Shown: positions 1 to 64,000 of the stretch, in pieces | Layout: every line of letters starts with the position of its first letter | How positions within the stretch are numbered: the first letter of the stretch is position 1 | Assembly (NCBI GenBank): GCA_964515375.1 | Contig: CAZERF010000004.1 | Span: forward strand, 22,012-86,011 | Direction: 5' to 3' | DNA from: an uncultured Candidatus Saccharibacteria bacterium | GTDB taxonomy: Bacteria > Patescibacteriota > Minisyncoccia > Phycocordibacterales > UBA6899 | DNA length: 64,000 nt | The notes under the pieces: generated by a model | What the model was told of the DNA's origin: nothing | Seen by the model: only the letters and a program-made list of their open reading frames with translations | The model's database searches: none | Translations under genes and position numbers: made by a program

Positions 1-150
1 ATGTTTCCCCACGATGTGGGATTGCGAAAGATGTCCCCATGCCACCTCGTTGGTGTTCGAGAGAAGATATTTCGGCACCTTCACTGACTGAAGTATGCCG
101 TAGATCTTCTCGTTCTCTTTGCCGAAGACACTCGTCCACATTGAGACGAA

Positions 151-441
151 ATGTTCGTACCTGACAATGTCCTTCCGTTCGAGTACACAGAGAAGTTCAT
201 GGAGAAATTCTTTCCCCGTCATGACCCCCCGTTCAAATTTTTGGAAGAGGTGGCTGTAGCTCTTGCCGTCTTCTTGCCCGCCGAAGAGCGCGCGTTCGAC
301 CTGTGCTTCGGTCGTCCCAGTCGCGTCGGCGAAGGCTTTCGTGAATCGGCGCATTTGGAAGGGAACGCAGACGTTTCCCATATCTACGAAGAGTGCCCTT
401 TTGGTGCGCATGATCGTGTGCTCCTTTGTGATCGTTGTTGA
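151..441 (+). CDS. hypothetical small Cys-containing protein (may be non-coding)
   Basis: Only open frame of 60 aa or more upstream of the large gene. No recognisable motif and no clear SD. Confidence 0.2.
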   Translation: MFVPDNVLPFEYTEKFMEKFFPRHDPPFKFLEEVAVALAVFLPAEERAFDLCFGRPSRVGEGFRESAHLEGNADVSHIYEECPFGAHDRVLLCDRC

Positions 442-581
442 GTGTACAGATACTCCTATAATTGAAGCACGTTTATATATTGCTGTCAATTTTCCGTCCT
501 GTTTCAATACCTTTGCGTCATCGATCACCTCTCGCTTCACTCCTCCGCCCGTATCCACTTAATACCGTGCAATGACCCACA

Positions 582-600
582 TACAAGGGCGGCCCTTGTA
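582..600. promoter_or_regulatory. palindrome TACAAGGGC-g-GCCCTTGTA, copy 1 of 2 (see 5329-5349)
   Basis: Perfect inverted repeat read directly. It lies ~50 bp upstream of the ATG at 653. The same sequence is found at 5329-5349. Confidence 0.4.
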
Positions 601-652
601 CAAAACTTTTTCTTGCCTTTTTGAAATGTTGCCCATAGTATGCAAGGCACCT

Positions 653-3600
653 ATGCAATACCACAAACTCCTTCTTGGCGCACTCTTGGGCCTTTTCCAG
701 TTTGCTTTCTTCCCCCTCCTCGCCTCCGCGGCTACTTCCATTTCCGGCACCCTTTTCTTCGACACCACATGGACTTCCTTCGGAAGCCCGTATGTTATCG
801 ACGGACAATTCATCATTCCCAAAGGGGTCACCCTCACGATCGAACCCGGTGTGGTCGTGAAGATGGGACAACCTTCTTGTAACTGTTATGCCAATATTTG
901 GGTTTTCGGGACGCTCCACGGGGGAGACCTTGCCGCGTCCGAACGGGTACTCTTCACTTCGATCCACGACGATACGGGAGGAGATACCGACGATGTCTCC
1001 GTCCCTCCGCAACCGGGAGACTGGCGTATGATCAACGTGGGTCCCGGAGGTGTGCTTGTCCTTCACGGTACCGACCTTCGCTATGGTGGTCGCGCCTCCA
1101 CTCCCGGCACATACTTCAACCCCGACAACGTCCGCATGGTGAACAATTCGAGCGGGACGGCCACGCTCCATGATGTCGAGATGTCCTTCGCGTTCGGAAG
1201 CGCCGCATATCGTGACCGATACATGGGCACCACTACGATTGTCGCATCACGATTCCATGACAATCCGATCGGGGTCGAGATTGGACTCGCGGGATCGACC
1301 ACGATCACCGATGCGACCTTTACGCACAACACGGTGGGAATCGTGATCCAAGGAGGAACGACGACGATCGCGCATACCACCTTTTCCGCGAATGGTACCG
1401 GGGTGCAGATGACCTCCCCCGGCGGATCGGTGACGATCCGAGACTCTTCGTTCTCCGAGCATGTGGGGTATGCGGTTTCCAATACGGTCATTGGTACGAT
1501 CGTTGACGCCTCCATGAACTGGTGGGGAAGCACGTCGGGCCCGCGTCATTCGAGCAATCCGACGGGAGTGGGCGACCTCGTCTCCGACCGTGTCCGCTTC
1601 GACTCATGGCTCGGGGAAGTGCCCGGAGCACGCTGTACGGTGAACTGTCATTCGAATGTGTTGTTCCTGCCGGGGATTGAAGCGAGTCGTCTTTATCGTC
1701 CTAGTTATGACGGAAACGGGGGAGAGGATCAGCTGTGGGAACCGAACACACCATCTGATGTGTCGGACCTCTATCTTGATATGTTTGGAAAAAGTCTTCG
1801 CAACGATATTTACACAAGGGATGTGATTGATGAAGCGAACGTCCTTCCTGTGCCGCGACCCAATCTTTACAAATCATTTCTCAAAGAGCTCGAAAAGTGG
1901 CGAGACGAAGAGAATATCATCGAGGATTTTGGAATTGCGCCATATGATTGGCGATTAAGTATGATGGACGTACTCTCCTCGGGGAATCAGGTTTCTGATG
2001 GGCGCATATACTATTCTGGAACATTCGAATCGACCGAAACACCGTTCATTATTCAAGAGTTGCATCGACTTGCTTCGACTTCTCGGACAGGGAAGGTGAC
2101 CATTGTCGCCCACTCAAATGGTGGGCTTGTTGCCAAGGCATTGGTCAATATCCTTGGTTCGGAAGCGGAGAACGTGGTCGACCGGATCATTCTTGTTGCT
2201 GTCCCTCAACTTGGTACACCTCAAGCCGCAGGTGCCCTGCTTCATGGTTATGAGCAAGGTCTCCCCAAAGACAGCATCCCTCTTTTTCTTGATCCGGCAA
2301 CTGCTCGTACGTTTGCGAGCACGTCTCCGATGGTCTACCACCTCCTTCCTTCGTCGGCATATTTCCGTTCAGATGGGGTGCGAACAGTTACGTCGGTCGT
2401 GCGGTTTCGCGGAGGCACCTCGACACAGGGTTTTGTCGATACATACGGTCAAGTAATCGGAAATCCCCTTGAGTTCAAGAGATTTTTAATGGGCGAAGAA
2501 GGTCGCTCCGCCCCACTTCTTGATGACGTGCGTTCACCAAGCGTTCTGTATGCGCATTTCCTTGAATACGCTGAAGAGTTGCACCAATTGCTTGATGAAG
2601 ATTGGTCTCCGTCGTCACCGATCCACATTCATCAAATTGCAGGCATTGGGAGAGAAACGCTCGCAGGGATTGAGTATTGGACGGGGAAGAAATGTGTCCG
2701 CATTGCTCCGCGTGGAGGAGCGTGCCTCAAATATGTTCCGCAGTTGGAGTACACCCCGTACAAGGTGCTCGACGGAGACGGAACTGTGATTATTTCGAGC
2801 GCGTTGGCTATGAGTACAAGCTCGCCGAATGTGTCGCGATGGTGGTTGGATTTGAAGGAGTATAACGAAGAGAATACCGACCGCAAGCACGCCGATATTC
2901 TCGAGGTCTCTCAGCTCCACCAGTTCATCAAGGGGACTATTTTGCTCGGAGGAAAGGGTGACCTCCCTGTGTACATTTCTGACATACCTCCGAATCTCCC
3001 AGAAGAACATCGACTCCTCTTTGTCTTGCATTCCCCACTTCATCTCAGAGTACATGACGCCGTGTCGGGTGAAGTGAGTGCAAGGGTGTCTTCGATACCT
3101 GGAGGGTATTTCGAGCGTATGGGTGAAGTCCAGTATATTTCTGTCCCCGCATCGAGCACCCCCACTCTTGTACTCGAAGGATACACGGAAGGATCTTTTT
3201 CCCTCGAAGTGAAAGAAATGCAAGGGGACACCCTTTTGGCCTCGACGACATTCATGGGAATTCCTTCGTATCAACAGACGAAGGTCACAATGGTGTTCCC
3301 CAGCGGTCGTATCGCTGATGCCTCATTGCTTTCAATTGATCTGGATGGAGATGGGGCTACCGACACAACGATTACTCCTGTTCCTGGCGGAGTGGTCACG
3401 GCACCTCTTGGGAAGATGCCCCTCACCCTCACCGCCGACACCCTCACGCTCACCCTCGGAAGCCCCATTCCTCCACTTTCCGGAACCTTCTTTGGGTTCA
3501 TTGGAGAGGACACCACAGCAACACATACGACCGGCTCTCCGGAGTGTGTGACGACCGCAACCGCCCAGAGTCCTGCGGGAGTTTATCCGATCACCTGTAC

Positions 3601-4024
3601 GATCGGTACCTTTGCTTCCGATGCGTATGAGATCACTACGTTCATTCCCGGTACACTCACGATCCGTTACGCATGGTCCGGTTTCGCTCCACCGCTCAGC
3701 ATCACTCCCACACCCCGCATCTTTAAGCACGGAAGCACGATTCCGCTCACCTTCACGCTCAAGGATGGAGAGGGTCACCCCGTGGAAGCACCGACCCCGC
3801 CACAGCTCCTTCCTCCGGAGCAGGGGAGTCTTCTCCGTGAACCTCTCTCGACGCTTCCCACCACCGACAACCTCCCCGATGGCTCTTTGTTCCGTTTTGA
3901 CCCTCAGGAACAACACTACCGATACAACTTAAGTACCAAGGGTCTCACACCTGGGTATTGGTACACACTCCGAGTGGTACTTGATGATGGGGAGGTCTAT
4001 GAGACAGTCGTGGGGATACGGTAA
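653..4024 (+). CDS. large secreted multidomain protein: parallel beta-helix (PbH1-like) repeats, alpha/beta-hydrolase (lipase-like GxSxG, 'AHSNGG'), MBG-like segment, C-terminal beta-sandwich domain
   Basis: Long ORF, with the frame open from 572. The signal-peptide-like N-terminus MQYHKLLLGALLGLFQFAFFPLLASAA starts at 653; 626 or 572 are alternatives. Gly/Thr/Asn-rich repeats with IxxGxT-type periodicity are typical of beta-helix folds. 'VTIVAHSNGGLVA' is a nucleophile-elbow motif. 'GVYPITCTIGTFASDAYEITTFIPGTLTI' resembles MBG domains. Confidence 0.75.
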   Translation: MQYHKLLLGALLGLFQFAFFPLLASAATSISGTLFFDTTWTSFGSPYVIDGQFIIPKGVTLTIEPGVVVKMGQPSCNCYANIWVFGTLHGGDLAASERVLFTSIHDDTGGDTDDVSVPPQPGDWRMINVGPGGVLVLHGTDLRYGGRASTPGTYFNPDNVRMVNNSSGTATLHDVEMSFAFGSAAYRDRYMGTTTIVASRFHDNPIGVEIGLAGSTTITDATFTHNTVGIVIQGGTTTIAHTTFSANGTGVQMTSPGGSVTIRDSSFSEHVGYAVSNTVIGTIVDASMNWWGSTSGPRHSSNPTGVGDLVSDRVRFDSWLGEVPGARCTVNCHSNVLFLPGIEASRLYRPSYDGNGGEDQLWEPNTPSDVSDLYLDMFGKSLRNDIYTRDVIDEANVLPVPRPNLYKSFLKELEKWRDEENIIEDFGIAPYDWRLSMMDVLSSGNQVSDGRIYYSGTFESTETPFIIQELHRLASTSRTGKVTIVAHSNGGLVAKALVNILGSEAENVVDRIILVAVPQLGTPQAAGALLHGYEQGLPKDSIPLFLDPATARTFASTSPMVYHLLPSSAYFRSDGVRTVTSVVRFRGGTSTQGFVDTYGQVIGNPLEFKRFLMGEEGRSAPLLDDVRSPSVLYAHFLEYAEELHQLLDEDWSPSSPIHIHQIAGIGRETLAGIEYWTGKKCVRIAPRGGACLKYVPQLEYTPYKVLDGDGTVIISSALAMSTSSPNVSRWWLDLKEYNEENTDRKHADILEVSQLHQFIKGTILLGGKGDLPVYISDIPPNLPEEHRLLFVLHSPLHLRVHDAVSGEVSARVSSIPGGYFERMGEVQYISVPASSTPTLVLEGYTEGSFSLEVKEMQGDTLLASTTFMGIPSYQQTKVTMVFPSGRIADASLLSIDLDGDGATDTTITPVPGGVVTAPLGKMPLTLTADTLTLTLGSPIPPLSGTFFGFIGEDTTATHTTGSPECVTTATAQSPAGVYPITCTIGTFASDAYEITTFIPGTLTIRYAWSGFAPPLSITPTPRIFKHGSTIPLTFTLKDGEGHPVEAPTPPQLLPPEQGSLLREPLSTLPTTDNLPDGSLFRFDPQEQHYRYNLSTKGLTPGYWYTLRVVLDDGEVYETVVGIR
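3715..4019 (+). repeat. direct repeat copy A (305 bp), C-terminal domain coding sequence
   Basis: Identical to 4505-4809 except for one mismatch (acgatt vs actatt). The flanks are unrelated. Confidence 0.9.
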
Positions 4025-4055
4025 TAAAAAGAAGAAGATGATATGATGTGTTGAT

Positions 4056-4487
4056 ATGCATAAAGTTGTAACAAAAAAAAATGTACTCATAATCAGTCTG
4101 ATGGGAACTACTCTTGTTTCTTCTCAGTTTTTTTTTGATTCCGATAGTTGTGGAAGTAGTAGTTTTTGTCACGCGATTGGAGGAATACTGAATCAAGAGA
4201 ACATGCTGGTCTTTTCGATTGCGCCATTATTGTTTTTTCTCTCCCTCCTCACCTACCGTCTCCCTCGAACCGTCTTCGGGCACTGGATGGGTTTCGCGAT
4301 CTGGTCCACACCCCTCCTTATGCTCCTCACCTTCCTCATCAATAAAGGAGGACAGAACGGGCTCGGTATGTCCGGCATCATGGGTGGGGCGTTCGACACG
4401 CTTCTCCTTGGACTCTTGTATGGTGCATATATCTTTATCTCCCTCTTCCGTATCGTGAAGGCATGGCGCGCGGAGAGGAGAGGGTGA
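4056..4487 (+). CDS. small multi-pass membrane protein (paralogue of 4859-5269)
   Basis: N-terminal hydrophobic segment, a Cys pair (CGSSSFC), three predicted TM helices and shared motifs with the downstream paralogue (LLSLLTYRLPRTVFGHW vs ILSLVTYRMHETIFRAW). Confidence 0.55.
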   Translation: MHKVVTKKNVLIISLMGTTLVSSQFFFDSDSCGSSSFCHAIGGILNQENMLVFSIAPLLFFLSLLTYRLPRTVFGHWMGFAIWSTPLLMLLTFLINKGGQNGLGMSGIMGGAFDTLLLGLLYGAYIFISLFRIVKAWRAERRG

Positions 4488-4831
4488 TCGCACGCCACGG
4501 TGCTCCTCGTGGGGGCACACCCCGCATCTTTAAGCACGGAAGCACTATTCCGCTCACCTTCACGCTCAAGGATGGAGAGGGTCACCCCGTGGAAGCACCG
4601 ACCCCGCCACAGCTCCTTCCTCCGGAGCAGGGGAGTCTTCTCCGTGAACCTCTCTCGACGCTTCCCACCACCGACAACCTCCCCGATGGCTCTTTGTTCC
4701 GTTTTGACCCTCAGGAACAACACTACCGATACAACTTAAGTACCAAGGGTCTCACACCTGGGTATTGGTACACACTCCGAGTGGTACTTGATGATGGGGA
4801 GGTCTATGAGACAGTCGTGGGGATACGATAG
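4463..4831 (+). pseudogene. orphan copy of the C-terminal beta-sandwich domain of the large protein (stand-alone ORF or gene fragment/cassette)
   Basis: The 122-aa ORF has its last ~105 aa identical to residues ~1048-1150 of the 653-4024 protein. The 15-aa N-terminal lead is unique, has no convincing SD and overlaps the end of the upstream gene. Confidence 0.35.
4505..4809 (+). repeat. direct repeat copy B (305 bp)
   Basis: See 3715-4019. Confidence 0.9.
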
Positions 4832-4858
4832 AAAGGGGTGGTGTGAAGAAGTGATATA

Positions 4859-5269
4859 ATGAAACACATGAATACGATGATGACGAAAAGGAGTGTGTTA
4901 TTTATTTCCTCAATCTATGTCATTTGCATTATTGGGGTGCTTGTTTTAAGTAAGTGTTATGGAGACAGATGGTGTCCGTTAAATATAAATCATCTCGACA
5001 AGGTGCCCGTGCTGATTCTCCTCCCTCTCCTCCCGGCATTCATCCTCTCTCTTGTGACCTATCGTATGCACGAAACAATATTTCGCGCATGGGTCACCTT
5101 CGCGCAGTGGTGGGTCCCACTCTCGGCATTGGCGGTGTTCCTTACGCCGAATGCACGCGGTTTCATTATTATCCCGTACCAGTCGATCCTTGCTGTGACG
5201 AGCGCCCTTCTCTTTTTGGTTATCTCACTCGGTATTATTGTGTGGAAATGGAGAGCACTCAAGAAGTGA
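4859..5269 (+). CDS. small multi-pass membrane protein (paralogue of 4056-4487)
   Basis: Same architecture: TM anchor, Cys pair (CYGDRWC) and three TM helices. Confidence 0.55.
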   Translation: MKHMNTMMTKRSVLFISSIYVICIIGVLVLSKCYGDRWCPLNINHLDKVPVLILLPLLPAFILSLVTYRMHETIFRAWVTFAQWWVPLSALAVFLTPNARGFIIIPYQSILAVTSALLFLVISLGIIVWKWRALKK

Positions 5270-5328
5270 CGCTCTGTGGAGATTGCAATGCAGTAAGGGG
5301 GATATGAGGGTGCGAAGCGGATATTCGC

Positions 5329-5349
5329 GTACAAGGGCGGCCCTTGTAC
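5329..5349. promoter_or_regulatory. palindrome GTACAAGGGC-g-GCCCTTGTAC, copy 2 of 2
   Basis: Perfect 10-1-10 inverted repeat, 62 bp upstream of the ATG at 5411. Confidence 0.4.
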
Positions 5350-5410
5350 TAGAAACACAAGAACTTCCGGCATGCTACTCGAACCGTAGCGTGAGTGTTA
5401 CAATTTGTGC

Positions 5411-6530
5411 TATGAAGATTGTGATCGCGACTCCACTTTATCCACCCGATGTGGGCGGTCCTGCAACATACGCGAAGGCGCTCGAGGACGCGCTTCCCTC
5501 TCATGGAGTTGAAGTCGTTCTTGTCTCCTTTCATGCGGTACGACATCTGCCGAAGGGTATTGCGCATCTCGTGTATGCTTTCAAATTATTTCGCGCGTCA
5601 CGCGGGTGCGACGCGATTCTCGCGCTTGACCCTGCGTCGGTCGGACTTCCCGCGGCGATCATCGCACGTCTCACTCGGACCCCTTTTGTTGTGAAGATCG
5701 TCGGTGATTATGCATGGGAGCAGGGGAGACAACGTTTCGGTGTCGCGCAAGGTCTTGATGAATTTGTCGCGACGGACGCGACACACTTTGCTCGTCCTGT
5801 CCGGATCCTTCGCACGGTGCAAACCTTCGTCGCAAGAAGCGCGCGCCAGATCATTGTTCCGAGCGAATACCTGAAGCGCATTGTTTTGGCGTGGGGGATA
5901 TCGAGCGGAGTGATCACTGTCGTCTACAACACCTATAATGGTGTCGGCCCATTGCCGTCTCGCGACATGCTCCGCGAAGCGCTGGGACTCTCGGGGACGA
6001 TCATCCTCTCGGCGGGACGATTGGTCCCGTGGAAAGGTTTTGGCACGCTCATCGGACTCATGAGGGAGGTGCGACAAACGATTCCCGACGCGCAACTGAT
6101 CATCGCCGGTGGTGGTCCGCTCGAAGGGGAACTTCGCGCGCAGGTTGTGAAAGAGGGCGCAGAGGAGTTTGTGACGCTTCTTGGCAATATTCCACATGAT
6201 GATCTGTTGCGCTATGTTGGTGCCGCAGATCTCTTTGTGCTGAATACGGGGTACGAAGGCCTCTCACACCAGCTGCTCGAAGTCTTGGCGATCGGGACTC
6301 CGATCGTGACCACGAACGTGGGAGGAAATCCGGAGCTGATCGAGGATGGCGTGACGGGACTCCTTGTGCCCTATGATGACAACAACCGCTTGTATACCGC
6401 GATCACGACGCTTCTTCTCGACAAGGAGCTGGGTCACCGGTGCACAGAAAACGGAAAACAATTCGTTGCGCAGTTCTCAAAAGAACGTATGATAAGTGGA
6501 ACATTATCGACTCTACGACACCTTTCATGA
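5411..6530 (+). CDS. glycosyltransferase family 4 (GT-B)
   Basis: Start MKIVIATPLYPPDVGGPATYAK. C-terminal EX7E-type region 'EGLSHQLLEVLAIGTPIVTTNVGGNPELIEDGVTGLLVP'. Confidence 0.8.
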
Positions 6531-7633
6531 ACATCCTTTCCCTTGGACTTGATCGTAAGCTGGCGGATCCTCAGTCGGTGGGCGCGTGGCGTCAGGTCGC
6601 CTACTATCGCGGACACCAAGCGAAAGTCTATATCCTCGAAACCGGCACTCCTGCGCATCTGTGGATCGAGAATGTGGAGACGGTCATTCCCGGCGGCGCA
6701 AATAAGATAGTGGTTGGGTTTCGCACACTTGCGCGGCTGCTTTTTTCAGACACGAAATTCGATCTTGTGATCGCGCAGGATGTGCTCGTCATCGGGCTCT
6801 TGGGCTACCTCATTGCGCGCCGACATGGTGCGCGACTGGTGACACAAGTACACGGCGATTATCTCGACAATCCGCGCTGGCTTTCCGAACGCAAGGGAAA
6901 CTACGTACGCAATGCGATAGGGAAGTTCGTCCTCAAGCACTCCGATGGTATCCGTTGTGTGAGCAAGAAGATCGTCGATGATCTCCATGAGCGATTGCAT
7001 GTTCCGAGTGAGAAGTTACTTTCCGCTCCGATTGGGACCGATCTTTCCATGTTCACCCCCGAGGGTGAGCATGCCGATGTCGGCGGACCTTTTGTGCTCT
7101 TTGTTGGACGATTACTTCCGGAAAAATCTCCATTTCTCTATTGCGATGTAATGATTGAACTCATGCGTGAACATGTGACACTCCGTGCGGTCTTCGCCGG
7201 AGACGGACCCCTGCGCGAGGAACTGGAGAAGCGTTTTGTTGATGCGGGGTTTGGTGCTCGCGTACATTTTCTTGGGCATATCGGAGGCGCGGAGCTTGCG
7301 AAGTATTACCGTTCGGCGCGTGTCATGCTCCACACCGCGGGGTGGGAAGGGTGGGGGATGCCCATGGTGGAGTCCCTTGCTTGTGGATGCCCCGTGGTGA
7401 CCACCGACACAGGGTGCGCGGGAGAAGCGGTTCTTCACGACGTGAACGGACTCATTGTGCCCATTGATGACGTGGAAGGGATGTCTCGCGAAACAAAACG
7501 GATTTTGGAGGATGATACGCTCCACGCACGACTCTCTGTGGCGGGTCCGACTGAGGCCGCAAAGTGGTCGTTTGATGCACTTTCTGCTCGGATCAGGAGT
7601 TGGTATGAGACCATTGCCGCGAAAGAGAAGTAA
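6527..7633 (+). CDS. glycosyltransferase family 4
   Basis: 'EGWGMPMVESLACGCPVVTTDTGCAGEAVLHDVNGLIVP'. Start MNILSLGLDRK overlaps the upstream stop by 4 nt. Confidence 0.8.
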   Translation: MNILSLGLDRKLADPQSVGAWRQVAYYRGHQAKVYILETGTPAHLWIENVETVIPGGANKIVVGFRTLARLLFSDTKFDLVIAQDVLVIGLLGYLIARRHGARLVTQVHGDYLDNPRWLSERKGNYVRNAIGKFVLKHSDGIRCVSKKIVDDLHERLHVPSEKLLSAPIGTDLSMFTPEGEHADVGGPFVLFVGRLLPEKSPFLYCDVMIELMREHVTLRAVFAGDGPLREELEKRFVDAGFGARVHFLGHIGGAELAKYYRSARVMLHTAGWEGWGMPMVESLACGCPVVTTDTGCAGEAVLHDVNGLIVPIDDVEGMSRETKRILEDDTLHARLSVAGPTEAAKWSFDALSARIRSWYETIAAKEK

Positions 7634-7644
7634 TAGATAGTGAA

Positions 7645-8604
7645 ATGAAAAACGAGGACTCGCAACAATGGAATGTTTTGGTGACTGCGGCGGGAGGGCC
7701 GGCGGGAGTGAACGCTTTGCGCCTTCTTCGTGCACACCCGGAATTACGTCTTTTTGGCGTGGATATTGACCCCGAATCTTTAGGGAGAGAGATCGCACAT
7801 GAATTCGCGGTGGTGGCTCCATTTGTTGAGCGTGAACGCTATCGTGAGGACCTTCGACGCATGGTCACTGAATGGAAGATCCATGTCGTCATCCCGACGC
7901 TTGCGGATGAACTCCACGAGATCGAGGAGGCACTCGCGGGGCTTTCGGTGCACGTCTTGGTATCACCCCGCGAGACTGCGCGTATCTGTTCCGATAAGCG
8001 ACTGCTGTATACGTGGATGGAGGAGTATCTTCCTGAATATACCGCGCAGTGGCAGACGCTTGATCATCCGCTTGCGTGGGACGCTCCGGAGTATTTTGTG
8101 AAGCCCGCGGTCGGTCGCGGCGCGCGCGGGTGCCGACTCGTAAAAAAGGAAGATCTCCCGGCGCTTATCGCGGATCTTGAGCATCCCGAAGAATGGGTAG
8201 CGATGGATGTCCTTCCCGGAAAGGAGTGGACGGTTGATGCGTATGTTGCCCGCGACGGAGAGCCTGTCTTCATCGTGCCTCGCGAGCGGATGGAGGTGGT
8301 GGGGGGTATTTCGCGTCGCGGTCGCACGGAGCGTCATGCGCAGGTGATCGCGCAGACACGTGCGGTTCTCGATGTGCTTTCTTTTGTCGGCCCTGTTTGC
8401 GTGCAATGGAAGGAGGATGGTATGGGTGGGGTGAAATTGGTGGAGATCAACGCACGACTCTCCGGCGGGCTCATGATCACGGTCGCCGCAGGTGCAGATC
8501 CGATGAAGATATTTGCCGATGAATTGCTCGGGCGCCCGTTGGTGCCGCCGGAATGGCAGGAGGGAGAATTCACGGGGTTTACCGATTTTACCAGAGCAAG
8601 GTAA
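7645..8604 (+). CDS. ATP-grasp domain protein
   Basis: N-terminal Rossmann-like 'VLVTAAGGPAGVNALR'. The C-terminus has the ATP-grasp pattern '...VEINARLSGG'. Confidence 0.7.
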   Translation: MKNEDSQQWNVLVTAAGGPAGVNALRLLRAHPELRLFGVDIDPESLGREIAHEFAVVAPFVERERYREDLRRMVTEWKIHVVIPTLADELHEIEEALAGLSVHVLVSPRETARICSDKRLLYTWMEEYLPEYTAQWQTLDHPLAWDAPEYFVKPAVGRGARGCRLVKKEDLPALIADLEHPEEWVAMDVLPGKEWTVDAYVARDGEPVFIVPRERMEVVGGISRRGRTERHAQVIAQTRAVLDVLSFVGPVCVQWKEDGMGGVKLVEINARLSGGLMITVAAGADPMKIFADELLGRPLVPPEWQEGEFTGFTDFTRAR

Positions 8605-8610
8605 TATGAA

Positions 8611-9219
8611 TTGCATATGAATGTCATTGCATTCGGGGCACATCCTGACGATATCGAGATCGGAGCCGGAGGCACACTTGCTCGGCATGTGGCGGAAGGT
8701 GATAGGGTTATGATGGTTGTGTTGACGGGCGGAGAGCGCGGCGGAGCGGACACGACGACTCGCGTACAAGAACTCAAGGATTCCGCCAAGATATTAGGTG
8801 TGCAGGAGGTGGTCTGTCTTGATTTTCCCGATACGGATATTCCCGAGTCACCGGCTGTTGTTGATCAGCTCGATGCCCTTGTTGCAAAGTGGAAACCGAA
8901 GCGCGCATATATTCCTTTTACGCGCGAGATCCACCAGGATCATCGGCGGACATCCGAGCAAGCGCTTGTCGCTTGTCGGAATATGCCCCAGATATTGATG
9001 TATGAAGGTCCGAGCACGTTCCCCGATTTTGAGGTGAACTACTGGGTTGATATTACAACTACGATCGACAAGAAGAGTGTGGCGATCGCCGCATACGGAA
9101 GTCAAGGTGAGAAAGAGATATTAAAGATCGACGCGATCCGTAGTCTCAATCGCTTCCGCGGTTTCCAGGCGCGCGGAACGTATGCCGAAGGTTTTCATGT
9201 TTTTCGTTTCATCGAGTGA
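8611..9219 (+). CDS. PIG-L/LmbE family N-acetylglucosaminyl deacetylase
   Basis: 'NVIAFGAHPDDIEIGAGGTLA' is the family signature (AHPDDE-like), followed by conserved His/Asp positions. Confidence 0.8.
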   Translation: MHMNVIAFGAHPDDIEIGAGGTLARHVAEGDRVMMVVLTGGERGGADTTTRVQELKDSAKILGVQEVVCLDFPDTDIPESPAVVDQLDALVAKWKPKRAYIPFTREIHQDHRRTSEQALVACRNMPQILMYEGPSTFPDFEVNYWVDITTTIDKKSVAIAAYGSQGEKEILKIDAIRSLNRFRGFQARGTYAEGFHVFRFIE

Positions 9220-9222
9220 CCG

Positions 9223-10350
9223 ATGCGGATGCGTCCTATGCAGCACAAGAAAAAAAAACTCTGTTTTGTTCTTCCTGAGTACGCATCCGCGACACACTTC
9301 ACTTATGTCGCGGAGTTTATTGAAGCGCTTGCGGAGGAGTTCGATATATTTTTGATCGTTGAGAAGGGGATGCTTCCCGCGACATCACGCGTTTCTCGTC
9401 GGTATCGGGTACGCTCTCGTTTCGCACCTTTGCGCGTTCTTGAGACCATGTTCCTTCTTTTGCGCGCACGATCGCTCGGTTTTCGCATACAATACATTCA
9501 CTATTCATTCGTTGGTGCGATCGGAAGCGGGCTGATCACGCGTCTCTTTGGAGGAAGAACATTGTACTGGAATTGCGGGATGCCGTGGAAGTATACGCGT
9601 CCGCGCATCCAAGAATGGTATGAACATCTTGCTTTTCGTTTCATTCATATATTGGTGACGGGGGCCGACGCGCTCGTTTCGGGATATGCGAGATACTTCG
9701 GTATTTCCGCCGAGTCCATTGTTGTCATTCCGAACTGGATCGACGTTGCCGCTACTGACCGCACCGTCGCTCACCATGACAACGCTTCGCTTCGGCAAGA
9801 ACTTGCTATCCCTCTTGATGCGCCGATCCTCCTTTTTGTGCATCGGCTCGCGCGGCGCAAGGGGGCACACCTTCTTCCTGACATCCTCGCGCGGATAGAG
9901 CACCCGCATGCAGTCCTTGTCGTTGTTGGGGACGGTCCCGAGCGTGCTCTCCTTTCGGAGCGTTTTCGTTCGGAGGGGCTTTTCGAACGGGTGCGCATGG
10001 TGGGCGCGATCCCGCAGCATGAGGTCTTTCGGTATCTTTCCGCGGCGAATATCTTTCTTCTACCCTCAGAGGAGGAGGGGTTTCCTCATGTCCTCACCGA
10101 AGCAATGACGCTTCGTGTGCCGTATGTCGCAAGCGATGTCGGCGGAGTGCGCGAGATGACTCCTCCTGAGGCCCGTTCATTCATTGTTCCGTTTGGCGAT
10201 GTTCCTCACTTCGCGCGGGCGGTTGACCGGTTGATCGCAGACACGACGCTCCGCTCTCATGTTGGAGATACTCTACGGCAATGGGTTGTTCGTTATGATA
10301 AGAAACTTATTCTCGAACGATTCTCCTCGCTTATTCGGGGAATTTCATGA
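9223..10350 (+). CDS. glycosyltransferase family 4
   Basis: 'EEEGFPHVLTEAMTLRVPYVASDVGGVREM'. Confidence 0.8.
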   Translation: MRMRPMQHKKKKLCFVLPEYASATHFTYVAEFIEALAEEFDIFLIVEKGMLPATSRVSRRYRVRSRFAPLRVLETMFLLLRARSLGFRIQYIHYSFVGAIGSGLITRLFGGRTLYWNCGMPWKYTRPRIQEWYEHLAFRFIHILVTGADALVSGYARYFGISAESIVVIPNWIDVAATDRTVAHHDNASLRQELAIPLDAPILLFVHRLARRKGAHLLPDILARIEHPHAVLVVVGDGPERALLSERFRSEGLFERVRMVGAIPQHEVFRYLSAANIFLLPSEEEGFPHVLTEAMTLRVPYVASDVGGVREMTPPEARSFIVPFGDVPHFARAVDRLIADTTLRSHVGDTLRQWVVRYDKKLILERFSSLIRGIS

Positions 10351-10392
10351 CAGGGGCTTCTTTTTTCGGGAAGAAGTCTTGGATCACGAAAA

Positions 10393-10430
10393 AGAAAAAC
10401 AGCACATGAGAGGTCATGTGCTGTTTTTTT
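10393..10430. terminator. bidirectional rho-independent terminator
   Basis: 'cagcacatgagaggtcatgtgctg' hairpin with an A-run before and a T-run after, between convergent genes. Confidence 0.6.
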
Positions 10431-10433
10431 GTT

Positions 10434-10988
10434 TTAGACGATGAGCTCGCGCCAATTCTGCCAATTGATGCGACGTTTTTCCGGCGCGGTTGTGTTGTAT
10501 GTACGTTCAAAGACGAGGTGTTCCCACGAGGGTGTTCGTATTCCCTTGACGCTCTCCGCGTCGTCGATAAGGAAGTCACCGTGGACAAGCGTTTTGTCTC
10601 GCGCGGTATAGATCCGCATGGTCCAATCGCGACCAAGGTGTTCCTCGACCCATGCAAACTTTTCGGGTACACAAAACTGATATTCCCAGATCGGCGCGGT
10701 GCAGATGTACACCTCATGACCTTCACTCTGCATTGCGGTCAATGCTTCCTTTGCGCCGGGGATGAGGGGGAGTGAACGGAAGAACCCCTCTTGATTGCGG
10801 AGTGATTTGATCAGTGTGTGGTGTTCCTCGGGAAAATTTCGCTCAAACTCATAGTGCTTATCCGCTCCCGAATAGGTAGTGAACACGTTGGGGTAGTCTC
10901 GCTCGAGTATTGCAAGAAATCTCGCGTGCTGGTCGGCGATCACGCCGTCCATGTCGACAAGTATCGTTCGTGGTGTAGTCATGGTCAA
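10434..10988 (-). CDS. 5'(3')-deoxyribonucleotidase (HAD superfamily, NT5C family)
   Basis: 'ILVDMDGVIAD' aspartyl-phosphate motif, 'ICTAPIWEYQFCVPEKFAWVEEHLG', 'RDKTLVHGDFLIDD' and 'TPSWEHLVF' track the NT5C/dNT family along the whole length. Confidence 0.85.
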   Translation of the reverse strand: MTMTTPRTILVDMDGVIADQHARFLAILERDYPNVFTTYSGADKHYEFERNFPEEHHTLIKSLRNQEGFFRSLPLIPGAKEALTAMQSEGHEVYICTAPIWEYQFCVPEKFAWVEEHLGRDWTMRIYTARDKTLVHGDFLIDDAESVKGIRTPSWEHLVFERTYNTTAPEKRRINWQNWRELIV

Positions 10989-11053
10989 ATAGTACCTCCC
11001 AAGTGACGAGAGGACAATATTTCCCTTTATTCAAACTTTGCTACACTGAATTC

Positions 11054-12196
11054 ATGAGTATCCATCTTCTCATGTTGCATGACGACGCCGCTATTCTTGA
11101 CACCGATTCTCCTCTCCGCGCACGTTTGCGTGAACAAGCCGAATCGCTCATCGAGCTTCACGTGCTTGTGCCGTCGAGCAAAAGAGGGGATCACGAGCTG
11201 GTGAGGGATGGAAACATGTTCATCTACCCGATCGACACGTCGAAGAAGTGGGCGTTTTTTTCGGAGATGCGACGTGTCGGAGGCGAGATCTTGAGGGAAC
11301 GCGATAGAGCTGCGCGTTGGCTCGTGACCGCGCAGGATCCCTTCATGGTCGGCGCCGTCGCGTACCTCCTTGCCCGTCGTTTTCGTCTTCCGCTTCATCT
11401 CCAGGTGCACACCGATCCGTTCAGCCCTCGGTGGAGAACCGCTTCCTTGCGACATCGGATCGAATACGTGCTCTCACTTTTTCTTCTCACGCACGCCGAT
11501 GCGATACGCGTTGTATCGGAGCGAGTTCAAAGTGGGGTTCGCGCGCTCGGTGTTCCGAGTTCAAAGATCACCAAGGTCCCCATTTGGGTTGACGTTGATC
11601 ATTTTCGCGCCACCCCCGCATCGTTTGACCTTCATCGTTCATATCCGATCTACGCGAAGATCATCCTTTGCATCGGACGATTGGAACCCGAGAAGAACGT
11701 CAACGGTCTCATTCGCGCATTCGCGCGCGTGCACAAGGCTCACAGGGATACGATGTTGCTTATTGTCGGAAGCGGTTCCGAGAAGGAACGTCTCGTCACA
11801 CTTGCACGCTCTCTTGATCTCAAAAATTCCGTTGTTGTTGCTCCGTGGGCGCGAGACCTCGTCTCGTACTATAAGACCTGTGATATCTACGTGCAGCCTT
11901 CACATTATGAAGGGTGGGGGATGGCCGTTGTCGAAGCGCTTGCATCGGGAGCGCCGGTCATTATGACCGACGTCGGGTGCGCGGGAGAGATCGTGCGCAA
12001 TGAAGACACAGGGCTTGTTGTGCGTGTCGGAAGCGAGGACGAACTCACCCACGCCCTCATGCGTCTCGTTGAGAACAATTCCTTGCGGCTCGCGCTTTCT
12101 GCCGCCGGTTCGCGCGCGGTCGAACATTGTGCGACCAAAGAGGAGACCCTCGAGTTGTATAAGGCGAGTTGGGAGCGCGCCTTCACGCGGAACTGA
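11054..12196 (+). CDS. glycosyltransferase family 4
   Basis: 'EGWGMAVVEALASGAPVIMTDVGCAGEIVRNEDTGLVV'. The ORF is open from 11003; the start is taken at MSIHLLML. Confidence 0.8.
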   Translation: MSIHLLMLHDDAAILDTDSPLRARLREQAESLIELHVLVPSSKRGDHELVRDGNMFIYPIDTSKKWAFFSEMRRVGGEILRERDRAARWLVTAQDPFMVGAVAYLLARRFRLPLHLQVHTDPFSPRWRTASLRHRIEYVLSLFLLTHADAIRVVSERVQSGVRALGVPSSKITKVPIWVDVDHFRATPASFDLHRSYPIYAKIILCIGRLEPEKNVNGLIRAFARVHKAHRDTMLLIVGSGSEKERLVTLARSLDLKNSVVVAPWARDLVSYYKTCDIYVQPSHYEGWGMAVVEALASGAPVIMTDVGCAGEIVRNEDTGLVVRVGSEDELTHALMRLVENNSLRLALSAAGSRAVEHCATKEETLELYKASWERAFTRN

Positions 12197-12206
12197 CGAG
12201 AATATC

Positions 12207-13223
12207 ATGCCGAGCAAAAGATCCGCGACACCGCAAAAACCAAAAAAGATCGTCGTTATTGGAGGAGGAACGGGAACCTTTACCGTCCTCTCCGGACTCA
12301 AACACTATCCGGTCGAACTCTCCGCGATCGTCGCGATGTCCGACGACGGTGGTTCGACCGGGCGATTGCGTGACGAATTTGGCGTCCTCCCTCCCGGCGA
12401 CCTTCGCCAGTGTCTCGTCGCGCTTTCGGAGGCGGATGTTGTCATGCGCAAACTCTTTACTCATCGCTTTGATCGCGGAGACCTTGCGGGTCATAGTTTT
12501 GGCAATATCTTCATCTCCACCCTCGAGCAGGTCACCGGATCGCTTGGGCACGCGCTTGATGTCGCGGGGAAGATCCTAAACATTCGCGGGCGTGTGATCC
12601 CTGTCACCTTCTCAAAAGTTGAACTTATCGCGGAACTCCGGAATGGAAAGGTGTTGAAAGGTGAGCATTCCATCACCGATTATCAGCTTGTATCACGCTT
12701 TGGGATCAAGCGTCTCCGTCTCGCGCCCCGCCCAACGCTCAATCCCGACGCGCGCAAAGCAATCCGCGAAGCCGATATGGTCATTGTTGGACCGGGTAAT
12801 CTTTATTGCTCCCTCATCCCCAACTTTCTTGTTCCCGGACTTGGTCGCGCGCTTGCCGCGTCGTCCGCGCAAAAGGTTTATGTCGCGAATTTGATGAACA
12901 AACACGGACACACGGATGATTTCTCCGTGCGTGAATACGTTGCAGTGCTTGAAGGTGCGATCGGTCGACGTGGAGTCTTTGATGTGGTTATCGAGAACAC
13001 GCAAGCACCTCCACCCGCCTTGGTGCGGAAATACGCCGACGAAGGAAGCCCCCTCACTCCTTTTGTCGTGAAGCGTGGAGACACCTTTCGTCGTGTCGGT
13101 GCGGACCTCCTCGCGGGGCGCCTTCCAAAAGCAAAGAACAAAGACCCGATCCGTCGCACACTCATTCGCCACGACCCCGACAAGCTCGCGCGCGTACTGA
13201 TGCGGATATTAGAAACAACATAA
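12207..13223 (+). CDS. YvcK/CofD-like (UPF0052) gluconeogenesis-factor family protein
   Basis: 'IVVIGGGTGTFTVLSGLKHYPVELSAIVAMSDDGGSTGRLR' is the hallmark N-terminus. Confidence 0.8.
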   Translation: MPSKRSATPQKPKKIVVIGGGTGTFTVLSGLKHYPVELSAIVAMSDDGGSTGRLRDEFGVLPPGDLRQCLVALSEADVVMRKLFTHRFDRGDLAGHSFGNIFISTLEQVTGSLGHALDVAGKILNIRGRVIPVTFSKVELIAELRNGKVLKGEHSITDYQLVSRFGIKRLRLAPRPTLNPDARKAIREADMVIVGPGNLYCSLIPNFLVPGLGRALAASSAQKVYVANLMNKHGHTDDFSVREYVAVLEGAIGRRGVFDVVIENTQAPPPALVRKYADEGSPLTPFVVKRGDTFRRVGADLLAGRLPKAKNKDPIRRTLIRHDPDKLARVLMRILETT

Positions 13224-13236
13224 TCATTCACACATC

Positions 13237-14103
13237 ATGAAACTTGGATTTATTGGGCAGGGATGGATCGGAAAGAATTTCTCGGATCACTTTGAAGAGC
13301 GCGGTTTTGATATGGTGCGATATGCGAAGATGCCGGAATATGAAATGAACAAGGATGCCATCGCGACATGCGATATCGTTTTTATCGCTGTCCCGACACC
13401 GACAACCCCGCAAGGATTCGACGACAGTATTTTGCGTTCGGTCATCGGTATCGTAGGGAAGGGGAAGACTGCGGTGATCAAGTCGACGATCCTTCCGGGA
13501 ACGACCAACGCAATTGCCGCTCTTCATCCCGATATCTTTCTCATGCACTCCCCCGAGTTCTTGCGTGAGGCATCCGTTCGTCATGATATCGACGAGCCGG
13601 ATCGCAACATCATCGGTATCCCGGATGCATATGTGAATGATCCGGAATGGATCCGTCGCGCCGAAGAGGTCATGAGCGTACTCCCGGATGCTCCGTACGA
13701 GCGTATCTGTTCCAGCACTGAGGCCGAATTCACGAAGTATGGAGGGAATGACTTTTTGTATACCAAGGTGGTCTTTATGAATCTGCTGTATGATCTTGTG
13801 TCTCGTCGTGGCGGACGCTGGGACGTCGTCGCCGAGAACATGATGGCGGATCCGCGTATCGGCACTTCTCACATGCAGCCGGTGCATCAGTATGGACACA
13901 TGGGAGATCGCCCCGGTCGCGGTGCGGGAGGGCACTGCTTCATCAAAGATTTCGCCGCACTGCGCGAGCTGTATGAACAAGAGATCCCCGAAGACAAGGA
14001 AGCGATCGCGCTCTTGCGTGCGTTCGAAGCAAAAAACAACAAGATGCTTCGTGATTCAGGCAAGGATCTCGATCTTCTTGAAGGGGTGTATGGTAAAGCG
14101 TAG
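13237..14103 (+). CDS. UDP-glucose/GDP-mannose dehydrogenase family protein, short form lacking the C-terminal UDP-binding domain
   Basis: 'GFIGQGWIGKN' NAD-binding, 'IFIAVPTPTT', 'IKSTILPGTT', and 'GGHCFIKDF' matching the catalytic-Cys GGxCxxKD motif. Confidence 0.6.
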   Translation: MKLGFIGQGWIGKNFSDHFEERGFDMVRYAKMPEYEMNKDAIATCDIVFIAVPTPTTPQGFDDSILRSVIGIVGKGKTAVIKSTILPGTTNAIAALHPDIFLMHSPEFLREASVRHDIDEPDRNIIGIPDAYVNDPEWIRRAEEVMSVLPDAPYERICSSTEAEFTKYGGNDFLYTKVVFMNLLYDLVSRRGGRWDVVAENMMADPRIGTSHMQPVHQYGHMGDRPGRGAGGHCFIKDFAALRELYEQEIPEDKEAIALLRAFEAKNNKMLRDSGKDLDLLEGVYGKA

Positions 14104-14113
14104 CGCTCCTCGC

Positions 14114-14836
14114 TCACTTCTTTCGCGCGACGATGAGGATGTTGCGCTGTGTCGGCTTGCTGCTCACTCTATTCTTTTCGTGGATCGTGCGTGCGACGAT
14201 GTCGCTCCCCACGACTTCGAATCCGTTCGCCTTGAGTAGTCGCGTGAGTTCGCGCACGGTGAAGGCGTGGAGGTATCGGGGATGCTTCGTTTTGCCGAAC
14301 GTGAGCCATGTGTCGCCAAGATCAAGTTTCGAGAGCCCGATCAAACGTCGGAGCGCGTTTAAGAGTACGTGTCTACGGTAGGGAGGTTCAAAGAGATACC
14401 ATGCGGTCACAATGAACACGCTTCCCGGCTTGAGCACGCGAGCGGCCTCCTTGACGAAGGCGTGACGCAGCGCCTTGCTCGGGATGTGATGGATCGTCGC
14501 AAAGGAGAAGGCGATATCAAATGAGCGATCGGGGAAGGGGAGGGCGGTCGCATCTCCTTCCATGAAGGTTACTCCGGGGAATTGTTTGCGCGCCTCCTCG
14601 AGAAGTCCCTTCGAGTTATCGAGGCCGACATAGGCAATATGTCGATCGCGAAGGACAGGGAAGAATCTTCCGTTCCCGCATCCGATATCAAGCACGGTCA
14701 TGCCTGGCATTGCGTGTTCGGCAAGAAAAGTAAGTTCTTCCCAAAATCTCGCTCGCGTCATCGCGAATTCCGGCGCCATGTTGTCGTAGGATGCTTTGCT
14801 TTCGGTCAAGATGCGTTGTGCGACATCGCGCTTCAT
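14114..14836 (-). CDS. class I SAM-dependent methyltransferase
   Basis: 'VLDIGCGNGRF' motif I. The start is taken at MKRDVAQR; the frame is open further upstream, to 15007. Confidence 0.75.
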   Translation of the reverse strand: MKRDVAQRILTESKASYDNMAPEFAMTRARFWEELTFLAEHAMPGMTVLDIGCGNGRFFPVLRDRHIAYVGLDNSKGLLEEARKQFPGVTFMEGDATALPFPDRSFDIAFSFATIHHIPSKALRHAFVKEAARVLKPGSVFIVTAWYLFEPPYRRHVLLNALRRLIGLSKLDLGDTWLTFGKTKHPRYLHAFTVRELTRLLKANGFEVVGSDIVARTIHEKNRVSSKPTQRNILIVARKK

Positions 14837-14854
14837 AGTAGTGTTAATCCTACA

Positions 14855-16546
14855 ATGCTGTTCGCAAATATCAAAACCGACGAGGACGTGACGCGACTCA
14901 AAAAGCGGATCGTGAAGGATCCGGAACTTTCGCGCGCGCTCGCTGTGATCCGTGAGCGGATGACCTACCCCAAGGATGGAGTGCTTCATCCCAAAGGCGC
15001 ACGCCAAGGACTCCCGACCAAGGCGGAACTCTTGATCATGTATCGTGACTTGGTCGCTCGGGGCGAAGAGAAAGAGGACGACCGCGTGCTCCAGCTCTTG
15101 CGCAAGATCAAGACCAAGTCAAATTCGGGCATTGCCGTTGTCTCACTTCTCACGAAGCCATTTCCGTGCCCCGGCCGCTGTACGTATTGCCCGACTGAGG
15201 AAAACATGCCGAAGAGTTATCTCTCCAAGGAGCCCGCCGCCGCCCGTGCACTCTTAAACGATTTTGATCCGTACCTCCAGATCATGAATCGTTTGAAGGC
15301 GCTTCAAATGAATGGCCATCCGATCGACAAGATCGAGATGATCGTGATCGGCGGTACGTGGAGCTTCTATCATCCCGCGTACCAGGAAGAATTTTTGATC
15401 GGTTGCTATCGCGCGTGCAATGACTACGGGAAAAAGAACGGGAACGAGGAAGAGAAGGAGCGCACACCGGAGCCGATGCCACAGACTGCGGACGGACGAC
15501 GTGCGCTCCTTGAGGAACTCCAGAATGAGAACGAACTCGCCGCATGTCGCATCATCGGACTCTCGATCGAGACGCGCCCCGACTATATCACCGACTTCGA
15601 GGTCGCCCGTCTGCGCGCGCTCGGTGTGACCAAGGTCGAGATCGGTGTTCAGCATGTGGACGACGATATTCTTCGTCGCACGAAACGTGACATGTCGATC
15701 GCGCGCGTGAAGGACGCGACGGAGAAGTTGCGCAATGCCGGATTCAAGGTGGTCTACCATATGATGCCGAATCTTCCCGGATCGACCATTGAGCGCGATA
15801 TTGCCATGTTCGGCGAACTCTTCGCGGGTGAGGATTTTCAGCCCGACATGCTCAAGATCTATCCGTGTATGGTGCTCGACCACAGTGAATTGCATGAAAC
15901 ATGGCAGGCAGGCGGATTTACCCCGTACACCGACGAAGAATTGATCAGGGTCCTTCGGGGCGCAAAGCAATTTGTACCCCCGTACGTGCGCATTTTGCGC
16001 GTCATACGCGACATTCCCGCTTCCTATATCAAAGCGGGGAGTACCCTCTCGAATCTGCGCCAAGCGATGGATGACGACATGAAAAAGAACGGTTGGCAAT
16101 GTCGCTGTATCCGTTGTCGCGAGATCCGTGAAGAAGAGGTCCACCCTGAAGCATTTGCGCTCGAGCGGATCACCTATCGCACAACAACGGGAACCGAGCA
16201 TTTCTTGAGTTTCGAGAAAGAGGGCGAGGACGGACACAAACGGCTTGCATCCTTCACCCGCCTACGCCTTCCTGATGACCATGGAGAAGCGGCGCTTCTC
16301 CCGGTCCTCCGCGGTGCGGCACTTATTCGTGAACTTCACACCTACGGTCGCCATACGAAGATCGGCGGGGCAGGGGAGCAAGGACAGCACGTCGGTTTCG
16401 GCCGACGACTCATTGCCGAGGCGGAGTGCATCGCGCGCGACGCGGGCTACACGAAACTCGCGATCATCTCCGGAATCGGTGTCCGCGAATACTATCGCAA
16501 GCTCGGCTACCACCTCGAAGGGACGTACATGGTGAAGGAGCTTTAG
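14855..16546 (+). CDS. elp3: Elp3-like radical SAM / GNAT acetyltransferase (tRNA U34 carboxymethyl-modification family)
   Basis: Radical-SAM cluster region 'CPGRCTYCP', core Elp3-like 'IIGLSIETRPDYIT...LGVTKVEIGVQHVDDDILRRTKR', and a C-terminal GNAT fold 'GFGRRLIAEAE...GIGVREYYRKLGY'. Confidence 0.8.
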   Translation: MLFANIKTDEDVTRLKKRIVKDPELSRALAVIRERMTYPKDGVLHPKGARQGLPTKAELLIMYRDLVARGEEKEDDRVLQLLRKIKTKSNSGIAVVSLLTKPFPCPGRCTYCPTEENMPKSYLSKEPAAARALLNDFDPYLQIMNRLKALQMNGHPIDKIEMIVIGGTWSFYHPAYQEEFLIGCYRACNDYGKKNGNEEEKERTPEPMPQTADGRRALLEELQNENELAACRIIGLSIETRPDYITDFEVARLRALGVTKVEIGVQHVDDDILRRTKRDMSIARVKDATEKLRNAGFKVVYHMMPNLPGSTIERDIAMFGELFAGEDFQPDMLKIYPCMVLDHSELHETWQAGGFTPYTDEELIRVLRGAKQFVPPYVRILRVIRDIPASYIKAGSTLSNLRQAMDDDMKKNGWQCRCIRCREIREEEVHPEAFALERITYRTTTGTEHFLSFEKEGEDGHKRLASFTRLRLPDDHGEAALLPVLRGAALIRELHTYGRHTKIGGAGEQGQHVGFGRRLIAEAECIARDAGYTKLAIISGIGVREYYRKLGYHLEGTYMVKEL

Positions 16547-16584
16547 GCTGCACACCGAAACCTGAAGTGATTACCCTCCCCCCC

Positions 16585-16602
16585 CTTTTTTTTGACTGAC
16601 GA
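16585..16602. repeat. homopolymeric C8-T9 tract
   Basis: 'cccccccc ttttttttt' immediately 3' of elp3-like, in the intergenic region before gtrA-like. Confidence 0.8.
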
Positions 16603-16631
16603 GATTTCCTCCTCATGTTAGAATCAGAGTC

Positions 16632-17075
16632 ATGATCGCGACGGCTTCGGAATTTTTTTCTCGTCACGCGCAGCTCGTGCGATTCCTTATTTCAGGAAGT
16701 ACGGCGACGGCGACCAATCTTGTTGTTGCATACGTCGCGACGGATATCTTCGGACTCTACTACCTTCTCTCCTCCGGAATCGCGTTTGTGTTGAGCTTTC
16801 TCGTCAGTTTTTCGCTTCAAAAATTCTGGACATTTGAAAGCCGCGAGATCTCGCGCATCCCTCGACAGGCGGTGATCGCGCTTGGTGTCGCGGGTGGGAA
16901 TCTCGTGTTGAACACCTTTCTCGTCTTCTGTTTTGTCGAGTGTGCGGGCCTCCACTACCTCGTCGGGCAATTTCTCGCGAGTGCGATCATTGCATGCGAG
17001 ACATTCTTTCTCTTCAAATTTGTGGTATTTGTTCCGGCAAGAGTGTCGCAAAAAGAAACACCGCCATCCTTGTAG
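16632..17075 (+). CDS. GtrA family membrane protein
   Basis: 'FLISGSTATATNLVVAYV' plus a four-TM small protein; typical GtrA. Confidence 0.75.
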   Translation: MIATASEFFSRHAQLVRFLISGSTATATNLVVAYVATDIFGLYYLLSSGIAFVLSFLVSFSLQKFWTFESREISRIPRQAVIALGVAGGNLVLNTFLVFCFVECAGLHYLVGQFLASAIIACETFFLFKFVVFVPARVSQKETPPSL

Positions 17076-17105
17076 ATGACGGCGTGTTGGTGAACCCGAA
17101 AAATT

Positions 17106-17567
17106 TCAGATCCAGCCCTTCCATGAGTACTGCATGGTAAGGAATTTTTCGCGGAGCAAAAACGCGAACGCGCTTCGTCTCCACCACTTCTTGGACTTCG
17201 GATCAAAGACCCCGCGCTTCATGTTTGCCAGCAAGATGGGGAGCTTCATCTTCCTTGCGCACTTCTCCGCGCGCGGTGCCTCCATGGCGTGGACCACAAG
17301 GAAGACTCGCTCGATCTTCTCTCTTGCGACCCGTTCCTTGACCTCGAGCAGCGCGTCGTGAAGCCCGGTGTGCGCGATGACTCGCTCCGCCTTCATCGGG
17401 TAGGGGAGAATGTCGGCGATCTCGGGACTTGCCCAGATGGGGTCACTCATGATGCTTGCGTATTTTGCCGCACGCCGAGCGATCGTTTCGTCGATGGGGT
17501 CTTCCGATCTGTCGGAGGGTTCTCGTTCTGAAGATGAAAGTGCGATGACAACCTGTTTCGTGACCAT
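17106..17567 (-). CDS. hypothetical protein, tentatively DUF218/YdcF-like
   Basis: 'FLVVHAMEAPRA' loosely resembles the DUF218 'TSxxHMPRA' motif. Weak. Confidence 0.35.
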   Translation of the reverse strand: MVTKQVVIALSSSEREPSDRSEDPIDETIARRAAKYASIMSDPIWASPEIADILPYPMKAERVIAHTGLHDALLEVKERVAREKIERVFLVVHAMEAPRAEKCARKMKLPILLANMKRGVFDPKSKKWWRRSAFAFLLREKFLTMQYSWKGWI

Positions 17568-17742
17568 ACGTCCTCCTTGCGCGTAACAGATATCCTTCTT
17601 AAATTATATCACGAAAATACAATTTGTGCAATACTCTGCTCCGAAGCTTTATGTCTCATGAAGTATGGTAGAATGGACCTCGGCACAAGATGAGTCGGGT
17701 TTCCTTTTGCATTTGTGCTGATTTATTCAAAAGTGAGAATCT

Positions 17743-18363
17743 ATGCCTTCATCATTTTCTTTTGCGATCGATCTTTTTTCAATATGGATGCGCAGGAAGG
17801 ACCCCGTGTATGAACTTCTTTTAAAAGGGAAGCGTGTGCTGGACATGGGGTGCGGGGAAGGAAAACTGCTCAAAAAAGACCCTGCGCTCATTTGCGGTAT
17901 CGATATCAATGATTCCGCACTTGTGCGTCTTGCCAAGGAGGGATTGCAGGCGAAGAGGGGGAGTGTGACCGATATTCCCTACGAAGATGCAACGTTTGAC
18001 GCAGTGCATTGTAGTAATATCATCGAGCATCTCGATCCGATCGCCGCACGAGCAATGCTCCTTGAGGCAAAGCGAGTGCTCAAAAAGGGAGGTATCGCTA
18101 TTATCATTACGCCGATGCCTAAGACGGTGTGGAACACCTTCGGACACATTCGTCCGTATCCACCCATGGCCATCAAAAAGCTCTTCCGCGAGGTGAGTCT
18201 CGAGGCATTCGACTCGGTATCCGGGCTTGAGGTTGAGCGGGTCTTTTATTACGGCGTGTGGGGGCGCAACAAATTCGCATTTCTCCTTTCGACTATCATC
18301 GCGCAGGTCACCCCATTTCTCCGCGGTTCGTATTTGATGGTCATTCGAAAGAAAGGTGATTAG
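17743..18363 (+). CDS. class I SAM-dependent methyltransferase (Methyltransf_11-like)
   Basis: 'VLDMGCGEGKLL', 'AVHCSNIIEHL', 'LKKGGIAIII'. Confidence 0.75.
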   Translation: MPSSFSFAIDLFSIWMRRKDPVYELLLKGKRVLDMGCGEGKLLKKDPALICGIDINDSALVRLAKEGLQAKRGSVTDIPYEDATFDAVHCSNIIEHLDPIAARAMLLEAKRVLKKGGIAIIITPMPKTVWNTFGHIRPYPPMAIKKLFREVSLEAFDSVSGLEVERVFYYGVWGRNKFAFLLSTIIAQVTPFLRGSYLMVIRKKGD

Positions 18364-18381
18364 TATGGTGCGCATGAGATC

Positions 18382-19146
18382 ATGATCTGGTTGAAACGAA
18401 CATTTCTTGCATTTCTTTTTCTTCTCCGAACTCTCTACCGCGGAATATTTCGCGCTCCTGAAGTGTCCGTGCTCGTGTATCACTCGGTTGCGCGGGGTGA
18501 TCGGGATATTGCTGTCGACCCCGACACATTCGACGCGCATCTTGCCGCTCTCATGCGGTGGGGATATCGTTTTGTGACGGTGGAGGAAGTGGTCTCGTGG
18601 ACGAAAGGGGAAGGAGAGATCCCTGCAAAGGCGGTCGCGATCACTTTTGACGACGGGTATGCCGACAATGCGACCAATGCGCTCCCTATTCTTGAAAAGT
18701 ATCGTGCCCCCGCGATGATCTTTCTTGTTGAAAACGGAATAGGTGAATGGAATAGCGACGGGATACCCCTTCTCGATGAAGAGGGAAGGAAAGCCCTTCT
18801 GGAATCGGGATTGATCTCCTTCGGCTCCCATTCTCGTTCGCACCTCATGCTCGATCGCGTCTCCGCTTCGGTGCTTGAGCGAGAGATCGCACGCGGGGAC
18901 TATCGCTTCTTTGCATATCCGGGCGGGCATGGCAACAGCGAGGTCTATCGGGCGGTCGAGCGAGCGGGGTATGATGCTGCTTTTTCGATCAAGCCGGGGT
19001 TATTACGAAGAGGTGACCACCTGTTCACCTTGCGTCGCAATGTGATCACGCGCGGTATGCCCCTTTTTGACCTTCGCATGCGTGTGTCCTATGCAATGCA
19101 TTGGTACGGACGTATTACTGTCGCGTGGAAGAGAAAGAAAATATGA
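18382..19146 (+). CDS. polysaccharide deacetylase (NodB / CE4 family), membrane anchored
   Basis: N-terminal TM; 'ITFDDGYADN' is the NodB motif 1, followed by 'SHSRSH'. Confidence 0.8.
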   Translation: MIWLKRTFLAFLFLLRTLYRGIFRAPEVSVLVYHSVARGDRDIAVDPDTFDAHLAALMRWGYRFVTVEEVVSWTKGEGEIPAKAVAITFDDGYADNATNALPILEKYRAPAMIFLVENGIGEWNSDGIPLLDEEGRKALLESGLISFGSHSRSHLMLDRVSASVLEREIARGDYRFFAYPGGHGNSEVYRAVERAGYDAAFSIKPGLLRRGDHLFTLRRNVITRGMPLFDLRMRVSYAMHWYGRITVAWKRKKI

Positions 19147-19772
19147 ATACGCTCAAAGATCAAAAATTACAACTCCAAAAAGAGTATTGCAAAGCGGGGA
19201 ACGTACTTGATATCGGTTTTTCCGCAAATCCGAATCGTTACCTTTCCGACGCGGTCGGGGTCGACATTGCATTACCAAAAACGATCCCATCAAATTATTT
19301 GCGCGCGGTGACGTGCAACCTGAATCACGAATCGCTCCCGCTTCCCGACGCGCAGTTCGACAATGTCATTGCCGGAGATGTTATCGAGCATGTCGAGAAT
19401 CCCTCCTTCTTTTTGCGCGAAATGAATCGTGTGTTAAGGCAGGATGGTCGTCTTATTATTTCCACTCCTCAAGCAAATGATTGGTGGACGACGCTTCATA
19501 ATTGGTTCTTTCGCGGAATCATTAACGATCCCGATCCGGGAGAACACCTTTCAAACTGGACATTTCTCGACATGACCCGGCTGCTCAAGAAGAATGGTTT
19601 TGTTGTTGAGAAGATCGAGGGGTTTTATATGGGTTTTCCAAAGATCTCTTTACGCATTCGCGTGCGGCGTTTCCCCGCACTTTCGTGGCAGGTCTTCTAT
19701 ATCGCGCGGAAGGTCGAAGAACCGAACCGATCTATCCTTGTGTGTATTGACGGTGAATTCAAACGTGTATGA
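19143..19772 (+). CDS. class I SAM-dependent methyltransferase
   Basis: 'VLDIGFSANP', 'GDVIEHVENP', 'LRQDGRLIISTP'. Confidence 0.7.
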   Translation: MNTLKDQKLQLQKEYCKAGNVLDIGFSANPNRYLSDAVGVDIALPKTIPSNYLRAVTCNLNHESLPLPDAQFDNVIAGDVIEHVENPSFFLREMNRVLRQDGRLIISTPQANDWWTTLHNWFFRGIINDPDPGEHLSNWTFLDMTRLLKKNGFVVEKIEGFYMGFPKISLRIRVRRFPALSWQVFYIARKVEEPNRSILVCIDGEFKRV

Positions 19773-20620
19773 CGATGACACGCGGCACAACTCCTTGTTC
19801 GGTCGGTATCCTCACTTTCAATTCGGGGAAGACACTGCGTCGTGCGCTTGACTCGGTTGCTTCGCTTGCGGAGGTGGTGATCTGCGATGGTGAGAGTACG
19901 GATGATACGCTCGCGATCGCGCGCGAGTACGGGTGTGTCATCATCGCGCAGAATTCCGAATATAAATACCCGAACAACAGGATCAAAGATTTCTCCGGGG
20001 TTCGCAATCAGTGCCTCGACGCGGCGACGTACGATTGGTTTCTCTATATTGATTCGGACGAGGAGGCGTCTCCCGAACTTATTGCCGATATCACACGTAT
20101 CGTTACCGCGGACACGGAGCCGTATATTTATAAGGTTCCGATCCGAAATTTTGTGGAAGGACGACAGATCAAATATTCATCAAATTATCCGGGCTATCAG
20201 CACCGCTTCTTTTGTCGTCGGAGTGGCGCGCGCTTCATTAAGAATGTTCACGAACGTATTGATTTCGACAAAACGGTTCATGTCCCTGTTCCGCTCACGA
20301 GTCCTTGGTATGTGTATCTTTCCCAAGATGAGGTTGATCACTACGTGAAGAACACCGTCGAGTATGTTCATCGCGAGGTCGAGCGAAGTAAGAACATTAC
20401 CTTTCGTGGTTATGTGTATTGGGTTCTTGGGGTCAACACGCTCACGGCAGCAAAGATCGCCGTGCGTGCCGCGCGGGTTTATTTGCTGCATGGGTTCCGC
20501 GATTCAATGCCGATCCGCATGGAGCTGGGTCGTATTGCGTATGTGCTCACCCTGATGTGGCACATCACGAAGTATCAATCGCGGAGGGTGTGGCGCTCCA
20601 TTTTTTCCTCCCACTCATGA
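19769..20620 (+). CDS. glycosyltransferase family 2
   Basis: 'VGILTFNSGKTLRRALDSV...VVICDGESTDDT' GT-A fold with DxD 'IDSDEE'. Confidence 0.8.
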   Translation: MTMTRGTTPCSVGILTFNSGKTLRRALDSVASLAEVVICDGESTDDTLAIAREYGCVIIAQNSEYKYPNNRIKDFSGVRNQCLDAATYDWFLYIDSDEEASPELIADITRIVTADTEPYIYKVPIRNFVEGRQIKYSSNYPGYQHRFFCRRSGARFIKNVHERIDFDKTVHVPVPLTSPWYVYLSQDEVDHYVKNTVEYVHREVERSKNITFRGYVYWVLGVNTLTAAKIAVRAARVYLLHGFRDSMPIRMELGRIAYVLTLMWHITKYQSRRVWRSIFSSHS

Positions 20621-21801
20621 AGATCGCCTATCTTGCCAACATCAGGATCCCTACTGAAAAGGCGCATGGTATACAGATCACCAAGATGTGCGAGTCCTTT
20701 GCCTTGCTTGGACACGACGTGACACTGATCGTTCCCGACCGGAGGAGTCCCATCACCGAATCGGTTTTCTCGTATTATGGTATACGCGAGAACTTTACTA
20801 TCAAAGGACTTCCGACATGGAACCCGAGGCGCATCACGAAATTCTCCTTTCGCGTTCAATCGTGGTGGTATATTCTTTGTGTTTCCATTGTGGCGATCAT
20901 GCGCCGTGACGATCTTGTTTATTCTCGTGAGGTCGCGCCGCTCCTTCTTCTCGCATTCTTTGGGCGATCGTTTGTGTGGGAAGTGCACACACGAAAAGAT
21001 TCTTTTGTGACACGCTCTCTTGCATCACGAGCGCGCCGCGTTATCGCGATCTCTTCCGGACTTGCCGATGAGCTTGTCTCTTTTGGCACTCCCTTGGAGC
21101 GGATCACTGTTGCGCACGATGCGATCGACCCGGATGAATTTCCTTCCATGGTCGAGAAAAACATACTTCGCGAGACGCTCGCGCTCCCATTCTCGCGTCC
21201 GATCGTCGGTTATGTCGGGAAGTATCGCACCGCCGGTCTTCCTAAGGGTGTTGACGGCGGAAAGGGTGTGGACGAACTCATGGATGCGTTTGTCGTCATG
21301 CGCGCTCGCGTACCCGACGCATTGCTTCTTATTGTCGGACTCAATTCCGACGAATTGCCCGCGGTCCGTCTCCGTGCCGATCTCTTGGGGATAGCGGAGC
21401 ATGATCGAGTACTGGTCGAACATGTTCCGCATGCACGCGCGCTTATGTATATGAGCGCGGCGGATGTGCTCATCATGAATTATCCCAATATTCTCCATTA
21501 CGCGCGGTTCATGTCCCCGCTTAAGCTTTTTGAGTATATGGCAAGTGGAACCCCGATCGTCTCGTCTGATCTTCCGAGTGTGCGCGAGGTACTTGATGAA
21601 ACGTGCGCCCGTCTCGTCCCACCGGGCGACACTCCCGCGCTCGCCGACGGCATCGCGGAGCTCCTTTCTGATGCAGAGCAACGACATATCCTTGCGCGCG
21701 CTGCGGGAGAGCGTGTCCGCGCGCGCCACACGTGGCTCGGTCGAGCGAAAGAGATCCTTGGTGCGCTTGCCGTCGAAGATAAACATCGGCATAATCAATG
21801 A
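20617..21801 (+). CDS. glycosyltransferase family 4
   Basis: Start MKIAYLANIRIPTEKAHGIQITKM overlaps the upstream stop (ATGA). C-terminal GT-B domain. Confidence 0.8.
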   Translation: MKIAYLANIRIPTEKAHGIQITKMCESFALLGHDVTLIVPDRRSPITESVFSYYGIRENFTIKGLPTWNPRRITKFSFRVQSWWYILCVSIVAIMRRDDLVYSREVAPLLLLAFFGRSFVWEVHTRKDSFVTRSLASRARRVIAISSGLADELVSFGTPLERITVAHDAIDPDEFPSMVEKNILRETLALPFSRPIVGYVGKYRTAGLPKGVDGGKGVDELMDAFVVMRARVPDALLLIVGLNSDELPAVRLRADLLGIAEHDRVLVEHVPHARALMYMSAADVLIMNYPNILHYARFMSPLKLFEYMASGTPIVSSDLPSVREVLDETCARLVPPGDTPALADGIAELLSDAEQRHILARAAGERVRARHTWLGRAKEILGALAVEDKHRHNQ

Positions 21802-21805
21802 ATAT

Positions 21806-23683
21806 ATGTGTGGTATTGCAGGGATCATAGATAAGACGGGTAGGCCAGTCGGATCGAGCACTGTTTTGGAGATGCTTGAGACCATGCCTTATCGTGGTCC
21901 GAATGACCGTGGTACCTTTTGCGACGGTCCGATCGGGCTTGGTCATTTGCGTTTGAGTATTCTCGATCTTTCTCAAAATGGTCATCAGCCGATGAAAGAC
22001 AATACCGGCGACTTGACGATCGTCTTTAATGGCGAGATCTTCAATTATCTCGAGATCAAAGAAGAGCTCGAGAGGACCGGGCATACTTTTCATACGCATT
22101 CTGACACGGAGGTCATTCTCGCGGCGTACCGGGCGTGGGGAAGTGCGTGTGTTTCGCGATTCAATGGGATGTGGTCGTTTGCGTTGTGGGATCGCGCCAA
22201 GCAAACGCTTTTTTGTTCGCGTGATCGTTTTGGAGTAAAGCCGTTCTTTTATCATGACGCTCCCGAGCATTTCTTTTTCGCGTCAGAAATGAAGGCGATC
22301 CTTTCGGCACTCCCGCAAAAACCCGAAATGAATGGCGCGTATCTCTATCAATATCTTGATCGCAATGTGTCGGAGGATCCAACTGATACGGTTTTCCAGG
22401 GCATCAAGATGCTCCCTCCCGGGCATAATTTGATCGTGAGTGAAGGGAAGCTTTCGGTCGAGCAATACTGGCGGGTCGATCTCGCGCGTTTTCGCGCTTC
22501 CTACGACTACACCGATCCGGTCGCAACATTTCGCGAACTCCTTGTTGATGCGGTCCGTCTGCGCTTGCGCTCTGATGTTCCCGTCGGAGTCTGTCTTTCG
22601 GGCGGTCTTGATTCGAGCACGATCGTCGGCATCATCTCCGGAATACTCGGACAAAAGATCAGTGTCTTTTCTTCGGTCTACGCCGATCCAAAATACAATG
22701 AAGAAGAATTTCTTGATGCTGTCCTTGAAAGGTATCCCAACACGGTCCACAAGATCACTCCCGACCCCAAGCGATTCTTTGCTGTCATGGATCAAGTTGT
22801 TGCGCATCATGACGAACCGATCCGCATGCCGTCGACTTTTTCGCAGTGGCACATCTTTCAGTGTGTACATGATCACAAGATCACGGTGACGCTCGACGGG
22901 CAAGGGGCGGACGAGTTGCTTGGCGGATACCGCGAATATTATCCGTCATATCTCGCGACACTTTTCCGGGATGCGTTGCGCACCGTGAGTTTCAAAAAGC
23001 TCCATACATTTTTTCGGACTCGTAAGGATATCAAGACTTATCTTGGCCGCAATTTCGACAAGGATGTTCTCAAACTCCTTTTGCCTAAAAAAGTTCTCGC
23101 GATGAAGCGCAGGTTCGCTCCGGTCAAGCGATGGCAGGACACGATCCTTGCGGAGGAGTTCATTGCTCGCTATCGCGGCACTTCGGTCGCCGAGAAAGAG
23201 AACGTGTCTCCGTTTAGAGACCCGCTTAGCCGCCATCTTTTTGAGACTTTCTCGCACACGAATCTTCCCATGGTCCTCGACTTTGAGGATCGGATCAGCA
23301 TGGCGTTCTCGGTCGAAGCGCGAACTCCATTTCTTGATTACCGTATTGTTGAATTTTGCATGGCACTTCCGTATGAGTATAAAATGGACGGGTATCGCAA
23401 CAAGGCGATCCTTCGCGATGCGTTCAAGGATGTGCTCCCCGAGAAGGTCTTTGCGCGCAAGGACAAGAAGGGATTTCCGACACCGAATGAGCATTGGTTT
23501 CGCGATGAAGTGCGAGAGGAATTGCGCGCGATCGTGTATTCCGACTCCTTGGTTCGTCATGGCGTGTTTGACCCAAAAAAGGTGCGTGATCTCTTCGAAC
23601 GTCACCAAAAGGGGGAGAATCACGAGCGCCTCCTGGTGCGTGTTGCCAGCACCGAGTTGTGGATGAGAAAATATTTTGATTGA
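21806..23683 (+). CDS. asnB: asparagine synthetase B-type glutamine amidotransferase (glycan amidotransferase candidate)
   Basis: 'MCGIAGIIDK' class-II GATase N-terminal Cys, and the 'CLSGGLDSS' PP-loop. Confidence 0.85.
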   Translation: MCGIAGIIDKTGRPVGSSTVLEMLETMPYRGPNDRGTFCDGPIGLGHLRLSILDLSQNGHQPMKDNTGDLTIVFNGEIFNYLEIKEELERTGHTFHTHSDTEVILAAYRAWGSACVSRFNGMWSFALWDRAKQTLFCSRDRFGVKPFFYHDAPEHFFFASEMKAILSALPQKPEMNGAYLYQYLDRNVSEDPTDTVFQGIKMLPPGHNLIVSEGKLSVEQYWRVDLARFRASYDYTDPVATFRELLVDAVRLRLRSDVPVGVCLSGGLDSSTIVGIISGILGQKISVFSSVYADPKYNEEEFLDAVLERYPNTVHKITPDPKRFFAVMDQVVAHHDEPIRMPSTFSQWHIFQCVHDHKITVTLDGQGADELLGGYREYYPSYLATLFRDALRTVSFKKLHTFFRTRKDIKTYLGRNFDKDVLKLLLPKKVLAMKRRFAPVKRWQDTILAEEFIARYRGTSVAEKENVSPFRDPLSRHLFETFSHTNLPMVLDFEDRISMAFSVEARTPFLDYRIVEFCMALPYEYKMDGYRNKAILRDAFKDVLPEKVFARKDKKGFPTPNEHWFRDEVREELRAIVYSDSLVRHGVFDPKKVRDLFERHQKGENHERLLVRVASTELWMRKYFD

Positions 23684-24770
23684 TATGAAGGTCTTTATTG
23701 TTACGATCAATTTTCCCGTGGACGAACTCGTTGGAGGAGCGGAACTCCAAGCGTATTTTTTGGCCAAGCATCTTCCCGCACAAGGGGCGAAGACGACCTT
23801 TGTCGCTCTACGCAATCATGCGGGTGATGCATACGTGACGGAACGCGATGGCTTCCTTGTGCGCGCGATGTCGGGAAAGAATGAGCCGATGTGGCGGGCT
23901 TTGGTGCGACTTTTTAAGCTTTTCCGTACGGAGAGACCCGACGTGTGTTACCTCCGTGAGTTCCGAGTGCTTTTCCCGATGTTTGTTGTGTGTCGCCTCG
24001 CGGGAGTTCCGCTCGTTTTCAATACAACGCACGAGAAGAATCTGTATCTCTATTATGGATGGCAGGGGGTGAAGGGGACGCTTTTTCACGCGCTCAGTTT
24101 TTTGACCTTGCGTTTTGTCGACCGGATCGTGACCAACAATACCGCACATGCCGCGTTCCTTTCTGGTCGTTATTATATTTCAGCAACCCCGATCTTGAAT
24201 AGCATGGAAGATCATTACGAGCCGGGCACCGTGAAAGCAAAGCGCGTCTTGTGGGTTGCGAACGTGAAAACACGCAAGCGACCCGAGATCTTTATTGAGC
24301 TTGCGGACCGTTTTCGTGATTCGGGATATGAATTTGTCATGGTCGGACACTTGTATGGGGAGAGCGGCCGTTATCACGATATGATCGCGCGGGCAACGAA
24401 AGAAAATCCCTCTTTCCGCTTCGTGGGAGGAAAGACTCCGCGTGAGGTTGATGATCTCCTCGCCTCTTCGGAGATCTTTGTTTCCACCTGTAAACCAGAA
24501 GGATTTCCCAACAATATCATCCAGGCGTGCATGGCGGAATGTGCGATCGTGAGCTTTGATTACGATCCTGACGGTATTTTTGCTCGCGAGCATATCGGCT
24601 TTGTCCCAACCACTCTTGATGGTACAATGCTCATCATCCGAAAAATCATGGAGGATGAAGCAATGCGAAAGGAGTTCGGTTTGCGTGCTCGTGCATACGC
24701 CCTCAAGCATCACTCCCTCGACCGAAATATGGAGACATTTTATAATTTATTTTTGTCACTCACGAAGTGA
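23676..24770 (+). CDS. glycosyltransferase (GT-B, GT4/GT1-like)
   Basis: N-terminal Glyco_trans_4-like region; C-terminal 'CKPEGFPNNIIQACMAECAIVSF'. Confidence 0.65.
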   Translation: MIDMKVFIVTINFPVDELVGGAELQAYFLAKHLPAQGAKTTFVALRNHAGDAYVTERDGFLVRAMSGKNEPMWRALVRLFKLFRTERPDVCYLREFRVLFPMFVVCRLAGVPLVFNTTHEKNLYLYYGWQGVKGTLFHALSFLTLRFVDRIVTNNTAHAAFLSGRYYISATPILNSMEDHYEPGTVKAKRVLWVANVKTRKRPEIFIELADRFRDSGYEFVMVGHLYGESGRYHDMIARATKENPSFRFVGGKTPREVDDLLASSEIFVSTCKPEGFPNNIIQACMAECAIVSFDYDPDGIFAREHIGFVPTTLDGTMLIIRKIMEDEAMRKEFGLRARAYALKHHSLDRNMETFYNLFLSLTK

Positions 24771-24782
24771 CGAGAAAACGAT

Positions 24783-25511
24783 ATGAAAGATTTTGAAAGA
24801 CACGAAGTCACCTGGACAGAAGAAAAACTTGCTCGGTTCTGGGATTTTTTCTCGTCGCTTGGAATGGCATACGAGGATGAATATTTTTCGAACATATGGG
24901 GTGACGATATTTTGGATTATGTGGAGAAGACGGGTGTGCTCAATGGCAAGGTCGTCGATTTTGGCTGTGGGCCCGGACATTTGATGGCAAAGTTGTTCCG
25001 TCGCGGTGTCGCGTGTGAGGGCTTAGACTTTTCTGAGCATTCTATCGATGAGGTCAAAAAACGTTTCGCGAATGAACCACTTTTCCGTGGAGGTCATGTT
25101 GTGCAATCGTTACCATCTGATATTCCCGATGCGTCTGTTGATGTTCTCTTTTTTATCGAGACGATCGAGCATGTGCTTCCTGAACAAATGGAAGCGACGC
25201 TCAAGGAATTTGAGCGAATTGTGAGGAAGGGGGGGCGTATCGTCGTGACCACTCCTCATGCGGAGAAGCTCGATCGCAAGAAGGTGTGTTGTCCCGATTG
25301 TGGCGCGGTTTTTCATCGCGTGCAGCATATTCGTTCCTCCACGGTGGATTCTCTGAATACACTGTTTGCGCAGTATGGTTTCGAGCCCGCATTCTCAAAG
25401 GCGGTGACATTCTATCCGCACTCATTCCTCAATCTCTTGCGCAAATTCCGCGACGAGAAGATCAACAAGCACAAGCCGCACCACCTTATTTATATCGGAC
25501 AGAAGAAATAG
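24783..25511 (+). CDS. class I SAM-dependent methyltransferase with CxxC zinc-ribbon insertion
   Basis: 'VVDFGCGPGHL', 'IETIEHV', 'RKGGRIVVTTP', 'CCPDCGAVFH'. Confidence 0.75.
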   Translation: MKDFERHEVTWTEEKLARFWDFFSSLGMAYEDEYFSNIWGDDILDYVEKTGVLNGKVVDFGCGPGHLMAKLFRRGVACEGLDFSEHSIDEVKKRFANEPLFRGGHVVQSLPSDIPDASVDVLFFIETIEHVLPEQMEATLKEFERIVRKGGRIVVTTPHAEKLDRKKVCCPDCGAVFHRVQHIRSSTVDSLNTLFAQYGFEPAFSKAVTFYPHSFLNLLRKFRDEKINKHKPHHLIYIGQKK

Positions 25512-25521
25512 TATTTCCTTC

Positions 25522-26388
25522 ATGCGCTTGAGAGCGGATTGGACAACTCATCTTCATAATTTCCGGAAACGGGAGATTGATATCATTTTTCGCGATTGCC
25601 CTCCCGGTCATTTTGAGTCCGCTCTTGAGCTGGGTGCGGGTGACGGATTCCAAAGTCGCATACTTGCTTCGTACGCGCGAAGACTTGTTGCGACTGAGTA
25701 CAATGAAGCGCGCCTGGAGCGTCGCGAAGTTCCCGGTGTTTTCTACGAGGTGTGCGATGCGGAACGTGTCGATGAATATTTTCCAGCACATGCATTTGAT
25801 CTTGTTTTTGCGTCAAATCTTTTCGAACATCTCCCTCATCCGGAGCAGGCGTTACAGGGGGTACGGCACGTGCTTCGCGACGACGGGGTCGTCATTCTCG
25901 TTATGCCGAGCGTATTCTGGAAATGCACACATCTTGCTTTCTTTTATCCCAACCTCATCCTTTCTTTTTTTGAGAAGGTCCTGGTCCCGGGGAAGATCGC
26001 GGAGTGGTGGGGGCGGTATGCTCTTCGTCGGAGGGAGGCACCTCCGGTGATCGAGGTTGCGGGTACCGTGAGTTCTTTCGGAAACAATCAAAAAGGGAGG
26101 GTCGGACATGTTTCTTCGCGTGGAATATTTTTTCCTGCGCCACATGGAGTTTCATCCGGAAACATCGCGGAGTTTGCGGCGTTTCGCGCGAAGCGATGGA
26201 CGGCGCTGTTTGCGGCGGAGGGATTTTCTGTGTGTGCCATCCTTCGCGGTCCTGTTGCGTCAGGGTATGGATTTGGGCTTGATCGGATCCGTACGCTCCT
26301 TGAGCGTCTTGGATTTGCATCTGAGTACGTCTATGTACTCAAAAAGACTAGCGCGACGGAGGTAAAGTATCCTTTCATACGATCATGA
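25522..26388 (+). CDS. class I SAM-dependent methyltransferase
   Basis: 'ALELGAGDGFQS', 'FASNLFEHLPHPEQAL', 'DDGVVILVMP'. Confidence 0.75.
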   Translation: MRLRADWTTHLHNFRKREIDIIFRDCPPGHFESALELGAGDGFQSRILASYARRLVATEYNEARLERREVPGVFYEVCDAERVDEYFPAHAFDLVFASNLFEHLPHPEQALQGVRHVLRDDGVVILVMPSVFWKCTHLAFFYPNLILSFFEKVLVPGKIAEWWGRYALRRREAPPVIEVAGTVSSFGNNQKGRVGHVSSRGIFFPAPHGVSSGNIAEFAAFRAKRWTALFAAEGFSVCAILRGPVASGYGFGLDRIRTLLERLGFASEYVYVLKKTSATEVKYPFIRS

Positions 26389-27041
26389 TCCGTACCTTGC
26401 TCAATATTCTTCCGCGGCCACTTGTGCGGCCACTTGTCATACTCTTTGACCGCAAGAAGAAAGAAGATATGGAGCGACTCTATGCCACGGAGGGTGATCA
26501 TTGGGGTCGCACGGAAAGCATGGCGCAGATCAAAGACGCACTGGGGCTTCTCGGCGCTCGCCGATATCGCCATGTGCTTGATGCGGGTGCGGGGGAGGGG
26601 TATGTCGCGGAGGCGCTTGCGTCGCGCGCCGAGTGTGTCACTGCGATCGATATTTCTGAGCATGCGATCACGGCGGCGCGCATTCGATGTGCGCACCTTG
26701 CGCATGTGCATTTTATTTCCGCGAATATTCGCACGTGGAAGAGTGAAGAGCGGTTTGACCTCATTGTGCTTGCCGATGTTTTGTATTATCTCGGGGACGC
26801 ACTCTTTCCCGGCATCTTTATGGAGACGATCGCGCATATCGGCGCTCTTGCGGCGGAAGACGGAGAGATCCTCGTTACCCATTTTATTGCTCCGTGGCGA
26901 GACGGAGATATTGTGGAGATGTATATTCGTGCATTCACAGAAGCGGGATTTGTTTTGATGCGCGATACGATCTATCGGAGCGAGGAGAAAGAGTGGAGAC
27001 ACCTCTTGCTCAAGAAGGAGTCTCGTCCGGCATCCGTCTGA
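26385..27041 (+). CDS. SAM-dependent methyltransferase (NodS-like)
   Basis: 'HVLDAGAGEGYVAEALASR...VTAIDISEHAI'. Confidence 0.7.
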   Translation: MIRTLLNILPRPLVRPLVILFDRKKKEDMERLYATEGDHWGRTESMAQIKDALGLLGARRYRHVLDAGAGEGYVAEALASRAECVTAIDISEHAITAARIRCAHLAHVHFISANIRTWKSEERFDLIVLADVLYYLGDALFPGIFMETIAHIGALAAEDGEILVTHFIAPWRDGDIVEMYIRAFTEAGFVLMRDTIYRSEEKEWRHLLLKKESRPASV

Positions 27042-28272
27042 CGAGTGCAAGTGCGGTGAAAAGCCCCATAAAGCGGTTGACGATCCGTGCGATGATGAGT
27101 CCAAGCAGTCCGCCGAGATACATGAAGACAAAGAGGATGACGACCGAGAGGATCGCGATCCATGTGTTCAAGAAATAAAGCTCCTTCTGTGCTTTCTTTG
27201 CTTGGAGTGCGGAGAGGGGGACTGCAGAAGAGGTTGCGATGAGCGAGATCGCGAAGAGTTGTGAGTAAATGACGGCTTCCATGTATTTAGGAAAAAGGAT
27301 CGAAAAGAGAAATGGTGCGGCGATGATATAGAGCCCGACACCAACCGCGATGACCGCCGAGAAGCGCAGGCTCTTTGAGAGAACCGTTTTTTTGATGTCT
27401 TCAGTTTTTGCATCGCTCAGTTTGGGGAGTGCCAGTGTGTTCGCTCCCTTGAGTACGGCACCCATGTTGTCGGGTCCGGCGAGTGCAATGGAATAGATCG
27501 CCATTTCGACCGCACCGAGAAAGTGGAAGACGAGCAATCGATCGGCATATCCCGCAACGGTACCAAGAACGCCCATCAAGCTTAAGTGTTTTCCATACGG
27601 TATTGTGCCCGGGTCGATCATGTCGTTGGGTCGTTGCGTGCGGAGAGTAACAAGGAGTCCTCCGATGCGACCGATCGTCCACGGCAGGAAGTAAGCAAGG
27701 ATGATCGCAAGAATGTTGTCGGTCACGAAGATGGTCACGCCCATAATGATGGCCGCGACAGTCTGTGTGATGAGGAAGTAATTCGTCAATCTCTTGAAAT
27801 CTTTGCGCCCGGTAAGGATCGATTCGTAGACCGTGAGTGAATCAAAGAATGGGGTAAAGATGGCAACAACGAGCATAGAAGCGGTCAAGATCGGATCGTG
27901 CTCGATGAAATGGTAGTATCCGGCAAGAAGAAGACTCGCGAGTGCCCCCAGTGTTCCCCACGAGATGCGCGTGCGGAGTGCCGGCTTGATCGTTCCTTCA
28001 TATCCGCGCGCGACGGCTTGTGTCAGTGCTGTGTTGATTCCCATGAGACTCGGGAGCGCGACGATGCTCGCGATCGTGAGGATGTATTTGTATGTTCCGT
28101 AGGTCTCTTTCGGGGCAAAATTCGCAAAGAGTATCACGAGGAGGAAGCTTGACCCCGACGCAATAACTTGTCCAAAAGTAAGCCAAAAACCCCCTTTGGC
28201 GATATAGAGCATGTCGGTCTTGAAATAGCGCTCGCTTTTACGGAGGAGGGAATAGAGAAGATTTTTCATCAT
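27010..28272 (-). CDS. wzx: polysaccharide biosynthesis protein / Wzx-type flippase (MOP superfamily)
   Basis: ~420 aa with ~12 TM helices and an N-terminal 'MKNLLYSLLRKSERYFKTDMLYIAKGGFWLTFGQVIAS' typical of the Polysacc_synt family. Confidence 0.75.
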   Translation of the reverse strand: MMKNLLYSLLRKSERYFKTDMLYIAKGGFWLTFGQVIASGSSFLLVILFANFAPKETYGTYKYILTIASIVALPSLMGINTALTQAVARGYEGTIKPALRTRISWGTLGALASLLLAGYYHFIEHDPILTASMLVVAIFTPFFDSLTVYESILTGRKDFKRLTNYFLITQTVAAIIMGVTIFVTDNILAIILAYFLPWTIGRIGGLLVTLRTQRPNDMIDPGTIPYGKHLSLMGVLGTVAGYADRLLVFHFLGAVEMAIYSIALAGPDNMGAVLKGANTLALPKLSDAKTEDIKKTVLSKSLRFSAVIAVGVGLYIIAAPFLFSILFPKYMEAVIYSQLFAISLIATSSAVPLSALQAKKAQKELYFLNTWIAILSVVILFVFMYLGGLLGLIIARIVNRFMGLFTALALVRRMPDETPS

Positions 28273-28390
28273 GGTCGCTCGGACATGTGTATTTTGTGTC
28301 CGCTCGGTGTTCATAGTATACAACATCGCGGGAGGGAAAAGGTCATTTTCCACGTTGCGTGAGCGTTTGTTCCCCTATATAGTAGTATCC

Positions 28391-30586
28391 ATGACATTAC
28401 GCGAACTTTTGCGTTTCACCATACTCGCATGTGTGTTTGTGACGCCTTTTATCGGCCTTATCGTTGCGGAAAGCATGTTCTTTCCCTTTATTACCGGAAA
28501 GAATTTCACCTTCCGCATCCTCGTTGAAGTGATGCTTGGCGCGTGGGCGCTCCTCATGCTGCTCGATAGCACCTATCGTCCCAAGTTCTCATGGGTCCTT
28601 GCCGCCGCGGGAACATTTCTCGCGGTCATTGCGGTCGCGGACTTCACGGGTGTGAACCCATACAAGAGTTTTTGGTCCAACTACGAGCGCATGGAAGGAC
28701 TCATTACCCTCGCGCATCTTTTCCTCTATTTCATCATTGCCGGGACGGTAGTACGCGCGGAGGAGGTGTGGAAGTGGCTCTGGCGCACATCGCTCGCGGT
28801 GTCTTTCTATGTCGCGGGGTATGCCTTCTCGCAGAAGTTCGGCGATACCGCCATCCATCAGAGTGCGACACGTCTCGACGCGACCTTTGGCAATGCGGCC
28901 TATCTCGGTATCTACGCGCTCTTCCATTTCTTCCTCGCGGTATTTCTTTATGCGCGCTCCAAGAGAGAAAGTGGACTCCATTTCATCTATCCGATCATTG
29001 CCGGAGCGAACCTCTTCACGCTCTACTTTACACAGACGCGCGGTTCGATGCTCGGTCTTCTTGGCGGAATGTTTCTGGTCGCCCTCCTCGTCGCGGTCTT
29101 TGAGCGCGAGCGCCCCTCTTTGCGCAAGTGGGCGATAGGGGGGATCGTCGGGGTGGTCGCCCTTGTCGGACTCTTCATTACATTTAAGGACACGAGTTTC
29201 ATTCAGTCGAGCGAGACCTTGCGTCGTATGGCGTCGATCTCGCTTTCCGACACGACGACCAAGTCGCGCTTCATGGTTTGGGAGATGTCGTGGGAAGGAT
29301 TCAAGGAACGCCCGATCCTCGGCTGGGGACAGGAGAACTTCCTCTATGTCTTCGCCAAGCACTACAACCCGGGCATGTATGCGCAAGAGCCGTGGTTCGA
29401 TCGTTCGCACAACGTCTTTCTTGATTGGATGATCGCGGGAGGTATCCTTGGTATCCTTTCGTATCTCTCCATGTTCGCGGCACTTCTGTACTATCTTTGG
29501 TTCACGAAGCGTCACGGTTTCTCGGTGCTTGAGAAAAGTCTCTTGACCGGAATGCTTGGCGGATACTTCATTCACAACATTTTTGTCTTCGACAATCTGA
29601 CGAGTTACATCGTCTTCTTCACGATCTTGGCCTACGTCCACGCACACGTGAGTGCGACGAGCGAATCGGAGGCGAAGGAGGCGCGCAAGAAGAAGGGCGA
29701 AGAACTCGAGACGGGAGATATCGCGGTAGCATCTGTCGTCATTGTTGCCCTTACTATTGCGATGGTCTACTTCGTGAATATTCGCAATATCAACGCAAAC
29801 CTCGCGCTCATCAGCGCCATTCGTCCCGAGACGGTCTTGGTAGACGACGGAAGAGGGGGCAAGCGTATCGCAATGGAGGACGTGCTTGCGCTCGGACTTT
29901 TCGGAAGCGACGAAGCGCGTGAGCAGCTTGTGCAATTCGCGGTGCAAACGCTTGACCCCCGTATCCCCGTTGAGATCCGTCAGCAGTTCTACGATCTGAC
30001 GGCGCGCGAGTTCGACGCGGAGATGGTGAGCGACCCCCTAAATGTTCGCACGCTTTCATTCGCGGCATCCTTCTATGCGCGTTTTGGTCAATACGATCGA
30101 GCGCTCCCGCTCTTTGAGAAGGCGATCGAACTTTCCCCCGGTCGTCAGTCGACGTATCTTGATCTCGCGATGATGCTCGTGTCGCTTCAGCGTTTTGCGG
30201 AGGCACAAGAGATCGCCAAGACCGCGTACGAGCTCGAAAAAGCGAACACACAAGCGGGCATCACCTATGTGATGACGCTCATCTACAACAATCAGACCGA
30301 CTTGGCCTATACCATCGCAAGCGAGATCGGTGACGCGGGTTATGACACGCGCATCGTGAATGCGTACGGAAACACCGGCAACTACAACAAGGTCGTGCAG
30401 CTGGTGAACGAAAAGGTCGCGCGCGGTCTCGCGACGGGACGTGACCACTTCTCGCTCGCGGGAGCACTCTATTCGCTCGACAACAAAGAAGAGGCGTTGC
30501 TTGCGCTCGATCGCGCGGTTGCGCTCGACACGTCACTTTCCGCCGAAGCCGAGAACTTGAAAAAGCAGATCGAAGGAGCAAAGTAA
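28391..30586 (+). CDS. O-antigen ligase / Wzy_C-like membrane protein with C-terminal TPR repeats
   Basis: Multi-TM N-terminal half containing 'TQTRGSMLGLLGG' (Wzy_C-type loop). The C-terminal ~250 aa are helical TPR-like repeats. Confidence 0.7.
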   Translation: MTLRELLRFTILACVFVTPFIGLIVAESMFFPFITGKNFTFRILVEVMLGAWALLMLLDSTYRPKFSWVLAAAGTFLAVIAVADFTGVNPYKSFWSNYERMEGLITLAHLFLYFIIAGTVVRAEEVWKWLWRTSLAVSFYVAGYAFSQKFGDTAIHQSATRLDATFGNAAYLGIYALFHFFLAVFLYARSKRESGLHFIYPIIAGANLFTLYFTQTRGSMLGLLGGMFLVALLVAVFERERPSLRKWAIGGIVGVVALVGLFITFKDTSFIQSSETLRRMASISLSDTTTKSRFMVWEMSWEGFKERPILGWGQENFLYVFAKHYNPGMYAQEPWFDRSHNVFLDWMIAGGILGILSYLSMFAALLYYLWFTKRHGFSVLEKSLLTGMLGGYFIHNIFVFDNLTSYIVFFTILAYVHAHVSATSESEAKEARKKKGEELETGDIAVASVVIVALTIAMVYFVNIRNINANLALISAIRPETVLVDDGRGGKRIAMEDVLALGLFGSDEAREQLVQFAVQTLDPRIPVEIRQQFYDLTAREFDAEMVSDPLNVRTLSFAASFYARFGQYDRALPLFEKAIELSPGRQSTYLDLAMMLVSLQRFAEAQEIAKTAYELEKANTQAGITYVMTLIYNNQTDLAYTIASEIGDAGYDTRIVNAYGNTGNYNKVVQLVNEKVARGLATGRDHFSLAGALYSLDNKEEALLALDRAVALDTSLSAEAENLKKQIEGAK

Positions 30587-30668
30587 CGCCCTATTGATCG
30601 AAACAGAAAAAGAACGCCCCAAGAAAGCGAGGGGTGTTCTTTTTTGTTTTCGCGCATACAATGATGGA

Positions 30669-31703
30669 ATGATGATCGAAGAGCATGTTCCACTTGCGCC
30701 CCTCACGACATTTCGCATCGGTGGTGCTGCGCGTTACTTTGCTCGAGTGCATAATGCCTCGGAATTGCGCGAAGCATTCGCGTTCGCGCGCCAACGCGGA
30801 CTCCCTACTTTTGTGCTCGGTGCGGGGTCCAATGTTCTTGTCGCTGATCAGGGATTTCCGGGGCTAGTGCTTCATGTTGAGGATGCGACGATCGAATTCG
30901 AGGAAGTTGACTCAATGCGGGTACGTGTTGCCGCGGGTGCGGGGTGCGACTGGGATATGCTCGTTGCCGAGACGGTCGCACGCGGATATGCGGGATTTGA
31001 GAATCTTTCCGGCATACCAAGTTCGGTCGGCGCCACCCCCGTGCAAAACATCGGTGCGTATGGTTGCGAGGTGGGAAACACGATTGAGTGGGTCGAGGTC
31101 TATGACCCCAAGCGTGATACCGTGCGAAGACTCGGGGGCGCGGAGTGCGCCTTCGGATATCGCGACAGTATATTCAAGAAGTCGGAAGGCGCGCATTTCG
31201 TCGTTCTCCGTGTCGCATATCTCCTTCGTCGTACGGGCAAGCCGGACATTGCGTATAAGGATATTGCGGAGTACGCGCGCACGGTTGCGCCGATCGTGAC
31301 GACGCAGGATATGCGCGACGCGGTGCTTTCTGTTCGCGCAAAAAAATTCCCGACGCAGGAAGAAGCGGGAACCGCGGGCTCTTTTTTTATGAATCCGATC
31401 GTGCCGATCCCTCTTGCGAATGACATCGGTTCGCGTTTCCCCGACATGCCCATGTACGACGCGGGGGAGGGAATGAAGAAACTTTCCGCGGCGTGGATCA
31501 TCGATCGTGTGCTTTCTTTGCGTGGAGTGCGTGAGGGTGACGTGGGGACGTGGCCCGCGCAGGCGCTCATCGTGGTGAACTATGGCAATGCGTCCGCGCA
31601 CGATGTACGCGCGTTCACCGATATGATCGTCACACGTGCACAACAAGAGCTCGGCATCACACTTACGCGCGAAGTGATCAATATTGGTGACGAGAAAAAA
31701 TGA
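30669..31703 (+). CDS. murB: UDP-N-acetylenolpyruvoylglucosamine reductase MurB
   Basis: 'LAPLTTFRIGGAARYF', 'TFVLGAGSNVLVAD'. Confidence 0.85.
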   Translation: MMIEEHVPLAPLTTFRIGGAARYFARVHNASELREAFAFARQRGLPTFVLGAGSNVLVADQGFPGLVLHVEDATIEFEEVDSMRVRVAAGAGCDWDMLVAETVARGYAGFENLSGIPSSVGATPVQNIGAYGCEVGNTIEWVEVYDPKRDTVRRLGGAECAFGYRDSIFKKSEGAHFVVLRVAYLLRRTGKPDIAYKDIAEYARTVAPIVTTQDMRDAVLSVRAKKFPTQEEAGTAGSFFMNPIVPIPLANDIGSRFPDMPMYDAGEGMKKLSAAWIIDRVLSLRGVREGDVGTWPAQALIVVNYGNASAHDVRAFTDMIVTRAQQELGITLTREVINIGDEKK

Positions 31704-31720
31704 TATGCGTTTGTGTGTGA

Positions 31721-31830
31721 TGTGTAAAAAAATTTCTTTCACAAAAAATTTCTTGCATCATAAAAAAATTTTTACAAAATATTTTTTCAAAAAATATTTT
31801 TTTTTAAAAAATAAAAAAGTTATCCACATC
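31721..31830. other. phased A-tract region (AAAAAATTTCTT-type repeats), predicted intrinsically bent upstream DNA
   Basis: Repeated 'aaaaaatttctt/ttt' units at ~10-11-bp spacing in a 290-bp AT-rich gap. Confidence 0.5.
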
Positions 31831-31993
31831 TTTTTTTAAAAATGAGTTGAGTGTGTGATGAATGAGAGAGATAATAGTAGTAGGAGTGTTCATTGTTTGA
31901 ATTTGAAATTCTTTCTCGAGGAACACTCGTATCAACATTGAGATGCTTTCAGGTCGAAGCATACTATTATCAGCCGCTAATCTTTCACTACTA

Positions 31994-32107
31994 TGGTGGT
32001 AAAGAAGAAGGCAGCAAAGAAGGCAGTCAAGAAGGTTGCCAAGAAGGCTGCACCGAAGAAGAAGGTGGCGAAGAAGGTAGCCAAGAAGAAGGTTGCCAAG
32101 AAGAAGT
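31994..32107 (+). CDS. lysine/alanine-rich histone-H1-like small basic protein (37 aa)
   Basis: Read by eye in a frame the ORF track does not report: MVVKKKAAKKAVKKVAKKAAPKKKVAKKVAKKKVAKKK. A candidate promoter TTGAGA-17-ATACTAT lies upstream and a strong terminator lies downstream. Confidence 0.5.
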
Positions 32108-32130
32108 AACATTCTTTCTTCCACAAAATA

Positions 32131-32160
32131 AAAACCCCGCGTTTGCGGGGTTTTTATTTT
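32131..32160 (+). terminator. rho-independent terminator
   Basis: 'aaaaaccccgcgtttgcggggtttttatttt'. Confidence 0.8.
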
Positions 32161-32349
32161 GTGCATTTTCTTTCATTTTTGAACTATGATGGAGCATGAA
32201 CCTCGCTTGTGGTGTGATAGCGATATGTGTTGGATAATTCCCCCCGTCTGCGTTATAGTAGTGTCACGTTGCGGAAACCGCTTTTGTCCCGATTTATCAG
32301 TCCGTTCGGAGCGAACAAAGGACCGCATCATAACGAAACAAGGAATACT

Positions 32350-34836
32350 ATGGAATTACTCAAGAAATGGTTCGGGAGCGACGAAGAGCGCGAGGTCAAA
32401 AAACTCCTTCCGCTCGTCGCGAAGGTCAATAGTTTCAGTGAGGAGTATGCCGCGCTTGCGGACGACGCCCTTGCCGCAAAGACACTCGAGTTTCGCGAGC
32501 GGCTCACAAAAGGGGAGACACTCGATGATCTCCTTCCGGAAGCGTTTTCCGCTGTGCGCGAAGCGGCACGTCGTACTCTCGGACAGTATCACTACGACGA
32601 ACAGATCATCGGTGGTATCATCTTGCATCGCGGCATGATTCCCGAGATGAAGACGGGAGAAGGGAAGACGTTGGTCGCGACGCTCCCGACGTATCTGAAC
32701 GCGCTCTCGGGAAAGGGTGTGCATGTCGTCACGGTGAACGATTATCTCTCACGACGCGATGCGGTGTGGATGGGGCAGATCCATTCTTTCTTGGGACTCT
32801 CGGTTGCGGTCATCAATCACGAATCATCATACCTCTACGATCCGACACAGCGCGCGCTTGATGAAGAGCGCGATGAGACGGGCTCCTTCCGCGTCTTTTA
32901 TGAGTTCCTTCGTCCGTGCACTCGACGCGAGGCGTACCATGCCGACATTACGTATGGAACCAACAACGAGTTCGGATTTGATTATCTTCGCGACAACATT
33001 TCCTACGACGCGCGCGATTTACGCCAGCGTGAGTTCAATTATGCGATCGTTGACGAGATCGATTCGATCTTGATCGACGAAGCGCGCACGCCGCTCATTA
33101 TTTCCGCTCCGGCGCGGGAGTCCGAGTCGCTCTACGCTACCTTTGCCACGATCGCATCGAAGTTGAATGAAACGGAAGACTATACGATCGACGAAAAATT
33201 GAAGGCGGTCCAGGTCACCGATGCCGGTATCACCAAGGCCGAACAGCTCTTGGGTATCGACAACATCTATACCGAGAAAGGGGTCAAGTATGTGCATCAT
33301 CTTGAGACCGCGGTGCGCGCGAAGGCGCTCTTCGTGCGTGATCGTGAGTATGTCGTGCGGGACGACGAGGTGGTGATCGTCGACGAGTTCACCGGACGTC
33401 TCCAGCCGGGGCGACGCTGGTCGGAGGGCCTGCATCAGGCGATCGAAGCCAAGGAGGGAGTGCGCGTCCAACAGGAGTCTCGTACAATGGCGTCCGTCAC
33501 TTTCCAGAACTACTTCAAGCTCTATGCAAAGCTTTCGGGGATGACGGGGACCGCGGCGACTTCTTCGGAGGAGTTCTTCAAGATCTACGGTCTTGAGGTG
33601 CTCCCCGTTCCGCCTCATCGTCCCTCCGCCCGCCTCGACAAGAATGATCTTATTTTTCAGACCGAGAAAGGCAAGTTCACCGCGATCGCGCGTCGTGTGA
33701 AGGAGGCGCACCAGAAGGGGCAGCCGGTCTTGATCGGTACGGTCTCGATCGAGAAGAACGAACTCCTCTCCGCCTTCCTCGAGCGCGAAGGTGTTCCGCA
33801 TGAAGTATTGAACGCCAAGAACCACGAACGCGAAGGAGAGATCATCGCGCAATCCGGACGCAAGGGCTCCGTGGTCATCGCGACCAACATGGCCGGTCGT
33901 GGTGTCGACATCAAACTGGGAGGCAATCCTTCTACTCCCGAAGTATATGAGGAAGTGAAGGCACTCGGAGGACTCTTGGTCATCGGAACGGAACGTCACG
34001 ATGCGCGTCGTATTGACAATCAGCTCCGCGGACGCGCGGGACGTCAGGGTGATCCCGGTGAGACACAGTTCTTTGTATCGCTCGAGGATTCGCTCATGCG
34101 CATCTTTGCATCCGATGCGATCAAGACGATGATGGGACGCTTTGGTATCCCGGAAGATGAGCCGATCGAGAACCGCATGATCACCAAGTCTCTTGAGACC
34201 GCGCAGGAAAAGATCGAAGGATTCAATTTTGACGCCCGCAAGCACGTGCTCCAGTATGACAATGTCATCAACCTTCATCGCCAGACGATGTATGCGCGTC
34301 GCCGCAAACTCTTGCTCGGTGCGACACCGGAGGTGAGAGAATACCTCGAGACTATCGCGGGTGAGGTGTCCGAAGGCGGGGAAGAGGCACTGCGTATTGC
34401 TGCCGTGCGTGCTTCCGAGATCGGCGAAGAGGGATTCTACGACATCGTGCGTCGCTTGGCACTTCAGACCAACGATATGTTTTGGGTCGACCATCTCGAG
34501 CTTATGGATTACGCGCGTTCGTCGGTAAATCTTCGTGCGTACGGACAGCGAGAACCGCTTGTTGAATACAAGCGCGAGGCACTTCGTCTCTACAAAGAAA
34601 TGGAAGAAGGGATCCGCGCACAGATCGTCGAAATGATCCCGCGTATCGAGATCACGGCCGCCGCTCCGCAAACGATCGAGCTCAAACGTGTCGAATCGCA
34701 AATGACGCTTGCCGGAGGATCAAATACGACCGGCGAAACTCCCGCTCCTGCAGTGAAGGATCCCCACGAGGTCGGGCGCAACGATCCGTGTTGGTGTGGG
34801 TCGGGCAAGAAATTCAAGAAGTGTCACGGCGCGTGA
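32350..34836 (+). CDS. secA: preprotein translocase ATPase SecA
   Basis: 'MELLKKWFGS', the Walker A region 'MKTGEGKT', DEAD-like motifs and a C-terminal zinc motif 'CWCGSGKKFKKCHG'. Confidence 0.95.
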   Translation: MELLKKWFGSDEEREVKKLLPLVAKVNSFSEEYAALADDALAAKTLEFRERLTKGETLDDLLPEAFSAVREAARRTLGQYHYDEQIIGGIILHRGMIPEMKTGEGKTLVATLPTYLNALSGKGVHVVTVNDYLSRRDAVWMGQIHSFLGLSVAVINHESSYLYDPTQRALDEERDETGSFRVFYEFLRPCTRREAYHADITYGTNNEFGFDYLRDNISYDARDLRQREFNYAIVDEIDSILIDEARTPLIISAPARESESLYATFATIASKLNETEDYTIDEKLKAVQVTDAGITKAEQLLGIDNIYTEKGVKYVHHLETAVRAKALFVRDREYVVRDDEVVIVDEFTGRLQPGRRWSEGLHQAIEAKEGVRVQQESRTMASVTFQNYFKLYAKLSGMTGTAATSSEEFFKIYGLEVLPVPPHRPSARLDKNDLIFQTEKGKFTAIARRVKEAHQKGQPVLIGTVSIEKNELLSAFLEREGVPHEVLNAKNHEREGEIIAQSGRKGSVVIATNMAGRGVDIKLGGNPSTPEVYEEVKALGGLLVIGTERHDARRIDNQLRGRAGRQGDPGETQFFVSLEDSLMRIFASDAIKTMMGRFGIPEDEPIENRMITKSLETAQEKIEGFNFDARKHVLQYDNVINLHRQTMYARRRKLLLGATPEVREYLETIAGEVSEGGEEALRIAAVRASEIGEEGFYDIVRRLALQTNDMFWVDHLELMDYARSSVNLRAYGQREPLVEYKREALRLYKEMEEGIRAQIVEMIPRIEITAAAPQTIELKRVESQMTLAGGSNTTGETPAPAVKDPHEVGRNDPCWCGSGKKFKKCHGA

Positions 34837-34942
34837 GTGTCGGAAGTGACTGATGTGTGGTCGTTCGATGTCGCGCACGCTCTCTTTCTGTGGATAGGGC
34901 ACGCCTCCACAATTCGCGCAATACATGAGAAAATAGAGGTCT

Positions 34943-35149
34943 ATGGAAACAGGTGATTTTTGGTCTCAATTCTGGCCTCAGTTTTGGGGTGGTGTCGCAT
35001 CGGGGCTTTTTTTGGCTTTCCTGACCGCGCTCTTTGCGTACGTGACACGTTTGCACATCGCGCGCTTTGTGTTGCGTTTGTTTGAACATTCGATGCGCAC
35101 GGTTCGCGAAGTGGAACACGTCGTGACCTCTCACAAAAACCCCCTATGA
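34943..35149 (+). CDS. small hypothetical membrane protein
   Basis: One TM helix, Trp-rich N-terminus. Confidence 0.3.
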   Translation: METGDFWSQFWPQFWGGVASGLFLAFLTALFAYVTRLHIARFVLRLFEHSMRTVREVEHVVTSHKNPL

Positions 35150-35604
35150 ACAAAGAGGACAACGAAACAAGTGCGAAGGAGGATCACCTTCACGATCAAG
35201 ACTCGGGTCTTGTTGCCGAGGTGAGAAAGGACGGGGTTGTCTTTCTTTCTGTTGCCGGGAAATTCGGTCATGATGAACTTTTTTCTGTTATTGCGTGGAC
35301 CGAGAAAGTGAAACGTATCTTGCGCGAGGAGTCCGCAAAGCATGAAGGTGAGATCCCGCTCTTGTGTGACCTTGCGGGACTCCGTTTCTTTGACCGTTCG
35401 ATGATCGCCCCTTTACGGGAACTTCTCGCCTATGATGCGCAATTTCGCTTGCGAAGTGCGATCTCGGGATGTTCGCCCATTGTTGACGCCATGATCCGTG
35501 CTCTGCTTTCCATCACCAAGCGTACCAACGTGAGACTTTTTGCGACCGAAAAGGAAGCGCTTGCATGGCTTTCTGGTAAAGAGGAACGCGGTCGAATCAA
35601 CTGA
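35146..35604 (+). CDS. hypothetical protein, possibly STAS-like
   Basis: Size and a loose SpoIIAA-like pattern only. Confidence 0.35.
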   Translation: MNKEDNETSAKEDHLHDQDSGLVAEVRKDGVVFLSVAGKFGHDELFSVIAWTEKVKRILREESAKHEGEIPLLCDLAGLRFFDRSMIAPLRELLAYDAQFRLRSAISGCSPIVDAMIRALLSITKRTNVRLFATEKEALAWLSGKEERGRIN

Positions 35605-35618
35605 GTTGCACCTCATTT

Positions 35619-36422
35619 GTGCGAGGGTACAATGAAAGAATGGATCCCCGCGCAATCCCCATCCCCGACATGACACTCCTTCGTGTGAAGCGGCGTGGCG
35701 CGCGTGAGCACCCTGTCGATATTTCCGCTTCTGAGAATTTTGAGCGGGCCGTCGATGTTCGCACGGTTGGTATCGCCGGAGAGAATTATTACCACCGTGA
35801 GTCGGGGAATCCTCCTTATGAACATCGCGCACCTTGTTCGATTCCTGAGCTCTATGTGCGAGAGGGATTGGTTGAGCGTCTCCTTCATGCGAACGAACTC
35901 CTTGCTTCTTATGGATACGAGGTCTTTCTTTTTGACGCGTATCGTCCCGTTGAAGTACAGAATTATTTTTTTGACGAATGGGTTCCTTCGACCTTGCGCG
36001 CGGAGCATCCCGATTGGACGGAAGAAGAGATCGATCGTGAGCGTCGCCGATATTGGGCAAAGGGTGCCCCCTCTTCGAATGAGGTTGACCCGCTTTCACC
36101 TCCTCCGCATGCGACCGGGGGAGTCCTCGACCTCTCACTCCGTTTTCTCGAAACCGAAGAACTCCTTTTTATGGGCTCACCCTTTGATGCGATCGATGAA
36201 TCTTCGTACGCGGATCATTTCGAACGCATCGCCATGGCGCGCACCCTTTTGGCGAGCGAAGAAGAAGCATTGCGCAACCGCCGACTCCTCTATTGGACGA
36301 TGCGTGAAGCGGGCCTCGTGGCAAACCCGAATGAATGGTGGCACTACGGATACGGCGATCAGCTCTCGTCGATCCTCTCGGGTGTGGAGAGCGCTGTGTA
36401 TTCAAAAATGGATATTATATAA
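35619..36422 (+). CDS. D-alanyl-D-alanine dipeptidase family (VanX/DdpX-like, peptidase M15D)
   Basis: 'FLFDAYRPVEVQ' and 'NEWWHYGYGD' match the DdpX 'YDAYRP'/'EWWHF' signatures. Confidence 0.7.
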   Translation: MRGYNERMDPRAIPIPDMTLLRVKRRGAREHPVDISASENFERAVDVRTVGIAGENYYHRESGNPPYEHRAPCSIPELYVREGLVERLLHANELLASYGYEVFLFDAYRPVEVQNYFFDEWVPSTLRAEHPDWTEEEIDRERRRYWAKGAPSSNEVDPLSPPPHATGGVLDLSLRFLETEELLFMGSPFDAIDESSYADHFERIAMARTLLASEEEALRNRRLLYWTMREAGLVANPNEWWHYGYGDQLSSILSGVESAVYSKMDII

Positions 36423-36457
36423 TAGAAGTATTATCAGAAAACTCATTCATCATTCAT

Positions 36458-36523
36458 ATGGCAAAAGGAAGCGACAAGCAGAAGAAGGAAGCAAAGAAGC
36501 CCAAGAAGGCGGCAAAGAAGTAA
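36458..36523 (+). CDS. tiny lysine-rich peptide (21 aa)
   Basis: MAKGSDKQKKEAKKPKKAAKK, followed by the hairpin 'gaacggcaccccgccgttc'. No SD. Confidence 0.25.
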   Translation: MAKGSDKQKKEAKKPKKAAKK

Positions 36524-36584
36524 CGCGCAAGAAGAACGGCACCCCGCCGTTCTTTCTTTTTTGCGTCATGATACACTTGAGAGA

Positions 36585-36980
36585 ATGACCGATGAAGAAT
36601 TTGAAGCGTATGTTGCCGAAGGGATCGACGCGATACCGGAACGTTTCTTGTCTCGTCTCAAAAATGTCGCGATCGTGACCGCTGACCGTCCGACCGACAC
36701 ACAACGCGACGCGCACGACCTCGGTCCCGGGGACACATTGCTCGGACTCTACGAAGGAGTACCCCTCACGGCACGGGGAGACTATTACGGAGTGGGAGAG
36801 TTCCTTCCCGACAAGATCACGATCTTTAAGGAGCCGATCTTGGATGAAGCGGAAGGGGATAGAGAAGCAGTGCGACGTATCGTGCGTGAGACGGTGTGGC
36901 ACGAGGTCGCGCATTATTTCGGCTATGACGATCCGTCGATCGAAGAGCGGGAAGATGAGGGGAAGAATTTTTCTGTTTGA
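36585..36980 (+). CDS. zincin-like metallopeptidase family protein (DUF1025-like)
   Basis: 'MTDEEFEAYVAEGIDAIPERFLSRLKNVAIVTADRP' plus a C-terminal HExxH 'HEVAHYFG'. Confidence 0.65.
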   Translation: MTDEEFEAYVAEGIDAIPERFLSRLKNVAIVTADRPTDTQRDAHDLGPGDTLLGLYEGVPLTARGDYYGVGEFLPDKITIFKEPILDEAEGDREAVRRIVRETVWHEVAHYFGYDDPSIEEREDEGKNFSV

Positions 36981-37033
36981 CATTCGTTATTGCTCACACA
37001 AATGAAAACCCCGCGACGCATTGTGCGTGGCGG

Positions 37034-37340
37034 GGCAGGCCGAAAGAAGAGAATGAGGTCGTACACTACGGCCAGTGCATGGAGGGGTCCTCCTGGCGTT
37101 GACATTTTGTTGGCGGTGGTTGCCGGCGGGGTCCACGCTGACCCCGCCGGCAGTTCGGCGCCGATCAGGCGCCGTGGTGCGCGCGCCGGGGGCGGATCAA
37201 ACGGCAGGGCCGTTTCCGTGCCCGGAGCGCGATCGGTGCAGTGTGTTTCCTTCAGTGGGCGGGGCAGGCATCGTTGCCTTCCGTCCGTGCCGGCGGCCGC
37301 GTATCAATTTTTCTCTTGTTGGCTGAATTTCTTCATCCTC
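37034..37340. other. ~70%-GC structured non-coding block (possible ncRNA, class unassigned)
   Basis: No credible ORF on either strand. Multiple perfect hairpins (gccggcggggtc-cacgct-gaccccgccggc; ggcgcc-gatca-ggcgcc; aacggc-agg-gccgtt). Hairpin 37003-37033 is followed by TTTT on the minus strand. The motif 'ggcggggcaggc' occurs at both ends. Confidence 0.3.
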
Positions 37341-37358
37341 TTCTCCTTGTAAAGGTTC

Positions 37359-37388
37359 AAAAAAGTCGGAAGGGGCGCCCCTTCCGAC
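37359..37388 (-). terminator. rho-independent terminator (minus strand)
   Basis: On the minus strand: GUCGGAAGGGGCGCCCCUUCCGAC followed by UUUUUU. Confidence 0.75.
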
Positions 37389-37497
37389 AAGAAGGCGCCA
37401 ACATGCGCGAGGGCAAGAAATTCTTGCCGAGAGGGAGCGGTGCCTTTCCTAAAGAATAGGTCAGGCGACCCTCATGCGAGGCACAAGCGACTTCTAG
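37365..37497 (-). ncRNA. candidate small RNA (~130 nt) bounded by a sigma70 promoter and an intrinsic terminator; class unknown
   Basis: Promoter TTGACA-16-TAAACT upstream and terminator downstream on the minus strand. No ORF. Internal perfect hairpin GGCAAGAAUUUCUUGCC. Confidence 0.35.
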
Positions 37498-37501
37498 AGA
37501 C

Positions 37502-37529
37502 AGTTTAGCATATTCATAAATATTGTCAA
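37502..37529 (-). promoter_or_regulatory. sigma70-type promoter (minus strand) TTGACA-16-TAAACT
   Basis: rc of 37524-37529 is TTGACA; rc of 37502-37507 is TAAACT. Confidence 0.55.
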
Positions 37530-37701
37530 GTATTTTTTGCGTGGCGTGGGGATAGTGTTAAAAATCTTCATAGAGAGTCATATTTCCTCAGATTTCTCGA
37601 TGAGTGAGGGGTAAACTGTCGGTATTGCCCTTGCCTCGAGGTACACCTTCTTCCTTGTTTGCCTATCGACGCTCGCCCGTCTTTTGCGGTATAACGGTGG
37701 T

Positions 37702-38877
37702 ATGGAACCGCTTGCCGCATCGCTTCGCCCCGAGACGCTTGATGATTTTGTCGGGCAGGAACATCTCACGGGGGAGGGGAAACCTCTTCGTATTGCCATT
37801 GAACACGGCGAGCTTTTCTCTTTTTTGCTCTGGGGTCCGCCGGGTGTGGGGAAGACGACGCTTGCGCGGATCTACGCGCGCGCGGTCGGTGCGCAATTCT
37901 TCGAACTCTCCGCGGTCTCCGCAGGCAAGGCAGATATCACCGCGATCGTGCGCGGGGAACCCGAGTATGACGAGAAGACCGGCGCGCCGAAACAGAAGAT
38001 CCTCTTTCTCGACGAGATCCATCGTTTCAACAAGGCGCAACAAGATTACCTCCTTCCCTTCGTGGAAAGTGGAGCGCTCGCGCTTGTGGGTGCGACAACG
38101 GAAAACCCAAGTTTCGAGGTTATCCCCGCGCTTCTTTCGCGCACACGCGTCTTTGTGCTTGAGTCGCACACCGAGGAGGGGATGAAGAAGATCATCGCGC
38201 GTAGCGGTATTGATATTTCTGAAGACGCGCTCGACTATCTCATCCGCATGGCCGATGGTGACGCGCGTCAAGCGCTCTCGGTCCTCGACGCGACCACACG
38301 ACTCTATGGAGCCGTCACCTTGGAGCATTTGAAGGAGGCGTTGCAGTCAAAACATCTGCGTTATGACAAACTCGGCGAAGAACATTTCAACACAGTGAGC
38401 GCCTTCATTAAGTCCATGCGCGCGGGGCAGCCCGACGCCACGCTTTACTATCTCGCGCGTATGGTCGCTGCGGGGGAGGACCCCAAGTTCATTGCGAGAC
38501 GTATGGTGATCTTTGCGTCGGAGGATGTTGGGCTCGCGCAACCGACAGCACTTGTGGTCGCCAATGAGGTCTTCCGCGCGGTGGAGACGATCGGATACCC
38601 CGAGTGTCGGATCAATCTCGCTCACGGGGCGGTGTACCTCGCGCAGTGCAAGAAAGATCGTCGCGCGTACGACGGATTGAACGCGGCGTTTGCCGACGTG
38701 GAGCGAATGGGCAACCTTCCTGTCCCACTTGCGATCCGCAACGCGCCCACGGGACTCATGAAAGACCTTGGCTACGGGGCGGGGTACGAGAAATACACGA
38801 AGGAGGATCTGCTTCCTGAAAAACTGAAAGGAAAGACCTACCTTCGAAAGGACGACGATGGAAAGGAGCATGTATGA
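37702..38877 (+). CDS. rarA: replication-associated recombination protein A (RarA/MgsA, AAA+)
   Basis: '[15 protein letters not shown]' and the Walker A '[13 protein letters not shown]'. Confidence 0.9.
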
Positions 38878-39021
38878 CCCCTGTGGATAACTCTCTTGGC
38901 AGAGTTTGTTTCTCAGGGTACAATGAATCTATTGGAGGGCATCGCGCCCTTATTTTATTGGCCCGGCCCTTCAAGGTCGTGCCATTTTGTTTGGCCGACA
39001 TTATCGGTTAACAGGACTTAT

Positions 39022-39141
39022 ATGAGAGCACTCTCAAAAGAGCTTACGTCGGATTATGGAAATGTCGCGCTTGTCATCTCTACGATGGCCACCACGTTCC
39101 TCTGGAGCGTTGTTGCAACGGCATATCCTCTCGTCGCATAG
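39022..39141 (+). CDS. small hypothetical membrane peptide
   Basis: 39-aa hydrophobic ORF before a terminator; weak SD. Confidence 0.2.
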   Translation: MRALSKELTSDYGNVALVISTMATTFLWSVVATAYPLVA

Positions 39142-39169
39142 CTCGGTCACTGTAAAAACCATTTTTCAC

Positions 39170-39198
39170 GCCCCTCTTTTTGCGGGGCGTTTTTTTTG
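39170..39198 (+). terminator. rho-independent terminator
   Basis: 'cgcccctctttttgcggggcgtttttttt'. Confidence 0.7.
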
Positions 39199-39285
39199 TA
39201 CATTTTCCACATGTCACGTTTTCACGGCTTGACTGTTACACTATTTAGCACTCGAGTTCTCTTGATATTTCAGGTAGAATAGAAG

Positions 39286-39846
39286 GTGATGGAGAGGAAA
39301 AGCACAGAACCTTCACTTTCGGATGTCATTGCCCGCGCGCAGGGGGGAGAGAAGGAGGCCTTTGAGGTCCTCTATCACCTCTACTATACTCCGCTGTACC
39401 GCTATGTCTTTCTTCGCGTACGCAACATCCAGGAGACCGAGGACGTGGTCGCCGAGACCTTCCTCAAGGCATATCGCGCGCTTCCCGAGTATCGTCACGA
39501 ACGCGAGACAATGCTCCCATATCTCTTCACGATCGCCCGAAATATTCTGATCAACCAAGGCAAGAAGAAACGACCGGATCTTTTTCTCCCGGAGGATATC
39601 GACCGATATTCCGGGGACGAGGATGCGGCCAAGGGTGCGTTGCATCGCGAGCGGGTCGAAGATCTCAAGAGGGCAATGGAAGTATTGACCGAGACCGAAC
39701 GCGATGTGATCGAACTTCGTTTCTTTGCCGAGCAGACCTATCAAGAGATCGCCAATGCGATGGAAAAGAAAGAAGACGCGATACGGCAGCATGTGACGCG
39801 TGCGATGAAAAAGATGCGCGCTGTCCTCGAAAGACCGACCGCATGA
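39286..39846 (+). CDS. ECF (sigma-24-like) RNA polymerase sigma factor
   Basis: Region 2 'ETFLKAYRALPEY' and region 4 'YQEIANAMEKKEDAIRQHVTRAMKKMR'. Confidence 0.85.
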   Translation: MMERKSTEPSLSDVIARAQGGEKEAFEVLYHLYYTPLYRYVFLRVRNIQETEDVVAETFLKAYRALPEYRHERETMLPYLFTIARNILINQGKKKRPDLFLPEDIDRYSGDEDAAKGALHRERVEDLKRAMEVLTETERDVIELRFFAEQTYQEIANAMEKKEDAIRQHVTRAMKKMRAVLERPTA

Positions 39847-40610
39847 ATCCATATATGAACACCAACCAACCGAAAACACACTCACACAACATCACCGCCG
39901 AACAGCGTCTTGCCTTCATTGACGCGATCGCGGGCGGGGTTCCGTTCCGCGAGGCGCTCGTGCTCTCCGGCATTGCCGAGCCGCTTTCGCCTGTGGCCGA
40001 GACCGAGCTCGAAGAGATCGTGCGGACGGTCGGGATTTTTGATGAAGTGCGGCAGTCGATCATACCTCGTCGCGAAGGACTTGAGCGCATCATTGCTGAG
40101 CTTTCGGTAAGCACTCCTGTTGTCGCGTCGAGTACTTCCGTTCCGTCCCCGTTCACTCCATCGTTCTTGATGGCACCGCGCGACAAGAACGCGATACTTT
40201 CCCGTTTCCTTCTTCCTGTTGGTGCTCCACTCTTTGCCTTTCTTGTGGTGACGACGATCTTGCTTTCCGCGGATCATAACGTGCCCGTCCTTTCACCGTC
40301 CTCGCTTTCTGTTGTGCCGATGAGCGCGACGTCAAACGACGGAGCAGCGCCCGAACTTGCGATGATGCGGACTGCTCCCGCAAGCGACGCACCGATGGCA
40401 ATGAAGGCGGTCGAGCCAATGATGATGGCAATGACAGCTGCTCCTCTTCCTTCTCTTGATACGGTTGATGGTGTCGAAGAGTTCGTGTTGCGCGAGGCGG
40501 ACATGGAGCTTGCAATCGCCGATCAGGACATTGCGCTCGCTCCTTCCCATACCTCGAACAAGGATTTACTCGATAAGCTTTCCTCGGCATATGATGCGAT
40601 CGATCGTTAG
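39843..40610 (+). CDS. putative anti-sigma factor (single-pass membrane protein)
   Basis: Overlaps the sigma-factor stop (ATGA). The cytoplasmic N-terminus is followed by one TM helix (LLPVGAPLFAFLVVTTILL). Confidence 0.45.
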   Translation: MNPYMNTNQPKTHSHNITAEQRLAFIDAIAGGVPFREALVLSGIAEPLSPVAETELEEIVRTVGIFDEVRQSIIPRREGLERIIAELSVSTPVVASSTSVPSPFTPSFLMAPRDKNAILSRFLLPVGAPLFAFLVVTTILLSADHNVPVLSPSSLSVVPMSATSNDGAAPELAMMRTAPASDAPMAMKAVEPMMMAMTAAPLPSLDTVDGVEEFVLREADMELAIADQDIALAPSHTSNKDLLDKLSSAYDAIDR

Positions 40611-41346
40611 TCATTTCCTGCTTGCACTTGTTTTCGTCTTTGGCGGGTTTGTGCCTTCTTTTGTCTTCGCGCAGAATGCTCCTGTTTTGATTCCCGCGAC
40701 CGACAACTTCTGCATGGAGGTTGCGAGCCGTGCCGCTTCGATCCGCAGAGACATCACCCCGCATCAAGACGCTTTTTATGATGCGATCTCCACTCGCATG
40801 GAATTGTTGTTCAAGGAGCGTGACGCGCGCAAGGCGGAGATCGAGGCATTGGGACGCACATGGGATGACGCGAGCAGGGAAGTCCCCGCGCGGTTGCTCG
40901 GAGAACAAACCTTGATCGAACGCGGGACTCAGGTTGTGAGTCTTGTGAACCAGCTTGACACCGCGATCCTTGCGCGTCGTGAGCGTGTCGCCCGCGCGAT
41001 GATGGTCTATGAGCGTGATATTCGCAACCTGATCTCCTATCAAGACGATGATGTCCGTCGCGCGACCACTCGCTTTGACGCCGGAATCGCGGAGGCAAAA
41101 GCGCTCGCGGAGAATGCGTGCGCCAAGGGGGTTTCTTCCGAGGTGGTACGCAAGGACTTCAATGTTGCCGTTCGGAACGCGAAGGAAGGCATGTTGAATG
41201 AGCTTGATCGCGTGCGTGCGTATGACGTTGAATTCGTGCGTGTCGCCAACACGGAGCAGGTCTTTGTTTCTGAAGCAACAACTGATTTTCGTTCAAAGGT
41301 CAAGGAGATCACGTCTTCATTGCGCGCATCGCTTGTTGCGGAGTGA
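40591..41346 (+). CDS. hypothetical secreted coiled-coil protein
   Basis: Signal peptide MMRSIVSHFLLALVFVFGGFVPSFVFA followed by a charged helical region. Confidence 0.45.
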   Translation: MMRSIVSHFLLALVFVFGGFVPSFVFAQNAPVLIPATDNFCMEVASRAASIRRDITPHQDAFYDAISTRMELLFKERDARKAEIEALGRTWDDASREVPARLLGEQTLIERGTQVVSLVNQLDTAILARRERVARAMMVYERDIRNLISYQDDDVRRATTRFDAGIAEAKALAENACAKGVSSEVVRKDFNVAVRNAKEGMLNELDRVRAYDVEFVRVANTEQVFVSEATTDFRSKVKEITSSLRASLVAE

Positions 41347-41423
41347 TCCGCGAGGAGTTTTGACGATAACGAAGCGCCCTGTGCTATAATGGGCGCACTT
41401 TAATTTACGCTATCACCAGAGAT

Positions 41424-42590
41424 ATGAACTACGACAAACGTTCCATTGCTGCACACAAAAAACATCAGGGGAAGATCGAGATCCGCTCACGGGTTCCTTT
41501 GCGCAACAAAGAAGACCTTTCTATTGCTTATACGCCCGGCGTCGGTGCTGTCTCAAAGGCGATCGCGGCGGACAAACGTTTGGCGCGAACGCTTACCATG
41601 AAGGGAAGGACGGTTGCGGTCGTTTCGGATGGCTCTGCAGTACTTGGACTCGGAGACCTCGGTCCCGAAGCGGCGCTTCCGGTCATGGAAGGGAAGGCGG
41701 CACTCTTCAAGGTTTTTGCCGATGTTGACGCGATTCCCGTCGTGCTCTCGGTGCGAGATGTTGATGATATTGTGCGCGCGGTCAAGGCGATCGCTCCGAC
41801 ATTTGGAGGGATCAACCTTGAGGATATTTCCGCTCCGCGCTGTTTTGAGATCGAAGAGCGATTGCGCGCTGAACTCAATATTCCTGTCTTTCATGACGAT
41901 CAGCATGGCACCGCGATCGTGGTGCTTGCCGCGCTCATCAACGCACTCAAGCTGACGAAAAGGAAGCCACAGTACACCCGCGTGGTCATAAACGGCGCAG
42001 GGGCAGCCGCTGTCGCGATCTACCGTATGCTTGTCGCGTCGGGAATCATGCGTGAGAATGTCATCATGCTTGATTCAAAAGGTATCCTTCATCCTGATCG
42101 CGGAGGTATTCGCGGATACAAACAGACCATCGCGCTTGAAACGAACAGAAAACTCCGCAAAGGCGATCTTTCCGCGGCACTTCCCGGTGCGGATGTTTTC
42201 ATTGGTACATCAGTCGCCAACGTCTTGCGTCCCGAGTGGGTGGAATTGATGGCAGAGCAACCGATCGTTTTTGCTCTTGCGAACCCCGATCCGGAGATCT
42301 CGTATGTTGCCGCAAAGAAGACCAAGATCGCAGTGCTTGGTACCGGACGTTCCGACTATCCCAACCAGATCAATAATGTTCTTGCTTTTCCCGGAGTGTT
42401 TCGCGGAGCGCTTGATTCCGGGGCGACACAGATCACCGAAGAAATGAAGCTTGCCGCCGCCAGCGCGATCGCAAAGCTCGTTTCCGCGAAGGAACTCGAC
42501 GCGGAGTATATTCTCCCCAAGCCTTTCGACAAGCGTGTTGCTCCCGCGGTGGCGCGTGCCGTCTCATCCGTGATCAAAAAGAAGAAGTGA
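41424..42590 (+). CDS. NAD(P)-dependent malic enzyme (short form)
   Basis: 'LSIAYTPGVGAVSKAI', 'VAVVSDGSAVLGLGDLG', 'VLAFPGVFRGALD'. Confidence 0.85.
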   Translation: MNYDKRSIAAHKKHQGKIEIRSRVPLRNKEDLSIAYTPGVGAVSKAIAADKRLARTLTMKGRTVAVVSDGSAVLGLGDLGPEAALPVMEGKAALFKVFADVDAIPVVLSVRDVDDIVRAVKAIAPTFGGINLEDISAPRCFEIEERLRAELNIPVFHDDQHGTAIVVLAALINALKLTKRKPQYTRVVINGAGAAAVAIYRMLVASGIMRENVIMLDSKGILHPDRGGIRGYKQTIALETNRKLRKGDLSAALPGADVFIGTSVANVLRPEWVELMAEQPIVFALANPDPEISYVAAKKTKIAVLGTGRSDYPNQINNVLAFPGVFRGALDSGATQITEEMKLAAASAIAKLVSAKELDAEYILPKPFDKRVAPAVARAVSSVIKKKK

Positions 42591-42629
42591 CCCGCTTTCT
42601 TTTGACGAAGCGTGTCATATAATGGAAAC

Positions 42630-42824
42630 ATGAACAAAGAGGAAGTGGCGCGTTTTATACGGATGGTCGGCATTGTGTATATTCCGATCGCATTCCTCGT
42701 ACTGATCATCTTTGTCCTCGTTAATCATTATCTGGGAGTGATCGAAGAGGAGCGTGACGCGACGGGTCGCGGTGACCCGCCTTCGCTCATTGTTCCCGTA
42801 CCTCCTGATCTTCCCGTAGAATAA
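42630..42824 (+). CDS. small hypothetical membrane protein
   Basis: One TM helix (IVYIPIAFLVLIIFVLV); a terminator follows. Confidence 0.3.
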   Translation: MNKEEVARFIRMVGIVYIPIAFLVLIIFVLVNHYLGVIEEERDATGRGDPPSLIVPVPPDLPVE

Positions 42825-42831
42825 AAGAACC

Positions 42832-42862
42832 CCGTCCATGTGTGGACGGGGTCGGTGTTTTA
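42832..42862 (+). terminator. rho-independent terminator
   Basis: 'ccccgtccatgtgtggacggggtcggtgtttt'. Confidence 0.65.
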
Positions 42863-43213
42863 GCAGGGGACGCCTCTTTCGAGCGCCCGCTCGATGTCGG
42901 GCAAGAATGGATGCAGTGCTCGTGCGAGGGCTTTTGTGTGCGGCTCTCCTTCAGAAAAGAGCGCATCGTAGCAGGTGACCATGACGTTGTAGAGGAGCTG
43001 CCCCGTCGCGGAGTGGATCGCCTTTCGCGCTTTTGTGGTGGTCCATACGCGCAAGGACTTTGTTCCGTTGCACTTCGTGACGAGCGTGATGATGATACGA
43101 CGCTCGCTCTTTCTGTTTGCGACCTCGATCGCGCGTGCTCCTCCGGGAAGCACGATACATGACCCCGTTCCTTCTTGGAAGTGGCACAAGGTCTCGTGGG
43201 TGTCGGTATGCAT
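42860..43213 (-). CDS. hypothetical protein
   Basis: Start MHTDTHETLCHF is preceded by an AGGAGG SD. No recognised family. Confidence 0.4.
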   Translation of the reverse strand: MHTDTHETLCHFQEGTGSCIVLPGGARAIEVANRKSERRIIITLVTKCNGTKSLRVWTTTKARKAIHSATGQLLYNVMVTCYDALFSEGEPHTKALARALHPFLPDIERALERGVPC

Positions 43214-43307
43214 GATGTCTCCTCCTTCGTTGTTTTTGAAAGGTGCCCCCTTATTCTTTCGTATCACAAAAATCCTTCTTTTGCCAGTGCGACGCGTCGT
43301 GTGATGC

Positions 43308-44249
43308 TCAGGCGACAACGTTGGTCATTGCCGCTTCTTTGATCACCTTGCGAGACTTTGCAAAGAAGTATCCGATCACCGCGAAGGTGACGATCGGGGA
43401 GACGTATTCGGGAATGTGGATGCCAAAGGCGTGACCCAGCATGACGATCGAAAGCGCGAGGACTGAATACATCGCACCGTGCTTCAAGAAGACATATTTC
43501 TTGATGTTGTCGATGTTGGAGACCGTCATTTGTCGAACGATCAAGGCGCCGATACCGTTACCGATCAAGATAAGCGGGATCGAGAGGGTGAAGGCGAAGG
43601 CACCAAGGACCCCGTCGACCGAGAAAGCCATATCGATCATTTCAAGATAGACGATCTTGCTCACGTCAGAGTGTCCACCACGTCCTTCTTGCATTTCGAT
43701 CTCTGCCTTTTCCGCGTAGTCTTTGAATCCGTTCACAATGAAGAATGCGGAGGAGCCGATGACCGCACCGAAGGCGATCATGGGGTCGATCTTGAGCGCA
43801 AACCAGACGATCGTCGAAAGAAAGATCGACGCGGTCGCAAAGAACCACACACCGTTCTTGAGGAAGAATTTTTCGTGGGAAAGACCAAAGACCTTCGGCT
43901 CAAGAAAGAGCCAATGAAGGAAGATGAAGAGGAGGAAGACACCAGCCCCCATAAGGAGCATCGGCGAAGAACTCTCGATCGCCTTCAGCGCCGCTTCATC
44001 TCCGGTAAACATTGCCGAGAAGGATTGCCAGAAGGAGAGGTCGGCACTGGCAAGCCAAATAATAAGAAGGGGAAGAAGGCCGCGCACGATAAAGACCGCG
44101 AAAAAGATACCCCACGTGAGGAACCATCGTCGTGCTCGCGGACCGACCTTTCCGAGTACGTCAGCGTTAATGACGGCATTGTCGATCGAGTTGACGGATT
44201 CGAAGACAACAAGACCGAGAATGATAAGGAGGGCACTAAAAAGATCCAT
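43308..44249 (-). CDS. TerC family integral membrane protein
   Basis: 'FESVNSIDNAVINA' matches the TerC signature (E-x-SxDN-a); multi-TM. Confidence 0.8.
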   Translation of the reverse strand: MDLFSALLIILGLVVFESVNSIDNAVINADVLGKVGPRARRWFLTWGIFFAVFIVRGLLPLLIIWLASADLSFWQSFSAMFTGDEAALKAIESSSPMLLMGAGVFLLFIFLHWLFLEPKVFGLSHEKFFLKNGVWFFATASIFLSTIVWFALKIDPMIAFGAVIGSSAFFIVNGFKDYAEKAEIEMQEGRGGHSDVSKIVYLEMIDMAFSVDGVLGAFAFTLSIPLILIGNGIGALIVRQMTVSNIDNIKKYVFLKHGAMYSVLALSIVMLGHAFGIHIPEYVSPIVTFAVIGYFFAKSRKVIKEAAMTNVVA

Positions 44250-44353
44250 GTGCGTTATTATACTGATATTTTAAATAAATTCATCTCGGTGTGAGTAATA
44301 TCTTTTGCGGTAAAGAAAACCGCCCCGATGTATTGGGGCGGCGGAATGAACTA

Positions 44354-45940
44354 CTATTTCTGAACTTGAGTGACCGGGGCACCTGTTGTGACGGCCCACG
44401 GTTCGGGGCGCGGCATTGCGGCGACGGTCCCCATGAAGGCACCGATGTCGATCGTGCGCGCTTCGGCGGCAGGCGTGTCATCCATGGAGCCGACGATCAC
44501 GTAGGTGAAGCCGACGATCGGGTAGTCGGTGGTGTACCCACGCGACGAACCCCATGCCGGAGTCGCCATTGCGACCGCTTTGTCCGCTCCGCCAAACACG
44601 GAGGAAACCGCCGCGCCGATGCCCTTTGAGGAGGCATAGGCGGCGGTACCCTTCTGCGCCGTTTTGCTCTGGTCGTTGCTATAGACCAGCTGAATCAATC
44701 GGTACCCACGAAGATTTTCGCGAGCCCACTTGCCGGCAGCGGCGTGGATGGTTTGGAAGTTTCCGTCACGCGCAAGCTCCGGATCGATTCGTGCTTCGAC
44801 CTGGACAGTGCCCAGGCAGTAGCAGCTTCCGGAACCACTCTCCACACGTTGAAGCGGTACGGTACGGATGGTCGGTGTTTGCCCGCCCGGCCTCCGTGCC
44901 TGGTCGTCAAGGGTCGCGATGATGCTTTCGTGATCCGTTTTCACGCGAACCACGTTGTCATCACCGGACATCTGCGTGATGCAGAAGTCCTCGTAGACCG
45001 CAACGAATCCGGCGGCACCTACGGAGTTCGGTTGTCCGATCGCGTAGTTGGAGGTCGGAGCTGTCGGATTGACCATCATCGCATTCGGCGTTGTGGCGAT
45101 CGCGCGGACGGGTTTTGGTGCTTCAAAATGCACCTGGACCGCGCCTGTTGCGATATTGCCCGCGTTCTCGACCGACGCACCGGACTCGGAACGGCTGTTG
45201 CCGGAACCCGAGTTATTTACGCTCGCACCGGACGTGGAGGACGAGGCAGAATTGCCAGAGTCCTTCACTGTTCCGCCCGTGGCACTCGATGTCGCATGTG
45301 AGGTGTTCGTGTTTCGCACCGCGCCATCTTCGATCCGTGCCGTTCCTCCGGTGAGGGTGTTTTGTACCGCACCCTTTTCAATCGTTGCGGAACCGCCCGC
45401 ACCACCTGCTCCTCCGGCGCCACCTTCGACCGCACCTTTTTGCAGGGTGAGGTTTGCGTTTGCTCCCGAGGTTGAGCCACTTGTCGCGCCGGACGTCGAG
45501 CCGCTGAGTGCGGTTGGGTTGGCTGTCACGGTATTTGTATTCGTTCCCGTGACAGTTCCGTTCAGGTTTGCGGTGTTGGTTGCGTTACCTCCGAGCGCGG
45601 TCGTATCTCCGACCGAGCCGCCCGTTGCCGTCGGACTGGCGGTCATGTTTTGGATTGGATTGGCGGTGGCCGTTCCAGTTCCTGTCGCATTACCACCTGT
45701 TGCCGTCGGGCTGGCGGTGAGGGTGGGACTGATGTTTCCCACTGTCGCCGTTGATCCAGAGGTGTTGACCGGAGCGATGTTGCCTAGAGTCACCCCCGAA
45801 GTCGAGCTTGCGCTCGGATCGGAGTTGACTGTGGTCCCGCACGTCGTGCAGGGGGTCGGCGCCGGATCGTAGTCACCGGCGACACTTGTTCCCGCGAGCA
45901 TCATGAGGGCGATCGCGAGGGCGGTCATTTTCGTTTTCAT
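44354..45940 (-). CDS. secreted Thr/Gly/Asn/Ser-rich repeat protein with conserved C-terminal domain
   Basis: Signal peptide MKTKMTALAIALMMLAGTSVAG, ~250 aa of degenerate TxGNxT-type low-complexity repeats, then a ~270-aa globular region. Confidence 0.6.
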   Translation of the reverse strand: MKTKMTALAIALMMLAGTSVAGDYDPAPTPCTTCGTTVNSDPSASSTSGVTLGNIAPVNTSGSTATVGNISPTLTASPTATGGNATGTGTATANPIQNMTASPTATGGSVGDTTALGGNATNTANLNGTVTGTNTNTVTANPTALSGSTSGATSGSTSGANANLTLQKGAVEGGAGGAGGAGGSATIEKGAVQNTLTGGTARIEDGAVRNTNTSHATSSATGGTVKDSGNSASSSTSGASVNNSGSGNSRSESGASVENAGNIATGAVQVHFEAPKPVRAIATTPNAMMVNPTAPTSNYAIGQPNSVGAAGFVAVYEDFCITQMSGDDNVVRVKTDHESIIATLDDQARRPGGQTPTIRTVPLQRVESGSGSCYCLGTVQVEARIDPELARDGNFQTIHAAAGKWARENLRGYRLIQLVYSNDQSKTAQKGTAAYASSKGIGAAVSSVFGGADKAVAMATPAWGSSRGYTTDYPIVGFTYVIVGSMDDTPAAEARTIDIGAFMGTVAAMPRPEPWAVTTGAPVTQVQK

Positions 45941-45973
45941 GCTTTTCTCCTTACCTTTGAACGAGAGAAAGAT

Positions 45974-47203
45974 TTAGGGATCGATCCCCGACCCAAAGGC
46001 CGAGTACGGGTTGGGTGTTACCGCCGGCACGTCGTTTGTCGTTGTGGTGACATGAGACGTGTTTGGTGCGACTCCATAGAACTTGACCATTTCTTCATCT
46101 TTGACCGGGGTCCCTTCAGGGAGTGCCGGGAAGACATAAGAGGGTCGGAGTTCAGGGCAGGTTGCGCACAGCACTTCTTCCTTTTTGGTGTCGCGTATCG
46201 GGGTTGTCATTTGCACGGTATTAACCGTACGACTTGCCCAATTTCCACAAACCTCAGGCCAGATGAGGAGGTACGTGTACCGGTTTTTTGTGACCGCGTA
46301 CGCTCGTGCTCGCTCTTCCTTGCCGTTCTTCCATGCCGCAACAGTGTTCGTGCGGGTCTTGTTTGTTCCGAAGAGCATGGCGTCGAAACGGTCATGCTCT
46401 TTGATATTGATCATCTCGAAGTCATCGTTGCGCACTTTTTGGTTGAGCGCGCGAGCAACATCTCCGGGGTAATGTTCAGTCAAGAACTTCCCGAGGTCAC
46501 ACTTAACGCACTTGTCGGCGCCGGGGCGTTTCCAGAGGAAGTCGTTGGAGGTTTGGCTCGTCTCGCGGTTCGCTTCTTCCCATAGGTCAGGGATCCGCGC
46601 GCGAGGGTTTGTGATCGGGTTGTCTCCCGCGCGACGTCGCGCCGCGATGCCTTCCGGCATGCTTCCGGGCGTGATCGTTCGTTCGGCAACATTGAATACG
46701 CAGGTTTCCGTATAGGAAAACACATAACGCGTATCCGCCGTCGTGACAACAAATTCGTTGAAGCGCTCGTCTTTCGTCGCATCACGCAGAAGGTTGGCCA
46801 CATGAACAGGGAGGCCGGACTTCGCGATGGCGGTCTGTGTGTCGCAGGAGGGCATCGGGGGCAGTGTTGCCGCGTTTGCCGGTGCGAGAGGCCGCGTTGT
46901 CGATCGAGTTGACGGACGGGGATTTTTGCGGACGATGCTTTCGACCGCGGGGGTCGAGGCAGGTTCGTTCGCGGTGACCTCGCTCTCAGCACTCGTCGTG
47001 ATCACTTGGCCGATGTAGATGCGGTCGGGGTTGGTGATCTTCGAGTTGAGGGCAACAAGTTGCTTCACGGTCGTTTTGTGGGCGACCGCGATGGCGGAGA
47101 GGGTATCTCCGCGCTTGACCGTGTATGAGGCCGCTTCCGCGATGCTCATACCGGCAAGCATCATGAGCATGACGCTCACGATGATGCGGAAAAGTTTGTT
47201 CAC
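45974..47203 (-). CDS. LysM domain-containing secreted protein
   Basis: GTG start with an AAAGGAG SD; signal peptide; the LysM 'YTVKRGDTLSAIAVAHKTTVKQLVALN'; Cys-containing C-terminal domain. Confidence 0.7.
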   Translation of the reverse strand: MNKLFRIIVSVMLMMLAGMSIAEAASYTVKRGDTLSAIAVAHKTTVKQLVALNSKITNPDRIYIGQVITTSAESEVTANEPASTPAVESIVRKNPRPSTRSTTRPLAPANAATLPPMPSCDTQTAIAKSGLPVHVANLLRDATKDERFNEFVVTTADTRYVFSYTETCVFNVAERTITPGSMPEGIAARRRAGDNPITNPRARIPDLWEEANRETSQTSNDFLWKRPGADKCVKCDLGKFLTEHYPGDVARALNQKVRNDDFEMINIKEHDRFDAMLFGTNKTRTNTVAAWKNGKEERARAYAVTKNRYTYLLIWPEVCGNWASRTVNTVQMTTPIRDTKKEEVLCATCPELRPSYVFPALPEGTPVKDEEMVKFYGVAPNTSHVTTTTNDVPAVTPNPYSAFGSGIDP

Positions 47204-47304
47204 GGAATTGTCTCCTTTTTCAGAAATTGTGAATGAGCCGAAACACACGAAGCGCATCGCGCACCGTCTTTTGAGCGTTGTGTTTCGAGACTACTCTACC
47301 TTTT

Positions 47305-47333
47305 AGTATATTCTATTTTTTGGAAAATGTCAA
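47305..47333 (-). promoter_or_regulatory. sigma70-type promoter (minus strand) TTGACA-17-TATACT
   Basis: Reverse complement of 47328-47333 and 47305-47310; ~95-nt leader to the LysM gene. Confidence 0.55.
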
Positions 47334-47401
47334 GTTTCCCCCGGGTGTTCTCCCGGCGTGCTGATGGGGAAAATATCCTTATTTTAGAACCTTATTCCAC
47401 G

Positions 47402-48265
47402 TTATTCCGGAGTCGCCTCACGAAAATTTGTTTTAGCGTCCTCTCGTGCGCTCATGATGCGCGGAGCAAGGATATCCTCGATCGCTTTTCCTTCGTATGT
47501 ATCAGAGAAGGGAAGGAAAACCTCAACTGTTCCGCGCGCGTAAGGAGCGACCTGGTAGGGGTTGAAAATGAGTAAGAGTCCTTCCGGAGTGAGTCCGACC
47601 TCGCGAAAATTCTCATACGTTGGTGCGCTTCCCGGGATGATGTGAGTTTGAACATATTCTTCACCGTCATCATGAAAACGTTCCTTGAGAATGCGACGTG
47701 CGGACTCCGAAAGATGGAGTATTGCCGGTGTGCTTGAGGCAAAGAGGTCAATGGTCCCGAGGAGGAGGTGGCGCTCCGTGTCATAATTCACGATGCGGGT
47801 TTCGTTGTTGGGGTGCGCCGCTCCCGCGATATATTCGGACGAATCAAAGCGAAGCGAAAGGAAGGTGGGTGACACAAGGAGGACATGATAGCGCAATGTC
47901 AGGTCGCTCCCTATCGCACCTTCGCGCAGTGCGGCCGGGACATCTTGCGCGTGTTCCTGAAACCGGGCGATGCGGTCGTCGATGTATGAGGCGATAAGCG
48001 CGTTCGCATCCGCGGCGCGCACGGGGTCGCTTGCGATCGCAACGAAGGGGTATTCAATGTTGACCGTCGCATTCTCCTTTGCAAAGGACTCTCGCCGTGT
48101 CTTTGTGGTGATCGTGGGGACTTCGACGGAGGAAAGAGTAAGTTCTGGATCTGATCCCGAGCCAATATCCTCCGCTTGCGACCCGGTATGTCGTGCGTTG
48201 AGCAGGAGGTATCCGCCCCAAGAAAGCACGGCGAACAGGAGCACGAGGATGAGTGACTGTTTCAT
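47402..48265 (-). CDS. membrane-anchored DUF3298/DUF4163-like (RsiV-type) domain protein
   Basis: N-terminal TM helix; general resemblance to RsiV C-terminal domains. Moderate. Confidence 0.45.
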   Translation of the reverse strand: MKQSLILVLLFAVLSWGGYLLLNARHTGSQAEDIGSGSDPELTLSSVEVPTITTKTRRESFAKENATVNIEYPFVAIASDPVRAADANALIASYIDDRIARFQEHAQDVPAALREGAIGSDLTLRYHVLLVSPTFLSLRFDSSEYIAGAAHPNNETRIVNYDTERHLLLGTIDLFASSTPAILHLSESARRILKERFHDDGEEYVQTHIIPGSAPTYENFREVGLTPEGLLLIFNPYQVAPYARGTVEVFLPFSDTYEGKAIEDILAPRIMSAREDAKTNFREATPE

Positions 48266-48313
48266 GTGTTCAGTATACCTCTTGCGGTGAGGTGTTCAAT
48301 CTCGTGTCTCTCT

Positions 48314-48709
48314 TCAGTATCCTTTTTTCTTCGGCAACTTGTCGAAGCGCTCGCGTGCCGAAAGAACTTCATCGAAATGGCTCTCTGCCCATGATGAAAG
48401 GGGTGTCAGCGCGTTGATCAGCGTGCGTCCGATCGGGGAGAGCGCGTACTCGACCTTCGGCGGAACAACGGGGTAGACGGTGCGAGTGATGATCCCGTTG
48501 CGCTCAAGCTTGCGTAGACCTTGAGTGAGGACCTTCTGTGAAATGTCTCCGAGTTCGCGTGCGAGTTCATTGTGGCGGAGGGTGCGCTTGGTAAGCGCGT
48601 GGATGATAAGGACGGTCCATTTGTCGGCAATGAGCGCGAGGACCTCGCGCGAGGGGCACCCCGTCTTCGAGACGTCTCCTTTTGTCTGGTGTTTGCTTTT
48701 AGTATCCAT
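48314..48709 (-). CDS. HxlR family transcriptional regulator
   Basis: 'CPSREVLALIADKWTVLIIHAL...ELARELGDISQKVLTQGLRKLERNGII'. Confidence 0.8.
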   Translation of the reverse strand: MDTKSKHQTKGDVSKTGCPSREVLALIADKWTVLIIHALTKRTLRHNELARELGDISQKVLTQGLRKLERNGIITRTVYPVVPPKVEYALSPIGRTLINALTPLSSWAESHFDEVLSARERFDKLPKKKGY

Positions 48710-48737
48710 AGGGTATGTATACCACAAAAGGGTACAT

Positions 48738-48747
48738 ACTTGCAAGT
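48738..48747. promoter_or_regulatory. palindrome ACTTGCAAGT with downstream half-site repeat TACTTGCATAT (48765-48774); candidate HxlR operator
   Basis: Perfect 10-bp palindrome in the hxlR/nitroreductase divergent gap. Confidence 0.35.
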
Positions 48748-48805
48748 TTTTCTGTACTAACTATACTTGCATATACAAGGATTAATAAGTTCATTGTTTA
48801 ACGAT

Positions 48806-49444
48806 ATGCATGACACAATAAAGAACGCCCTCATGTGGCGCTATGCCGTACAGGCTTTTGATAGTACAAAGAAGCTCTCTGCGACGGAGCTCGAGACCAT
48901 TCTCGAAAGCGGACGATTGTCCCCGAGTTCGATCGGACTTGAGCCGTGGAAGTTCGTTGTTGTCGAGAATCCGGAATTGCGCGCACAGATCCGCGCCGCA
49001 AGCTGGGATCAGTCGAAGGTTACGGACGCGAGTCATCTCATTGTGATCGCGCGCCGCACGAATACACGCTCGACGCTTGCCGATGAGCTCATTGCACGTG
49101 CGAGTGTTGCACAGGGTGTCCCCGCGACCGCACTCGACGGATTGAAGCAAATGGCGGACGGCGGCATTGGAATGCGCGACGATGCGACCCTCGATGCGTG
49201 GAACGCCTCACAGACCTATATTCCGCTCGGTATGATGCTCGCGACGGCGGCCATTCTTGGTATTGATGCCGCTCCGATGGAAGGATTTGATGCCGCGAAG
49301 GTTGATGCAATCTTGGGACTCAAGGAAAAGAACCTTACCGTAACGACCATGCTGACGCTCGGATATCGTAGCGCGGACGACCGTGCCGCGGCGCGTCCCA
49401 AGACCCGCCGCGCGAAGGAGGACGCGATCGAGTACGTGAAGTAA
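48806..49444 (+). CDS. NAD(P)H nitroreductase family protein
   Basis: 'RYAVQAFD', 'GLEPWKFVVV'. Confidence 0.8.
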   Translation: MHDTIKNALMWRYAVQAFDSTKKLSATELETILESGRLSPSSIGLEPWKFVVVENPELRAQIRAASWDQSKVTDASHLIVIARRTNTRSTLADELIARASVAQGVPATALDGLKQMADGGIGMRDDATLDAWNASQTYIPLGMMLATAAILGIDAAPMEGFDAAKVDAILGLKEKNLTVTTMLTLGYRSADDRAAARPKTRRAKEDAIEYVK

Positions 49445-49515
49445 TTCGCTTGCCTTGCCCCGATGGCTGTGGCATTGTGAGATGAGATGTTATGAGGTAA
49501 TCAAAGGAGACGAAC

Positions 49516-50313
49516 ATGACGCATGAACAAACGCATACACGCGGTCCGCTTTCCGGACATGCGTTAGTGCTCGGAGGAAGTGGTGGTATCGGTGTTCCAA
49601 CGGTCATTGCACTCGCGGAGCGAGGAGTATCCGCGTTTACCATCACCTACGGACGCAACAAGGTCGCTGCGGAGGAATTGGCGGAACGGCTGTCGCGGGA
49701 GTTTGGCGTTGAAAAGGTCTTCATTGCGCCACTTCAGGTCCCGATGACGGATGATGACATTGTACACTTTGATCGACTCTTGGAAGACGCGGTGCATCAT
49801 GTCGGCGAAGAGATCACAATTGCGGTCAATACGATCGGCATATCACCGAATACTGAATTGAACATCCAGCGAGTTGATGAATGGCAACACGTCTTCAATG
49901 TCAACGTCATGAGTTCCTTCGCGACGACTCGAGTGATCGCGGAGCGTATGGGGGCAAAGGGGGTTAGAGGCGCGATCACACTCATCACTTCGACCAACGG
50001 GATCAATTCTCAAGCGGAATATTCGGCACATTATGATGCCTCAAAAGCCGCTCAGGCACATATGCTGAAGACTCTTGCCGAACCTTATGCGAAGCGCTAC
50101 GGTATTCGTCTCAACGGCGTCGCTCCCGGCTGGGTTGATACTTCGATGAACAACACGCTTCCTCCGGGAGAGCGAGAGTCTGAAGAAGCAAAGATCTGGC
50201 TCGGAAGATTTGCAGCCCCCGAGGAGATCGCACGAGTCATTGCCTTTCTTTCCGGACCGGACGCATCGTACATCGTCGGTCAGAACATCATGGTTGACGG
50301 AGGATATCGATAA
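49516..50313 (+). CDS. SDR family oxidoreductase
   Basis: 'LVLGGSGGIGV' and the active site 'YDASKAA'. Confidence 0.85.
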   Translation: MTHEQTHTRGPLSGHALVLGGSGGIGVPTVIALAERGVSAFTITYGRNKVAAEELAERLSREFGVEKVFIAPLQVPMTDDDIVHFDRLLEDAVHHVGEEITIAVNTIGISPNTELNIQRVDEWQHVFNVNVMSSFATTRVIAERMGAKGVRGAITLITSTNGINSQAEYSAHYDASKAAQAHMLKTLAEPYAKRYGIRLNGVAPGWVDTSMNNTLPPGERESEEAKIWLGRFAAPEEIARVIAFLSGPDASYIVGQNIMVDGGYR

Positions 50314-50319
50314 TCGTTC

Positions 50320-50350
50320 TTTGAAAAGGACCTCTTGTGAAAGGGGTCTT
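50320..50350 (+). terminator. rho-independent terminator
   Basis: 'gacctcttgtgaaaggggtctttttt'. Confidence 0.55.
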
Positions 50351-50415
50351 TTTTGTGCAAAAAAAACGGCGTCCGAAGACGCCGTGTGGTCACAAAGACC
50401 AAGGAGGTACCGTAC

Positions 50416-50928
50416 TTAACCACGTTCGACGATGTGAAGTTCGACAGGGACATGACCTGGTTCGATCACGTCAAGATCTTCGGCGATCCGCTTTGACAGG
50501 TCGACGATACGACCTTTTGCAAAGGGGCCTCGGTCAGTCACGGTCGCGAGGATCGTTTTGCCGTTTTCCTTGTTCACAATGCAGACCCGCGTTCCGAAGG
50601 GGAGGTGCGGGTGCGCGACGGTGTAGTCGTGCATGTTGTACGGGCGTTGGTTTGCCATCAGTCGCCCATGAAAACGGGGACCATACCATGACGCGTTGCC
50701 GATCTGATATGGCTCGGTTTTTGGGTTGCACGCACGGGCATTGCCTTGTGTATTGTGGATACCATGGTTGTGTGCGTGGGCGACGGAGACGCCGATCGTG
50801 AGGCGGTTGAGTGGTCCGAAAATAGAGATGTCCTTGGTTCTTTCTTCCTGGCTGACGCCGAAAAAAGGACCAAAAATACCTGCCAAAATGACAAGAGGAA
50901 CGAGAAGATATGTTCGGATGAAGGTCAC
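50416..50928 (-). CDS. rlpA: RlpA-like double-psi beta-barrel protein
   Basis: 'GNASWYGPRFHGRLMANQ...TVAHPHLPFGTRVCIVN...ATVTDRGPF'. GTG start with an AAGGAG SD; an alternative ATG is at 50982. Confidence 0.7.
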   Translation of the reverse strand: MTFIRTYLLVPLVILAGIFGPFFGVSQEERTKDISIFGPLNRLTIGVSVAHAHNHGIHNTQGNARACNPKTEPYQIGNASWYGPRFHGRLMANQRPYNMHDYTVAHPHLPFGTRVCIVNKENGKTILATVTDRGPFAKGRIVDLSKRIAEDLDVIEPGHVPVELHIVERG

Positions 50929-51111
50929 TGATGTACTCCTTGAGATTGTTGAAGGAACAGAATGCTCTTTCTTGTATAGCATATCAATACTTAGCTAGTC
51001 AAGTGTTGATACTGTATCATGTCTTCTTGGCTTGTTTCTTGGAATGGCTTTGCTACAATGGTGACCTGATCGCCTTGCGCGGTCTTCTTATTTCACACGC
51101 TCACTACTTTC

Positions 51112-51555
51112 ATGATCGAAGAACGAAAAGAAACGAATATGCAGTATCGCGTCCGTGCGGGACGTTCGAGCGCCGGGCTCGGACTCTTTGCCGAAGAGGC
51201 GATCCCGAAGGGGAAACGGATCATCGAATATGTCGGCAATATCTTGACCGATGTTTCCGATGAGGATACGCCCAACAATCTCTATATCTTCAATATCAGC
51301 AAACATATTGATATCGACGGGTCACCGCGGTGGAACATCGCACGATACGCGAATCATTCCTGTCGCCCCAACGCCGAGAGTGAGATCAAGAAGGGACACG
51401 TATGGCTTGTTGCCAAGCGCAACATCGCTCCCGGCGAGGAGATCTGCTATGACTACGGCAAGGAATATTGGAACGAATATATCAAGCCGAAAGGATGCCG
51501 TTGCGTGAAGTGCGCGGAGAAGAAGGAAAAGCAAAAGGAAAAGACGGGGGAATGA
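51112..51555 (+). CDS. SET domain protein (putative protein-lysine methyltransferase) with post-SET Cys cluster
   Basis: 'GLGLFAEE', 'ARYANHSCRPNAE' (NHSC-PN), 'GEEICYDYG' (ELxxDY) and 'GCRCVKC'. Confidence 0.75.
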   Translation: MIEERKETNMQYRVRAGRSSAGLGLFAEEAIPKGKRIIEYVGNILTDVSDEDTPNNLYIFNISKHIDIDGSPRWNIARYANHSCRPNAESEIKKGHVWLVAKRNIAPGEEICYDYGKEYWNEYIKPKGCRCVKCAEKKEKQKEKTGE

Positions 51556-51590
51556 ACCCTCGTCTTTTTTTTGTTTGAGTTTTGTCGTGT

Positions 51591-53012
51591 TTACGCGTCT
51601 TGGATCGAGAGCGTGTTCGTCTCGCCGTGGATTCCAAAGGGTACTCCAACCACGAGAATGAACGGATCTCCCTTTTTGGTGAAGTGTTCGGCGGCGAGTG
51701 CTTTGCGTGAGCGTGCGAGCGCGTCCTTCATTGTTCTGATCGGAGAGGGGATGCGTGTGGGATAGCAACCGTAGGAGAGGACGAGTTTGCGGTAGGTGTC
51801 CTCGACGGGGGTGAGGACGAGGATGGGAACGATCGGCTTGTGACGTGAGACCATGCGCGCGGTAAAGCCGGACTCGGTGAGTGCAACGATCGCGGTCAAC
51901 TTTTCGTTTCGGACGATGCGCGCCACGGAGGAGCTGACCGCGTCGACAGTTCCACTGGGAAGGGTTTCCATGCGCATGATGTCGCTCTGATAGAGCTCGC
52001 TTCCTTCAATGCGGAGTGCGATGTCGGACATGGTCGTGATCGCGAGGTGGGGATGGATACCGATGGCGGACTCCCCCGAGAGCATGACTGCGTCAGTCCC
52101 GTCAAAGATCGCGTTTGCAACATCGTTCACTTCCGCGCGGGTGGGAGTCGTGTGCGTTGCCATCGAGTCGAGCATTTGTGTCGCGGTAATGACCGGTTTT
52201 CCTGCGGCGTTGCATTTTCTGATGATCGTCTTTTGGATGAGCGGGACCTCTTCTTTGGGGACTTCCACCGCAAGGTCACCGCGCGCGACCATGATCCCGT
52301 CGGCGGAGGCAATGATCGCGTCGAGGTCGTCGACCGCTTGTTGGGTCTCGATCTTGGCGATGATCCCCGCCTCTGCATGATGCGCGGCGATAAGTTCACG
52401 GAGCTTCACGATATCCTTCGCGGTGCGCACGAACGAGAGTGCGATGTAGTCAACCTTGATATCGGTGCCAAAAGTGATATCTTCACGGTCTTTTGGGGTG
52501 ATCGTGTCGGTTGAAAGGAATGCTCCGGGGATGTTGACCCCTCTGCGTGAGCGGATCTCTCCTCCCGTCTCCACGGTCGTAAAGATCTCCTTCGCGGAAG
52601 CGGCAACAACCGAAAGCACGATCTTGCCGTCGTCGAGAAGGATCTTCATTCCCGGTTTTGCCTCCTTGGGAAGTTTGGGGTAGTCGACAAAGACGCCGTG
52701 CTCGTCACCCGGAACTTTTACGGTCGTGAGCGTGAATGGCTTGCCTTCTTCGAGGACGACCTTTCCTCCGGTAAATTCTCCGATACGGATCTTGACCCCG
52801 CTTAGGTCAAGCAGGATCGCGACAGGGAGCTTTAATTTTTTTGAGACCTTTCTGATCCGCTCGATAACAGTGCGATATTCTTCACGATTGCCGTGGGAGC
52901 AGTTGATCCGCGCGACGTTCATTCCGGCTGTGATCATCTTGGTGAGCATGCGTTCGTCTGACGACGCGGGTCCGATCGTCGCAACGATCTTTGTTTTGCG
53001 TAATGTATTCAT
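51591..53012 (-). CDS. pyk: pyruvate kinase
   Basis: 'KIVATIGPAS...MNVARINCSHG'. Confidence 0.9.
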   Translation of the reverse strand: MNTLRKTKIVATIGPASSDERMLTKMITAGMNVARINCSHGNREEYRTVIERIRKVSKKLKLPVAILLDLSGVKIRIGEFTGGKVVLEEGKPFTLTTVKVPGDEHGVFVDYPKLPKEAKPGMKILLDDGKIVLSVVAASAKEIFTTVETGGEIRSRRGVNIPGAFLSTDTITPKDREDITFGTDIKVDYIALSFVRTAKDIVKLRELIAAHHAEAGIIAKIETQQAVDDLDAIIASADGIMVARGDLAVEVPKEEVPLIQKTIIRKCNAAGKPVITATQMLDSMATHTTPTRAEVNDVANAIFDGTDAVMLSGESAIGIHPHLAITTMSDIALRIEGSELYQSDIMRMETLPSGTVDAVSSSVARIVRNEKLTAIVALTESGFTARMVSRHKPIVPILVLTPVEDTYRKLVLSYGCYPTRIPSPIRTMKDALARSRKALAAEHFTKKGDPFILVVGVPFGIHGETNTLSIQDA

Positions 53013-53158
53013 GGGGTGATGATACCATTCCCTCGTGTGTTGACAAAGCGCGGATGCATCGGTCGTTTCTTTGTGAGACTTGTTTTTCTTTATGTTTACG
53101 GATAGTCTTCATTCTTGGAATTTGTTTTTTCAACCACAGCGACAAAAGGAGCTGTATC

Positions 53159-54343
53159 ATGACGCAACAGAAGCAGGTGTATTTGGTGGATGGTGTGCGT
53201 ACCCCGATCGGCGCGTTCAATCGCTCGCTTGCGAGTATGAGCGCGGTCGACCTCGGTGTCATCGCCGCAAAAGCGCTTTTTGCGCGGACGGGGGTTTCTC
53301 CCGAGTTCATCGACGAGATGATGCTCGGTTGTATCCTTCAAACCGGGCAAGGTCAAGGTGTCGCGCGACAGGTCGCCGTCAAGTCGGGGATGCCGATCGA
53401 AACCACGGCCGTCACGATGAACATGCTGTGTGGCTCAGGTCTGCGTGCCGTTGCCGACGCGATGCGATCGATACTTTGCGGTGACGCCGGCATGGTAGTC
53501 GCCGGTGGCGTGGAAAGTATGTCCCAGGCGCCACATTTCGCGCATCTGCGGAGTGCGACGGCGATGGGAGCAAAGTCCTTCGAAGACACGATGATCAAGG
53601 ACGGTCTCACCGAAGCGTTCAGTGGTGTGCACATGGGTATTACCGCAGAGAACCTTGCCGCGAAGTATGGACTCACTCGTGAAGCGCAAGACGCTTTCGC
53701 TTTCGCCTCTCAGGAAAAGGCAGCCAAGGCCATCGCGGCGGGTCGTTTCGTCGACGAGATTGCGCCGGTCCTCCTTCCGCAGAAGAAGGGAGACCCGATT
53801 GCCTTCGCAACCGACGAGCATCCCAAGCTCTCGCCACTCGATGCGCTCGCCAAGATGCGCCCCGCCTTCAAGAAGGATGGGACGGTCACGGCGGGCAACG
53901 CCTCAGGCGTTAACGACGGCGCGGCAGTGCTCTTGGTCGCAAGCGATGAGAAGGTCCGTGAACACGGACTTTCCCCCATGGCGCGTATCGTTTCCTATGC
54001 GTGGGCGGGTGTCGATCCGCAGTTGATGGGGATCGGCCCTGTTCCGGCGACGCAAAAAGCCCTCGCGCGCGCGGGTTGGATGCTTTCTGATCTCGACGTG
54101 ATCGAGGCCAACGAAGCGTTCGCGGCGCAGTCGCTTGCCGTCGGCAAGGAACTCGGCTGGAACTCCGACATCGTCAACGTGAACGGCGGCGCGATCGCGC
54201 TCGGCCACCCCATTGGCGCATCCGGCGCGCGTATCCTGGTCACTCTCATGCACGAAATGAAGAAGCGCGGCGGGAAACGCGGTCTCGCGACACTCTGCAT
54301 CGGTGGCGGTATGGGCATCGCCATGTGTATCGAAGCAGTCTGA
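53159..54343 (+). CDS. acetyl-CoA C-acetyltransferase (thiolase II)
   Basis: AAAGGAG SD; 'VYLVDGVRTPIG', 'NMLCGSGL', 'CIGGGMGIAM'. Confidence 0.9.
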   Translation: MTQQKQVYLVDGVRTPIGAFNRSLASMSAVDLGVIAAKALFARTGVSPEFIDEMMLGCILQTGQGQGVARQVAVKSGMPIETTAVTMNMLCGSGLRAVADAMRSILCGDAGMVVAGGVESMSQAPHFAHLRSATAMGAKSFEDTMIKDGLTEAFSGVHMGITAENLAAKYGLTREAQDAFAFASQEKAAKAIAAGRFVDEIAPVLLPQKKGDPIAFATDEHPKLSPLDALAKMRPAFKKDGTVTAGNASGVNDGAAVLLVASDEKVREHGLSPMARIVSYAWAGVDPQLMGIGPVPATQKALARAGWMLSDLDVIEANEAFAAQSLAVGKELGWNSDIVNVNGGAIALGHPIGASGARILVTLMHEMKKRGGKRGLATLCIGGGMGIAMCIEAV

Positions 54344-54376
54344 TCTTTCTCGCTGTTACTTTTCCCGAATAGGGAA

Positions 54377-54405
54377 CACACCCGTCCTTGTGGCGGGTGT
54401 TTTTT
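54377..54405 (+). terminator. rho-independent terminator
   Basis: 'acacccgtccttgtggcgggtgtttttt'; a second hairpin is at 54411-54440. Confidence 0.75.
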
Positions 54406-54446
54406 AACAACGCCCGTTATGATAACGGGCGTTTTTCTTGTGAGAA

Positions 54447-54728
54447 CTAAAAGTGGACGAAGTTTCCACCTTCTTGTTTCGCGCGATGCACTTCATTCAA
54501 GTACCTCTTGATGAAGCGTAGCGGTGCGCGATGGGCGAGCAATTCCGCTTCTTCGGTGAGGAGTGGCGGTAGATAGGGAAGATCGGCCGCCTCCGCACAT
54601 TCCCGGAGTGTCGATTCAAGTTCTTGAGGAGAATCGATCACCTCCTGTGTTTCAGGGTAGAAACACAAGAGAATGGGGAACATAAAGCGGGGTCGCATAT
54701 AGACAACGAACAATGCAATAGAGCACAT
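54447..54728 (-). CDS. hypothetical protein
   Basis: ORF only. Confidence 0.25.
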   Translation of the reverse strand: MCSIALFVVYMRPRFMFPILLCFYPETQEVIDSPQELESTLRECAEAADLPYLPPLLTEEAELLAHRAPLRFIKRYLNEVHRAKQEGGNFVHF

Positions 54729-54874
54729 GACGCTTCTCCTGGGAACAAAATGGTATTTTTATATTTTAACAAATTTTTTAGTTTTGTCAACTTTTCTCAT
54801 TCTATCCACCTTTGCTTTTTTCTTGTTTTTTGCTACTATGTCTTTCGTGCATGACTCATGCACATGAAAATATT

Positions 54875-54897
54875 CTGGTGTAGTAGAGTGGTGGAGT
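54875..54897 (+). other. degenerate tRNA 5'-half-like fragment
   Basis: 'ctGGTGTAGtagAGTGGTgGAG' compared with the tRNA-Asn 5' half 'ccGGTGTAGctcAGTGGTaGAG'. Confidence 0.3.
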
Positions 54898-55072
54898 GAG
54901 GAGAGGGTAGGGACCCGCTCCGCAAGACCTTTTGACGTCGCAGTGAGTCCGTTCGCGGACGAAGCGAGACACAAAAGGTGTACAGCCTCTGTAAGAGGGT
55001 GCGCGGCAAGCGTACTGCTCGCAGAAAGGTTTCACTCTGTGCTAATGGAGATGCACGAGAATAAATACACAT

Positions 55073-55146
55073 TCCGGTGTAGCTCAGTGGTAGAGCAGTG
55101 CGCTGTTAACGCATTGGTCGCAGGTTCGAATCCTGCCGCCGGAGCC
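55073..55146 (+). tRNA. tRNA-Asn (anticodon GUU)
   Basis: 7-bp acceptor stem (UCCGGUG/CGCCGGA with one G-U), D-loop AGCUCAGUGGUAGAGC, anticodon loop CUGUUAA, T-arm GGUUCGAAUCC, discriminator G; CC is encoded. Confidence 0.85.
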
Positions 55147-55154
55147 GCTAAAGA

Positions 55155-55185
55155 AAACGACCTCGTAAGAGGTCGTTTTCTTTAT
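55155..55185 (+). terminator. rho-independent terminator after tRNA
   Basis: 'aaaacgacctcgtaagaggtcgttttcttt'. Confidence 0.75.
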
Positions 55186-55304
55186 TGCGGCTCCGTGCGG
55201 AGCAATGTGCCTGCGCACATTGCGTCAGGATTCGAAGACCCCGCCGATGTTTTGCTTTGCAAAACCGCCGGGGTGTACCGTCCATGTAATGGAAGAATCC
55301 TGCC

Positions 55305-55361
55305 GCCCCGAGAGCCACAAGAAAACGACCTCGCAAGAGATGGTTTTCTTTGTTTGTATGG
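55305..55361 (+). repeat. degenerate duplicate of tRNA-Asn 3' end plus terminator
   Basis: 'gaatcctgccgcc..aagaaaacgacctcg.aagag...gttttcttt' compared with 55128-55185. Confidence 0.6.
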
Positions 55362-55477
55362 CTCCAAGGTGTGTTAAGGTATTATTGAAGTTGTTCGGTT
55401 GAGAACTTGAATTCGCTCTCTATCTAATTGAGATTATGCTAGATTTCTCAACATCGATTTTACAATTTCGACCTTTA

Positions 55478-56173
55478 TCACTTTTCATTCTCCAAAGCCA
55501 AACGAAGCAAAAAAATCGTATCTTTTTTTAGTTTCGCCCGCGCCCAATCTTTTTGCGAATCGGTAAGCATTTCGCCGAGGCCGTCAAGCATTTTTTTATC
55601 GCTCATTTTTTCAAGCAACTCGATACATTTTTCAAGCGTTTGAGCGAAGGGCATACCGGATCTCATTTCAACAATTTTCCTATTTATCTCCCAAGTATGT
55701 TTTGCAAAAAAATACACATCATACACGTCGCGACTGGTTTTGCCGATGCGCTCGTATAATGTCATCAGTTTATTGGCGTACATATCTTCTTTTGCCATCA
55801 CAAGCATTGAAATTCCAAGAATAGTTTTCAATTCATATTTTGAACCGAAATTTCGGTGGTTTACTTCAATTTTGATATTTTGCGATTTTTCGTTGTAAGA
55901 AAGAACGGTCACCTGTCCAAATCGTTTTATTTTTATATCAACTATTTTTCCGTATCTCTCGGCGATTTTTTGAATTTTAGCAAAAACTTCCTTCTCTTTG
56001 TTTTCATCTAAAAGATCAAGATCAATATCCACGGAATTTCTATCAAGTCCGTAAAAAAGTAAAGCCGCTGTACCGCCTTTAAAACCCAAAAACGGCGCAA
56101 TTGAAGTATCCGAAAAAACATCTTTCAAAATCTGCAACAGTATTGTTTTGTGTTTAGGATAATCCAATGTCAT
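55478..56173 (-). CDS. nucleotidyltransferase AbiEii/AbiGii toxin family protein
   Basis: 'GFKGGTAALLFYGLDRNSVDIDLDL' matches the AbiEii N-terminal GGTAL...R.S.DID motif. Overlaps the upstream partner by ATGA. Confidence 0.8.
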   Translation of the reverse strand: MTLDYPKHKTILLQILKDVFSDTSIAPFLGFKGGTAALLFYGLDRNSVDIDLDLLDENKEKEVFAKIQKIAERYGKIVDIKIKRFGQVTVLSYNEKSQNIKIEVNHRNFGSKYELKTILGISMLVMAKEDMYANKLMTLYERIGKTSRDVYDVYFFAKHTWEINRKIVEMRSGMPFAQTLEKCIELLEKMSDKKMLDGLGEMLTDSQKDWARAKLKKDTIFLLRLALENEK

Positions 56174-56811
56174 ATAGTTTTATCTGACTTATTCGCCTCA
56201 TAATATTTAAAATACTCTTTTACTTTTTTCTCCATTCTTTTGTTTCTGTAAATCGGCAAAATTTCAAAAACCTTTTCCCAATCCAAAATATCCAAATAGT
56301 CAAAATGATAATCTTTGCTGACATATATTCTGTCCAAAAAAGCCCGTTCTTTTGTCGCGATTGAAACGTCGTTTGTCTGTTCAATTCCTACCGTATTGCT
56401 CAACACAAAATCTTTCATTCTCACAAAAGAAATTTTCTGTCCATCGGCTACAATTTCTCGGGTTACATACGAAGCGACGAAAATATTTCCATAATATTGA
56501 AAATTCACCCCTGCGCGAGTTAAGACGGTTTCAAAACTAACATATGATGGCGTATAAATCCGTGTCGCCAACTCAAAACGATTGTAATTTTTGTCTTTGG
56601 CGTATATTCCCCGATGTACCCGAATCAATTTTCCGTTTTTTACATAACTGCTCAATCTGACTTGTATTGCGTTTTCCGCTTCTTGCCCCCAGAGCAAGGC
56701 AATATCTTTTACAGAAAAGACTGTTTTAGGAGATCTCAATACAACCTCCACATATTCACCTTTTTTTAACTTTGTTTCCATAATTATATTGGTTGTGAGG
56801 ATAAAGCTCAT
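56170..56811 (-). CDS. AbiEi antitoxin-like transcriptional regulator (type IV TA partner)
   Basis: 'LIRVHRGIYA' is the AbiEi_4 hallmark; the C-terminal domain is typical. Confidence 0.75.
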   Translation of the reverse strand: MSFILTTNIIMETKLKKGEYVEVVLRSPKTVFSVKDIALLWGQEAENAIQVRLSSYVKNGKLIRVHRGIYAKDKNYNRFELATRIYTPSYVSFETVLTRAGVNFQYYGNIFVASYVTREIVADGQKISFVRMKDFVLSNTVGIEQTNDVSIATKERAFLDRIYVSKDYHFDYLDILDWEKVFEILPIYRNKRMEKKVKEYFKYYEANKSDKTI

Positions 56812-56993
56812 AACCAGTATAATTATATACTATTTTAGAATTTACGCAAGATGCGCTGTGAATATCCTCTTCCCCTCAGATTGCTAACCGCACGTCATCC
56901 CAAGCTCGGATTCGATGCTGTTCTCCCGTATTTGTGAACAATTCCCATCGTGAACAAATCGGAAACTGGTACTGCGGCTGTAAGCCGAGAAAC

Positions 56994-57008
56994 TCCTGCC
57001 GCCGGAGC
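56994..57008 (+). repeat. 15-nt exact copy of tRNA-Asn 3' end (att-like right boundary)
   Basis: 'tcctgccgccggagc' is identical to 55131-55145. Confidence 0.55.
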
Positions 57009-57013
57009 ATTGC

Positions 57014-57042
57014 TTGACACAATGCTAAAAGTATGCTAACAT
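57014..57042 (+). promoter_or_regulatory. sigma70-type promoter TTGACA-17-TAACAT
   Basis: Read directly; ~40 bp upstream of the SD/ATG of the 57082 ORF. Confidence 0.5.
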
Positions 57043-57081
57043 TTGAACTGGATCACGAAATAGTCAACCAAGAGGTGAAAA

Positions 57082-57399
57082 ATGCCGGAAAGCACACGGA
57101 ACTATGATTGCCCTGTGTACGGAACGCAGGGCGGAGGACTCGTTCGCTATGTGGACGGTCGCTATGTTTTCGTCGAGAAGCCTGATTGCGAAGGCCTCGA
57201 CGTTGGGGATGAAATGCCCCAAGAGTGGGGTGTCGTTCCTGCCAATGAGGCCGCTCGGTGCGAAGAGGAGAACGCTCGCGACTTAGAGAGAGCTTTTGAT
57301 GAGTTTTTCGACCTCGCGTTCAAGAAGGTCGACGCGGGTGAGCTGTCTCTTGAGCAGGTGGGACGTTTCTTCCCACAGGATATCCGTGACCGCAATTAG
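57082..57399 (+). CDS. hypothetical acidic protein
   Basis: Promoter, SD (agaggtga) and a terminator hairpin at 57423-57456. Confidence 0.45.
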   Translation: MPESTRNYDCPVYGTQGGGLVRYVDGRYVFVEKPDCEGLDVGDEMPQEWGVVPANEAARCEEENARDLERAFDEFFDLAFKKVDAGELSLEQVGRFFPQDIRDRN

Positions 57400-57683
57400 T
57401 TAGTGGTCACTCACCGTCTGTACGAAGCCGTTTGCTTCTGCAGGCGGTTTCTTTTTGTAAAATTAGTTCTGAAGTTGTTTGATTCCCGAACAACTTCAAA
57501 ATCCCTGAAGCATCAATTTTTTTTTTGAACAGCAACCCAGTTCAGAGTTCTGAACTTGTCTAGGATAGGGAGTCAAGTTGAACAGACCGAGGCAAAAACC
57601 TCGGTTTTGTCTTTGTTGTCTTGCAGGTTCTTGTGTGCTAGAACGAGTGAGGCTATTTCTGATCCTCAATAAGGAGGTGTGTC

Positions 57684-57971
57684 ATGGTGATCGTTCTTTT
57701 GTACTTGTTTGGGTTTTCCCTTGGGGTCACGCTGGGGTTATTGATTTCCGAGTTTGTCTCGTGGTCGCTCTTTTTTGCTGGAATCTTCGTGATCGTGCTC
57801 GTGACGGAGGTCATCGGGTCTTGGGGGTTTGGGTCACACTGGAGGAAGTATCGTCGCGATGTGTACATTCTTTATTCTGGACCTTTTGTGCTCATTCTTG
57901 CCGGAGCTCTTTTGAGTGGAGGGAAGATCGGCGCGCTACTGGTGTCGATCGCGACACTGTTGAGTCGTTGA
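57684..57971 (+). CDS. small hypothetical membrane protein (3 TM)
   Basis: Strong SD (taAGGAGGtgtgtcATG). Confidence 0.5.
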   Translation: MVIVLLYLFGFSLGVTLGLLISEFVSWSLFFAGIFVIVLVTEVIGSWGFGSHWRKYRRDVYILYSGPFVLILAGALLSGGKIGALLVSIATLLSR

Positions 57972-58065
57972 AGGTGTAATACAGATAATACGGAAAAGGG
58001 TCATCGCGTTGGTGGCCCTTTTTTATATCCTTCACGTTCGCATTCCTTTTGCTATACTTTATTGT

Positions 58066-58290
58066 ATGGAATCAAAAGAATACTATGACCCGAATGGGTC
58101 GCGCACGGAAGGAGAGATGCCCGGGATCAATCCCAATGACCCCTTTTCTCAAACTCCCGACGCGGTGCCGCAGCCGTTTGTGCCTGAGGTGGAGCGCACG
58201 CCGATTGCGGTGATCGATGGCGCGCTGCTTGACTTGGACGAGGATGAGGACGAAGAAGAACTTCCTCCTCGGAAGCCGACCATTCACTGA
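58066..58290 (+). CDS. hypothetical acidic protein
   Basis: ORF only; start uncertain (open from 58009). Confidence 0.25.
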   Translation: MESKEYYDPNGSRTEGEMPGINPNDPFSQTPDAVPQPFVPEVERTPIAVIDGALLDLDEDEDEEELPPRKPTIH

Positions 58291-58409
58291 ACACCGTGAT
58301 CGAATTGCGGTTATTCGCCCGTCATTTTTGGGCGGGGATGTTGTTGCGAAAGAGAGCGCGGTGTCTCGTGTGAATGACACGAGCGTCACCTTGCTTGATC
58401 CGTGGTACG

Positions 58410-59516
58410 ATGAAGTTTATGAAGGATATTTCTTGTGAAGATCTCGGGTACGACGAATTCTTTGATGTTCAGGTCACTGAGGATCTTCGCTCATTTTCCG
58501 TCGCTCGTGTGACCGGGGAACAAAAGGGATCGTATACGGTAAAAAATAGTGAGGGGGAATTTCGCGCGACGATCACCGGGAAGCAGATCTTTTCCGCGAC
58601 GGGAAGGGGAGATTATCCCGCCGTCGGGGACTGGGTCATGATCGAACCTCTTGAGGATCAAAAGGCCGTCATTCGTTCGGTGCTTGCGAGGAAGACGGTC
58701 ATGAAGAGGAAGCGGAGCGGAAGTGATGAGATCCAGATCATTGGGGCAAATATTGACGTTGCGTTCGTGGTTGAGTCGTTCGATCGTGATTACAATCTGA
58801 ATCGTATCGAGCGCTATTTTGCGATCGCGCGGGACGGGGGAATACAGCCGGCGATCCTTATGACTAAGATCGATCTTCTTTCGGCTCCTGAACTTTCCGA
58901 ACGTTTGGCCGAACTTACCACACGGTTCCCCGATGTTGATATCATTGCGGTGAGTACGATCACGAACACGGGAATTGATACGTTGGAGCGATATATGGTG
59001 AAAGGGAAGACATACTGCTTCCTCGGTTCTTCGGGTGTAGGGAAGTCATCGCTTGTGAACGCACTCCTCGGAGAAGAACGCATAAAGGTCGGAAGCATCG
59101 GGGAGCATTCCGAACGAGGAAAACATACGACGACCGCACGATCACTATATGTTCTTGGCGGAGGTGGGATCGTCATTGATAATCCCGGGATGCGCGAGGT
59201 CGGTATTGCCGATACAGAGGAGGGGGTGGTGGACCTTTTTGACGATATCGTTCTTCTCGCTTTGGACTGCAAGTTTGCGGACTGCACGCACCTCAAGGAG
59301 CCCGGTTGTCGCGTGCGTGCGGCGGTGGAGCAAGGGGTGTTAGATGAGGCGCGGTACCAACACTTCATTGCGCTCCAGCGAGAAGCGGAATTCTTCACAT
59401 TGAGTGAGCGTGACAAAAAGGAGAAGGAGAGGAATTTTGGCAAGTTCATCAAGAAGGCGAAACAGAGCCTGAAAAGGAGCGGTCATAAGGGATTCGGGGT
59501 CTTTGAGGGAGAGTAG
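58410..59516 (+). CDS. rsgA: ribosome small-subunit-dependent GTPase A (RsgA/YjeQ)
   Basis: 'GSSGVGKSSLVNAL', 'DNPGMRE', and the C-terminal zinc knuckle 'CKFADCTHLKEPGC'. Confidence 0.85.
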   Translation: MKFMKDISCEDLGYDEFFDVQVTEDLRSFSVARVTGEQKGSYTVKNSEGEFRATITGKQIFSATGRGDYPAVGDWVMIEPLEDQKAVIRSVLARKTVMKRKRSGSDEIQIIGANIDVAFVVESFDRDYNLNRIERYFAIARDGGIQPAILMTKIDLLSAPELSERLAELTTRFPDVDIIAVSTITNTGIDTLERYMVKGKTYCFLGSSGVGKSSLVNALLGEERIKVGSIGEHSERGKHTTTARSLYVLGGGGIVIDNPGMREVGIADTEEGVVDLFDDIVLLALDCKFADCTHLKEPGCRVRAAVEQGVLDEARYQHFIALQREAEFFTLSERDKKEKERNFGKFIKKAKQSLKRSGHKGFGVFEGE

Positions 59517-59550
59517 CATTTTCGGCGCTACTTCCTTTCTTTGTGTTATC

Positions 59551-59826
59551 ATGCTCACAATGATCATGCGTAATTTTTTCTACACACTTGTTGTCAATGA
59601 GGAACGACGCGCGCTTGCAAAGACGGCAACGTGGCGCGTTATCGCAACGGTCGTCACCGGTATCGTCGTCTACCTCTTTACGGGAGAGTTCGCGGAGGCG
59701 AGTAAGGCAACATTGGTTGCAGCGGTGGTGCTGACCATTCTGTATTATTTTCACGAAGAGTTTTGGGTCCGAATTCTCGCGCACGCAGTGCGCCGGGAAG
59801 GTCACCCACCCGCGGACGTGGTATGA
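59551..59826 (+). CDS. DUF2061-like small membrane protein
   Basis: 'RALAKTATWRVIATVVTGIVVY' pattern; start uncertain (59551 or 59560). Confidence 0.45.
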   Translation: MLTMIMRNFFYTLVVNEERRALAKTATWRVIATVVTGIVVYLFTGEFAEASKATLVAAVVLTILYYFHEEFWVRILAHAVRREGHPPADVV

Positions 59827-60314
59827 TGAGGTCCATGCTCCACGTCACACATCCGCGCGCGTTCGTGGTCGCGCTTCTTGTTCCGCAGTTGGCCGGGATC
59901 ATCGGCTCATTCTTTACCTTTCCCGCGATCAACGAATGGTATCGGGGTCTTCAAATGCCTTCGCTTGCGCCGCCGAATTGGGTCTTTGGTCCCGTGTGGA
60001 CGACCCTCTTTTTGCTTATGGGAATTGCACTCTATCTCGTGTGGAAGTCGGGCGGATCGCGAAGGGAAGTGCACCTCGCACTGTCGATCTTTGGTGTGCA
60101 GCTCGTTCTGAACTCCCTCTGGTCGATACTCTTTTTTGGAATGAGGAATCCCGGTGTCGCGTTTGCCGAGATCGTACTCCTTTGGGTTGCGATCGTTGCG
60201 ACGATCATCATGTTCGGGCGCATTACGCGCGTCGCCGCGTGGCTCCTTGTCCCATATCTCGCGTGGGTGAGTTTTGCCGCATATTTGAATTTTATGATCT
60301 GGCAACTCAATTAG
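59823..60314 (+). CDS. tspO: TspO/MBR family tryptophan-rich sensory protein
   Basis: 'NEWYRGLQMPSLAPPNWVFGPVWTTLF', Trp-rich five-TM protein. Confidence 0.85.
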   Translation: MMRSMLHVTHPRAFVVALLVPQLAGIIGSFFTFPAINEWYRGLQMPSLAPPNWVFGPVWTTLFLLMGIALYLVWKSGGSRREVHLALSIFGVQLVLNSLWSILFFGMRNPGVAFAEIVLLWVAIVATIIMFGRITRVAAWLLVPYLAWVSFAAYLNFMIWQLN

Positions 60315-60339
60315 ATCGACGCAATTCAAAAAATAAAAA

Positions 60340-60372
60340 AGAAAAGGACGGCCGAAGCCGTCCTTTGTAAAA
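60340..60372. terminator. bidirectional terminator
   Basis: 'aaaaggacggccgaagccgtcctttt'. Confidence 0.65.
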
Positions 60373-60382
60373 GATCAGGAAC

Positions 60383-61681
60383 TTAGAACGAGTAGCGGAT
60401 CTCGCCAAAGGCGCGATCGTTGTCGCCCCATCGTCCGAAATACCCCGTCCGATCACCCATGTACACTTCCGCTCCGACCGTGGCGCGCACGTTCCCCGTC
60501 ACGTCGTAGGAGATCTGCGAAGAGAAGAAACGATCTCCGCGGTTCAGCCCATAGACGGCGAGTGCCTGCACTTCGACCTTCGGGGCGACGCGAGCACTCA
60601 CGAGGACGCTCGCCGCGGTCTCCACTTGGTCTTGGTAAAGTGAGGCGTCGTGGTCGGTGAGCACGCTTTGGAGCACTTGCAGGTTGACGCGTCCTTCCGA
60701 TTCGGTGAAGGGGATGTCGACGCCGAGCGCGTAGTCCAGAGCGCCGCTTTCTTGAAGTCCGAGCGGGGCGTTCGGAGCGGCGCTTTGGAAGCGACGGCCG
60801 TTCGTGTACACCGCCTCACCCTTGAGCACGAAAGTTTCCAAGTCCTTCGTAAATGTCCCGCCCACTTGCGTGATGCGGTCGTGCGCTTCACGGAAGACAA
60901 CTCCGCGCGTGGTGAGGTGGCGTTCGAGGACTGGCGCGACCGAGGTGCTACGGTACGCGAAGGCCGAGAGATCCCATCCGTCGACGAGCGTGCCGAGACG
61001 AAAGCCGGTGTTCATGCCGTCCGCTTTGTCTTTCTCGACACTTGTCACGCCAAGCGGAGTGTAGGGCGAGAAGGCGGCACCGGGCCTTCCGACCTTGTCC
61101 ACCGTTGCCCTAGGAATCCAAACGAAGTCGGCATGGACGTCGCCGACATCACGTTCGACGCGTACCGCCCATTGCGGGAGGCGCAGTCGTGCGATGTCGG
61201 AACGGACGTATCCGTCTCGAAGGTCTCTTGGTGAGATGGTGTCACCGATGAAGGTGCCGACCATCTCGCCCCAGACGATGTATTGGTTGCCGATACGGCC
61301 GACCCAATCGTCGTTCTCGAGGTCAAGATACGCTTCGCAGAGCGCGAGGTCGTTTCGTTCGTCGCGACGCGCCAGAGGGGAGAGGTGGTCGGAGTGCGCG
61401 ATCACGGGGTCCGTGTATCCGCGCGCGCAGACCTTGTAGCGGACGGAGGGCGAGAGCGCTCCTGCCGTGGAGAGTTCCAGCCCGACGCGACCTTTCGACC
61501 AGTGTGCGGGGGAGCCGAAGGTGTACGCGGTCTCTCCCGTGAGTACGCCGCGTACGGAACGCGACGAAGACTCTTGTTTTGCCGGAGCAAGGTCGCCGAA
61601 GAGTTCGTCTTCGAGTTCTCCTGCGTGCACTGGAAAAACTGCCGCAGCGAGAAGTGTGGTGATTGCAAAGAACCGTTTCAT
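60383..61681 (-). CDS. putative outer-membrane beta-barrel protein
   Basis: Signal peptide MKRFFAITTLLAAAVFPVHA; alternating amphipathic beta-strand pattern; C-terminal '...GEIRYSF' aromatic terminus. Confidence 0.5.
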   Translation of the reverse strand: MKRFFAITTLLAAAVFPVHAGELEDELFGDLAPAKQESSSRSVRGVLTGETAYTFGSPAHWSKGRVGLELSTAGALSPSVRYKVCARGYTDPVIAHSDHLSPLARRDERNDLALCEAYLDLENDDWVGRIGNQYIVWGEMVGTFIGDTISPRDLRDGYVRSDIARLRLPQWAVRVERDVGDVHADFVWIPRATVDKVGRPGAAFSPYTPLGVTSVEKDKADGMNTGFRLGTLVDGWDLSAFAYRSTSVAPVLERHLTTRGVVFREAHDRITQVGGTFTKDLETFVLKGEAVYTNGRRFQSAAPNAPLGLQESGALDYALGVDIPFTESEGRVNLQVLQSVLTDHDASLYQDQVETAASVLVSARVAPKVEVQALAVYGLNRGDRFFSSQISYDVTGNVRATVGAEVYMGDRTGYFGRWGDNDRAFGEIRYSF

Positions 61682-61861
61682 CGGTTTCTCCCGAGAAATT
61701 GTCCCACAGAGCCTATCTCTGTAAGTAAGCTTATTATATCATAGAATAACAATTCTGTAAATATTTTTGATAGTTCATAAAAACATTGAAAATTGACTTT
61801 TCTTGCTTTATTTCCAGAATGAGGAGAGGTCATCTTGTCCTATTAGGAATGGAGGTGTGTC

Positions 61862-62305
61862 ATGCGTACGTTCTACTCTTTTTGTTTTTCATTTTTTCTT
61901 GTGTTCTTCAGTTGCCAAGTGGGGGCGGAAGGACCGTTTCGGGTGTTTTATGCTGACGAGGAACATCCGATCGTCGCCCTTTTCGTCGATCAACCTCGGA
62001 ACGAGGTCGACGGTGTGACACTCCTGATGCTTGGGAATATCGTGCGCTCTTTTTCGGAACGCGGATGGACGACTGAAAACGAGGAACTCGTTTCCGACAC
62101 GGTTTGCTCTCTCGAGTTGCTTTCTTGGGAACGGATACAGGCGTCGTGTGGGCCGATTCGAGATCCGGGCAATGGCATTGTGATCCGCCGTTCTCTCTCG
62201 ATGTCACAGCATGGCGGTGCGCTTCCTGCTGAGATGGACCGCCTTTATCGTGACTATGTTCTCGTGCGCAATATCGTTGTATGGGATAAGTCCTTGCTTG
62301 ACTGA
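61862..62305 (+). CDS. hypothetical secreted protein
   Basis: Signal peptide; SD ggaGGAGGtgtgtcATG; terminator at 62316-62350. Confidence 0.4.
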   Translation: MRTFYSFCFSFFLVFFSCQVGAEGPFRVFYADEEHPIVALFVDQPRNEVDGVTLLMLGNIVRSFSERGWTTENEELVSDTVCSLELLSWERIQASCGPIRDPGNGIVIRRSLSMSQHGGALPAEMDRLYRDYVLVRNIVVWDKSLLD

Positions 62306-62392
62306 AGGATAGAGGGCTCTCGTGAGTATGAGAGCCCTTTCTTTTTTTAAATAAAAACCGCCGGTCATGGACAGGCGGTCAAGTCGACCCTT

Positions 62393-62740
62393 TTACGAGA
62401 GTTGGCGCAGAAGTCGGCGATAGAGACCGTATGCGGAGTGGCCTGATGGTTGATCAAAAACCCACTCGAGAAGACAAGACCCTGAAGGCGCAATGACCTT
62501 TGCGGTGACATCTCTGGAATTCGGATCTTGCTCGAGGTACAACCGGGAATTCTCCGGAAATCCGTTCAGGGCGAGAAGCGGCGTCTTGCATTGTTTGGGC
62601 GGGATCTCCTCCTTTGTACTGTCATGCGGATCGCCAACACAATACGGACCCGGAAAGAGGATCATCGCGGCGTTTGTTCCGGGGAAACCTGACCGTTCCG
62701 TCGTGAAGGTGACACAAATATTTGCTTTTGTTTTGAACAT
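62393..62740 (-). CDS. hypothetical protein
   Basis: ORF with a downstream minus-strand terminator hairpin. Confidence 0.3.
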   Translation of the reverse strand: MFKTKANICVTFTTERSGFPGTNAAMILFPGPYCVGDPHDSTKEEIPPKQCKTPLLALNGFPENSRLYLEQDPNSRDVTAKVIAPSGSCLLEWVFDQPSGHSAYGLYRRLLRQLS

Positions 62741-62862
62741 GCTCGATCTCCTTTTGATTGAACGTGGAAGGAACGTTATTTCAATGTGTTACCACGAGAA
62801 CAAAGTCGAGTCAACGGTCGCTCGGTTCTTGGTGATGCTATACTACTCTTTATACTTCGTTT

Positions 62863-63795
62863 ATGATGCTCGATAATATCTTCATATTCTTTGGGTCTCT
62901 TTTTCTCGTTGCAAAAGGGGCGGATGTCGCCACGCGTTTCGCGGGGCTGCTTGCCGAGTCGTTCCGTCTTTCGCGATATACGGTCGGATTCATCATTGTT
63001 GCGGTCATCTCCATTCTCCCTGAAACCTTCATCGCAGTGAACGCCTCGCTCGCGGGGATGCCTTCTTTTGGGCTCGGAACGTTATTCGGTTCCAATATTG
63101 CCGATCTCACACTCATCTTCGCACTGCTTACCTTTGTTGCGCGTCGCGGTATCACGATCGAAACACACATCCTGAAGACCAACAGAGCGTATCCCTTCCT
63201 TCTGCTTCTCCCGCTCCTTCTCGGCGCGGACGGGTATTATTCGTTCACAGACGGTTTGGTTCTTATTTTGACCGGTGCTGTATTTTACGCCTATGCATTT
63301 CGGAGCGGGGCGGATGAGATCTTGCCCGACTCCTCGCGGAAGGAACGTTGGAAATATCTCCTCGGTCTCTTTGGAGGGATGATCATGCTCCTTTCCGGCG
63401 CGCATTTCATTGTGACCTCCGCGTCCGCGATCGCGATGGATATCGGCGTCAGTCCGATCTTGATCGGCATGCTTGTCGTGGGGCTCGGAACGACGATACC
63501 CGAACTTATCTTTGGAGTGAAGGCTCTTCGACGCAAGGAGGATGATGTCGCGGTCGGAGATATTTTGGGGACGGTCCTTGCCGACGCGACGATCGTGGTG
63601 GGTATTCTCGCGCTCGTCCATCCCTTCGCCTTTCCCGAACGGATCGTTTTTGTGACGGGGGGATTCATGCTTGTCGCATCGCTTGTCCTTCTTTATTTTA
63701 TGCACACCGGGAAAACGCTCACTCGCAAGGAGTCGATCTTCCTCGTTTTCTTTTGGGTGCTTTTCGTGACCGTTGAATTCTTTGTGAGCAGATGA
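62863..63795 (+). CDS. Ca2+/Na+ antiporter family (CaCA, YrbG-like)
   Basis: Two alpha-repeats 'GTLFGSNIADLTLIFAL' and 'GDILGTVLADATIVVGILAL'. Confidence 0.8.
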   Translation: MMLDNIFIFFGSLFLVAKGADVATRFAGLLAESFRLSRYTVGFIIVAVISILPETFIAVNASLAGMPSFGLGTLFGSNIADLTLIFALLTFVARRGITIETHILKTNRAYPFLLLLPLLLGADGYYSFTDGLVLILTGAVFYAYAFRSGADEILPDSSRKERWKYLLGLFGGMIMLLSGAHFIVTSASAIAMDIGVSPILIGMLVVGLGTTIPELIFGVKALRRKEDDVAVGDILGTVLADATIVVGILALVHPFAFPERIVFVTGGFMLVASLVLLYFMHTGKTLTRKESIFLVFFWVLFVTVEFFVSR

Positions 63796-63842
63796 AAAAA
63801 CACCCCGGCGTACCGGGGTGTGGATGCTTTCTTTTGAAAGCT

Positions 63843-64000
63843 AGTGTTTCATTGCGTTTTGTATTCGCTTTGCTTCATTGAGGATCACCGTGATGAGCGC
63901 CTCCATGTCGAAGGTGGGGTAGAAGGCAAGCCCGTCTTCGTCCACACCGATCTGTACTCCGACAAAGATGATCTCGTCTGGAAGTTCCCATGCGACGCGC
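63843..64000 (-). CDS. hypothetical protein, C-terminal fragment (gene continues beyond window)
   Basis: The open frame ends ...ITVILNEAKRIQNAMKH* at 63843. Confidence 0.3.

Follow-up and report, generated by a model that had tools for sequence, protein, structure and literature searches.

In the CDI and Rhs systems, the region downstream of the large gene holds, in the same orientation, copies of its 3' end that are truncated at their 5' side, each accompanied by a small gene, and models of orphan displacement and recombination have been proposed to account for these modules (PMC4927057). Lipase toxins form a second group of described loci: their immunity genes occur as arrays of non-identical members at recombination hotspots, and they are found orphaned where the lipase toxin is absent (PMC13560087). 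Our literature searches on PxKF, on DUF7379 and on Patescibacteria together with LCAT returned nothing relevant, nor any work on the function of the PxKF domain, and the hydrolase family described here is not covered by the lipocone paper.

Here we analyze a stretch of 64,000 nucleotides from an uncultured Candidatus Saccharibacteria bacterium (the window), in which the 3' end of a large gene for a secreted hydrolase is repeated between two small membrane genes of one family, mem1 and mem2. In better-studied bacteria, orphan gene ends kept by selection are the mark that polymorphic effector/immunity loci leave in the genome, and the recurrence of the layout across lineages of the candidate phyla radiation (CPR) points to an undescribed recombination-driven gene-cassette system. 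The features of the locus are collected in Table 1.

Table 1. Features of the hydrolase-mem locus, in window coordinates
Feature	Position	Strand	Remark
20-nt palindrome TACAAGGGCGGCCCTTGTAC	582..601	.	precedes the start codon of the large gene by 51 nt
Large secreted protein gene (1123 aa)	653..4024	+	identical to database protein P0005
Signal peptide of large protein	nt 653-730	+	read from sequence MQYHKLLLGALLGLFQFAFFPLLASA; Sec-type
Left 10-bp direct repeat TCGGAAGCCC	780..789	+	junction sequences
Beta-helix of large protein	nt 1151-1480	+	Pfam Beta_helix
Family-conserved hydrolase core	nt 1589-3457	+	invariant Ser488, Asp709, His746
LCAT-like alpha/beta-hydrolase Pfam match in large gene	nt 1856-2383	+	
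MBG_2 domain of large protein	nt 3422-3661	+	Pfam
Right 10-bp direct repeat TCGGAAGCCC	3456..3465	+	at deletion junction
PxKF domain of large protein	nt 3677-4015	+	NCBIfam NF038114
Repeat copy A	3709..4020	+	last 104 codons of large gene, most of PxKF domain
mem1 (143 aa, predicted 4-TM, P0001)	4056..4487	+	family HMM E 5e-38
ORF B (122 aa, = P0002)	4463..4831	+	annotated in NCBI source record
Repeat copy B	4516..4827	+	one mismatch vs copy A (4546 T)
mem2 (136 aa, 4-TM, second mem subtype)	4859..5269	+	129 aa if start = 4880
Second 20-nt palindrome copy	5330..5349	.	about 60 nt upstream of GT4 glycosyltransferase start (5409)

The two copies of the repeat extend over 312 bp at an offset of 807 and are 99.7% identical, the only mismatch (3739 G against 4546 T) changing ACG to ACT, both threonine codons. 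Copy A ends inside the final arginine codon, with four bases left up to and including the stop codon, and in these four bases the only changes are one from CGG to CGA, again synonymous (Arg), and one from TAA to TAG; the differences are three in all, each of them synonymous or stop-to-stop. The repeat reported by the sequence-only reading is therefore real, and its coordinates for copy A (3715-4019) fall inside the true extent, whereas those for copy B (4505-4809) are about 17 bp off, because the true partner of 3715-4019 is 4522-4826. That the flanks share no similarity, as had also been reported, is correct for the 5' flanks, which are unrelated, but not for the 3' flanks toward mem1 and mem2, where a weak, diverged similarity is seen by eye (GAAGAAG.TGATAT.ATG). 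No microhomology was found at the 4515|4516 joint, and the 64-kb window holds neither a third copy of the repeat nor any other repeat of similar length or identity. Copies A and B are set apart by 1 difference over 312 sites, compared with 4-10 differences between either of them and the single copy of sister lineages; since the A/B comparison has a single informative site, displacement, in situ duplication and gene conversion are not separable by it.

The large protein, first read as 1124 aa, has 1123 aa and is identical to P0005. The beta-helix, hydrolase and MBG domains called from the sequence hold (Pfam Beta_helix, LCAT and MBG_2), and NCBIfam adds the PxKF domain (NF038114). The LCAT match (PF02450) scores 41.5 bits against a gathering threshold of 21, and the hydrolase core is 41-45% identical to the hydrolases of three other loci (L008, L009 and L012), in which, as in the window, Ser488 (AHSNGG), Asp709 (GDGxV) and His746 (KHxxILE) are invariant; these residues are candidates for a catalytic triad. 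For PxKF in copy A the score is 61.5 bits, above the cut-off of 35; the match covers model positions 1-111 of 113 and ends 1 residue before the stop codon, PxKF being the complete and C-terminal-most domain of a protein with a signal peptide; the 160-aa C-terminus of this protein reaches 66.7 bits with the same model. A search for homologues of the PxKF region returned only the 84-aa allele of the sister lineage L006. Structure prediction had been suggested for the ~100-aa domain and for the membrane proteins: single-sequence AlphaFold of the PxKF region gave an unusable result (pLDDT 48), whereas AF2 modelled mem2 as four long helices with a pLDDT of 78.

mem1 and mem2 are true paralogues (E 4e-11), as already recognized, although they are 30% identical and not ~35%. 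Their family has no match in Pfam or NCBIfam, and comparison of the mem fold with PDB gave no match at E<=0.001, the best TM-scores being about 0.3, with generic helical bundles only; a Pfam match of mem1 to EACC1 (E 0.059, 13.8 bits, below the cut-off of 23.6) was discarded as noise. A full HMMER scan of 1.84 billion representatives returned 1,395 family members at E<=1e-3, and a word-indexed search found 20 mem clusters, all the named ones belonging to CPR. The family carries a strongly conserved motif, TYKMRDEVFRAWW.FARWWVP, much of which is lost in mem1. Such conservation is atypical of fast-evolving immunity proteins and counts against an immunity reading of the family. mem1 is a divergent member of a Gly-rich subtype and mem2 belongs to the other subtype, so that the split predates the divergence of the CPR lineages sampled; this ancient separation, beside repeats differing at a single site, agrees with the earlier statement that the membrane genes are old while the domain copy is recent or homogenized. 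mem1 is a singleton in public protein data, and exact look-ups gave no encoding contig on record for it or for P0005; likewise, a metagenome scan with mem1 and a scan of genome contigs with P0005 gave no match. mem2, in contrast to mem1, is kept in all sister lineages, with 15 synonymous and 1 non-synonymous codon differences between the window and L001, L005 and L006, a pattern showing that it is under purifying selection also where the hydrolase is deleted.

Outside the window, the pairing of the two genes is general. In 36 of the 38 Patescibacteria loci that could be tested, namely those with at least 1.5 kb of upstream sequence, an ORF with the hydrolase core ends at the start of the mem gene on the same strand, with gaps of 16-120 nt between them; hydrolase and mem are a conserved two-gene module across Patescibacteria. 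Only 5 of 44 such hydrolases end in PxKF; the C-terminal module is PxKF or a 'type I' domain with no family match, and the conserved partner of the mem gene is the whole LCAT-like hydrolase gene, not the PxKF domain. No association was seen between the type of C-terminal domain and the mem subtype in a sample of loci that is biased to one subtype.

Arrays of 2-4 mem copies occur in 14 of 52 loci. In eight of these 14, the very C-terminal end of the hydrolase gene recurs in short ORFs that stand just before the next mem gene (L015, L024, L029, L035, L037 and L045, as well as L047 and L051 with three each). Most of these orphans are 5'-truncated domains that start at model positions 12-24, and nearly all reach position 105-107 of 107. 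The gap from their stop to the following mem-type gene is in most cases between a few and about 40 nt, and several are long, the longest having 302 aa. In every orphan pair compared pN is much lower than pS, with dN/dS of 0.21 for the main copy against the orphan of L051 and of 0.13 for orphan 1 against orphan 3 of L047, which shows that the orphan fragments of other lineages diverged under purifying selection. The search for the orphan module in other genomes, which had been proposed from the window, thus found eight independent CPR lineages carrying a diverged fragment and mem unit, and the proposed resemblance to the cassette organization of polymorphic loci is borne out by this recurrence. 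The displaced module had been described as identical rather than variant; this is true of the window, but not of the other CPR lineages, where orphans and main copy share 35-82% of their amino acids. Since the same layout is found there with diverged orphans, the window copy, at 99.7% identity, is the youngest known cassette of an orphan C-terminal fragment and a membrane gene.

Copy B lies in a separate ORF, as had been read, which overlaps the 3' end of mem1, including its stop codon, by 25 nt; its unique lead, given as 15 aa, has 17-18 aa, and the 104 aa after it repeat the end of the large protein without a difference. ORF B lacks a signal peptide and scores 60.7 bits against the NF038114 cut-off of 35, matching model positions 13-111 only; with the first 12 positions missing it may lack a core strand of PxKF, as judged from HMM coverage only. 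An alternative start is a GTG at 4484, which overlaps the mem1 stop (GTGA) and follows the purine-rich GGAGAGGAGAGG. Scans for promoters and terminators between the genes gave nothing above shuffled expectation, with no terminator or consensus promoter.

All five sister-lineage assemblies (L001/L002, L003, L005 and L006) have one repeat copy with a B-type end and mem2, lack mem1, and encode a hydrolase shortened by in-frame deletions; only one assembly carries mem1 together with two copies of the repeat. The single copy had been named in advance as evidence against a cassette if the membrane genes were also unrelated to the large protein, an idea contradicted by the tight linkage of the two genes. 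The mem sets vary between lineages: mem1 and mem2 in the window, mem2 and mem3 in L003, mem2 only in L001. The 10-bp direct repeats of Table 1 mark an in-frame 2,676-bp deletion allele of the sister lineages, encoding a 231-aa protein (P0003), and blastn showed the corresponding block structure in L001, L002, L003 and L005. The short alleles were considered as the ancestral state and rejected: the long allele is ancestral because L006, with its 84-aa allele, retains 790-831 and because L063, the only close partial contig from a metagenome scan with P0005, has the long N-terminus (1.7 kb at 93.7% identity).

Identity to the sister lineages is mosaic, with 88-90% in the flanks, 95-99.6% in 3453-3708 and 97-99% in the repeat, which shows inter-lineage recombination at this locus. 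Moreover, the repeat of L005 combines an A-type base at 3739 with a B-type end, the combination that a cross between A and B would be expected to give. The strain-variable block is bracketed on the left and on the right by the 20-nt palindrome, which has only these two copies in the window against 0.01 expected by chance and is conserved in L003, with a copy at 11410-11429; it may be a regulator binding site. The neighbours of the locus encode a sigma-70 factor, a HAD-like hydrolase and a GT4 glycosyltransferase cluster.

Taken together, copy B is probably an orphan cassette, that is the 5'-truncated 3' end of a hydrolase gene (104 codons of its PxKF domain) still attached to mem2, the membrane gene before which it formerly stood, both now placed behind an intact hydrolase gene and a different membrane gene, mem1. 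Recombination would have put a [hydrolase...PxKF-mem1] allele before a resident [PxKF-mem2], through a left crossover that would be homologous and a 4515|4516 joint that would be illegitimate, following the 'displacement' logic proposed for CDI and Rhs orphan modules. The 312-bp repeat, which marks a structurally unstable spot in the window, could then act as a substrate for homologous recombination that would delete mem1 and leave hydrolase-PxKF-mem2; the PxKF-mem2 junction expected from such a deletion is the junction present in all sister lineages, which would already have lost one repeat copy along with mem1 and the hydrolase. The window cassette was most likely made by inter-strain recombination and is most likely prone to loss by recombination between the repeats. 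A simple recent tandem duplication of [PxKF-end + mem] was rejected, given that mem1, mem2 and their spacers are anciently diverged. The duplicated module is identical and non-catalytic, unlike classical polymorphic-toxin orphans, an observation that counts against the explanation given here.

ORF B could instead be a passive by-product or a cis-acting remnant, a dead fragment of an illegitimate rearrangement and not a cassette, which might persist only through translational coupling to mem2 or through the upstream signals of mem2. The missing signal peptide and PxKF start fit such a remnant, as do the overlap of the mem1 stop with the possible GTG start, the results of the scans between genes, and the fact that in all three independent truncations found upstream of mem2 (ORF B and the alleles of 231 aa and 84 aa) the reading frame stays open as far as the repeat end. 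The orphans of other lineages, however, are conserved at the amino-acid level and not merely open (dN/dS 0.13-0.21), and several of them are long; the A/B pair itself is too young for either decay or constraint to show. We regard this reading as rather unlikely, though it deserves some weight.

For the origin of copy B, the chief alternative is concerted evolution of an old tandem pair. According to it, [PxKF-end + mem] was duplicated in tandem long ago and the mem genes diverged, whereas the orphan PxKF stays identical through repeated gene conversion by the expressed copy. This would account for a nearly identical repeat with sharp boundaries among deeply diverged membrane genes and upstream spacers, and periodic conversion could also produce the amino-acid constraint seen on orphans elsewhere. 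Nevertheless, the absence of mem1 and of a second copy from every sister-lineage assembly and the singleton status of mem1 speak against an old pair, and the sole A/B difference falls at a lineage-polymorphic site, hinting at two allelic sources. Moreover, orphans elsewhere have diverged from their main copies, so homogenization is not general to these arrays, and we hold this alternative to be unlikely.

A third possibility, that ORF B is an independently expressed small protein formed by a stand-alone PxKF-like domain with its own function, appears improbable: the ORF is annotated as a gene, passes the model cut-off and has a plausible coupled start, but PxKF otherwise ends secreted proteins whereas ORF B has no signal peptide, its domain is truncated at the N-terminal edge, and most orphans elsewhere are 5'-truncated in the same way. 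The 'stand-alone small secreted domain' mentioned in the sequence-only reading is unsupported on the same grounds. Finally, an assembly artefact, in which two strain variants present together (PxKF-mem1 and PxKF-mem2) would have been joined into one contig by way of the 312 bp that they share, is very improbable, since even with a metagenome-type contig as source, the two-copy state in one assembly only and related single-copy strains coexisting in public data, a variant bubble would not make the unique joint at 4515|4516, where the 3' flank of mem1 meets the start of the repeat, and the same architecture occurs in independent assemblies of unrelated CPR lineages, whose diverged copies cannot be collapsed or threaded.

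Returning to the orphan cassette as the preferred reading, the mem proteins seem to be maintained as arrays of unlike copies and to persist even where the hydrolase has been deleted, and by analogy with described loci an effector/immunity-like function may be inferred for the pair. The hydrolase could be a secreted effector of the lipase or acyltransferase type and the mem proteins its membrane-embedded protective or partner proteins, an assignment that we advance with somewhat less than even confidence. More tentatively still, Patescibacteria may possess a widespread, hitherto undescribed polymorphic two-component system, composed of a Sec-secreted LCAT-like lipase/acyltransferase and a dedicated 4-TM family, in which a recombining cassette of C-terminal domain and mem gene, with orphans under selection, is swapped or lost by homologous recombination. 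If so, this would be a diversification system of effector/immunity or enzyme/anchor type in host-lipid-dependent organisms, and the window would capture the displacement of a cassette almost in the act.

CPR bacteria live attached to other microbes and are unable to make their own lipids. To our knowledge, how they attack host membranes, feed from them or protect themselves against them is largely unknown. Confirmation of the function would provide a concrete, testable candidate for membrane-directed conflict or lipid acquisition in CPR, and would add to the known examples of cassette recombination one whose recombination handle is a non-catalytic C-terminal domain.

Among known protein families, the PxKF proteins (NF038114, whose model is named 'rightmost') are matched by copy A, full-length at the extreme C-terminus of a secreted multidomain protein, whereas copy B passes the cut-off but without model positions 1-12 and without an export signal. 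The hydrolase resembles the LCAT/PGAP1-like hydrolases (PF02450, PF07819, DUF7379) in its LCAT match above the gathering score and in its invariant Ser, Asp and His; it differs in a larger multidomain build, with a beta-helix N-terminus, a conserved core of ~600 aa and MBG and PxKF domains, and in being obligately paired with a 4-TM gene.

The lipase rafts, i.e. TslA-TilA and TslM-TilM of the S. aureus T7SS and the Tle-Tli pairs of T6SS, share with this locus an alpha/beta-hydrolase whose catalytic domain comes first and is followed by a non-catalytic C-terminal one, arrays of small, membrane-associated and non-identical proteins beside a phospholipase-type gene, recombination hotspots, and retention of the small gene without the lipase. 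Here, in contrast, there is no LXG-like domain, Lap partner or T7SS/T6SS gene and the signal peptide is Sec-type; mem, a polytopic protein of the 4-TM type, resembles none of the DUF576, DUF1433 and Tli families, and the host group is Patescibacteria.

With respect to CDI (cdiA-CT/cdiI) and Rhs, the repeated module is here a non-catalytic C-terminal domain (PxKF or 'type I') in place of a variable toxin domain, no catalytic domain was detected besides the central LCAT-like hydrolase, which lies upstream and is conserved, and the orphan of the window is identical, not variant. Moreover, no boundary motif of the VENN or PxxxxDPxGL type is evident in the sequences read here, and the T5SS (CdiB), T6SS or T7SS context is absent, as are transposase and integrase genes. 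The architecture is nonetheless shared: behind the gene of a large secreted protein comes a small cognate gene, 5'-truncated 3' copies of the large gene lie downstream in the same orientation, each with its small gene, the homology of these fragments to the main gene permits a recombination that deletes the first small gene, and the loci vary between strains.

A 312-bp stretch of the window recurs at an offset of 807 bp with a single base changed (G at 3739, T at 4546; a Thr codon either way). In the four bases after the repeat, the only differences change CGG to CGA (both Arg) and the stop TAA to TAG, so that all three differences between the two gene ends are silent. The sequence-only reading had placed copy A, the 3' end of the large hydrolase gene, correctly, and copy B, within ORF B, about 17 bp too low. 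Neither a third copy nor another repeat of similar length or identity was found within the 64-kb window, and the two-copy state is known from one assembly.

Features of the locus and of the rest of the window
Feature	Position	Size	Remark
Large hydrolase gene	653-4024	1123 aa	same sequence as database protein P0005
mem1	4056-4487		paralogue of mem2
ORF B	4463-4831	122 aa	annotated as P0002 in the source record
mem2	4859-5269		paralogue of mem1
Repeat copy A	3709-4020	312 bp	
Repeat copy B	4516-4827	312 bp	
Direct repeats TCGGAAGCCC	780-789, 3456-3465	10 bp	bounds of the short-allele deletion
GAGAGGGTGATCGC	4478-4491	14 nt	stop of mem1
Palindrome TACAAGGGCGGCCCTTGTAC	582-601, 5330-5349	20 nt	exactly two copies in 64 kb, 0.01 expected
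AAGAAGGC(A/T)GC runs	31990-32100, 36476-36520		12-nt period; would encode Lys/Ala-rich repeats (KKAAKK type)
tRNA gene	55073-55144		the window's only Rfam match

The large protein has a Sec-type signal peptide and Pfam matches to Beta_helix, an LCAT/PGAP1-type hydrolase and MBG_2, and its extreme C-terminus is a PxKF domain (NCBIfam NF038114, 61.5 bits, model positions 1-111 of 113). The match of ORF B to this model begins only at position 13, and no signal peptide is present in ORF B. The genes mem1 and mem2, which encode small membrane proteins predicted to have four TM helices, are related at 30% identity (E 4e-11). The palindrome copies flank the strain-variable block on both sides, each preceding a start codon by 50-60 nt (large gene, 653; GT4 gene, 5409); the palindrome is kept in sister lineages (L003 9714-9733 and 11410-11429) and may act as an operator common to both genes or mark a recombination boundary.

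Sister assemblies (Logan), reached through the cluster that holds ORF B at 90% identity, share the gene order of the window: a sigma-70 factor, the variable block and the GT4 glycosyltransferase cluster. In L001/L004, L002, L003 and L005 a short allele joins window position 789 to 3453, and one repeat copy with a B-type end (CGATAG) is followed by mem2; mem1 is absent from these lineages. This in-frame deletion takes out 892 codons, and the remaining 231-aa product (P0003) is composed of signal peptide, MBG and PxKF; L003 has an extra frameshift. A separate in-frame deletion in L006 joins 831 to 3936/4743 and yields an 84-aa ORF. L006 retains window 790-831, and in L063 the initial 1.7 kb of the long allele is present at 93.7% identity, so that the long allele is ancestral and the hydrolase was deleted at least two times independently. 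Purifying selection acts on mem2 even where the hydrolase is missing, with 15 synonymous codon differences versus 1 non-synonymous. Both deletions (L001 10125-10137; L006 2479-2491) leave the signal peptide and the last PxKF residues in place upstream of mem2, and the 231-aa allele is common to lineages whose flanks are about 10% different.

The locus is unstable and is a recombination mosaic. Identity between the window and its sister lineages is 88-90% in the flanks, 95-99.6% over 3453-3708 and 97-99% in the repeat, a pattern that indicates recent inter-lineage recombination. One site separates copy A from copy B, against 4-10 sites between either of them and the sister copies; the lone A/B difference falls on a site polymorphic among lineages, and in L005 the A-type base occurs alongside the B-type end, as expected of an A x B recombinant. 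The most economical origin would be recombination of a hydrolase...PxKF-mem1 allele into a PxKF-mem2 chromosome, with a homologous left crossover and a right joint at 4515/4516 that would be illegitimate, since no microhomology is found there. Alternatively, gene conversion of an old tandem pair may keep the copies alike. A simple recent tandem duplication is excluded, because mem1, mem2 and their upstream spacers diverged anciently versus a repeat that is 99.7% identical. The 312-bp homology would be a substrate for recombination, and a crossover between the copies would delete mem1 and leave the single-copy PxKF-mem2 arrangement found in every sister lineage.

In L003, 463 bp lying between mem2 and the palindrome downstream (L003 10942-11403) stand in place of 29 bp of the window (5296-5324), and this segment carries a third paralogue, the N-terminally truncated mem3 (family HMM E 2e-19). 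The 14-mer GAGAGGGTGATCGC lies at the stop of mem1 and also of mem3, in L003 directly before the palindrome, which hints that mem1 formerly held the last place before the palindrome in a donor allele. In the glycosyltransferase cluster, window 8001-10000 is 98.5% identical to L003 14080-16079, with neighbouring stretches at about 92%, and is probably a further recombination tract outside the repeat locus.

Pairing of hydrolase and mem is conserved. In the three loci inspected first, a 765-1078-aa LCAT/DUF7379 protein without MBG and PxKF is encoded ahead of mem, with a gap of 16-120 nt, and its core shares 41-45% identity with residues ~313-935 of the window's large protein. A GTDB-wide scan added 49 mem loci, whose assemblies carry the names Kaiser-, Moran-, Lloyd-, Yonath- and Magasanikbacteria, Paceibacterota, Saccharibacteria and further groups, with automated labels from outside CPR in a few cases; a hydrolase-core ORF on the same strand ends at the mem start in 36 of the 38 loci with sufficient upstream sequence. 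Ser488 (AHSNGG), Asp709 (GDGxV) and His746 (KHxxILE), invariant in four divergent homologues, are candidate catalytic residues. PxKF forms the C-terminus of only 5/44 hydrolases, and most of the others share another C-terminal domain, type I. In L011 (3205-5985), L019 (3209-5986) and L038 (2022-5980) two separate ORFs stand where the close relatives L012 and L013 have an intact hydrolase gene, which suggests recurrent enzyme inactivation in further CPR lineages too. A second locus in one genome (L033 5204-5827, same MAG as L032) has no hydrolase core; there mem is directly preceded by a 208-aa ORF that contains the whole PxKF domain, an arrangement resembling the short allele.

Taken by itself, mem1 is a singleton in the word-indexed protein search; a profile built from the paralogues reaches about 20 clusters, every named one from CPR, and a HMMER scan of 1.84 billion representatives gives 1,395 members (E<=1e-3). 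No Pfam or NCBIfam model describes these proteins, and they fall in no known immunity family. The AlphaFold model for the family (pLDDT 78) shows four long helices, consistent with a four-TM protein, and a PDB fold search with it gave no informative match; the topology, read by eye with the positive-inside rule, is likely N-in with an extracellular Cys-x-Cys loop. Some members of 271-281 aa in the representative library (P0026, P0060, P0167) have two matched stretches and look like fused tandem mem copies. Arrays usually hold both Gly-rich and non-Gly subtypes, often alternating (L015, L026, L029, L035, L036, L045, L051, L058 and the window), so that the subtypes may be complementary, not redundant.

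Units of C-terminal fragment and mem are recurrent and under selection. Two to four mem copies occur in 14/52 loci, and in 8 of these 14 (L015, L024, L029, L035, L037, L045, L047, L051) short ORFs matching the extreme C-terminus of the upstream hydrolase lie between consecutive mem genes. Most of these orphans are 5'-truncated domains; nearly all extend to the final positions of that C-terminal model, and most end a few to ~40 nt before the next mem-type gene. In L051 the hydrolase and a first mem are followed by a 192-aa orphan, which matches the 3' end of the hydrolase at 83% nucleotide identity, then by two mem genes, a small remnant and a last mem; L047 has three orphans (302, 302 and 155 aa) alternating with mem-type ORFs, and L045 a type-I fragment behind a PxKF-type hydrolase. 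Orphans are conserved as proteins, since pS greatly exceeds pN in all pairs and dN/dS is 0.21 (L051, main versus orphan) and 0.13 (L047, orphan 1 versus 3). ORF B is a young instance of this class; the A/B pair is too young for selection to show.

A literature search returned nothing on PxKF or DUF7379 and no link between Patescibacteria and an LCAT-type hydrolase. The enzyme is secreted and of lipase type, the small membrane proteins form arrays of non-identical members, and the small gene is kept after enzyme loss; these three features run parallel to the lipase toxin/immunity 'rafts' of the S. aureus T7SS (PMC13560087), and by this parallel an effector/immunity-like role may more tentatively be proposed. 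An anchor or partner role for mem would be equally compatible and would fit the TYKMRDEVFRAWW motif, which is strongly conserved in the family. The origin proposed for the window would correspond to the displacement model put forward for CDI and Rhs orphans (PMC4927057), and like those systems the locus works as an orphan-module array; however, it has no boundary motif and no dedicated secretion system, and the repeated module is non-catalytic, with the conserved catalytic domain upstream of it.

Follow-up and report, generated by a model that had tools for sequence, protein, structure and literature searches.

A probable tRNA wobble-uridine module of Elp3 and a Trm9-like methyltransferase lodged in a cell-envelope glycan region of a Patescibacteria bacterium

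An Elp3-like gene in the middle of a run of glycan genes raises the question of what the encoded enzyme does. The original prediction for this locus had considered two options: that it modifies a sugar or an intermediate carried on a lipid, or that it is simply a tRNA enzyme lodged there. We analysed the locus within a 64-kb window (the whole stretch of DNA considered here) and found that these 25 kb make up an unremarkable gene cluster for a surface sugar polymer, a variable cell-envelope glycan region of the Wzx/Wzy_C type. The host is a tiny uncultured bacterium of the Patescibacteria (Parcubacteria/Paceibacteria, Lloydbacteria-like). Within this region, we consider it probable that Elp3 and a Trm9-like enzyme form a tRNA wobble-uridine module and that Elp3 takes no part in glycan tailoring. 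The features of the interval are (coordinates, strand, identity):

5412-6530, +, GT4a glycosyltransferase, conserved upstream block (Pfam Glycos_transf_1, 125 bits)
6527-7633, +, GT4b, variable cassette (Pfam/NCBIfam)
7645-8604, +, ATP-grasp enzyme, variable cassette (Pfam/NCBIfam)
8617-9219, +, PIG-L deacetylase, variable cassette (Pfam/NCBIfam)
9223-10350, +, GT4c, variable cassette (Pfam/NCBIfam)
10434-10988, -, NT5C-family 5'-nucleotidase, unrelated to the glycan (Pfam PF06941, 93 bits)
11054-12196, +, GT4d, conserved block 11054-14103 (Pfam/NCBIfam)
12207-13223, +, YvcK/CofD-like UDP-GlcNAc-binding protein, conserved block (TIGR01826, 300 bits)
13237-14103, +, truncated UDP-sugar-dehydrogenase-like (UGDH-like) protein, conserved block (Pfam: N-terminal and central domains only)
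14114-14836, -, Trm9-like class-I SAM methyltransferase, divergent partner of Elp3 (Pfam Methyltransf_11, 91.6 bits)
14855-16546, +, Elp3, radical SAM plus KAT/GNAT (TIGR01211, 526.7 bits)
16632-17075, +, GtrA-family membrane protein (PF04138, 71.7 bits)
17106-17567, -, 153-aa ORF of no assigned family (zero Pfam matches)
17743-27041, +, downstream glycan block: MT1, NodB, MT2, GT2, GT4e, AsnB, GT4f, MT3, MT4, MT5 (NodS-like)
from 17743, +, MT1 class-I methyltransferase, downstream block
18382-19146, +, NodB-type deacetylase (Pfam/NCBIfam)
from 19143, +, MT2 class-I methyltransferase, downstream block
19769-20620, +, GT2 glycosyltransferase (Pfam/NCBIfam)
20617-21801, +, GT4e (Pfam/NCBIfam)
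21806-23683, +, AsnB-type amidotransferase (TIGR01536, 456 bits)
23685-24770, +, GT4f (Pfam/NCBIfam)
from 24783, 25522 and 26385, +, MT3, MT4 and MT5 (NodS-like) methyltransferases
27010-28272, -, Wzx-type flippase, Polysacc_synt (PF01943, 49.7 bits)
28391-30586, +, Wzy_C (O-antigen ligase/polymerase-like) membrane protein with C-terminal TPR repeats (PF04932, 77.9 bits, plus TPR families)

Pfam and NCBIfam searches bore out most of the predicted gene content, namely the ATP-grasp enzyme, both deacetylases, the short dehydrogenase-like protein, AsnB, YvcK, GtrA, Wzx and Wzy_C-TPR, and they recovered the single GT2 enzyme, but only six GT4-type glycosyltransferases in place of the expected eight GT4/GT1 enzymes (seven in total, not nine). 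Six class-I methyltransferases were found where six to seven had been proposed, five on the plus strand (MT1 to MT5) and the sixth on the minus strand. Contrary to the claim that all genes share one strand, four lie on the minus strand (5'-nucleotidase, sixth methyltransferase, 153-aa ORF and flippase); the frequent start/stop overlaps are real, with five of 4 bp, four of them inside the downstream glycan block, and most of the remaining gaps spanning 1-18 bp. The glycan region comprises a conserved upstream block (GT4a, GT4d, YvcK and the truncated UGDH-like protein) and a downstream block that is variable and rich in tailoring genes (GtrA, NodB, GT2, GT4s, AsnB, five methyltransferases, Wzx and Wzy_C-TPR).

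This organisation resembles Wzx/Wzy-dependent O-antigen/exopolysaccharide loci with WbpS-type amidotransferases: both have a Wzx flippase, a membrane protein with a Wzy_C domain, several GT4/GT2 genes, an AsnB-type Gln-amidotransferase with N-terminal Cys, and closely packed deacetylase and methyltransferase genes that run in the same direction. Unlike in those loci, neither an initiating phosphoglycosyltransferase nor a chain-length regulator was found across the 64-kb window, and the dehydrogenase has no UDP-binding domain at its C-terminus. The host phylum reportedly has neither LPS nor an outer membrane, so that Wzy_C-TPR may act here as a polymerase or an O-oligosaccharyltransferase instead of ligating O-antigen. 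The UGDH-like protein shares with UDP-glucose 6-dehydrogenase (PF03721 + PF00984 + PF03720) the Rossmann and central dimerisation domains and the GGxCxxKD catalytic-Cys motif (as GGHCFIKD), but it is shorter (288 aa versus about 390-490), lacks the C-terminal UDP-sugar-binding domain and has a shortened N-domain. When its AF2 model was searched with Foldseek, all top-50 matches were UGDH, covering about half of the target with a TMt of only about 0.5. Together with its Patescibacteria relatives the protein forms a family of its own, with high conservation (63-96%). AsnB-like and short UGDH-like genes co-occur in three lineages. For the glycan, a uronamide-type sugar made by the dehydrogenase and the AsnB-type enzyme is plausible, with this co-occurrence in its favour and the missing C-terminal domain of the dehydrogenase against it. 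Extensive methylation, as originally proposed, may plausibly be the work of MT1 to MT5, whereas the sixth methyltransferase would belong to the tRNA module.

The Elp3 gene lies at exactly the coordinates first proposed, and its product matches TIGR01211 from end to end with every motif in place (526.7 bits; cut-off 350). An identical NCBI-sourced protein of 563 aa is present in a public collection. Pfam alone finds Radical_SAM and Radical_SAM_C and makes no GNAT call, but the GNAT/KAT part is evident from the TIGR01211 match, which spans the whole protein, and from end-to-end alignment to archaeal MinElp3 (6ia8, E 9e-110); bacterial DmcElp3 (5l7j) also aligns end-to-end. An alignment of 12 homologues shows no variation in the radical-SAM Cys triad (C105/C109/C112), in the Zn-binding Cys triad of the linker (C416/C418/C421) or in the QxxGxG motif for acetyl-CoA (Q511-G514-G516). 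Identity is 60-84% to 119 other Patescibacteria homologues among the matches listed, spanning Lloyd-, Yonath- and Nomurabacteria, a conservation far above that of the tailoring genes on either side, for most of which the flanks of the relatives contain no orthologue. The stand-alone tRNA U34 cm5U synthases of Dehalococcoides mccartyi (5l7j) and Methanocaldococcus infernus (6ia8), both TIGR01211 enzymes with tRNA-specific acetyl-CoA hydrolysis and with tRNA as the exclusive biochemical trigger (PMC6367351), share with the window's Elp3 the radical-SAM plus KAT architecture (E 1e-105 to 1e-110), both Cys triads, the acetyl-CoA motif and the absence of other Elongator subunits, and MinElp3 also its extended basic N-terminus. 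The window's Elp3 differs from MinElp3 by a ~23-residue insertion (about residues 192-214) and from both systems by the glycan-gene neighbourhood in its clade. From its sequence, Elp3 is predicted to be a tRNA U34 cm5U synthase.

The seeming 750-bp gap upstream of Elp3 turned out to hold the unannotated minus-strand methyltransferase gene, whose start codon is separated by 18 bp from that of Elp3 and whose product corresponds to a 240-aa NCBI-sourced protein in a public collection. The original prediction had not singled out this divergent partner. Trm9 is the enzyme that forms the mcm5U methyl ester from cm5U, and it is the best PDB match of the methyltransferase family profile (5cm2_Z, E 1.2e-22), in an alignment that spans the whole protein and takes in the TR..W motif near the N-terminus and the RY.H motif near the C-terminus. 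Among 350,542 chains Foldseek ranked Trm9 second, and first among those functionally characterised, behind an uncharacterised archaeal methyltransferase. The enzyme shares with the Trm9/ALKBH8 methyltransferase domain (Trm9-Trm112, 5cm2) the class-I SAM fold and the F-S-x-T-R-x3-W, HH, catalytic-site Trp and R-Y-x-H motifs, at only about 23% identity. The family keeps equivalents of ScTrm9 R29, D72, H115/H116, W145 and R241, all of them essential in ScTrm9 except H115 (PMC4678810), but not of Y243, and W168 is replaced by Phe in the window's clade. Elp3-Trm9 clustering has previously been reported in Sulfolobus (PMC6144793), whose Trm9 has this genomic pairing in common with the window's enzyme. 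The methyltransferase is predicted to convert cm5U34 to mcm5U34 in tRNA, presumably independently of Trm112. A search of all 64 kb for a Trm112-like activator, the partner in the Trm9 holoenzyme, gave no match.

As an alternative, the enzyme might methylate small molecules or glycans, or some other RNA or protein, and lie next to Elp3 because of a shared promoter architecture. This would fit the lack of a Trm112-like gene in the window and of a Y243 equivalent, the public annotation of the family as only 'class I SAM-dependent methyltransferase' or 'UbiE', NCBIfam models that all stay below cut-off, and the small profile margin between Trm9 (83.5 bits) and generic class-I methyltransferases (78). 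We nevertheless regard it as unlikely, since Trm9 is the best solved relative by profile, since a leave-window-out HMM scored Trm9 at 82 bits and MT1 to MT5 at 21-55 bits, and since the pairing with Elp3 persists in essentially glycan-free loci at 42-51% Elp3 identity. Methyltransferase orthologues (113-300 bits) adjoin Elp3 divergently or sit just upstream in most of 80 loci: where Elp3 is at most 51% identical they are directly adjacent and divergent in 23/35 loci and within 6 kb upstream in 31/35, compared with 9/15 and 14/15 in the closest identity bin, while about a third of intermediate-identity loci have Elp3 with no methyltransferase nearby. The Trm9-like methyltransferase is the sole neighbour of Elp3 that is kept phylum-wide.

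The glycan genes behave differently from this partner. Among loci with adequate flanks, they occur within +/-10 kb of Elp3 in 13/13 at 68-75% Elp3 identity, 12/15 at 60-65%, 3/5 at 54-61% and 1/29 at 51% or less. Elp3 homologues that are never glycan-linked had been named as evidence against a glycan role; relatives at least 60% identical do keep the linkage, but it is clade-limited synteny. Relatives retain GT4a orthologues upstream of Elp3 (300-450 bits), the syntenic block 11054-14103, GtrA downstream and the NodB/MT2/GT2/GT4e/AsnB sub-block. In the +/-10 kb flanks of their Elp3 genes, GT4b gave weak family-level matches and no orthologue, ATP-grasp and PIG-L gave zero matches, and GT4c orthologues occurred in three loci only (L003, L031 and L034). 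Around 13 distant Elp3 genes, a Pfam count over 143 ORFs put the methyltransferase, Mur ligases, GreA and NIF3 at the top and RtcB further down, and its top 25 contained no GT family. Conversely, the glycan locus (GT4s, short UGDH-like, YvcK and AsnB) runs uninterrupted and without Elp3 in two other Patescibacteria, L083 with the whole GT4d/YvcK/UGDH-like block and L084 likewise apart from YvcK.

The immediate neighbours of Elp3 vary in close relatives (UGDH-like, GT4c, YvcK or GT4d upstream; GtrA, GT2 or GT4 downstream), and all are still glycan genes. This constant glycan setting of the pair in the window's clade, even with different immediate neighbours, speaks against the module reading.

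Coupling of the tRNA pair and the glycan genes by regulation, for example through read-through from the upstream glycan block that ties envelope synthesis to translational tuning, would agree with the synteny kept within the clade and with the finding of zero sigma-70-like Elp3 promoters on the plus strand at 14104-14854 (the upstream plus-strand gene ends at 14103), in a scan with a crude consensus that may not be the host's; we consider it very improbable, because the synteny is limited to one clade and explained by inheritance and because a 750-bp antisense gene separates the glycan block from Elp3. Least likely of all is an Elp3 recruited to glycan tailoring that carboxymethylates or acetylates a sugar or lipid-linked intermediate, which the changing yet always glycan-related neighbours in the window and its closest relatives favour, but which is opposed by zero sequence sign of neofunctionalisation (full TIGR01211 match, invariant catalytic and Zn motifs, high identity across families), by the Trm9-like methyltransferase as only phylum-wide neighbour, by the housekeeping contexts of distant orthologues, by intact glycan loci that lack Elp3 and by the tRNA dependence of bacterial and archaeal Elp3 (PMC6367351).

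The complete, conserved Elp3 and its divergent Trm9-like partner in distant Patescibacteria instead favour the other option, a tRNA enzyme that merely resides among the glycan genes. The two genes would form a self-contained module for the tRNA wobble uridine in the middle of the glycan region, in which Elp3 would use SAM and acetyl-CoA to place a carboxymethyl group on C5 of U34 (cm5U) and the Trm9-like methyltransferase would methyl-esterify cm5U to mcm5U, these being the tRNA products that we infer for the pair. From the sequence, a regulatory or functional link to the glycan genes is conceivable. As part of a cm5U/mcm5U module, Elp3 would therefore be an enzyme of translation, not of glycan tailoring.

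We mapped the interval from a six-frame ORF listing combined with Pfam and NCBIfam searches, which placed 25 genes between 5412 and 30586, followed by MurB and SecA genes. Five of the junctions are start/stop overlaps of 4 bp, and the remaining gaps are mostly 1-18 bp.

Genes of the interval (coordinates, strand, assignment)
5412-6530, +, glycosyltransferase GT4a (Glycos_transf_1)
6527-7633, +, glycosyltransferase GT4b
7645-8604, +, ATP-grasp enzyme
8617-9219, +, PIG-L deacetylase
9223-10350, +, glycosyltransferase GT4c
10434-10988, -, NT5C-family nucleotidase
11054-12196, +, glycosyltransferase GT4d
12207-13223, +, YvcK/CofD
13237-14103, +, UDP-sugar-dehydrogenase-like (UGDH-like) protein, 288 aa
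14114-14836, -, class-I methyltransferase, 240 aa (Methyltransf_11, 91.6 bits)
14855-16546, +, Elp3 (TIGR01211)
16632-17075, +, GtrA
17106-17567, -, unknown 153-aa ORF
17743-18363, +, methyltransferase MT1
18382-19146, +, NodB-type deacetylase
19143-19772, +, methyltransferase MT2
19769-20620, +, glycosyltransferase GT2
20617-21801, +, glycosyltransferase GT4e
21806-23683, +, AsnB (GATase_7 and Asn_synthase)
23685-24770, +, glycosyltransferase GT4f
24783-25511, +, methyltransferase MT3
25522-26388, +, methyltransferase MT4
26385-27041, +, methyltransferase MT5
27010-28272, -, Wzx (PF01943)
28391-30586, +, Wzy_C and TPR protein (PF04932)

The gene list of the original prediction is essentially right, but three corrections are needed: it counted nine glycosyltransferases, where Pfam finds seven (six GT4 and one GT2); it placed all genes on one strand, whereas the nucleotidase, the 14114-14836 methyltransferase, the 153-aa ORF and Wzx lie on the minus strand; and it did not single out that methyltransferase, the gene most important for interpreting Elp3. 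By tRNA and Rfam scans there is no RNA gene within the interval, the sole RNA gene of the window being a tRNA-Asn at 55073-55146. A hint of a defence system, from PF20706 'GT4-conflict' matches, was discarded, as these matches (21-43 bits) are secondary to Glycos_transf_1 matches of 114-145 bits.

The radical-SAM/GNAT protein scores 526.7 bits against the Elp3 model TIGR01211 (cut-off 350, residues 65-563) and aligns end to end both with the archaeal MinElp3 (6ia8, E 9e-110) and with the bacterial DmcElp3 (5l7j, E 3e-105). When aligned with 11 homologues, three motifs proved invariant in all 12 sequences: the radical-SAM [4Fe-4S] cysteine triad C105/C109/C112 (CPGRCTYC), which matches the MinElp3 motif; the Zn-binding cysteine triad of the linker, C416/C418/C421 (CRCIRC), a typical feature of bacterial and archaeal Elp3 (PMC6367351); and the acetyl-CoA motif QHVGFG (Q511, G514 and G516; Q/RxxGxG type). 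Although no Pfam GNAT model matches Elp3 at E 1e-3, we accept the GNAT/KAT part because of the TIGR01211 match and the alignments to PDB structures, in which the C-terminal 150 residues align to the MinElp3 KAT domain. Another 119 homologues are listed at 60-84% identity, with Candidatus Lloydbacteria, Yonathbacteria, Nomurabacteria and 'Patescibacteria group' as the named sources among the listed matches. Stand-alone Elp3 is established in 'some bacterial clades' (PMC6367351) and reported from 'numerous bacteria' (PMC13315578), and tRNA is the exclusive trigger of acetyl-CoA hydrolysis by the bacterial and archaeal enzymes (PMC6367351). Judged by its sequence, the window protein is a complete, orthodox Elp3 and a predicted tRNA U34 enzyme.

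The apparent gap upstream of Elp3 is itself a gene, encoding on the reverse strand (14114-14836) the 240-aa class-I SAM methyltransferase, whose ATG lies 18 bp from that of Elp3 in divergent orientation; an identical 240-aa sequence is present in the public collection (NCBI source). When a 12-member family profile was compared with the PDB, the closest relative of solved structure was Yarrowia Trm9 (5cm2_Z; E 1.2e-22, profile positions 26-224), by a small margin over generic methyltransferases; the full-length alignment takes in both the N-terminal T-R-x3-W and the C-terminal R-Y-x-H motif. A Foldseek search of 350,542 PDB chains with a confident AlphaFold model (pLDDT 91.4) placed Trm9 second overall and first among characterised proteins, behind an uncharacterised Methanosarcina methyltransferase. 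An HMM of the family built without the window sequence gave 285 bits for the window methyltransferase and 82 bits for a Trm9 fragment, and 55, 47, 28, 22 and 21 bits for the remaining five methyltransferases in the locus. Eight residues are essential in ScTrm9 (R29, D72, H116, W145, W168, R241, Y243 and N271; PMC4678810), and the window protein matches ScTrm9 at R28 (R29), D73 (D72), H116/H117 (H115/H116), W146 (W145) and R187 (R241). The W168 equivalent is Phe180 in the window protein and Trp in most distant orthologues, that of Y243 is Leu189 and variable across the family, and N232 may correspond to N271, in a part where the alignment is uncertain.

No NCBIfam model matches this methyltransferase at its cut-off, and the public labels of the family read only 'class I SAM-dependent methyltransferase', 'UbiE' or 'hypothetical'. 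In the 64-kb window we found no Trm112-like small ORF with a CPxC zinc knuckle, the CPxC scan returning spurious frames only, and the 59-aa and 58-aa ORFs that lie between methyltransferase and Elp3 at two relatives' loci (L001 and L002) were ruled out as Trm112 on their sequences. Clustering of Elp3 and Trm9 orthologues in Sulfolobus is noted in a passage of PMC6144793 that cites Grosjean et al. 2008. Taken together, the profile and model comparisons indicate that the 14114-14836 methyltransferase is Trm9-like, and among bacterial families its own is the strongest Trm9 candidate.

An exact look-up of the window's own Elp3 on public contigs gave no record, so its relatives were surveyed. Scanning one genome per species with a degenerate pattern, we recovered 80 loci with Elp3 relatives of 42-75% identity, flanked by up to 10 kb on either side, and used phmmer to compare every window protein with the six-frame ORFs of these loci. 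Orthologues of the Trm9-like methyltransferase (113-300 bits; the other methyltransferases of the locus reached only 25-45 bits) lie divergently against Elp3 or, also on the opposite strand, within 6 kb upstream of it. Upstream sequence of 1 kb or more was available for 75 loci; of these, 42 have the methyltransferase adjacent to Elp3 and 57 have it within 6 kb. Glycan genes homologous to those of the window become scarcer within 10 kb of Elp3, on either side, as Elp3 identity falls.

Elp3 loci by identity to the window Elp3 (methyltransferase adjacent and divergent; methyltransferase within 6 kb upstream; loci with glycan genes)
68-75%: 9/15; 14/15; 13/13
60-65%: 8/19; 8/19; 12/15
54-61%: 2/6; 4/6; 3/5
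51% or less: 23/35; 31/35; 1/29

The neighbourhood comparison thus divides by distance, Elp3 being glycan-linked in all 13 of the closest relatives' loci but in only one of 29 at or below 51% identity. The fall-off is confirmed by a Pfam census at 13 distant loci, covering 143 ORFs up to 5 kb on either side of Elp3: the methyltransferase (8), Mur ligases (7), GreA (6) and NIF3 (6) were the most frequent families, RtcB appeared in 3, and no glycosyltransferase family was among the top 25. In seven distant loci (L054, L058, L062, L072, L074, L076 and L081), 3-5 kb of minus-strand genes separate methyltransferase and Elp3; these include an RlmN-like radical-SAM RNA methyltransferase and an MBL-fold hydrolase in 7/7, a Nudix/IDI-like gene in 5/7 and a GNAT gene in 3/7.

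Several individual loci had features of their own. At L064, SecA and MurB, the two genes that come after the window's locus, lie within 7 kb of the pair. In Ca. Lloydbacteria GFS_12411 (L002/L004; JAYSTI010000001.1, about 7235-9965), an insertion between the Trm9-like methyltransferase and Elp3 carries a diversity-generating-retroelement-like pair (the accessory protein bAvd and an RVT_1 reverse transcriptase) with two unknown ORFs. The Elp3 frame of 'Candidatus Peribacteria' HK-STAS-PATE-10 (L067; CP060226.1, 10001-11575) has seven in-frame TGA codons as its only stops. Several of them coincide with conserved Gly sites of Elp3 (for example VEI*YQ vs VEIGVQ and GF* vs GFG), which is the pattern expected of UGA=Gly recoding (genetic code 25) and not of a pseudogene.

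In two other genomes the glycan locus also occurs without the pair. At L083, the short UGDH-like gene stands in the series GT4-GT4-GT4, UGDH-like, CofD/YvcK, GT, AsnB, MT, GT4, and at L084 it comes after GT4s and before GTs, an ABC transporter, GtrA, GT2, GT4, GT2 and AsnB; neither neighbourhood contains a radical-SAM gene. The window's relatives keep the order GT4a-GT4d-(YvcK)-(UGDH-like)-methyltransferase-Elp3 on the upstream side. Their flanks hold no orthologues of GT4b, the ATP-grasp enzyme, PIG-L, MT3-5, Wzx or Wzy_C, and orthologues of GT4c at three loci only. Because this upstream order is conserved, the tailoring genes mostly lack orthologues and the glycan locus occurs without the pair, the region is a mosaic in which an embedded tRNA pair and variable tailoring cassettes are combined with an envelope block that is conserved.

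Elp3 had originally been read either as a tRNA enzyme lodged in the locus or as an enzyme acting on a sugar or lipid-linked intermediate. Its orthodox nature, its conserved pairing with the methyltransferase and the existence of the glycan locus without the pair support the first reading. The glycan genes around Elp3 in close relatives notwithstanding, action on a sugar is unsupported, given an orthodox Elp3 and glycan genes at 1/29 distant loci. The original observation as a whole is therefore confirmed in part.

For the glycan itself, the parts of a Wzx/Wzy-type system are present (PF01943, PF04932, six GT4 and one GT2). Wzx, the Wzy_C-domain protein and the seven glycosyltransferases indicate, mostly by inference, a lipid-linked, flipped oligo- or polysaccharide. 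No Bac_transf or MraY/WecA match to an initiating phosphoglycosyltransferase (WbaP/WecA type) was found in the scanned ORFs (mostly of at least 110 aa) of the whole window, and this transferase may be encoded elsewhere. The Wzy_C-TPR protein may not be an O-antigen ligase but a polymerase or O-oligosaccharyltransferase, since the host phylum is reported to have neither LPS nor an outer membrane. The GT4/ATP-grasp/PIG-L/GT4 cassette (6527-10350) suggests transfer of GlcNAc, de-N-acetylation and ligation of a carboxylate to the amine, the same chemical logic as in bacillithiol and mycothiol synthesis; NCBIfam BshA and BshB1 matches in the cassette are under their cut-offs. With five methyltransferases and two deacetylases, heavy tailoring of the glycan is plausible.

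Formation of a uronamide is an idea based on AsnB and the dehydrogenase-like gene. AsnB has the N-terminal MCGI Cys nucleophile as well as GATase_7 and Asn_synthase domains, and is wedged between GT4e and GT4f with spacings of 4 bp and 1 bp. In L083, L084 and several relatives, AsnB is accompanied by the short UGDH-like gene. The 288-aa UGDH-like protein retains the catalytic Cys motif GGHCFIKD, and its model (pLDDT 87.8) and sequence match UGDH over the NAD-binding and central domains only (TM about 0.77 per query and about 0.5 per target). As this sole dehydrogenase lacks the UDP-sugar-binding C-terminal domain, the locus has no complete nucleotide-sugar 6-dehydrogenase. Across more than 100 Patescibacteria clusters, members of the short family share 63-96% identity, and several relatives (L001, L006, L010-L013 and L016) carry two tandem paralogues. 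This conserved, truncated family deserves flagging for its co-occurrence with AsnB in Patescibacteria glycan loci.

Elsewhere in the window, a perfect 300-nt direct repeat (3709-4008 and 4516-4815) forms the C-terminal ~100 codons of a 1150-aa secreted beta-helix/LCAT/MBG protein (572-4024) and, as an exact duplicate, the C-terminus of an ORF at 4463-4831; two small membrane-protein-like ORFs interleaved with the repeats (4056-4487 and 4859-5269) have no Pfam matches. The repeat may have arisen by recent duplication or through an error of assembly, and was rejected as a template/variable pair of a diversity-generating retroelement because its copies are 100% identical. A low-GC stretch at 54000-58000 (0.43-0.48 vs ~0.53) adjoins the tRNA-Asn(GTT), contains an AbiEii/AbiEi type IV toxin-antitoxin pair on the minus strand (55478-56811) and looks like a tRNA-adjacent island.

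Elp3, its Trm9-like partner and the Wzx/Wzy_C glycan region are all of known kinds. What is new, and modestly so, is that the Elp3/Trm9-like pair is conserved across the sampled Patescibacteria lineages and that its methyltransferase is unannotated. In combination, the two observations suggest an mcm5U pathway in bacteria. We tentatively propose, at somewhat less than an even chance, a Patescibacteria-wide pathway of archaeal/eukaryote type, in which stand-alone Elp3 would form cm5U34 and the Trm9-like enzyme would convert it to mcm5U34, perhaps without a recognisable Trm112 and possibly replacing MnmE/MnmG. We know of no bacterium in which mcm5U has been demonstrated so far, and our literature search on Elp3 in Patescibacteria/CPR or on CPR wobble-uridine modification found nothing relevant. 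The main value of the analysis is a correction, removing the tempting but unsupported idea of radical-SAM/GNAT glycan tailoring and leaving a normal mosaic surface-glycan region. It also gives a generically labelled Patescibacteria methyltransferase family an identity as the conserved partner of Elp3. If the proposal is true, a Patescibacteria mcm5U pathway would have its genetic basis in the Elp3-methyltransferase pair, which is kept in most of the 80 loci. Whether these reduced bacteria use eukaryote/archaea-style mcm5U wobble chemistry is now a directly testable question involving two small genes.

What the first reader, a model, noticed from the sequence alone, without database searches (positions are those of the whole stretch)
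36990..37535. Promoter- and terminator-defined ~130-nt minus-strand RNA adjacent to a 300-bp, 70%-GC hairpin-dense non-coding block
Seen in sequence: the 700-bp gap between the zincin-like gene and rarA has no credible ORF. On the minus strand there is a near-consensus promoter (TTGACA-16-TAAACT, 37502-37529) and, ~135 nt downstream, a perfect terminator (GUCGGAAGGGGCGCCCCUUCCGAC + U6, 37359-37388). Beyond it lies a strongly GC-skewed segment (37034-37340) with several perfect 6-12-bp hairpins. It ends at another hairpin followed by T4 on the minus strand (37003-37033). I could not match RNase P, tmRNA or SRP signature sequences by eye. A weak resemblance to the SRP domain IV 'CGGAAGG' motif exists on the minus strand at ~37285-37295.
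Basis: seen in the sequence. Interest (0 to 1): 0.5.

Follow-up and report, generated by a model that had tools for sequence, protein, structure and literature searches.

The report
New structured RNA gene beside rarA
The "empty" gap between two genes of an uncultivated ultra-small (Parcubacteria) bacterium holds a conserved RNA gene that matches no known RNA family: it appears to give a short form of about 135 bases and a read-through form of about 500 bases. Selection clearly preserves it, but its function is still unknown.

Summary
On the minus strand there is an extended -10 sigma-70 promoter (37529-37502), a strong intrinsic terminator (T1, 37388-37365 plus U6), a 66-72% GC hairpin block and a second terminator (T2, 37035-37009).

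Four close relatives (RarA 92-93% identical) carry the same 540 nt at 85-89% identity, while synonymous codon positions next door are only 62-69% identical. Constrained modules are 87-100% identical. They alternate with linkers that drift at about the neutral rate. Indels of 1, 2, 4 and 5 nt rule out a protein.

A more distant genome (L172, RarA 75%) keeps the same order of parts with many compensatory base-pair changes: promoter, three-way-junction 5' domain, hairpin, Shine-Dalgarno (SD)-AUG mini-ORF, hairpin array, a 27-nt motif GGAGRACCCUCCAUGMACUGGCCGUAG, and a terminator.

Rfam 15, ARAGORN, Pfam, phage, plasmid and viral searches find nothing.

Best reading: one lineage-restricted non-coding transcription unit. 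It gives a ~135-nt sRNA ending at T1 and a ~500-nt read-through isoform carrying two ribosome-binding mini-ORFs. The function was not determined. A 6S-like role is suggested only by rarA synteny and fails the structural and model tests. Interest is moderate.

The parts
37502..37529 (-). Sigma-70 promoter: TTGACA, 16 nt, TG-n-TAAACT (extended -10). The inferred transcription start is near 37495.
   Evidence: 10 of 12 matches, TG present. The -35 and -10 are kept in L166-L169 and in L172 (AAGTGCTTGACA / ATATGCTACACT blocks), while the sequence upstream is unrelated.
37390..37495 (-). 5' domain: a three-way junction. P1 is 37495-37481 paired with 37408-37390. P2 is a long hairpin. P3 is the hairpin GGCAAGA/UCUUGCC.
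   Evidence: MFE and RNAalifold structures. Identity to close relatives is 89-98%, against 62-69% at third codon positions. One A-U/G-C swap occurs within the clade. P1 and the P2 base are kept in L172 through changes on both sides.
37359..37388 (-). T1: an intrinsic terminator. The 24-nt perfect palindrome GUCGGAAGGGGCGCCCCUUCCGAC (37388-37365) is followed by U6 (37364-37359).
   Evidence: It is 97-100% identical in relatives. L172 has a hairpin at the same place with 5 of 9 pairs changed on both sides but a weak U tract. The 5' arm of T1 can pair instead with upstream GGCGCCUUC (37399-37391) or with CCGCUCC.
37343..37348 (-). Shine-Dalgarno 1 (AAGGAG), 6 nt before the AUG of mini-ORF1.
   Evidence: Read from the sequence. 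Invariant in L166-L169. AAAGGAG-N7-AUG sits at the same place in L172.
37304..37336 (-). Mini-ORF1, 10 codons plus UGA (MKKFSQQEKN*).
   Evidence: It is kept as an ORF in all relatives (MKKFTQYEEN*, MRKFSHVETNI* with an in-frame 3-nt insertion, MKKFSQQEEM*) and as a 15-codon ORF in L172. The peptide sequence is not conserved, and all changes are non-synonymous.
37235..37286 (-). Module A: a hairpin with a 1x3 internal loop (GGRCGG-A-AGGCA-ACGA-UGCCU-GCC-CCGCCC, 37286-37257), then a conserved A-rich single strand (37256-37235).
   Evidence: 85-96% identical in the clade. L172 has the same hairpin, including the A and GCC loop nucleotides, with 3 pairs swapped on both sides.
37121..37229 (-). 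GC-rich hairpin array: H2 (37229-37180), H3 (37173-37157) and H4 (37152-37121, a perfect 13-bp stem).
   Evidence: Stems are kept while loops change: a 5-nt loop insertion in L168, a C-G to U-A swap in H4, and a register shift in H2. L172 has a different set of GC-rich hairpins here.
37066..37094 (-). SD2 hairpin (GGAGG-ACC-CCUCC) plus mini-ORF2, AUG CAC UGG CCG UAG (37080-37066; MHWP*).
   Evidence: This is the most conserved element between lineages: 26 of 27 nt identical between L166 and L172, and 21 of 22 between the window and L172. Identity within the clade is 87-96%.
37042..37058 (-). Pyrimidine-rich 3' tail (CCUCAUUCUCUUCUUUC), complementary to the SD1/AUG region (37333-37344).
   Evidence: Inverted repeat I5, 12 nt, 92% complementary. 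MFE closing helix. The tail evolves fast (50-54% identity); in L166, read by eye, it can still pair with the invariant SD1 strand. No equivalent was found by eye in L172.
37000..37035 (-). T2: the terminator hairpin CCCCGCCACGC-ACAAU-GCGUCGCGGGG (37035-37009) plus UUUUCAUUU (37008-37000).
   Evidence: 11 pairs, all cells paired. Identity in the clade is 90-97%. L172 has an equivalent hairpin plus U tract.

Best explanation
The region is one independently transcribed, lineage-restricted, non-protein-coding RNA gene on the minus strand.

1. A strong extended -10 sigma-70 promoter starts transcription near 37495.
2. The first ~105 nt fold into a three-way junction.
3. Most polymerases then stop at the strong intrinsic terminator T1. 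This gives a ~135-nt sRNA.
4. A fraction reads through T1. This is possible because the 5' arm of T1 can pair with upstream segments before its 3' arm is made, which would act as a kinetic anti-terminator.
5. Read-through gives a ~500-nt isoform ending at T2. Its 3' domain is a scaffold of stable GC-rich hairpins carrying two Shine-Dalgarno-plus-AUG mini-ORFs (10 and 4 codons). Their ribosome-binding sites are partly buried in helices.
6. The molecule acts as RNA, most likely by binding a protein or the ribosome, and not through a peptide of defined sequence.

Shown here: the signals, conservation well above the neutral rate, the absence of coding capacity, and preservation of the helices.

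Inferred: actual transcription, use of T1 as a partial terminator, ribosome engagement, and the cellular target.

The confidence of 0.6 is for the whole statement. It is about 0.85 for 'functional minus-strand non-coding RNA gene' and about 0.45 for the two-isoform attenuation step.
For: - Promoter and both terminators, with their U tracts, lie on the minus strand only.
- The element is present in four related genomes at 85-89% identity over ~540 nt.
- Third codon positions of the flanking rarA and zincin genes are only 62-69% identical. By contrast the 3WJ is 89-98% identical, T1 97-100%, the SD1 region 92-97%, module A 85-96%, the SD2 motif 87-96% and T2 90-97%. Linkers are 0-76% identical.
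- Indels of 1, 2, 4 and 5 nt are scattered through the block. Translations of the + strand ORF diverge after ~50 aa despite 88% DNA identity, and there are no Pfam hits.
- In the clade alignment 98.4% of cells are paired, against ~46% when the partners are slid. Six cells show changes on both sides, a count reached by 1 of 500 shuffles.
- L172 (RarA 75%) keeps the same order of parts on the same strand. Its independent MFE has z = -10.2 and shows the same modules.
- In a structure-guided comparison, 14 of 31 pairs changed on both sides and none was broken.
- The nascent RNA up to the T1 loop (124 nt) folds best into a structure that uses the T1 5' arm (-48.0 kcal/mol, against -42.1 for the three-way-junction fold at 118 nt). 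T1 wins only once its 3' arm exists (the alternative hairpin is also seen).
- No consensus promoter was seen by eye between T1 and SD1, yet the downstream modules are under selection, so they must be reached by read-through.
Against: - No expression data could be consulted.
- Only six sequences are available. They come from two clearly homologous lineages, plus a possible third (L174), so statistical power for covariation is low: within the clade 95 of 111 pairs never vary.
- The L172 comparison was aligned by eye and is biased towards the structure.
- Folding energy is strand-symmetric: the + strand gives z = -6.4 and -10.1. In the predicted helices, G-U-type and A-C-type single changes are about equally frequent (my count). 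Strand assignment therefore rests on the promoter, the U tracts and the SD-AUG signals.
- The anti-terminator pairing is invariant within the clade, so it cannot be tested there. It is not evident in L172, where T1 has a poor U tract.
- Long-range 5'-3' pairing is significant only in L166 (p~0.003). It is not significant in the window (p~0.08) or in L172 (p~0.26).
- The function and the binding partner are unknown.
Confidence: 0.6

Rival explanations
1. A cis-regulatory leader. The 5' three-way junction is a riboswitch- or attenuator-type sensor. By controlling T1, it switches on expression of a micropeptide gene (mini-ORF1, possibly also mini-ORF2) encoded downstream.
For: The layout is the classical order: promoter, structured leader, terminator, SD-AUG. 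Alternative pairings of the T1 5' arm exist. SD1-AUG and a short ORF are present after the hairpin in both lineages.
Against: - Junction nucleotides are not conserved between the clade and L172 (CUCGCAU/CCUCUC/CUC against AAUU/CCGCC/UC). This is unlike ligand-binding aptamers.
- The peptide is 10-15 aa with no sequence conservation and only non-synonymous changes.
- About 270 nt of conserved structure downstream of the ORF is left unexplained.
- L174 appears to have the 5' domain alone, ending in a terminator with no gene behind it.
Confidence: 0.15
2. A divergent 6S-type RNA that binds RNA polymerase holoenzyme. It would be retained next to rarA as in Firmicutes, in a reduced or elaborated Patescibacteria form.
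For: 6S RNA genes lie next to rarA across Lactobacillales. In B. subtilis 6S-1 and rarA point in opposite directions (PMC8414754, read). Here the RNA is also divergent from rarA, 170 nt away, with a strong promoter and a terminator. 6S RNAs conserve structure rather than sequence.
Against: - The Rfam 6S models give no hit even at E<=10 on a 156-nt query.
- Twenty other Patescibacteria rarA loci show no 6S hit.
- The fold is a 105-nt three-way junction, not a ~180-nt rod.
- The 5' single strand of the 'bubble' is 7 nt here and only 4 nt in L172, which is too short for a pRNA template region.
- In L166-L169 a protease gene separates the RNA from rarA.
Confidence: 0.1
3. A DNA-level element rather than an RNA. 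It would be a cluster of palindromes acting as a recombination or insertion hot spot, a transcription insulator between convergent genes, or the scar of a mobile element.
For: Hairpin potential is strand-symmetric. Gene content changes on both sides of the element among close relatives: the S8 protease and a 149-aa ORF are present or absent. Other assemblies break at the T1 palindrome.
Against: - There is a single copy per locus. No copies were found in the 64-kb window, in 179 related loci, or in the phage, plasmid and viral collections.
- A conserved promoter, two U tracts and two SD-AUG signals, all on one strand, are not explained by a DNA role.
- Non-palindromic single-stranded segments are also conserved (module A tail, the 27-nt motif).
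Confidence: 0.07
4. A decayed or unusual protein-coding gene: a pseudogene, a selenoprotein or read-through of the UGA at codon 11, or the + strand ORF that gene callers predicted in L167, L169 and L172.
For: The minus-strand frame is open from ATG 37336 to 36923 apart from one UGA. + strand ORFs of 120-212 aa exist and were called in some assemblies.
Against: - There is a 2-nt indel directly after the UGA and many further indels that are not multiples of 3.
- Translations of the + strand ORF lose similarity after ~50 aa between genomes that are 88% identical in DNA. They are unrelated in L172.
- There are no Pfam matches.
- The ORFs were called in only some of the related genomes (L167, L169, L172), not in L081, L166 or L168.
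- Conservation does not follow codon periodicity. It follows helices.
Confidence: 0.03

Closest known systems
6S RNA (ssrS / bsrA; Rfam RF00013)
   Same: An abundant-type sRNA gene with its own strong sigma-70 promoter. It lies next to rarA and diverges from it, as in B. subtilis 6S-1. Structure is conserved more than sequence.
   Different: There is no model match. The fold is a three-way junction of ~105 nt rather than a ~180-nt rod with a large central bubble. There is a long 3' read-through domain with mini-ORFs. RNA polymerase binding is untested.
Riboswitch and attenuator leaders with terminator/anti-terminator platforms
   Same: The order is promoter, structured 5' domain, intrinsic terminator, SD-AUG. 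The terminator 5' arm has competing upstream partners.
   Different: The junction sequences are not conserved between lineages. The 'regulated gene' is only a 10-15-codon ORF of unconserved sequence followed by 270 nt of conserved structure. A possibly related RNA in L174 is a stand-alone sRNA.
Dual-function sRNAs (RNAIII/hld, SgrS/SgrT, SR1/SR1P)
   Same: A highly structured RNA of several hundred nt with many hairpins that also carries a small SD-led ORF.
   Different: Here the peptide sequences are either unconserved (ORF1) or only 4 codons long (ORF2). No target mRNA or base-pairing seed has been identified. There is no homology to these RNAs.
Large ornate bacterial ncRNAs (OLE, ROOL, GOLLD, raiA)
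   Same: Size class (~0.5 kb), multi-hairpin GC-rich architecture, unknown biochemical function, and discovery by conservation of an intergenic region.
   Different: There is no Rfam match to any of them. The known distribution is much narrower. There is an internal terminator and there are SD-AUG sites. No pseudoknots or conserved loops typical of those families were identified.
SRP RNA (4.5S), RNase P RNA, tmRNA
   Same: GC-rich structured housekeeping RNAs of 100-400 nt.
   Different: There is no covariance-model or ARAGORN match at any threshold used. The defining motifs are absent: the domain IV GNRA loop with its symmetric and asymmetric loops, the P4/CR-I-V regions, and the tRNA-like domain with a tag ORF.

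Membership tests
6S RNA | Match to the family covariance model (RF00013 and related models) | tested here: not met
   No 6S hit at gathering score, nor at E<=10 on 801-nt, 358-nt and 156-nt queries. None in L172, L174 or L021, nor in 20 other rarA loci.
6S RNA | Rod-like fold of ~150-200 nt, with closing stem, large central bubble (5' single strand of >=10 nt used as pRNA template) and terminal stem | tested here: not met
   The predicted and comparative fold is a ~105-nt three-way junction. The 5' junction strand is 7 nt in the window and 4 nt in L172.
6S RNA | Synteny with rarA (a feature of the Firmicutes) | tested here: met
   The promoter lies ~170 nt upstream of rarA and diverges from it. 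Compare PMC8414754. In L166-L169 an S8 protease gene intervenes.
6S RNA | Binds sigma-70 holoenzyme and templates product RNA | not testable with these tools
   This needs biochemistry or pRNA reads in RNA-seq.
Riboswitch / transcription attenuator | Sensor domain with highly conserved junction or loop nucleotides across lineages | tested here: not met
   The helices are kept, but the junction sequences differ between the clade and L172.
Riboswitch / transcription attenuator | Mutually exclusive terminator and anti-terminator structures | tested here: inconclusive
   Alternatives that use the T1 5' arm exist in the window: -48.0 kcal/mol for the nascent 124-mer against -42.1 for the three-way-junction fold at 118 nt, and the hairpin seen. 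These positions are invariant in the clade, and no clear equivalent exists in L172.
Riboswitch / transcription attenuator | A regulated protein-coding gene downstream on the same strand | tested here: not met
   Only 10-15-codon and 4-codon ORFs follow. T2 and the convergent zincin gene come next.
SRP RNA (4.5S) | Domain IV (helix 8) motif and a match to the SRP covariance models | tested here: not met
   No SRP hit at E<=10. The CGGAAGG string lies in module A, whose fold is a hairpin with a 1x3 internal loop.
tmRNA / RNase P RNA | tRNA-like domain plus tag ORF (tmRNA); P4 and CR-I to CR-V (RNase P); model match | tested here: not met
   ARAGORN finds only tRNA-Asn at 55073. Rfam finds nothing.
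Protein-coding gene | An ORF conserved in frame among homologues, with substitutions concentrated at synonymous sites | tested here: not met
   Indels that are not multiples of 3 run through the block. Translations of the + strand ORF diverge. No Pfam family matches.
Dual-function sRNA | A structured regulatory RNA that also carries a translated small ORF with a conserved peptide | tested here: inconclusive
   The SD-AUG sites and ORF integrity are conserved. The ORF1 peptide is not conserved. ORF2 (M-H/N-W-P) is conserved, but so are its synonymous positions. Translation is untested.

The most novel reading that the evidence does not exclude
The long isoform is a new kind of structured RNA that engages the ribosome. 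Two strong SD-AUG mini-ORFs sit in a GC-rich hairpin scaffold. One is the near-invariant GGAGG-hairpin/AUG-NAC-UGG-CCG-UAG unit, which ends in Trp-Pro-stop; from general knowledge, a Pro-stop ending is a poor termination context. These mini-ORFs would capture or stall ribosomes or 30S subunits. The RNA would then serve as a translation-coupled sensor or decoy in an ultra-small bacterium. Its abundance would be set by a kinetic attenuator (T1) behind a three-way-junction sRNA domain.
Probability: 0.15. Interest if true: 0.7.

Novelty: new variant of a known kind. Interest (0 to 1): 0.5.

Why it matters
In the literature searches run here, no paper describing regulatory RNAs in Patescibacteria (CPR) turned up. 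These organisms make up a large share of bacterial diversity and have tiny genomes.

This locus is a clear case of a non-coding region under selection well above that on neighbouring synonymous sites, and it matches no described RNA family. If it is transcribed as inferred, it adds a new RNA family. The family has an unusual composite design: an sRNA, an internal terminator, a hairpin scaffold, and conserved ribosome-binding mini-ORFs.

Its position beside rarA also raises the testable question of whether it is the missing functional counterpart of 6S RNA in these bacteria.

The practical limits are the narrow known distribution (two or three sub-lineages) and the lack of cultured hosts.

Tried and rejected
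- **Known RNA families.** I ran Rfam at gathering score on the whole window and E-value scans on four sub-regions, on L172, L174 and L021, and on 20 other rarA loci. Only noise came back (miRNA, snoRNA and viral motifs). ARAGORN found no tmRNA.
- **Coding on either strand.** Rejected on the basis of indels, diverging translations and the absence of Pfam hits. Selenocysteine or UGA read-through is rejected because a 2-nt indel lies directly after the UGA.
- **Repeat or mobile element.** There are no further copies in the window or in 179 loci. Nothing was found in viral contigs, phages or plasmids.
- **Homologues in 160 rarA loci from GTDB genomes and JGI metagenomes.** None was found by BLASTN, nhmmer or the leader covariance model R1. 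R1 was built from near-identical sequences and proved too narrow: it misses even L172.
- **Global closing helix between the 5' leader and the 3' motif,** proposed by RNAalifold. It is not conserved in L172, so I did not adopt it.
- **CsrA-sponge idea (GGA motifs).** By eye the number of GGA motifs looked close to chance, and the hairpin loops are not conserved. I did not pursue it.
- **Similarity of GCCGUAG / CCUCC to the 16S rRNA 3' end.** A 7-mer match is expected by chance, so I dropped it.
- **MAFFT plus RNAalifold across the three lineages**. The alignment was too poor to use.
- **Motif hits in L099 and L120.** They turned out to lie inside protein-coding genes.
Full report
**1. What is in the sequence**

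The 721-nt gap lies between a Zincin_1 gene (36585-36980, +) and rarA (37702-38877, +). Read on the minus strand, it carries these parts in order:
- a promoter, TTGACA-16-TG-n-TAAACT (37529-37502; 10 of 12 matches, TG present);
- about 105 nt that fold into a three-way junction;
- a 24-nt perfectly palindromic hairpin followed by U6 (T1, 37388-37359);
- AAGGAG, six nucleotides, then AUG, opening a 10-codon ORF (37336-37304);
- a run of GC-rich hairpins;
- a GGAGG/CCUCC hairpin followed directly by AUG CAC UGG CCG UAG (37094-37066);
- a pyrimidine tract;
- a second terminator (T2, 37035-37000).

GC content reaches 0.67-0.72 in 37000-37299, against 0.53 for the whole window. Folding energies are far below those of dinucleotide shuffles: z = -4.4 for the leader, -5.0 for the block and -5.8 for the whole unit.

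**2. Known families**

Rfam 15 finds only a tRNA in the window at gathering score. E-value scans of the gap, of the leader alone and of the block alone return only chance-level hits: miRNA, snoRNA and viral pseudoknot models, all far below their thresholds. No SRP, RNase P, tmRNA, 6S, T-box or riboswitch model appears even at E<=10. ARAGORN finds no tmRNA. The ORFs in the gap have no Pfam match.

**3. Organism and relatives**

RarA places the window in Patescibacteria (Parcubacteria, Lloydbacteria-like). The best matches among 185,000 species genomes and the JGI metagenomes are only 73-74% identical, and none of those 160 loci holds anything like the element.

Exact-protein look-ups recovered the same strain (L081, one mismatch in 7.2 kb). 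They also recovered three contigs that stop near here, two of them (L082, L084) inside the T1 palindrome. I read those two as assembly breaks at a perfect palindrome.

The 90%-identity RarA cluster gave four different close relatives: L166, L167, L168 and L169. All four carry the element. Window 37000-37535 aligns to them at 85-89% identity.

Gene content around the element differs among these genomes. In the relatives a 626-aa S8 protease gene lies between the element's promoter and rarA. L166 and L168 have an extra 149-aa ORF on the zincin side. The element is thus the stable piece in a variable neighbourhood.

**4. Selection**

Against these relatives, rarA and the zincin gene are 96-97% and 89-97% identical at first and second codon positions, but only 62-69% identical at third positions. 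Within the element:

| Segment | Identity to the window |
|---|---|
| Three-way junction | 89-98% |
| T1 | 97-100% |
| SD1/AUG region | 92-97% |
| Module A | 85-96% |
| SD2 hairpin plus mini-ORF2 | 87-96% |
| T2 | 90-97% |
| 5' tail | 0-33% |
| Linker after ORF1 | 35-76% |
| Central linker | 44-72% |
| 3' tail | 50-54% |

This mosaic of constrained modules and freely drifting linkers is what a functional structured RNA looks like. It is not what a pseudogene or a spacer looks like.

**5. Not protein-coding**

The alignments show indels of 1, 2, 4 and 5 nt throughout the block, including a 2-nt indel directly after the UGA of mini-ORF1. Gene callers predicted + strand ORFs across the element in L167, L169 and L172. 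Their translations lose similarity to the window's ORF after ~50 residues, although the DNA is 88% identical. In L172 they are unrelated, and they have no Pfam match.

**6. Structure**

Within the clade, a curated set of 111 local pairs is 98.4% paired, against about 46% when the partners are slid by 1-3 columns. Three pairs carry changes on both sides: an A-U/G-C swap in P2, a C-G/U-A swap in H4 and a G-C/U-G change in H2. The count of such cells is reached by 1 of 500 shuffles. However, 95 of the 111 pairs never vary, so power is low. Loops change while stems stay, for example a 5-nt loop insertion in H4 of L168.

The informative comparison is L172, with RarA 75% and the zincin protein 74% identical. 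Between the same two genes and on the same strand it has:
- the same promoter blocks (AAGTGCTTGACA and ATATGCTACACT);
- a three-way junction;
- a strong hairpin in the place of T1;
- AAAGGAG-N7-AUG with a 15-codon ORF;
- a hairpin with the same 1x3 internal loop as module A;
- an array of different GC-rich hairpins;
- the motif GGAGAACCCUCCAUGAACUGGCCGUAG, 26 of 27 nt identical to L166;
- a terminator.

Its own MFE has z = -10.2. In a structure-guided comparison of P1, the P2 base, T1 and module A, made by hand and therefore biased, 14 of 31 pairs differ on both sides and none is broken.

Other lineages lack the element at this locus. L173 and L179 have a 256-267-nt gap holding a small Lys-rich ORF. 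L174-L178 have a ~150-nt RNA on the same strand, defined by a promoter and a terminator. Its 5' end (CAGGAAG...) and overall design (closing stem, internal junction, terminator) resemble the 5' domain of the element. Homology could not be established.

**7. Strand**

Thermodynamic structure does not discriminate between the strands: the + strand gives z = -6.4 and -10.1. In the predicted helices, single changes of the G-U type and the A-C type are about equally frequent (my count). The minus strand is assigned because the promoter, both U tracts and both SD-AUG units lie on it, and because all of these are kept in both lineages.

**8. How it probably works**

T1 is a textbook terminator (10 GC-rich pairs plus U6) and is invariant in the clade. 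A ~135-nt RNA should therefore be the main product.

The modules downstream of T1 are equally constrained, and I saw no consensus promoter for them by eye in the sequence. They must therefore be reached by read-through.

Folding of growing transcripts shows how this could happen. Just before the 3' arm of T1 is made (124 nt), the most stable structure uses the T1 5' arm (-48.0 kcal/mol, against -42.1 for the three-way-junction fold at 118 nt). The junction plus T1 wins only once the 3' arm exists. A second competing hairpin, GGCGCCUUC...GAAGG-GGCGCC, is visible. There is also an alternative partner for GGCAAG: CUUGUGCC instead of UCUUGCC, which I found by inspection. The conserved block UCUCGGCAA lines up with P1 of L172.

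This would make a kinetic attenuator. That step is an inference: the positions are invariant in the clade, and L172 shows neither a clear anti-terminator nor a good U tract.

The long isoform carries two ribosome-binding sites with start codons at proper spacing, and both are kept in both lineages.
- ORF1 stays open in every genome (10, 10, 11, 10 and 15 codons). Its peptide is not conserved, and every change is non-synonymous.
- ORF2 (M-H/N-W-P-stop) lies inside the most conserved 27 nt of the element. Its SD is sequestered in a 5-bp hairpin.
- In the window, and by eye in L166, the SD1/AUG region can pair with the fast-evolving pyrimidine tail. No such partner was found by eye in L172.

I therefore favour an RNA that works as RNA and engages ribosomes or another protein. 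I do not favour a peptide gene. The partner is unknown.

**9. Comparison with known systems**

The nearest functional analogy by genomic context is 6S RNA. In Lactobacillales and B. subtilis the 6S gene lies beside rarA, and in B. subtilis the two genes point in opposite directions (PMC8414754). That is the arrangement here. However, the model tests are negative, the fold is a small three-way junction, and the putative template strand is 4-7 nt. Membership therefore fails on the features I could test, and I give a 6S-like function about 10%.

The layout resembles a riboswitch or attenuator leader, but three things argue against it: the junctions are not conserved, there is no real downstream gene, and a possibly related stand-alone sRNA exists in L174. 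Dual-function sRNAs and the large ornate ncRNAs are looser analogies. My literature searches found no paper describing regulatory RNAs in Patescibacteria.

**10. Verdict**

The finding is real. It is a new RNA family of unknown function, with a known distribution of two, perhaps three, sub-lineages of Parcubacteria.

My confidence that it is a functional minus-strand non-coding RNA gene is about 0.85. My confidence in the two-isoform attenuation mechanism is about 0.45. Interest is moderate (0.5): clear novelty and an unusual architecture, against no expression data, a narrow distribution and no mechanism yet.

Noticed in passing
window 36459-36523 (+), terminator 36531-36555: An uncalled 21-codon Lys-rich ORF (MAKGSDKQKKEAKKPKKAAKK*) with its own terminator lies just upstream of the zincin gene. 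A similar small ORF sits between the zincin gene and rarA in L173 and L179. It is probably the 32-aa gene called at L172 3013-3111.
   Followed up: partly
L166 4042-5922, L167 4047-5927, L168 4042-5922, L169 854-2734 (absent from the window near 37540-37700): Close relatives carry a 626-aa secreted-type Peptidase_S8 gene (Fervidolysin_NPro-like plus fn3) between the RNA promoter and rarA. The window lacks it. L166 and L168 also have an extra 149-aa ORF between the zincin gene and the RNA. Gene gain and loss occur on both sides of a stable RNA locus.
   Followed up: partly
L174 about 2974 to 2800 (minus strand); same in L175-L178: A ~150-nt structured RNA defined by a promoter and a terminator (TTGACA-16-TATGAT; 12-bp closing stem; z = -4.5) lies between the zincin gene and rarA in a neighbouring lineage. 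It has no Rfam match. It is possibly the stand-alone homologue of the element's 5' domain.
   Followed up: partly
L021 about 875 to 620 (minus strand, divergent from rarA): Another unassigned GC-rich structured RNA candidate of ~200 nt (z = -5.8) with a promoter-like site and a strong terminator, directly upstream of rarA and divergent from it. It has no Rfam hit and no obvious similarity to the element.
   Followed up: partly
window 37365-37388; L082 and L084 contig ends: Independent assemblies of the same strain end at 37364 and 37370, at the edge of and inside the 24-nt perfect palindrome of T1. This is probably an assembly-graph break at a palindrome rather than strain variation.
   Followed up: partly
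L172 3652-3682 and 4473-4503; inverted repeat 4445-4491: In L172 the element is flanked by two similar hairpin-forming sequences (AAAGGCNGCCTTTGTTTT, 77% identical direct repeats 821 nt apart). These are either duplicated terminators or a footprint of how the RNA cassette entered the intergenic region.
   Followed up: no
window 36981-37040 (+ strand): The zincin gene has no + strand intrinsic terminator of its own, because the T2 hairpin has its U tract only on the minus strand. Zincin read-through transcripts would therefore be antisense to the RNA's 3' domain.
   Followed up: no
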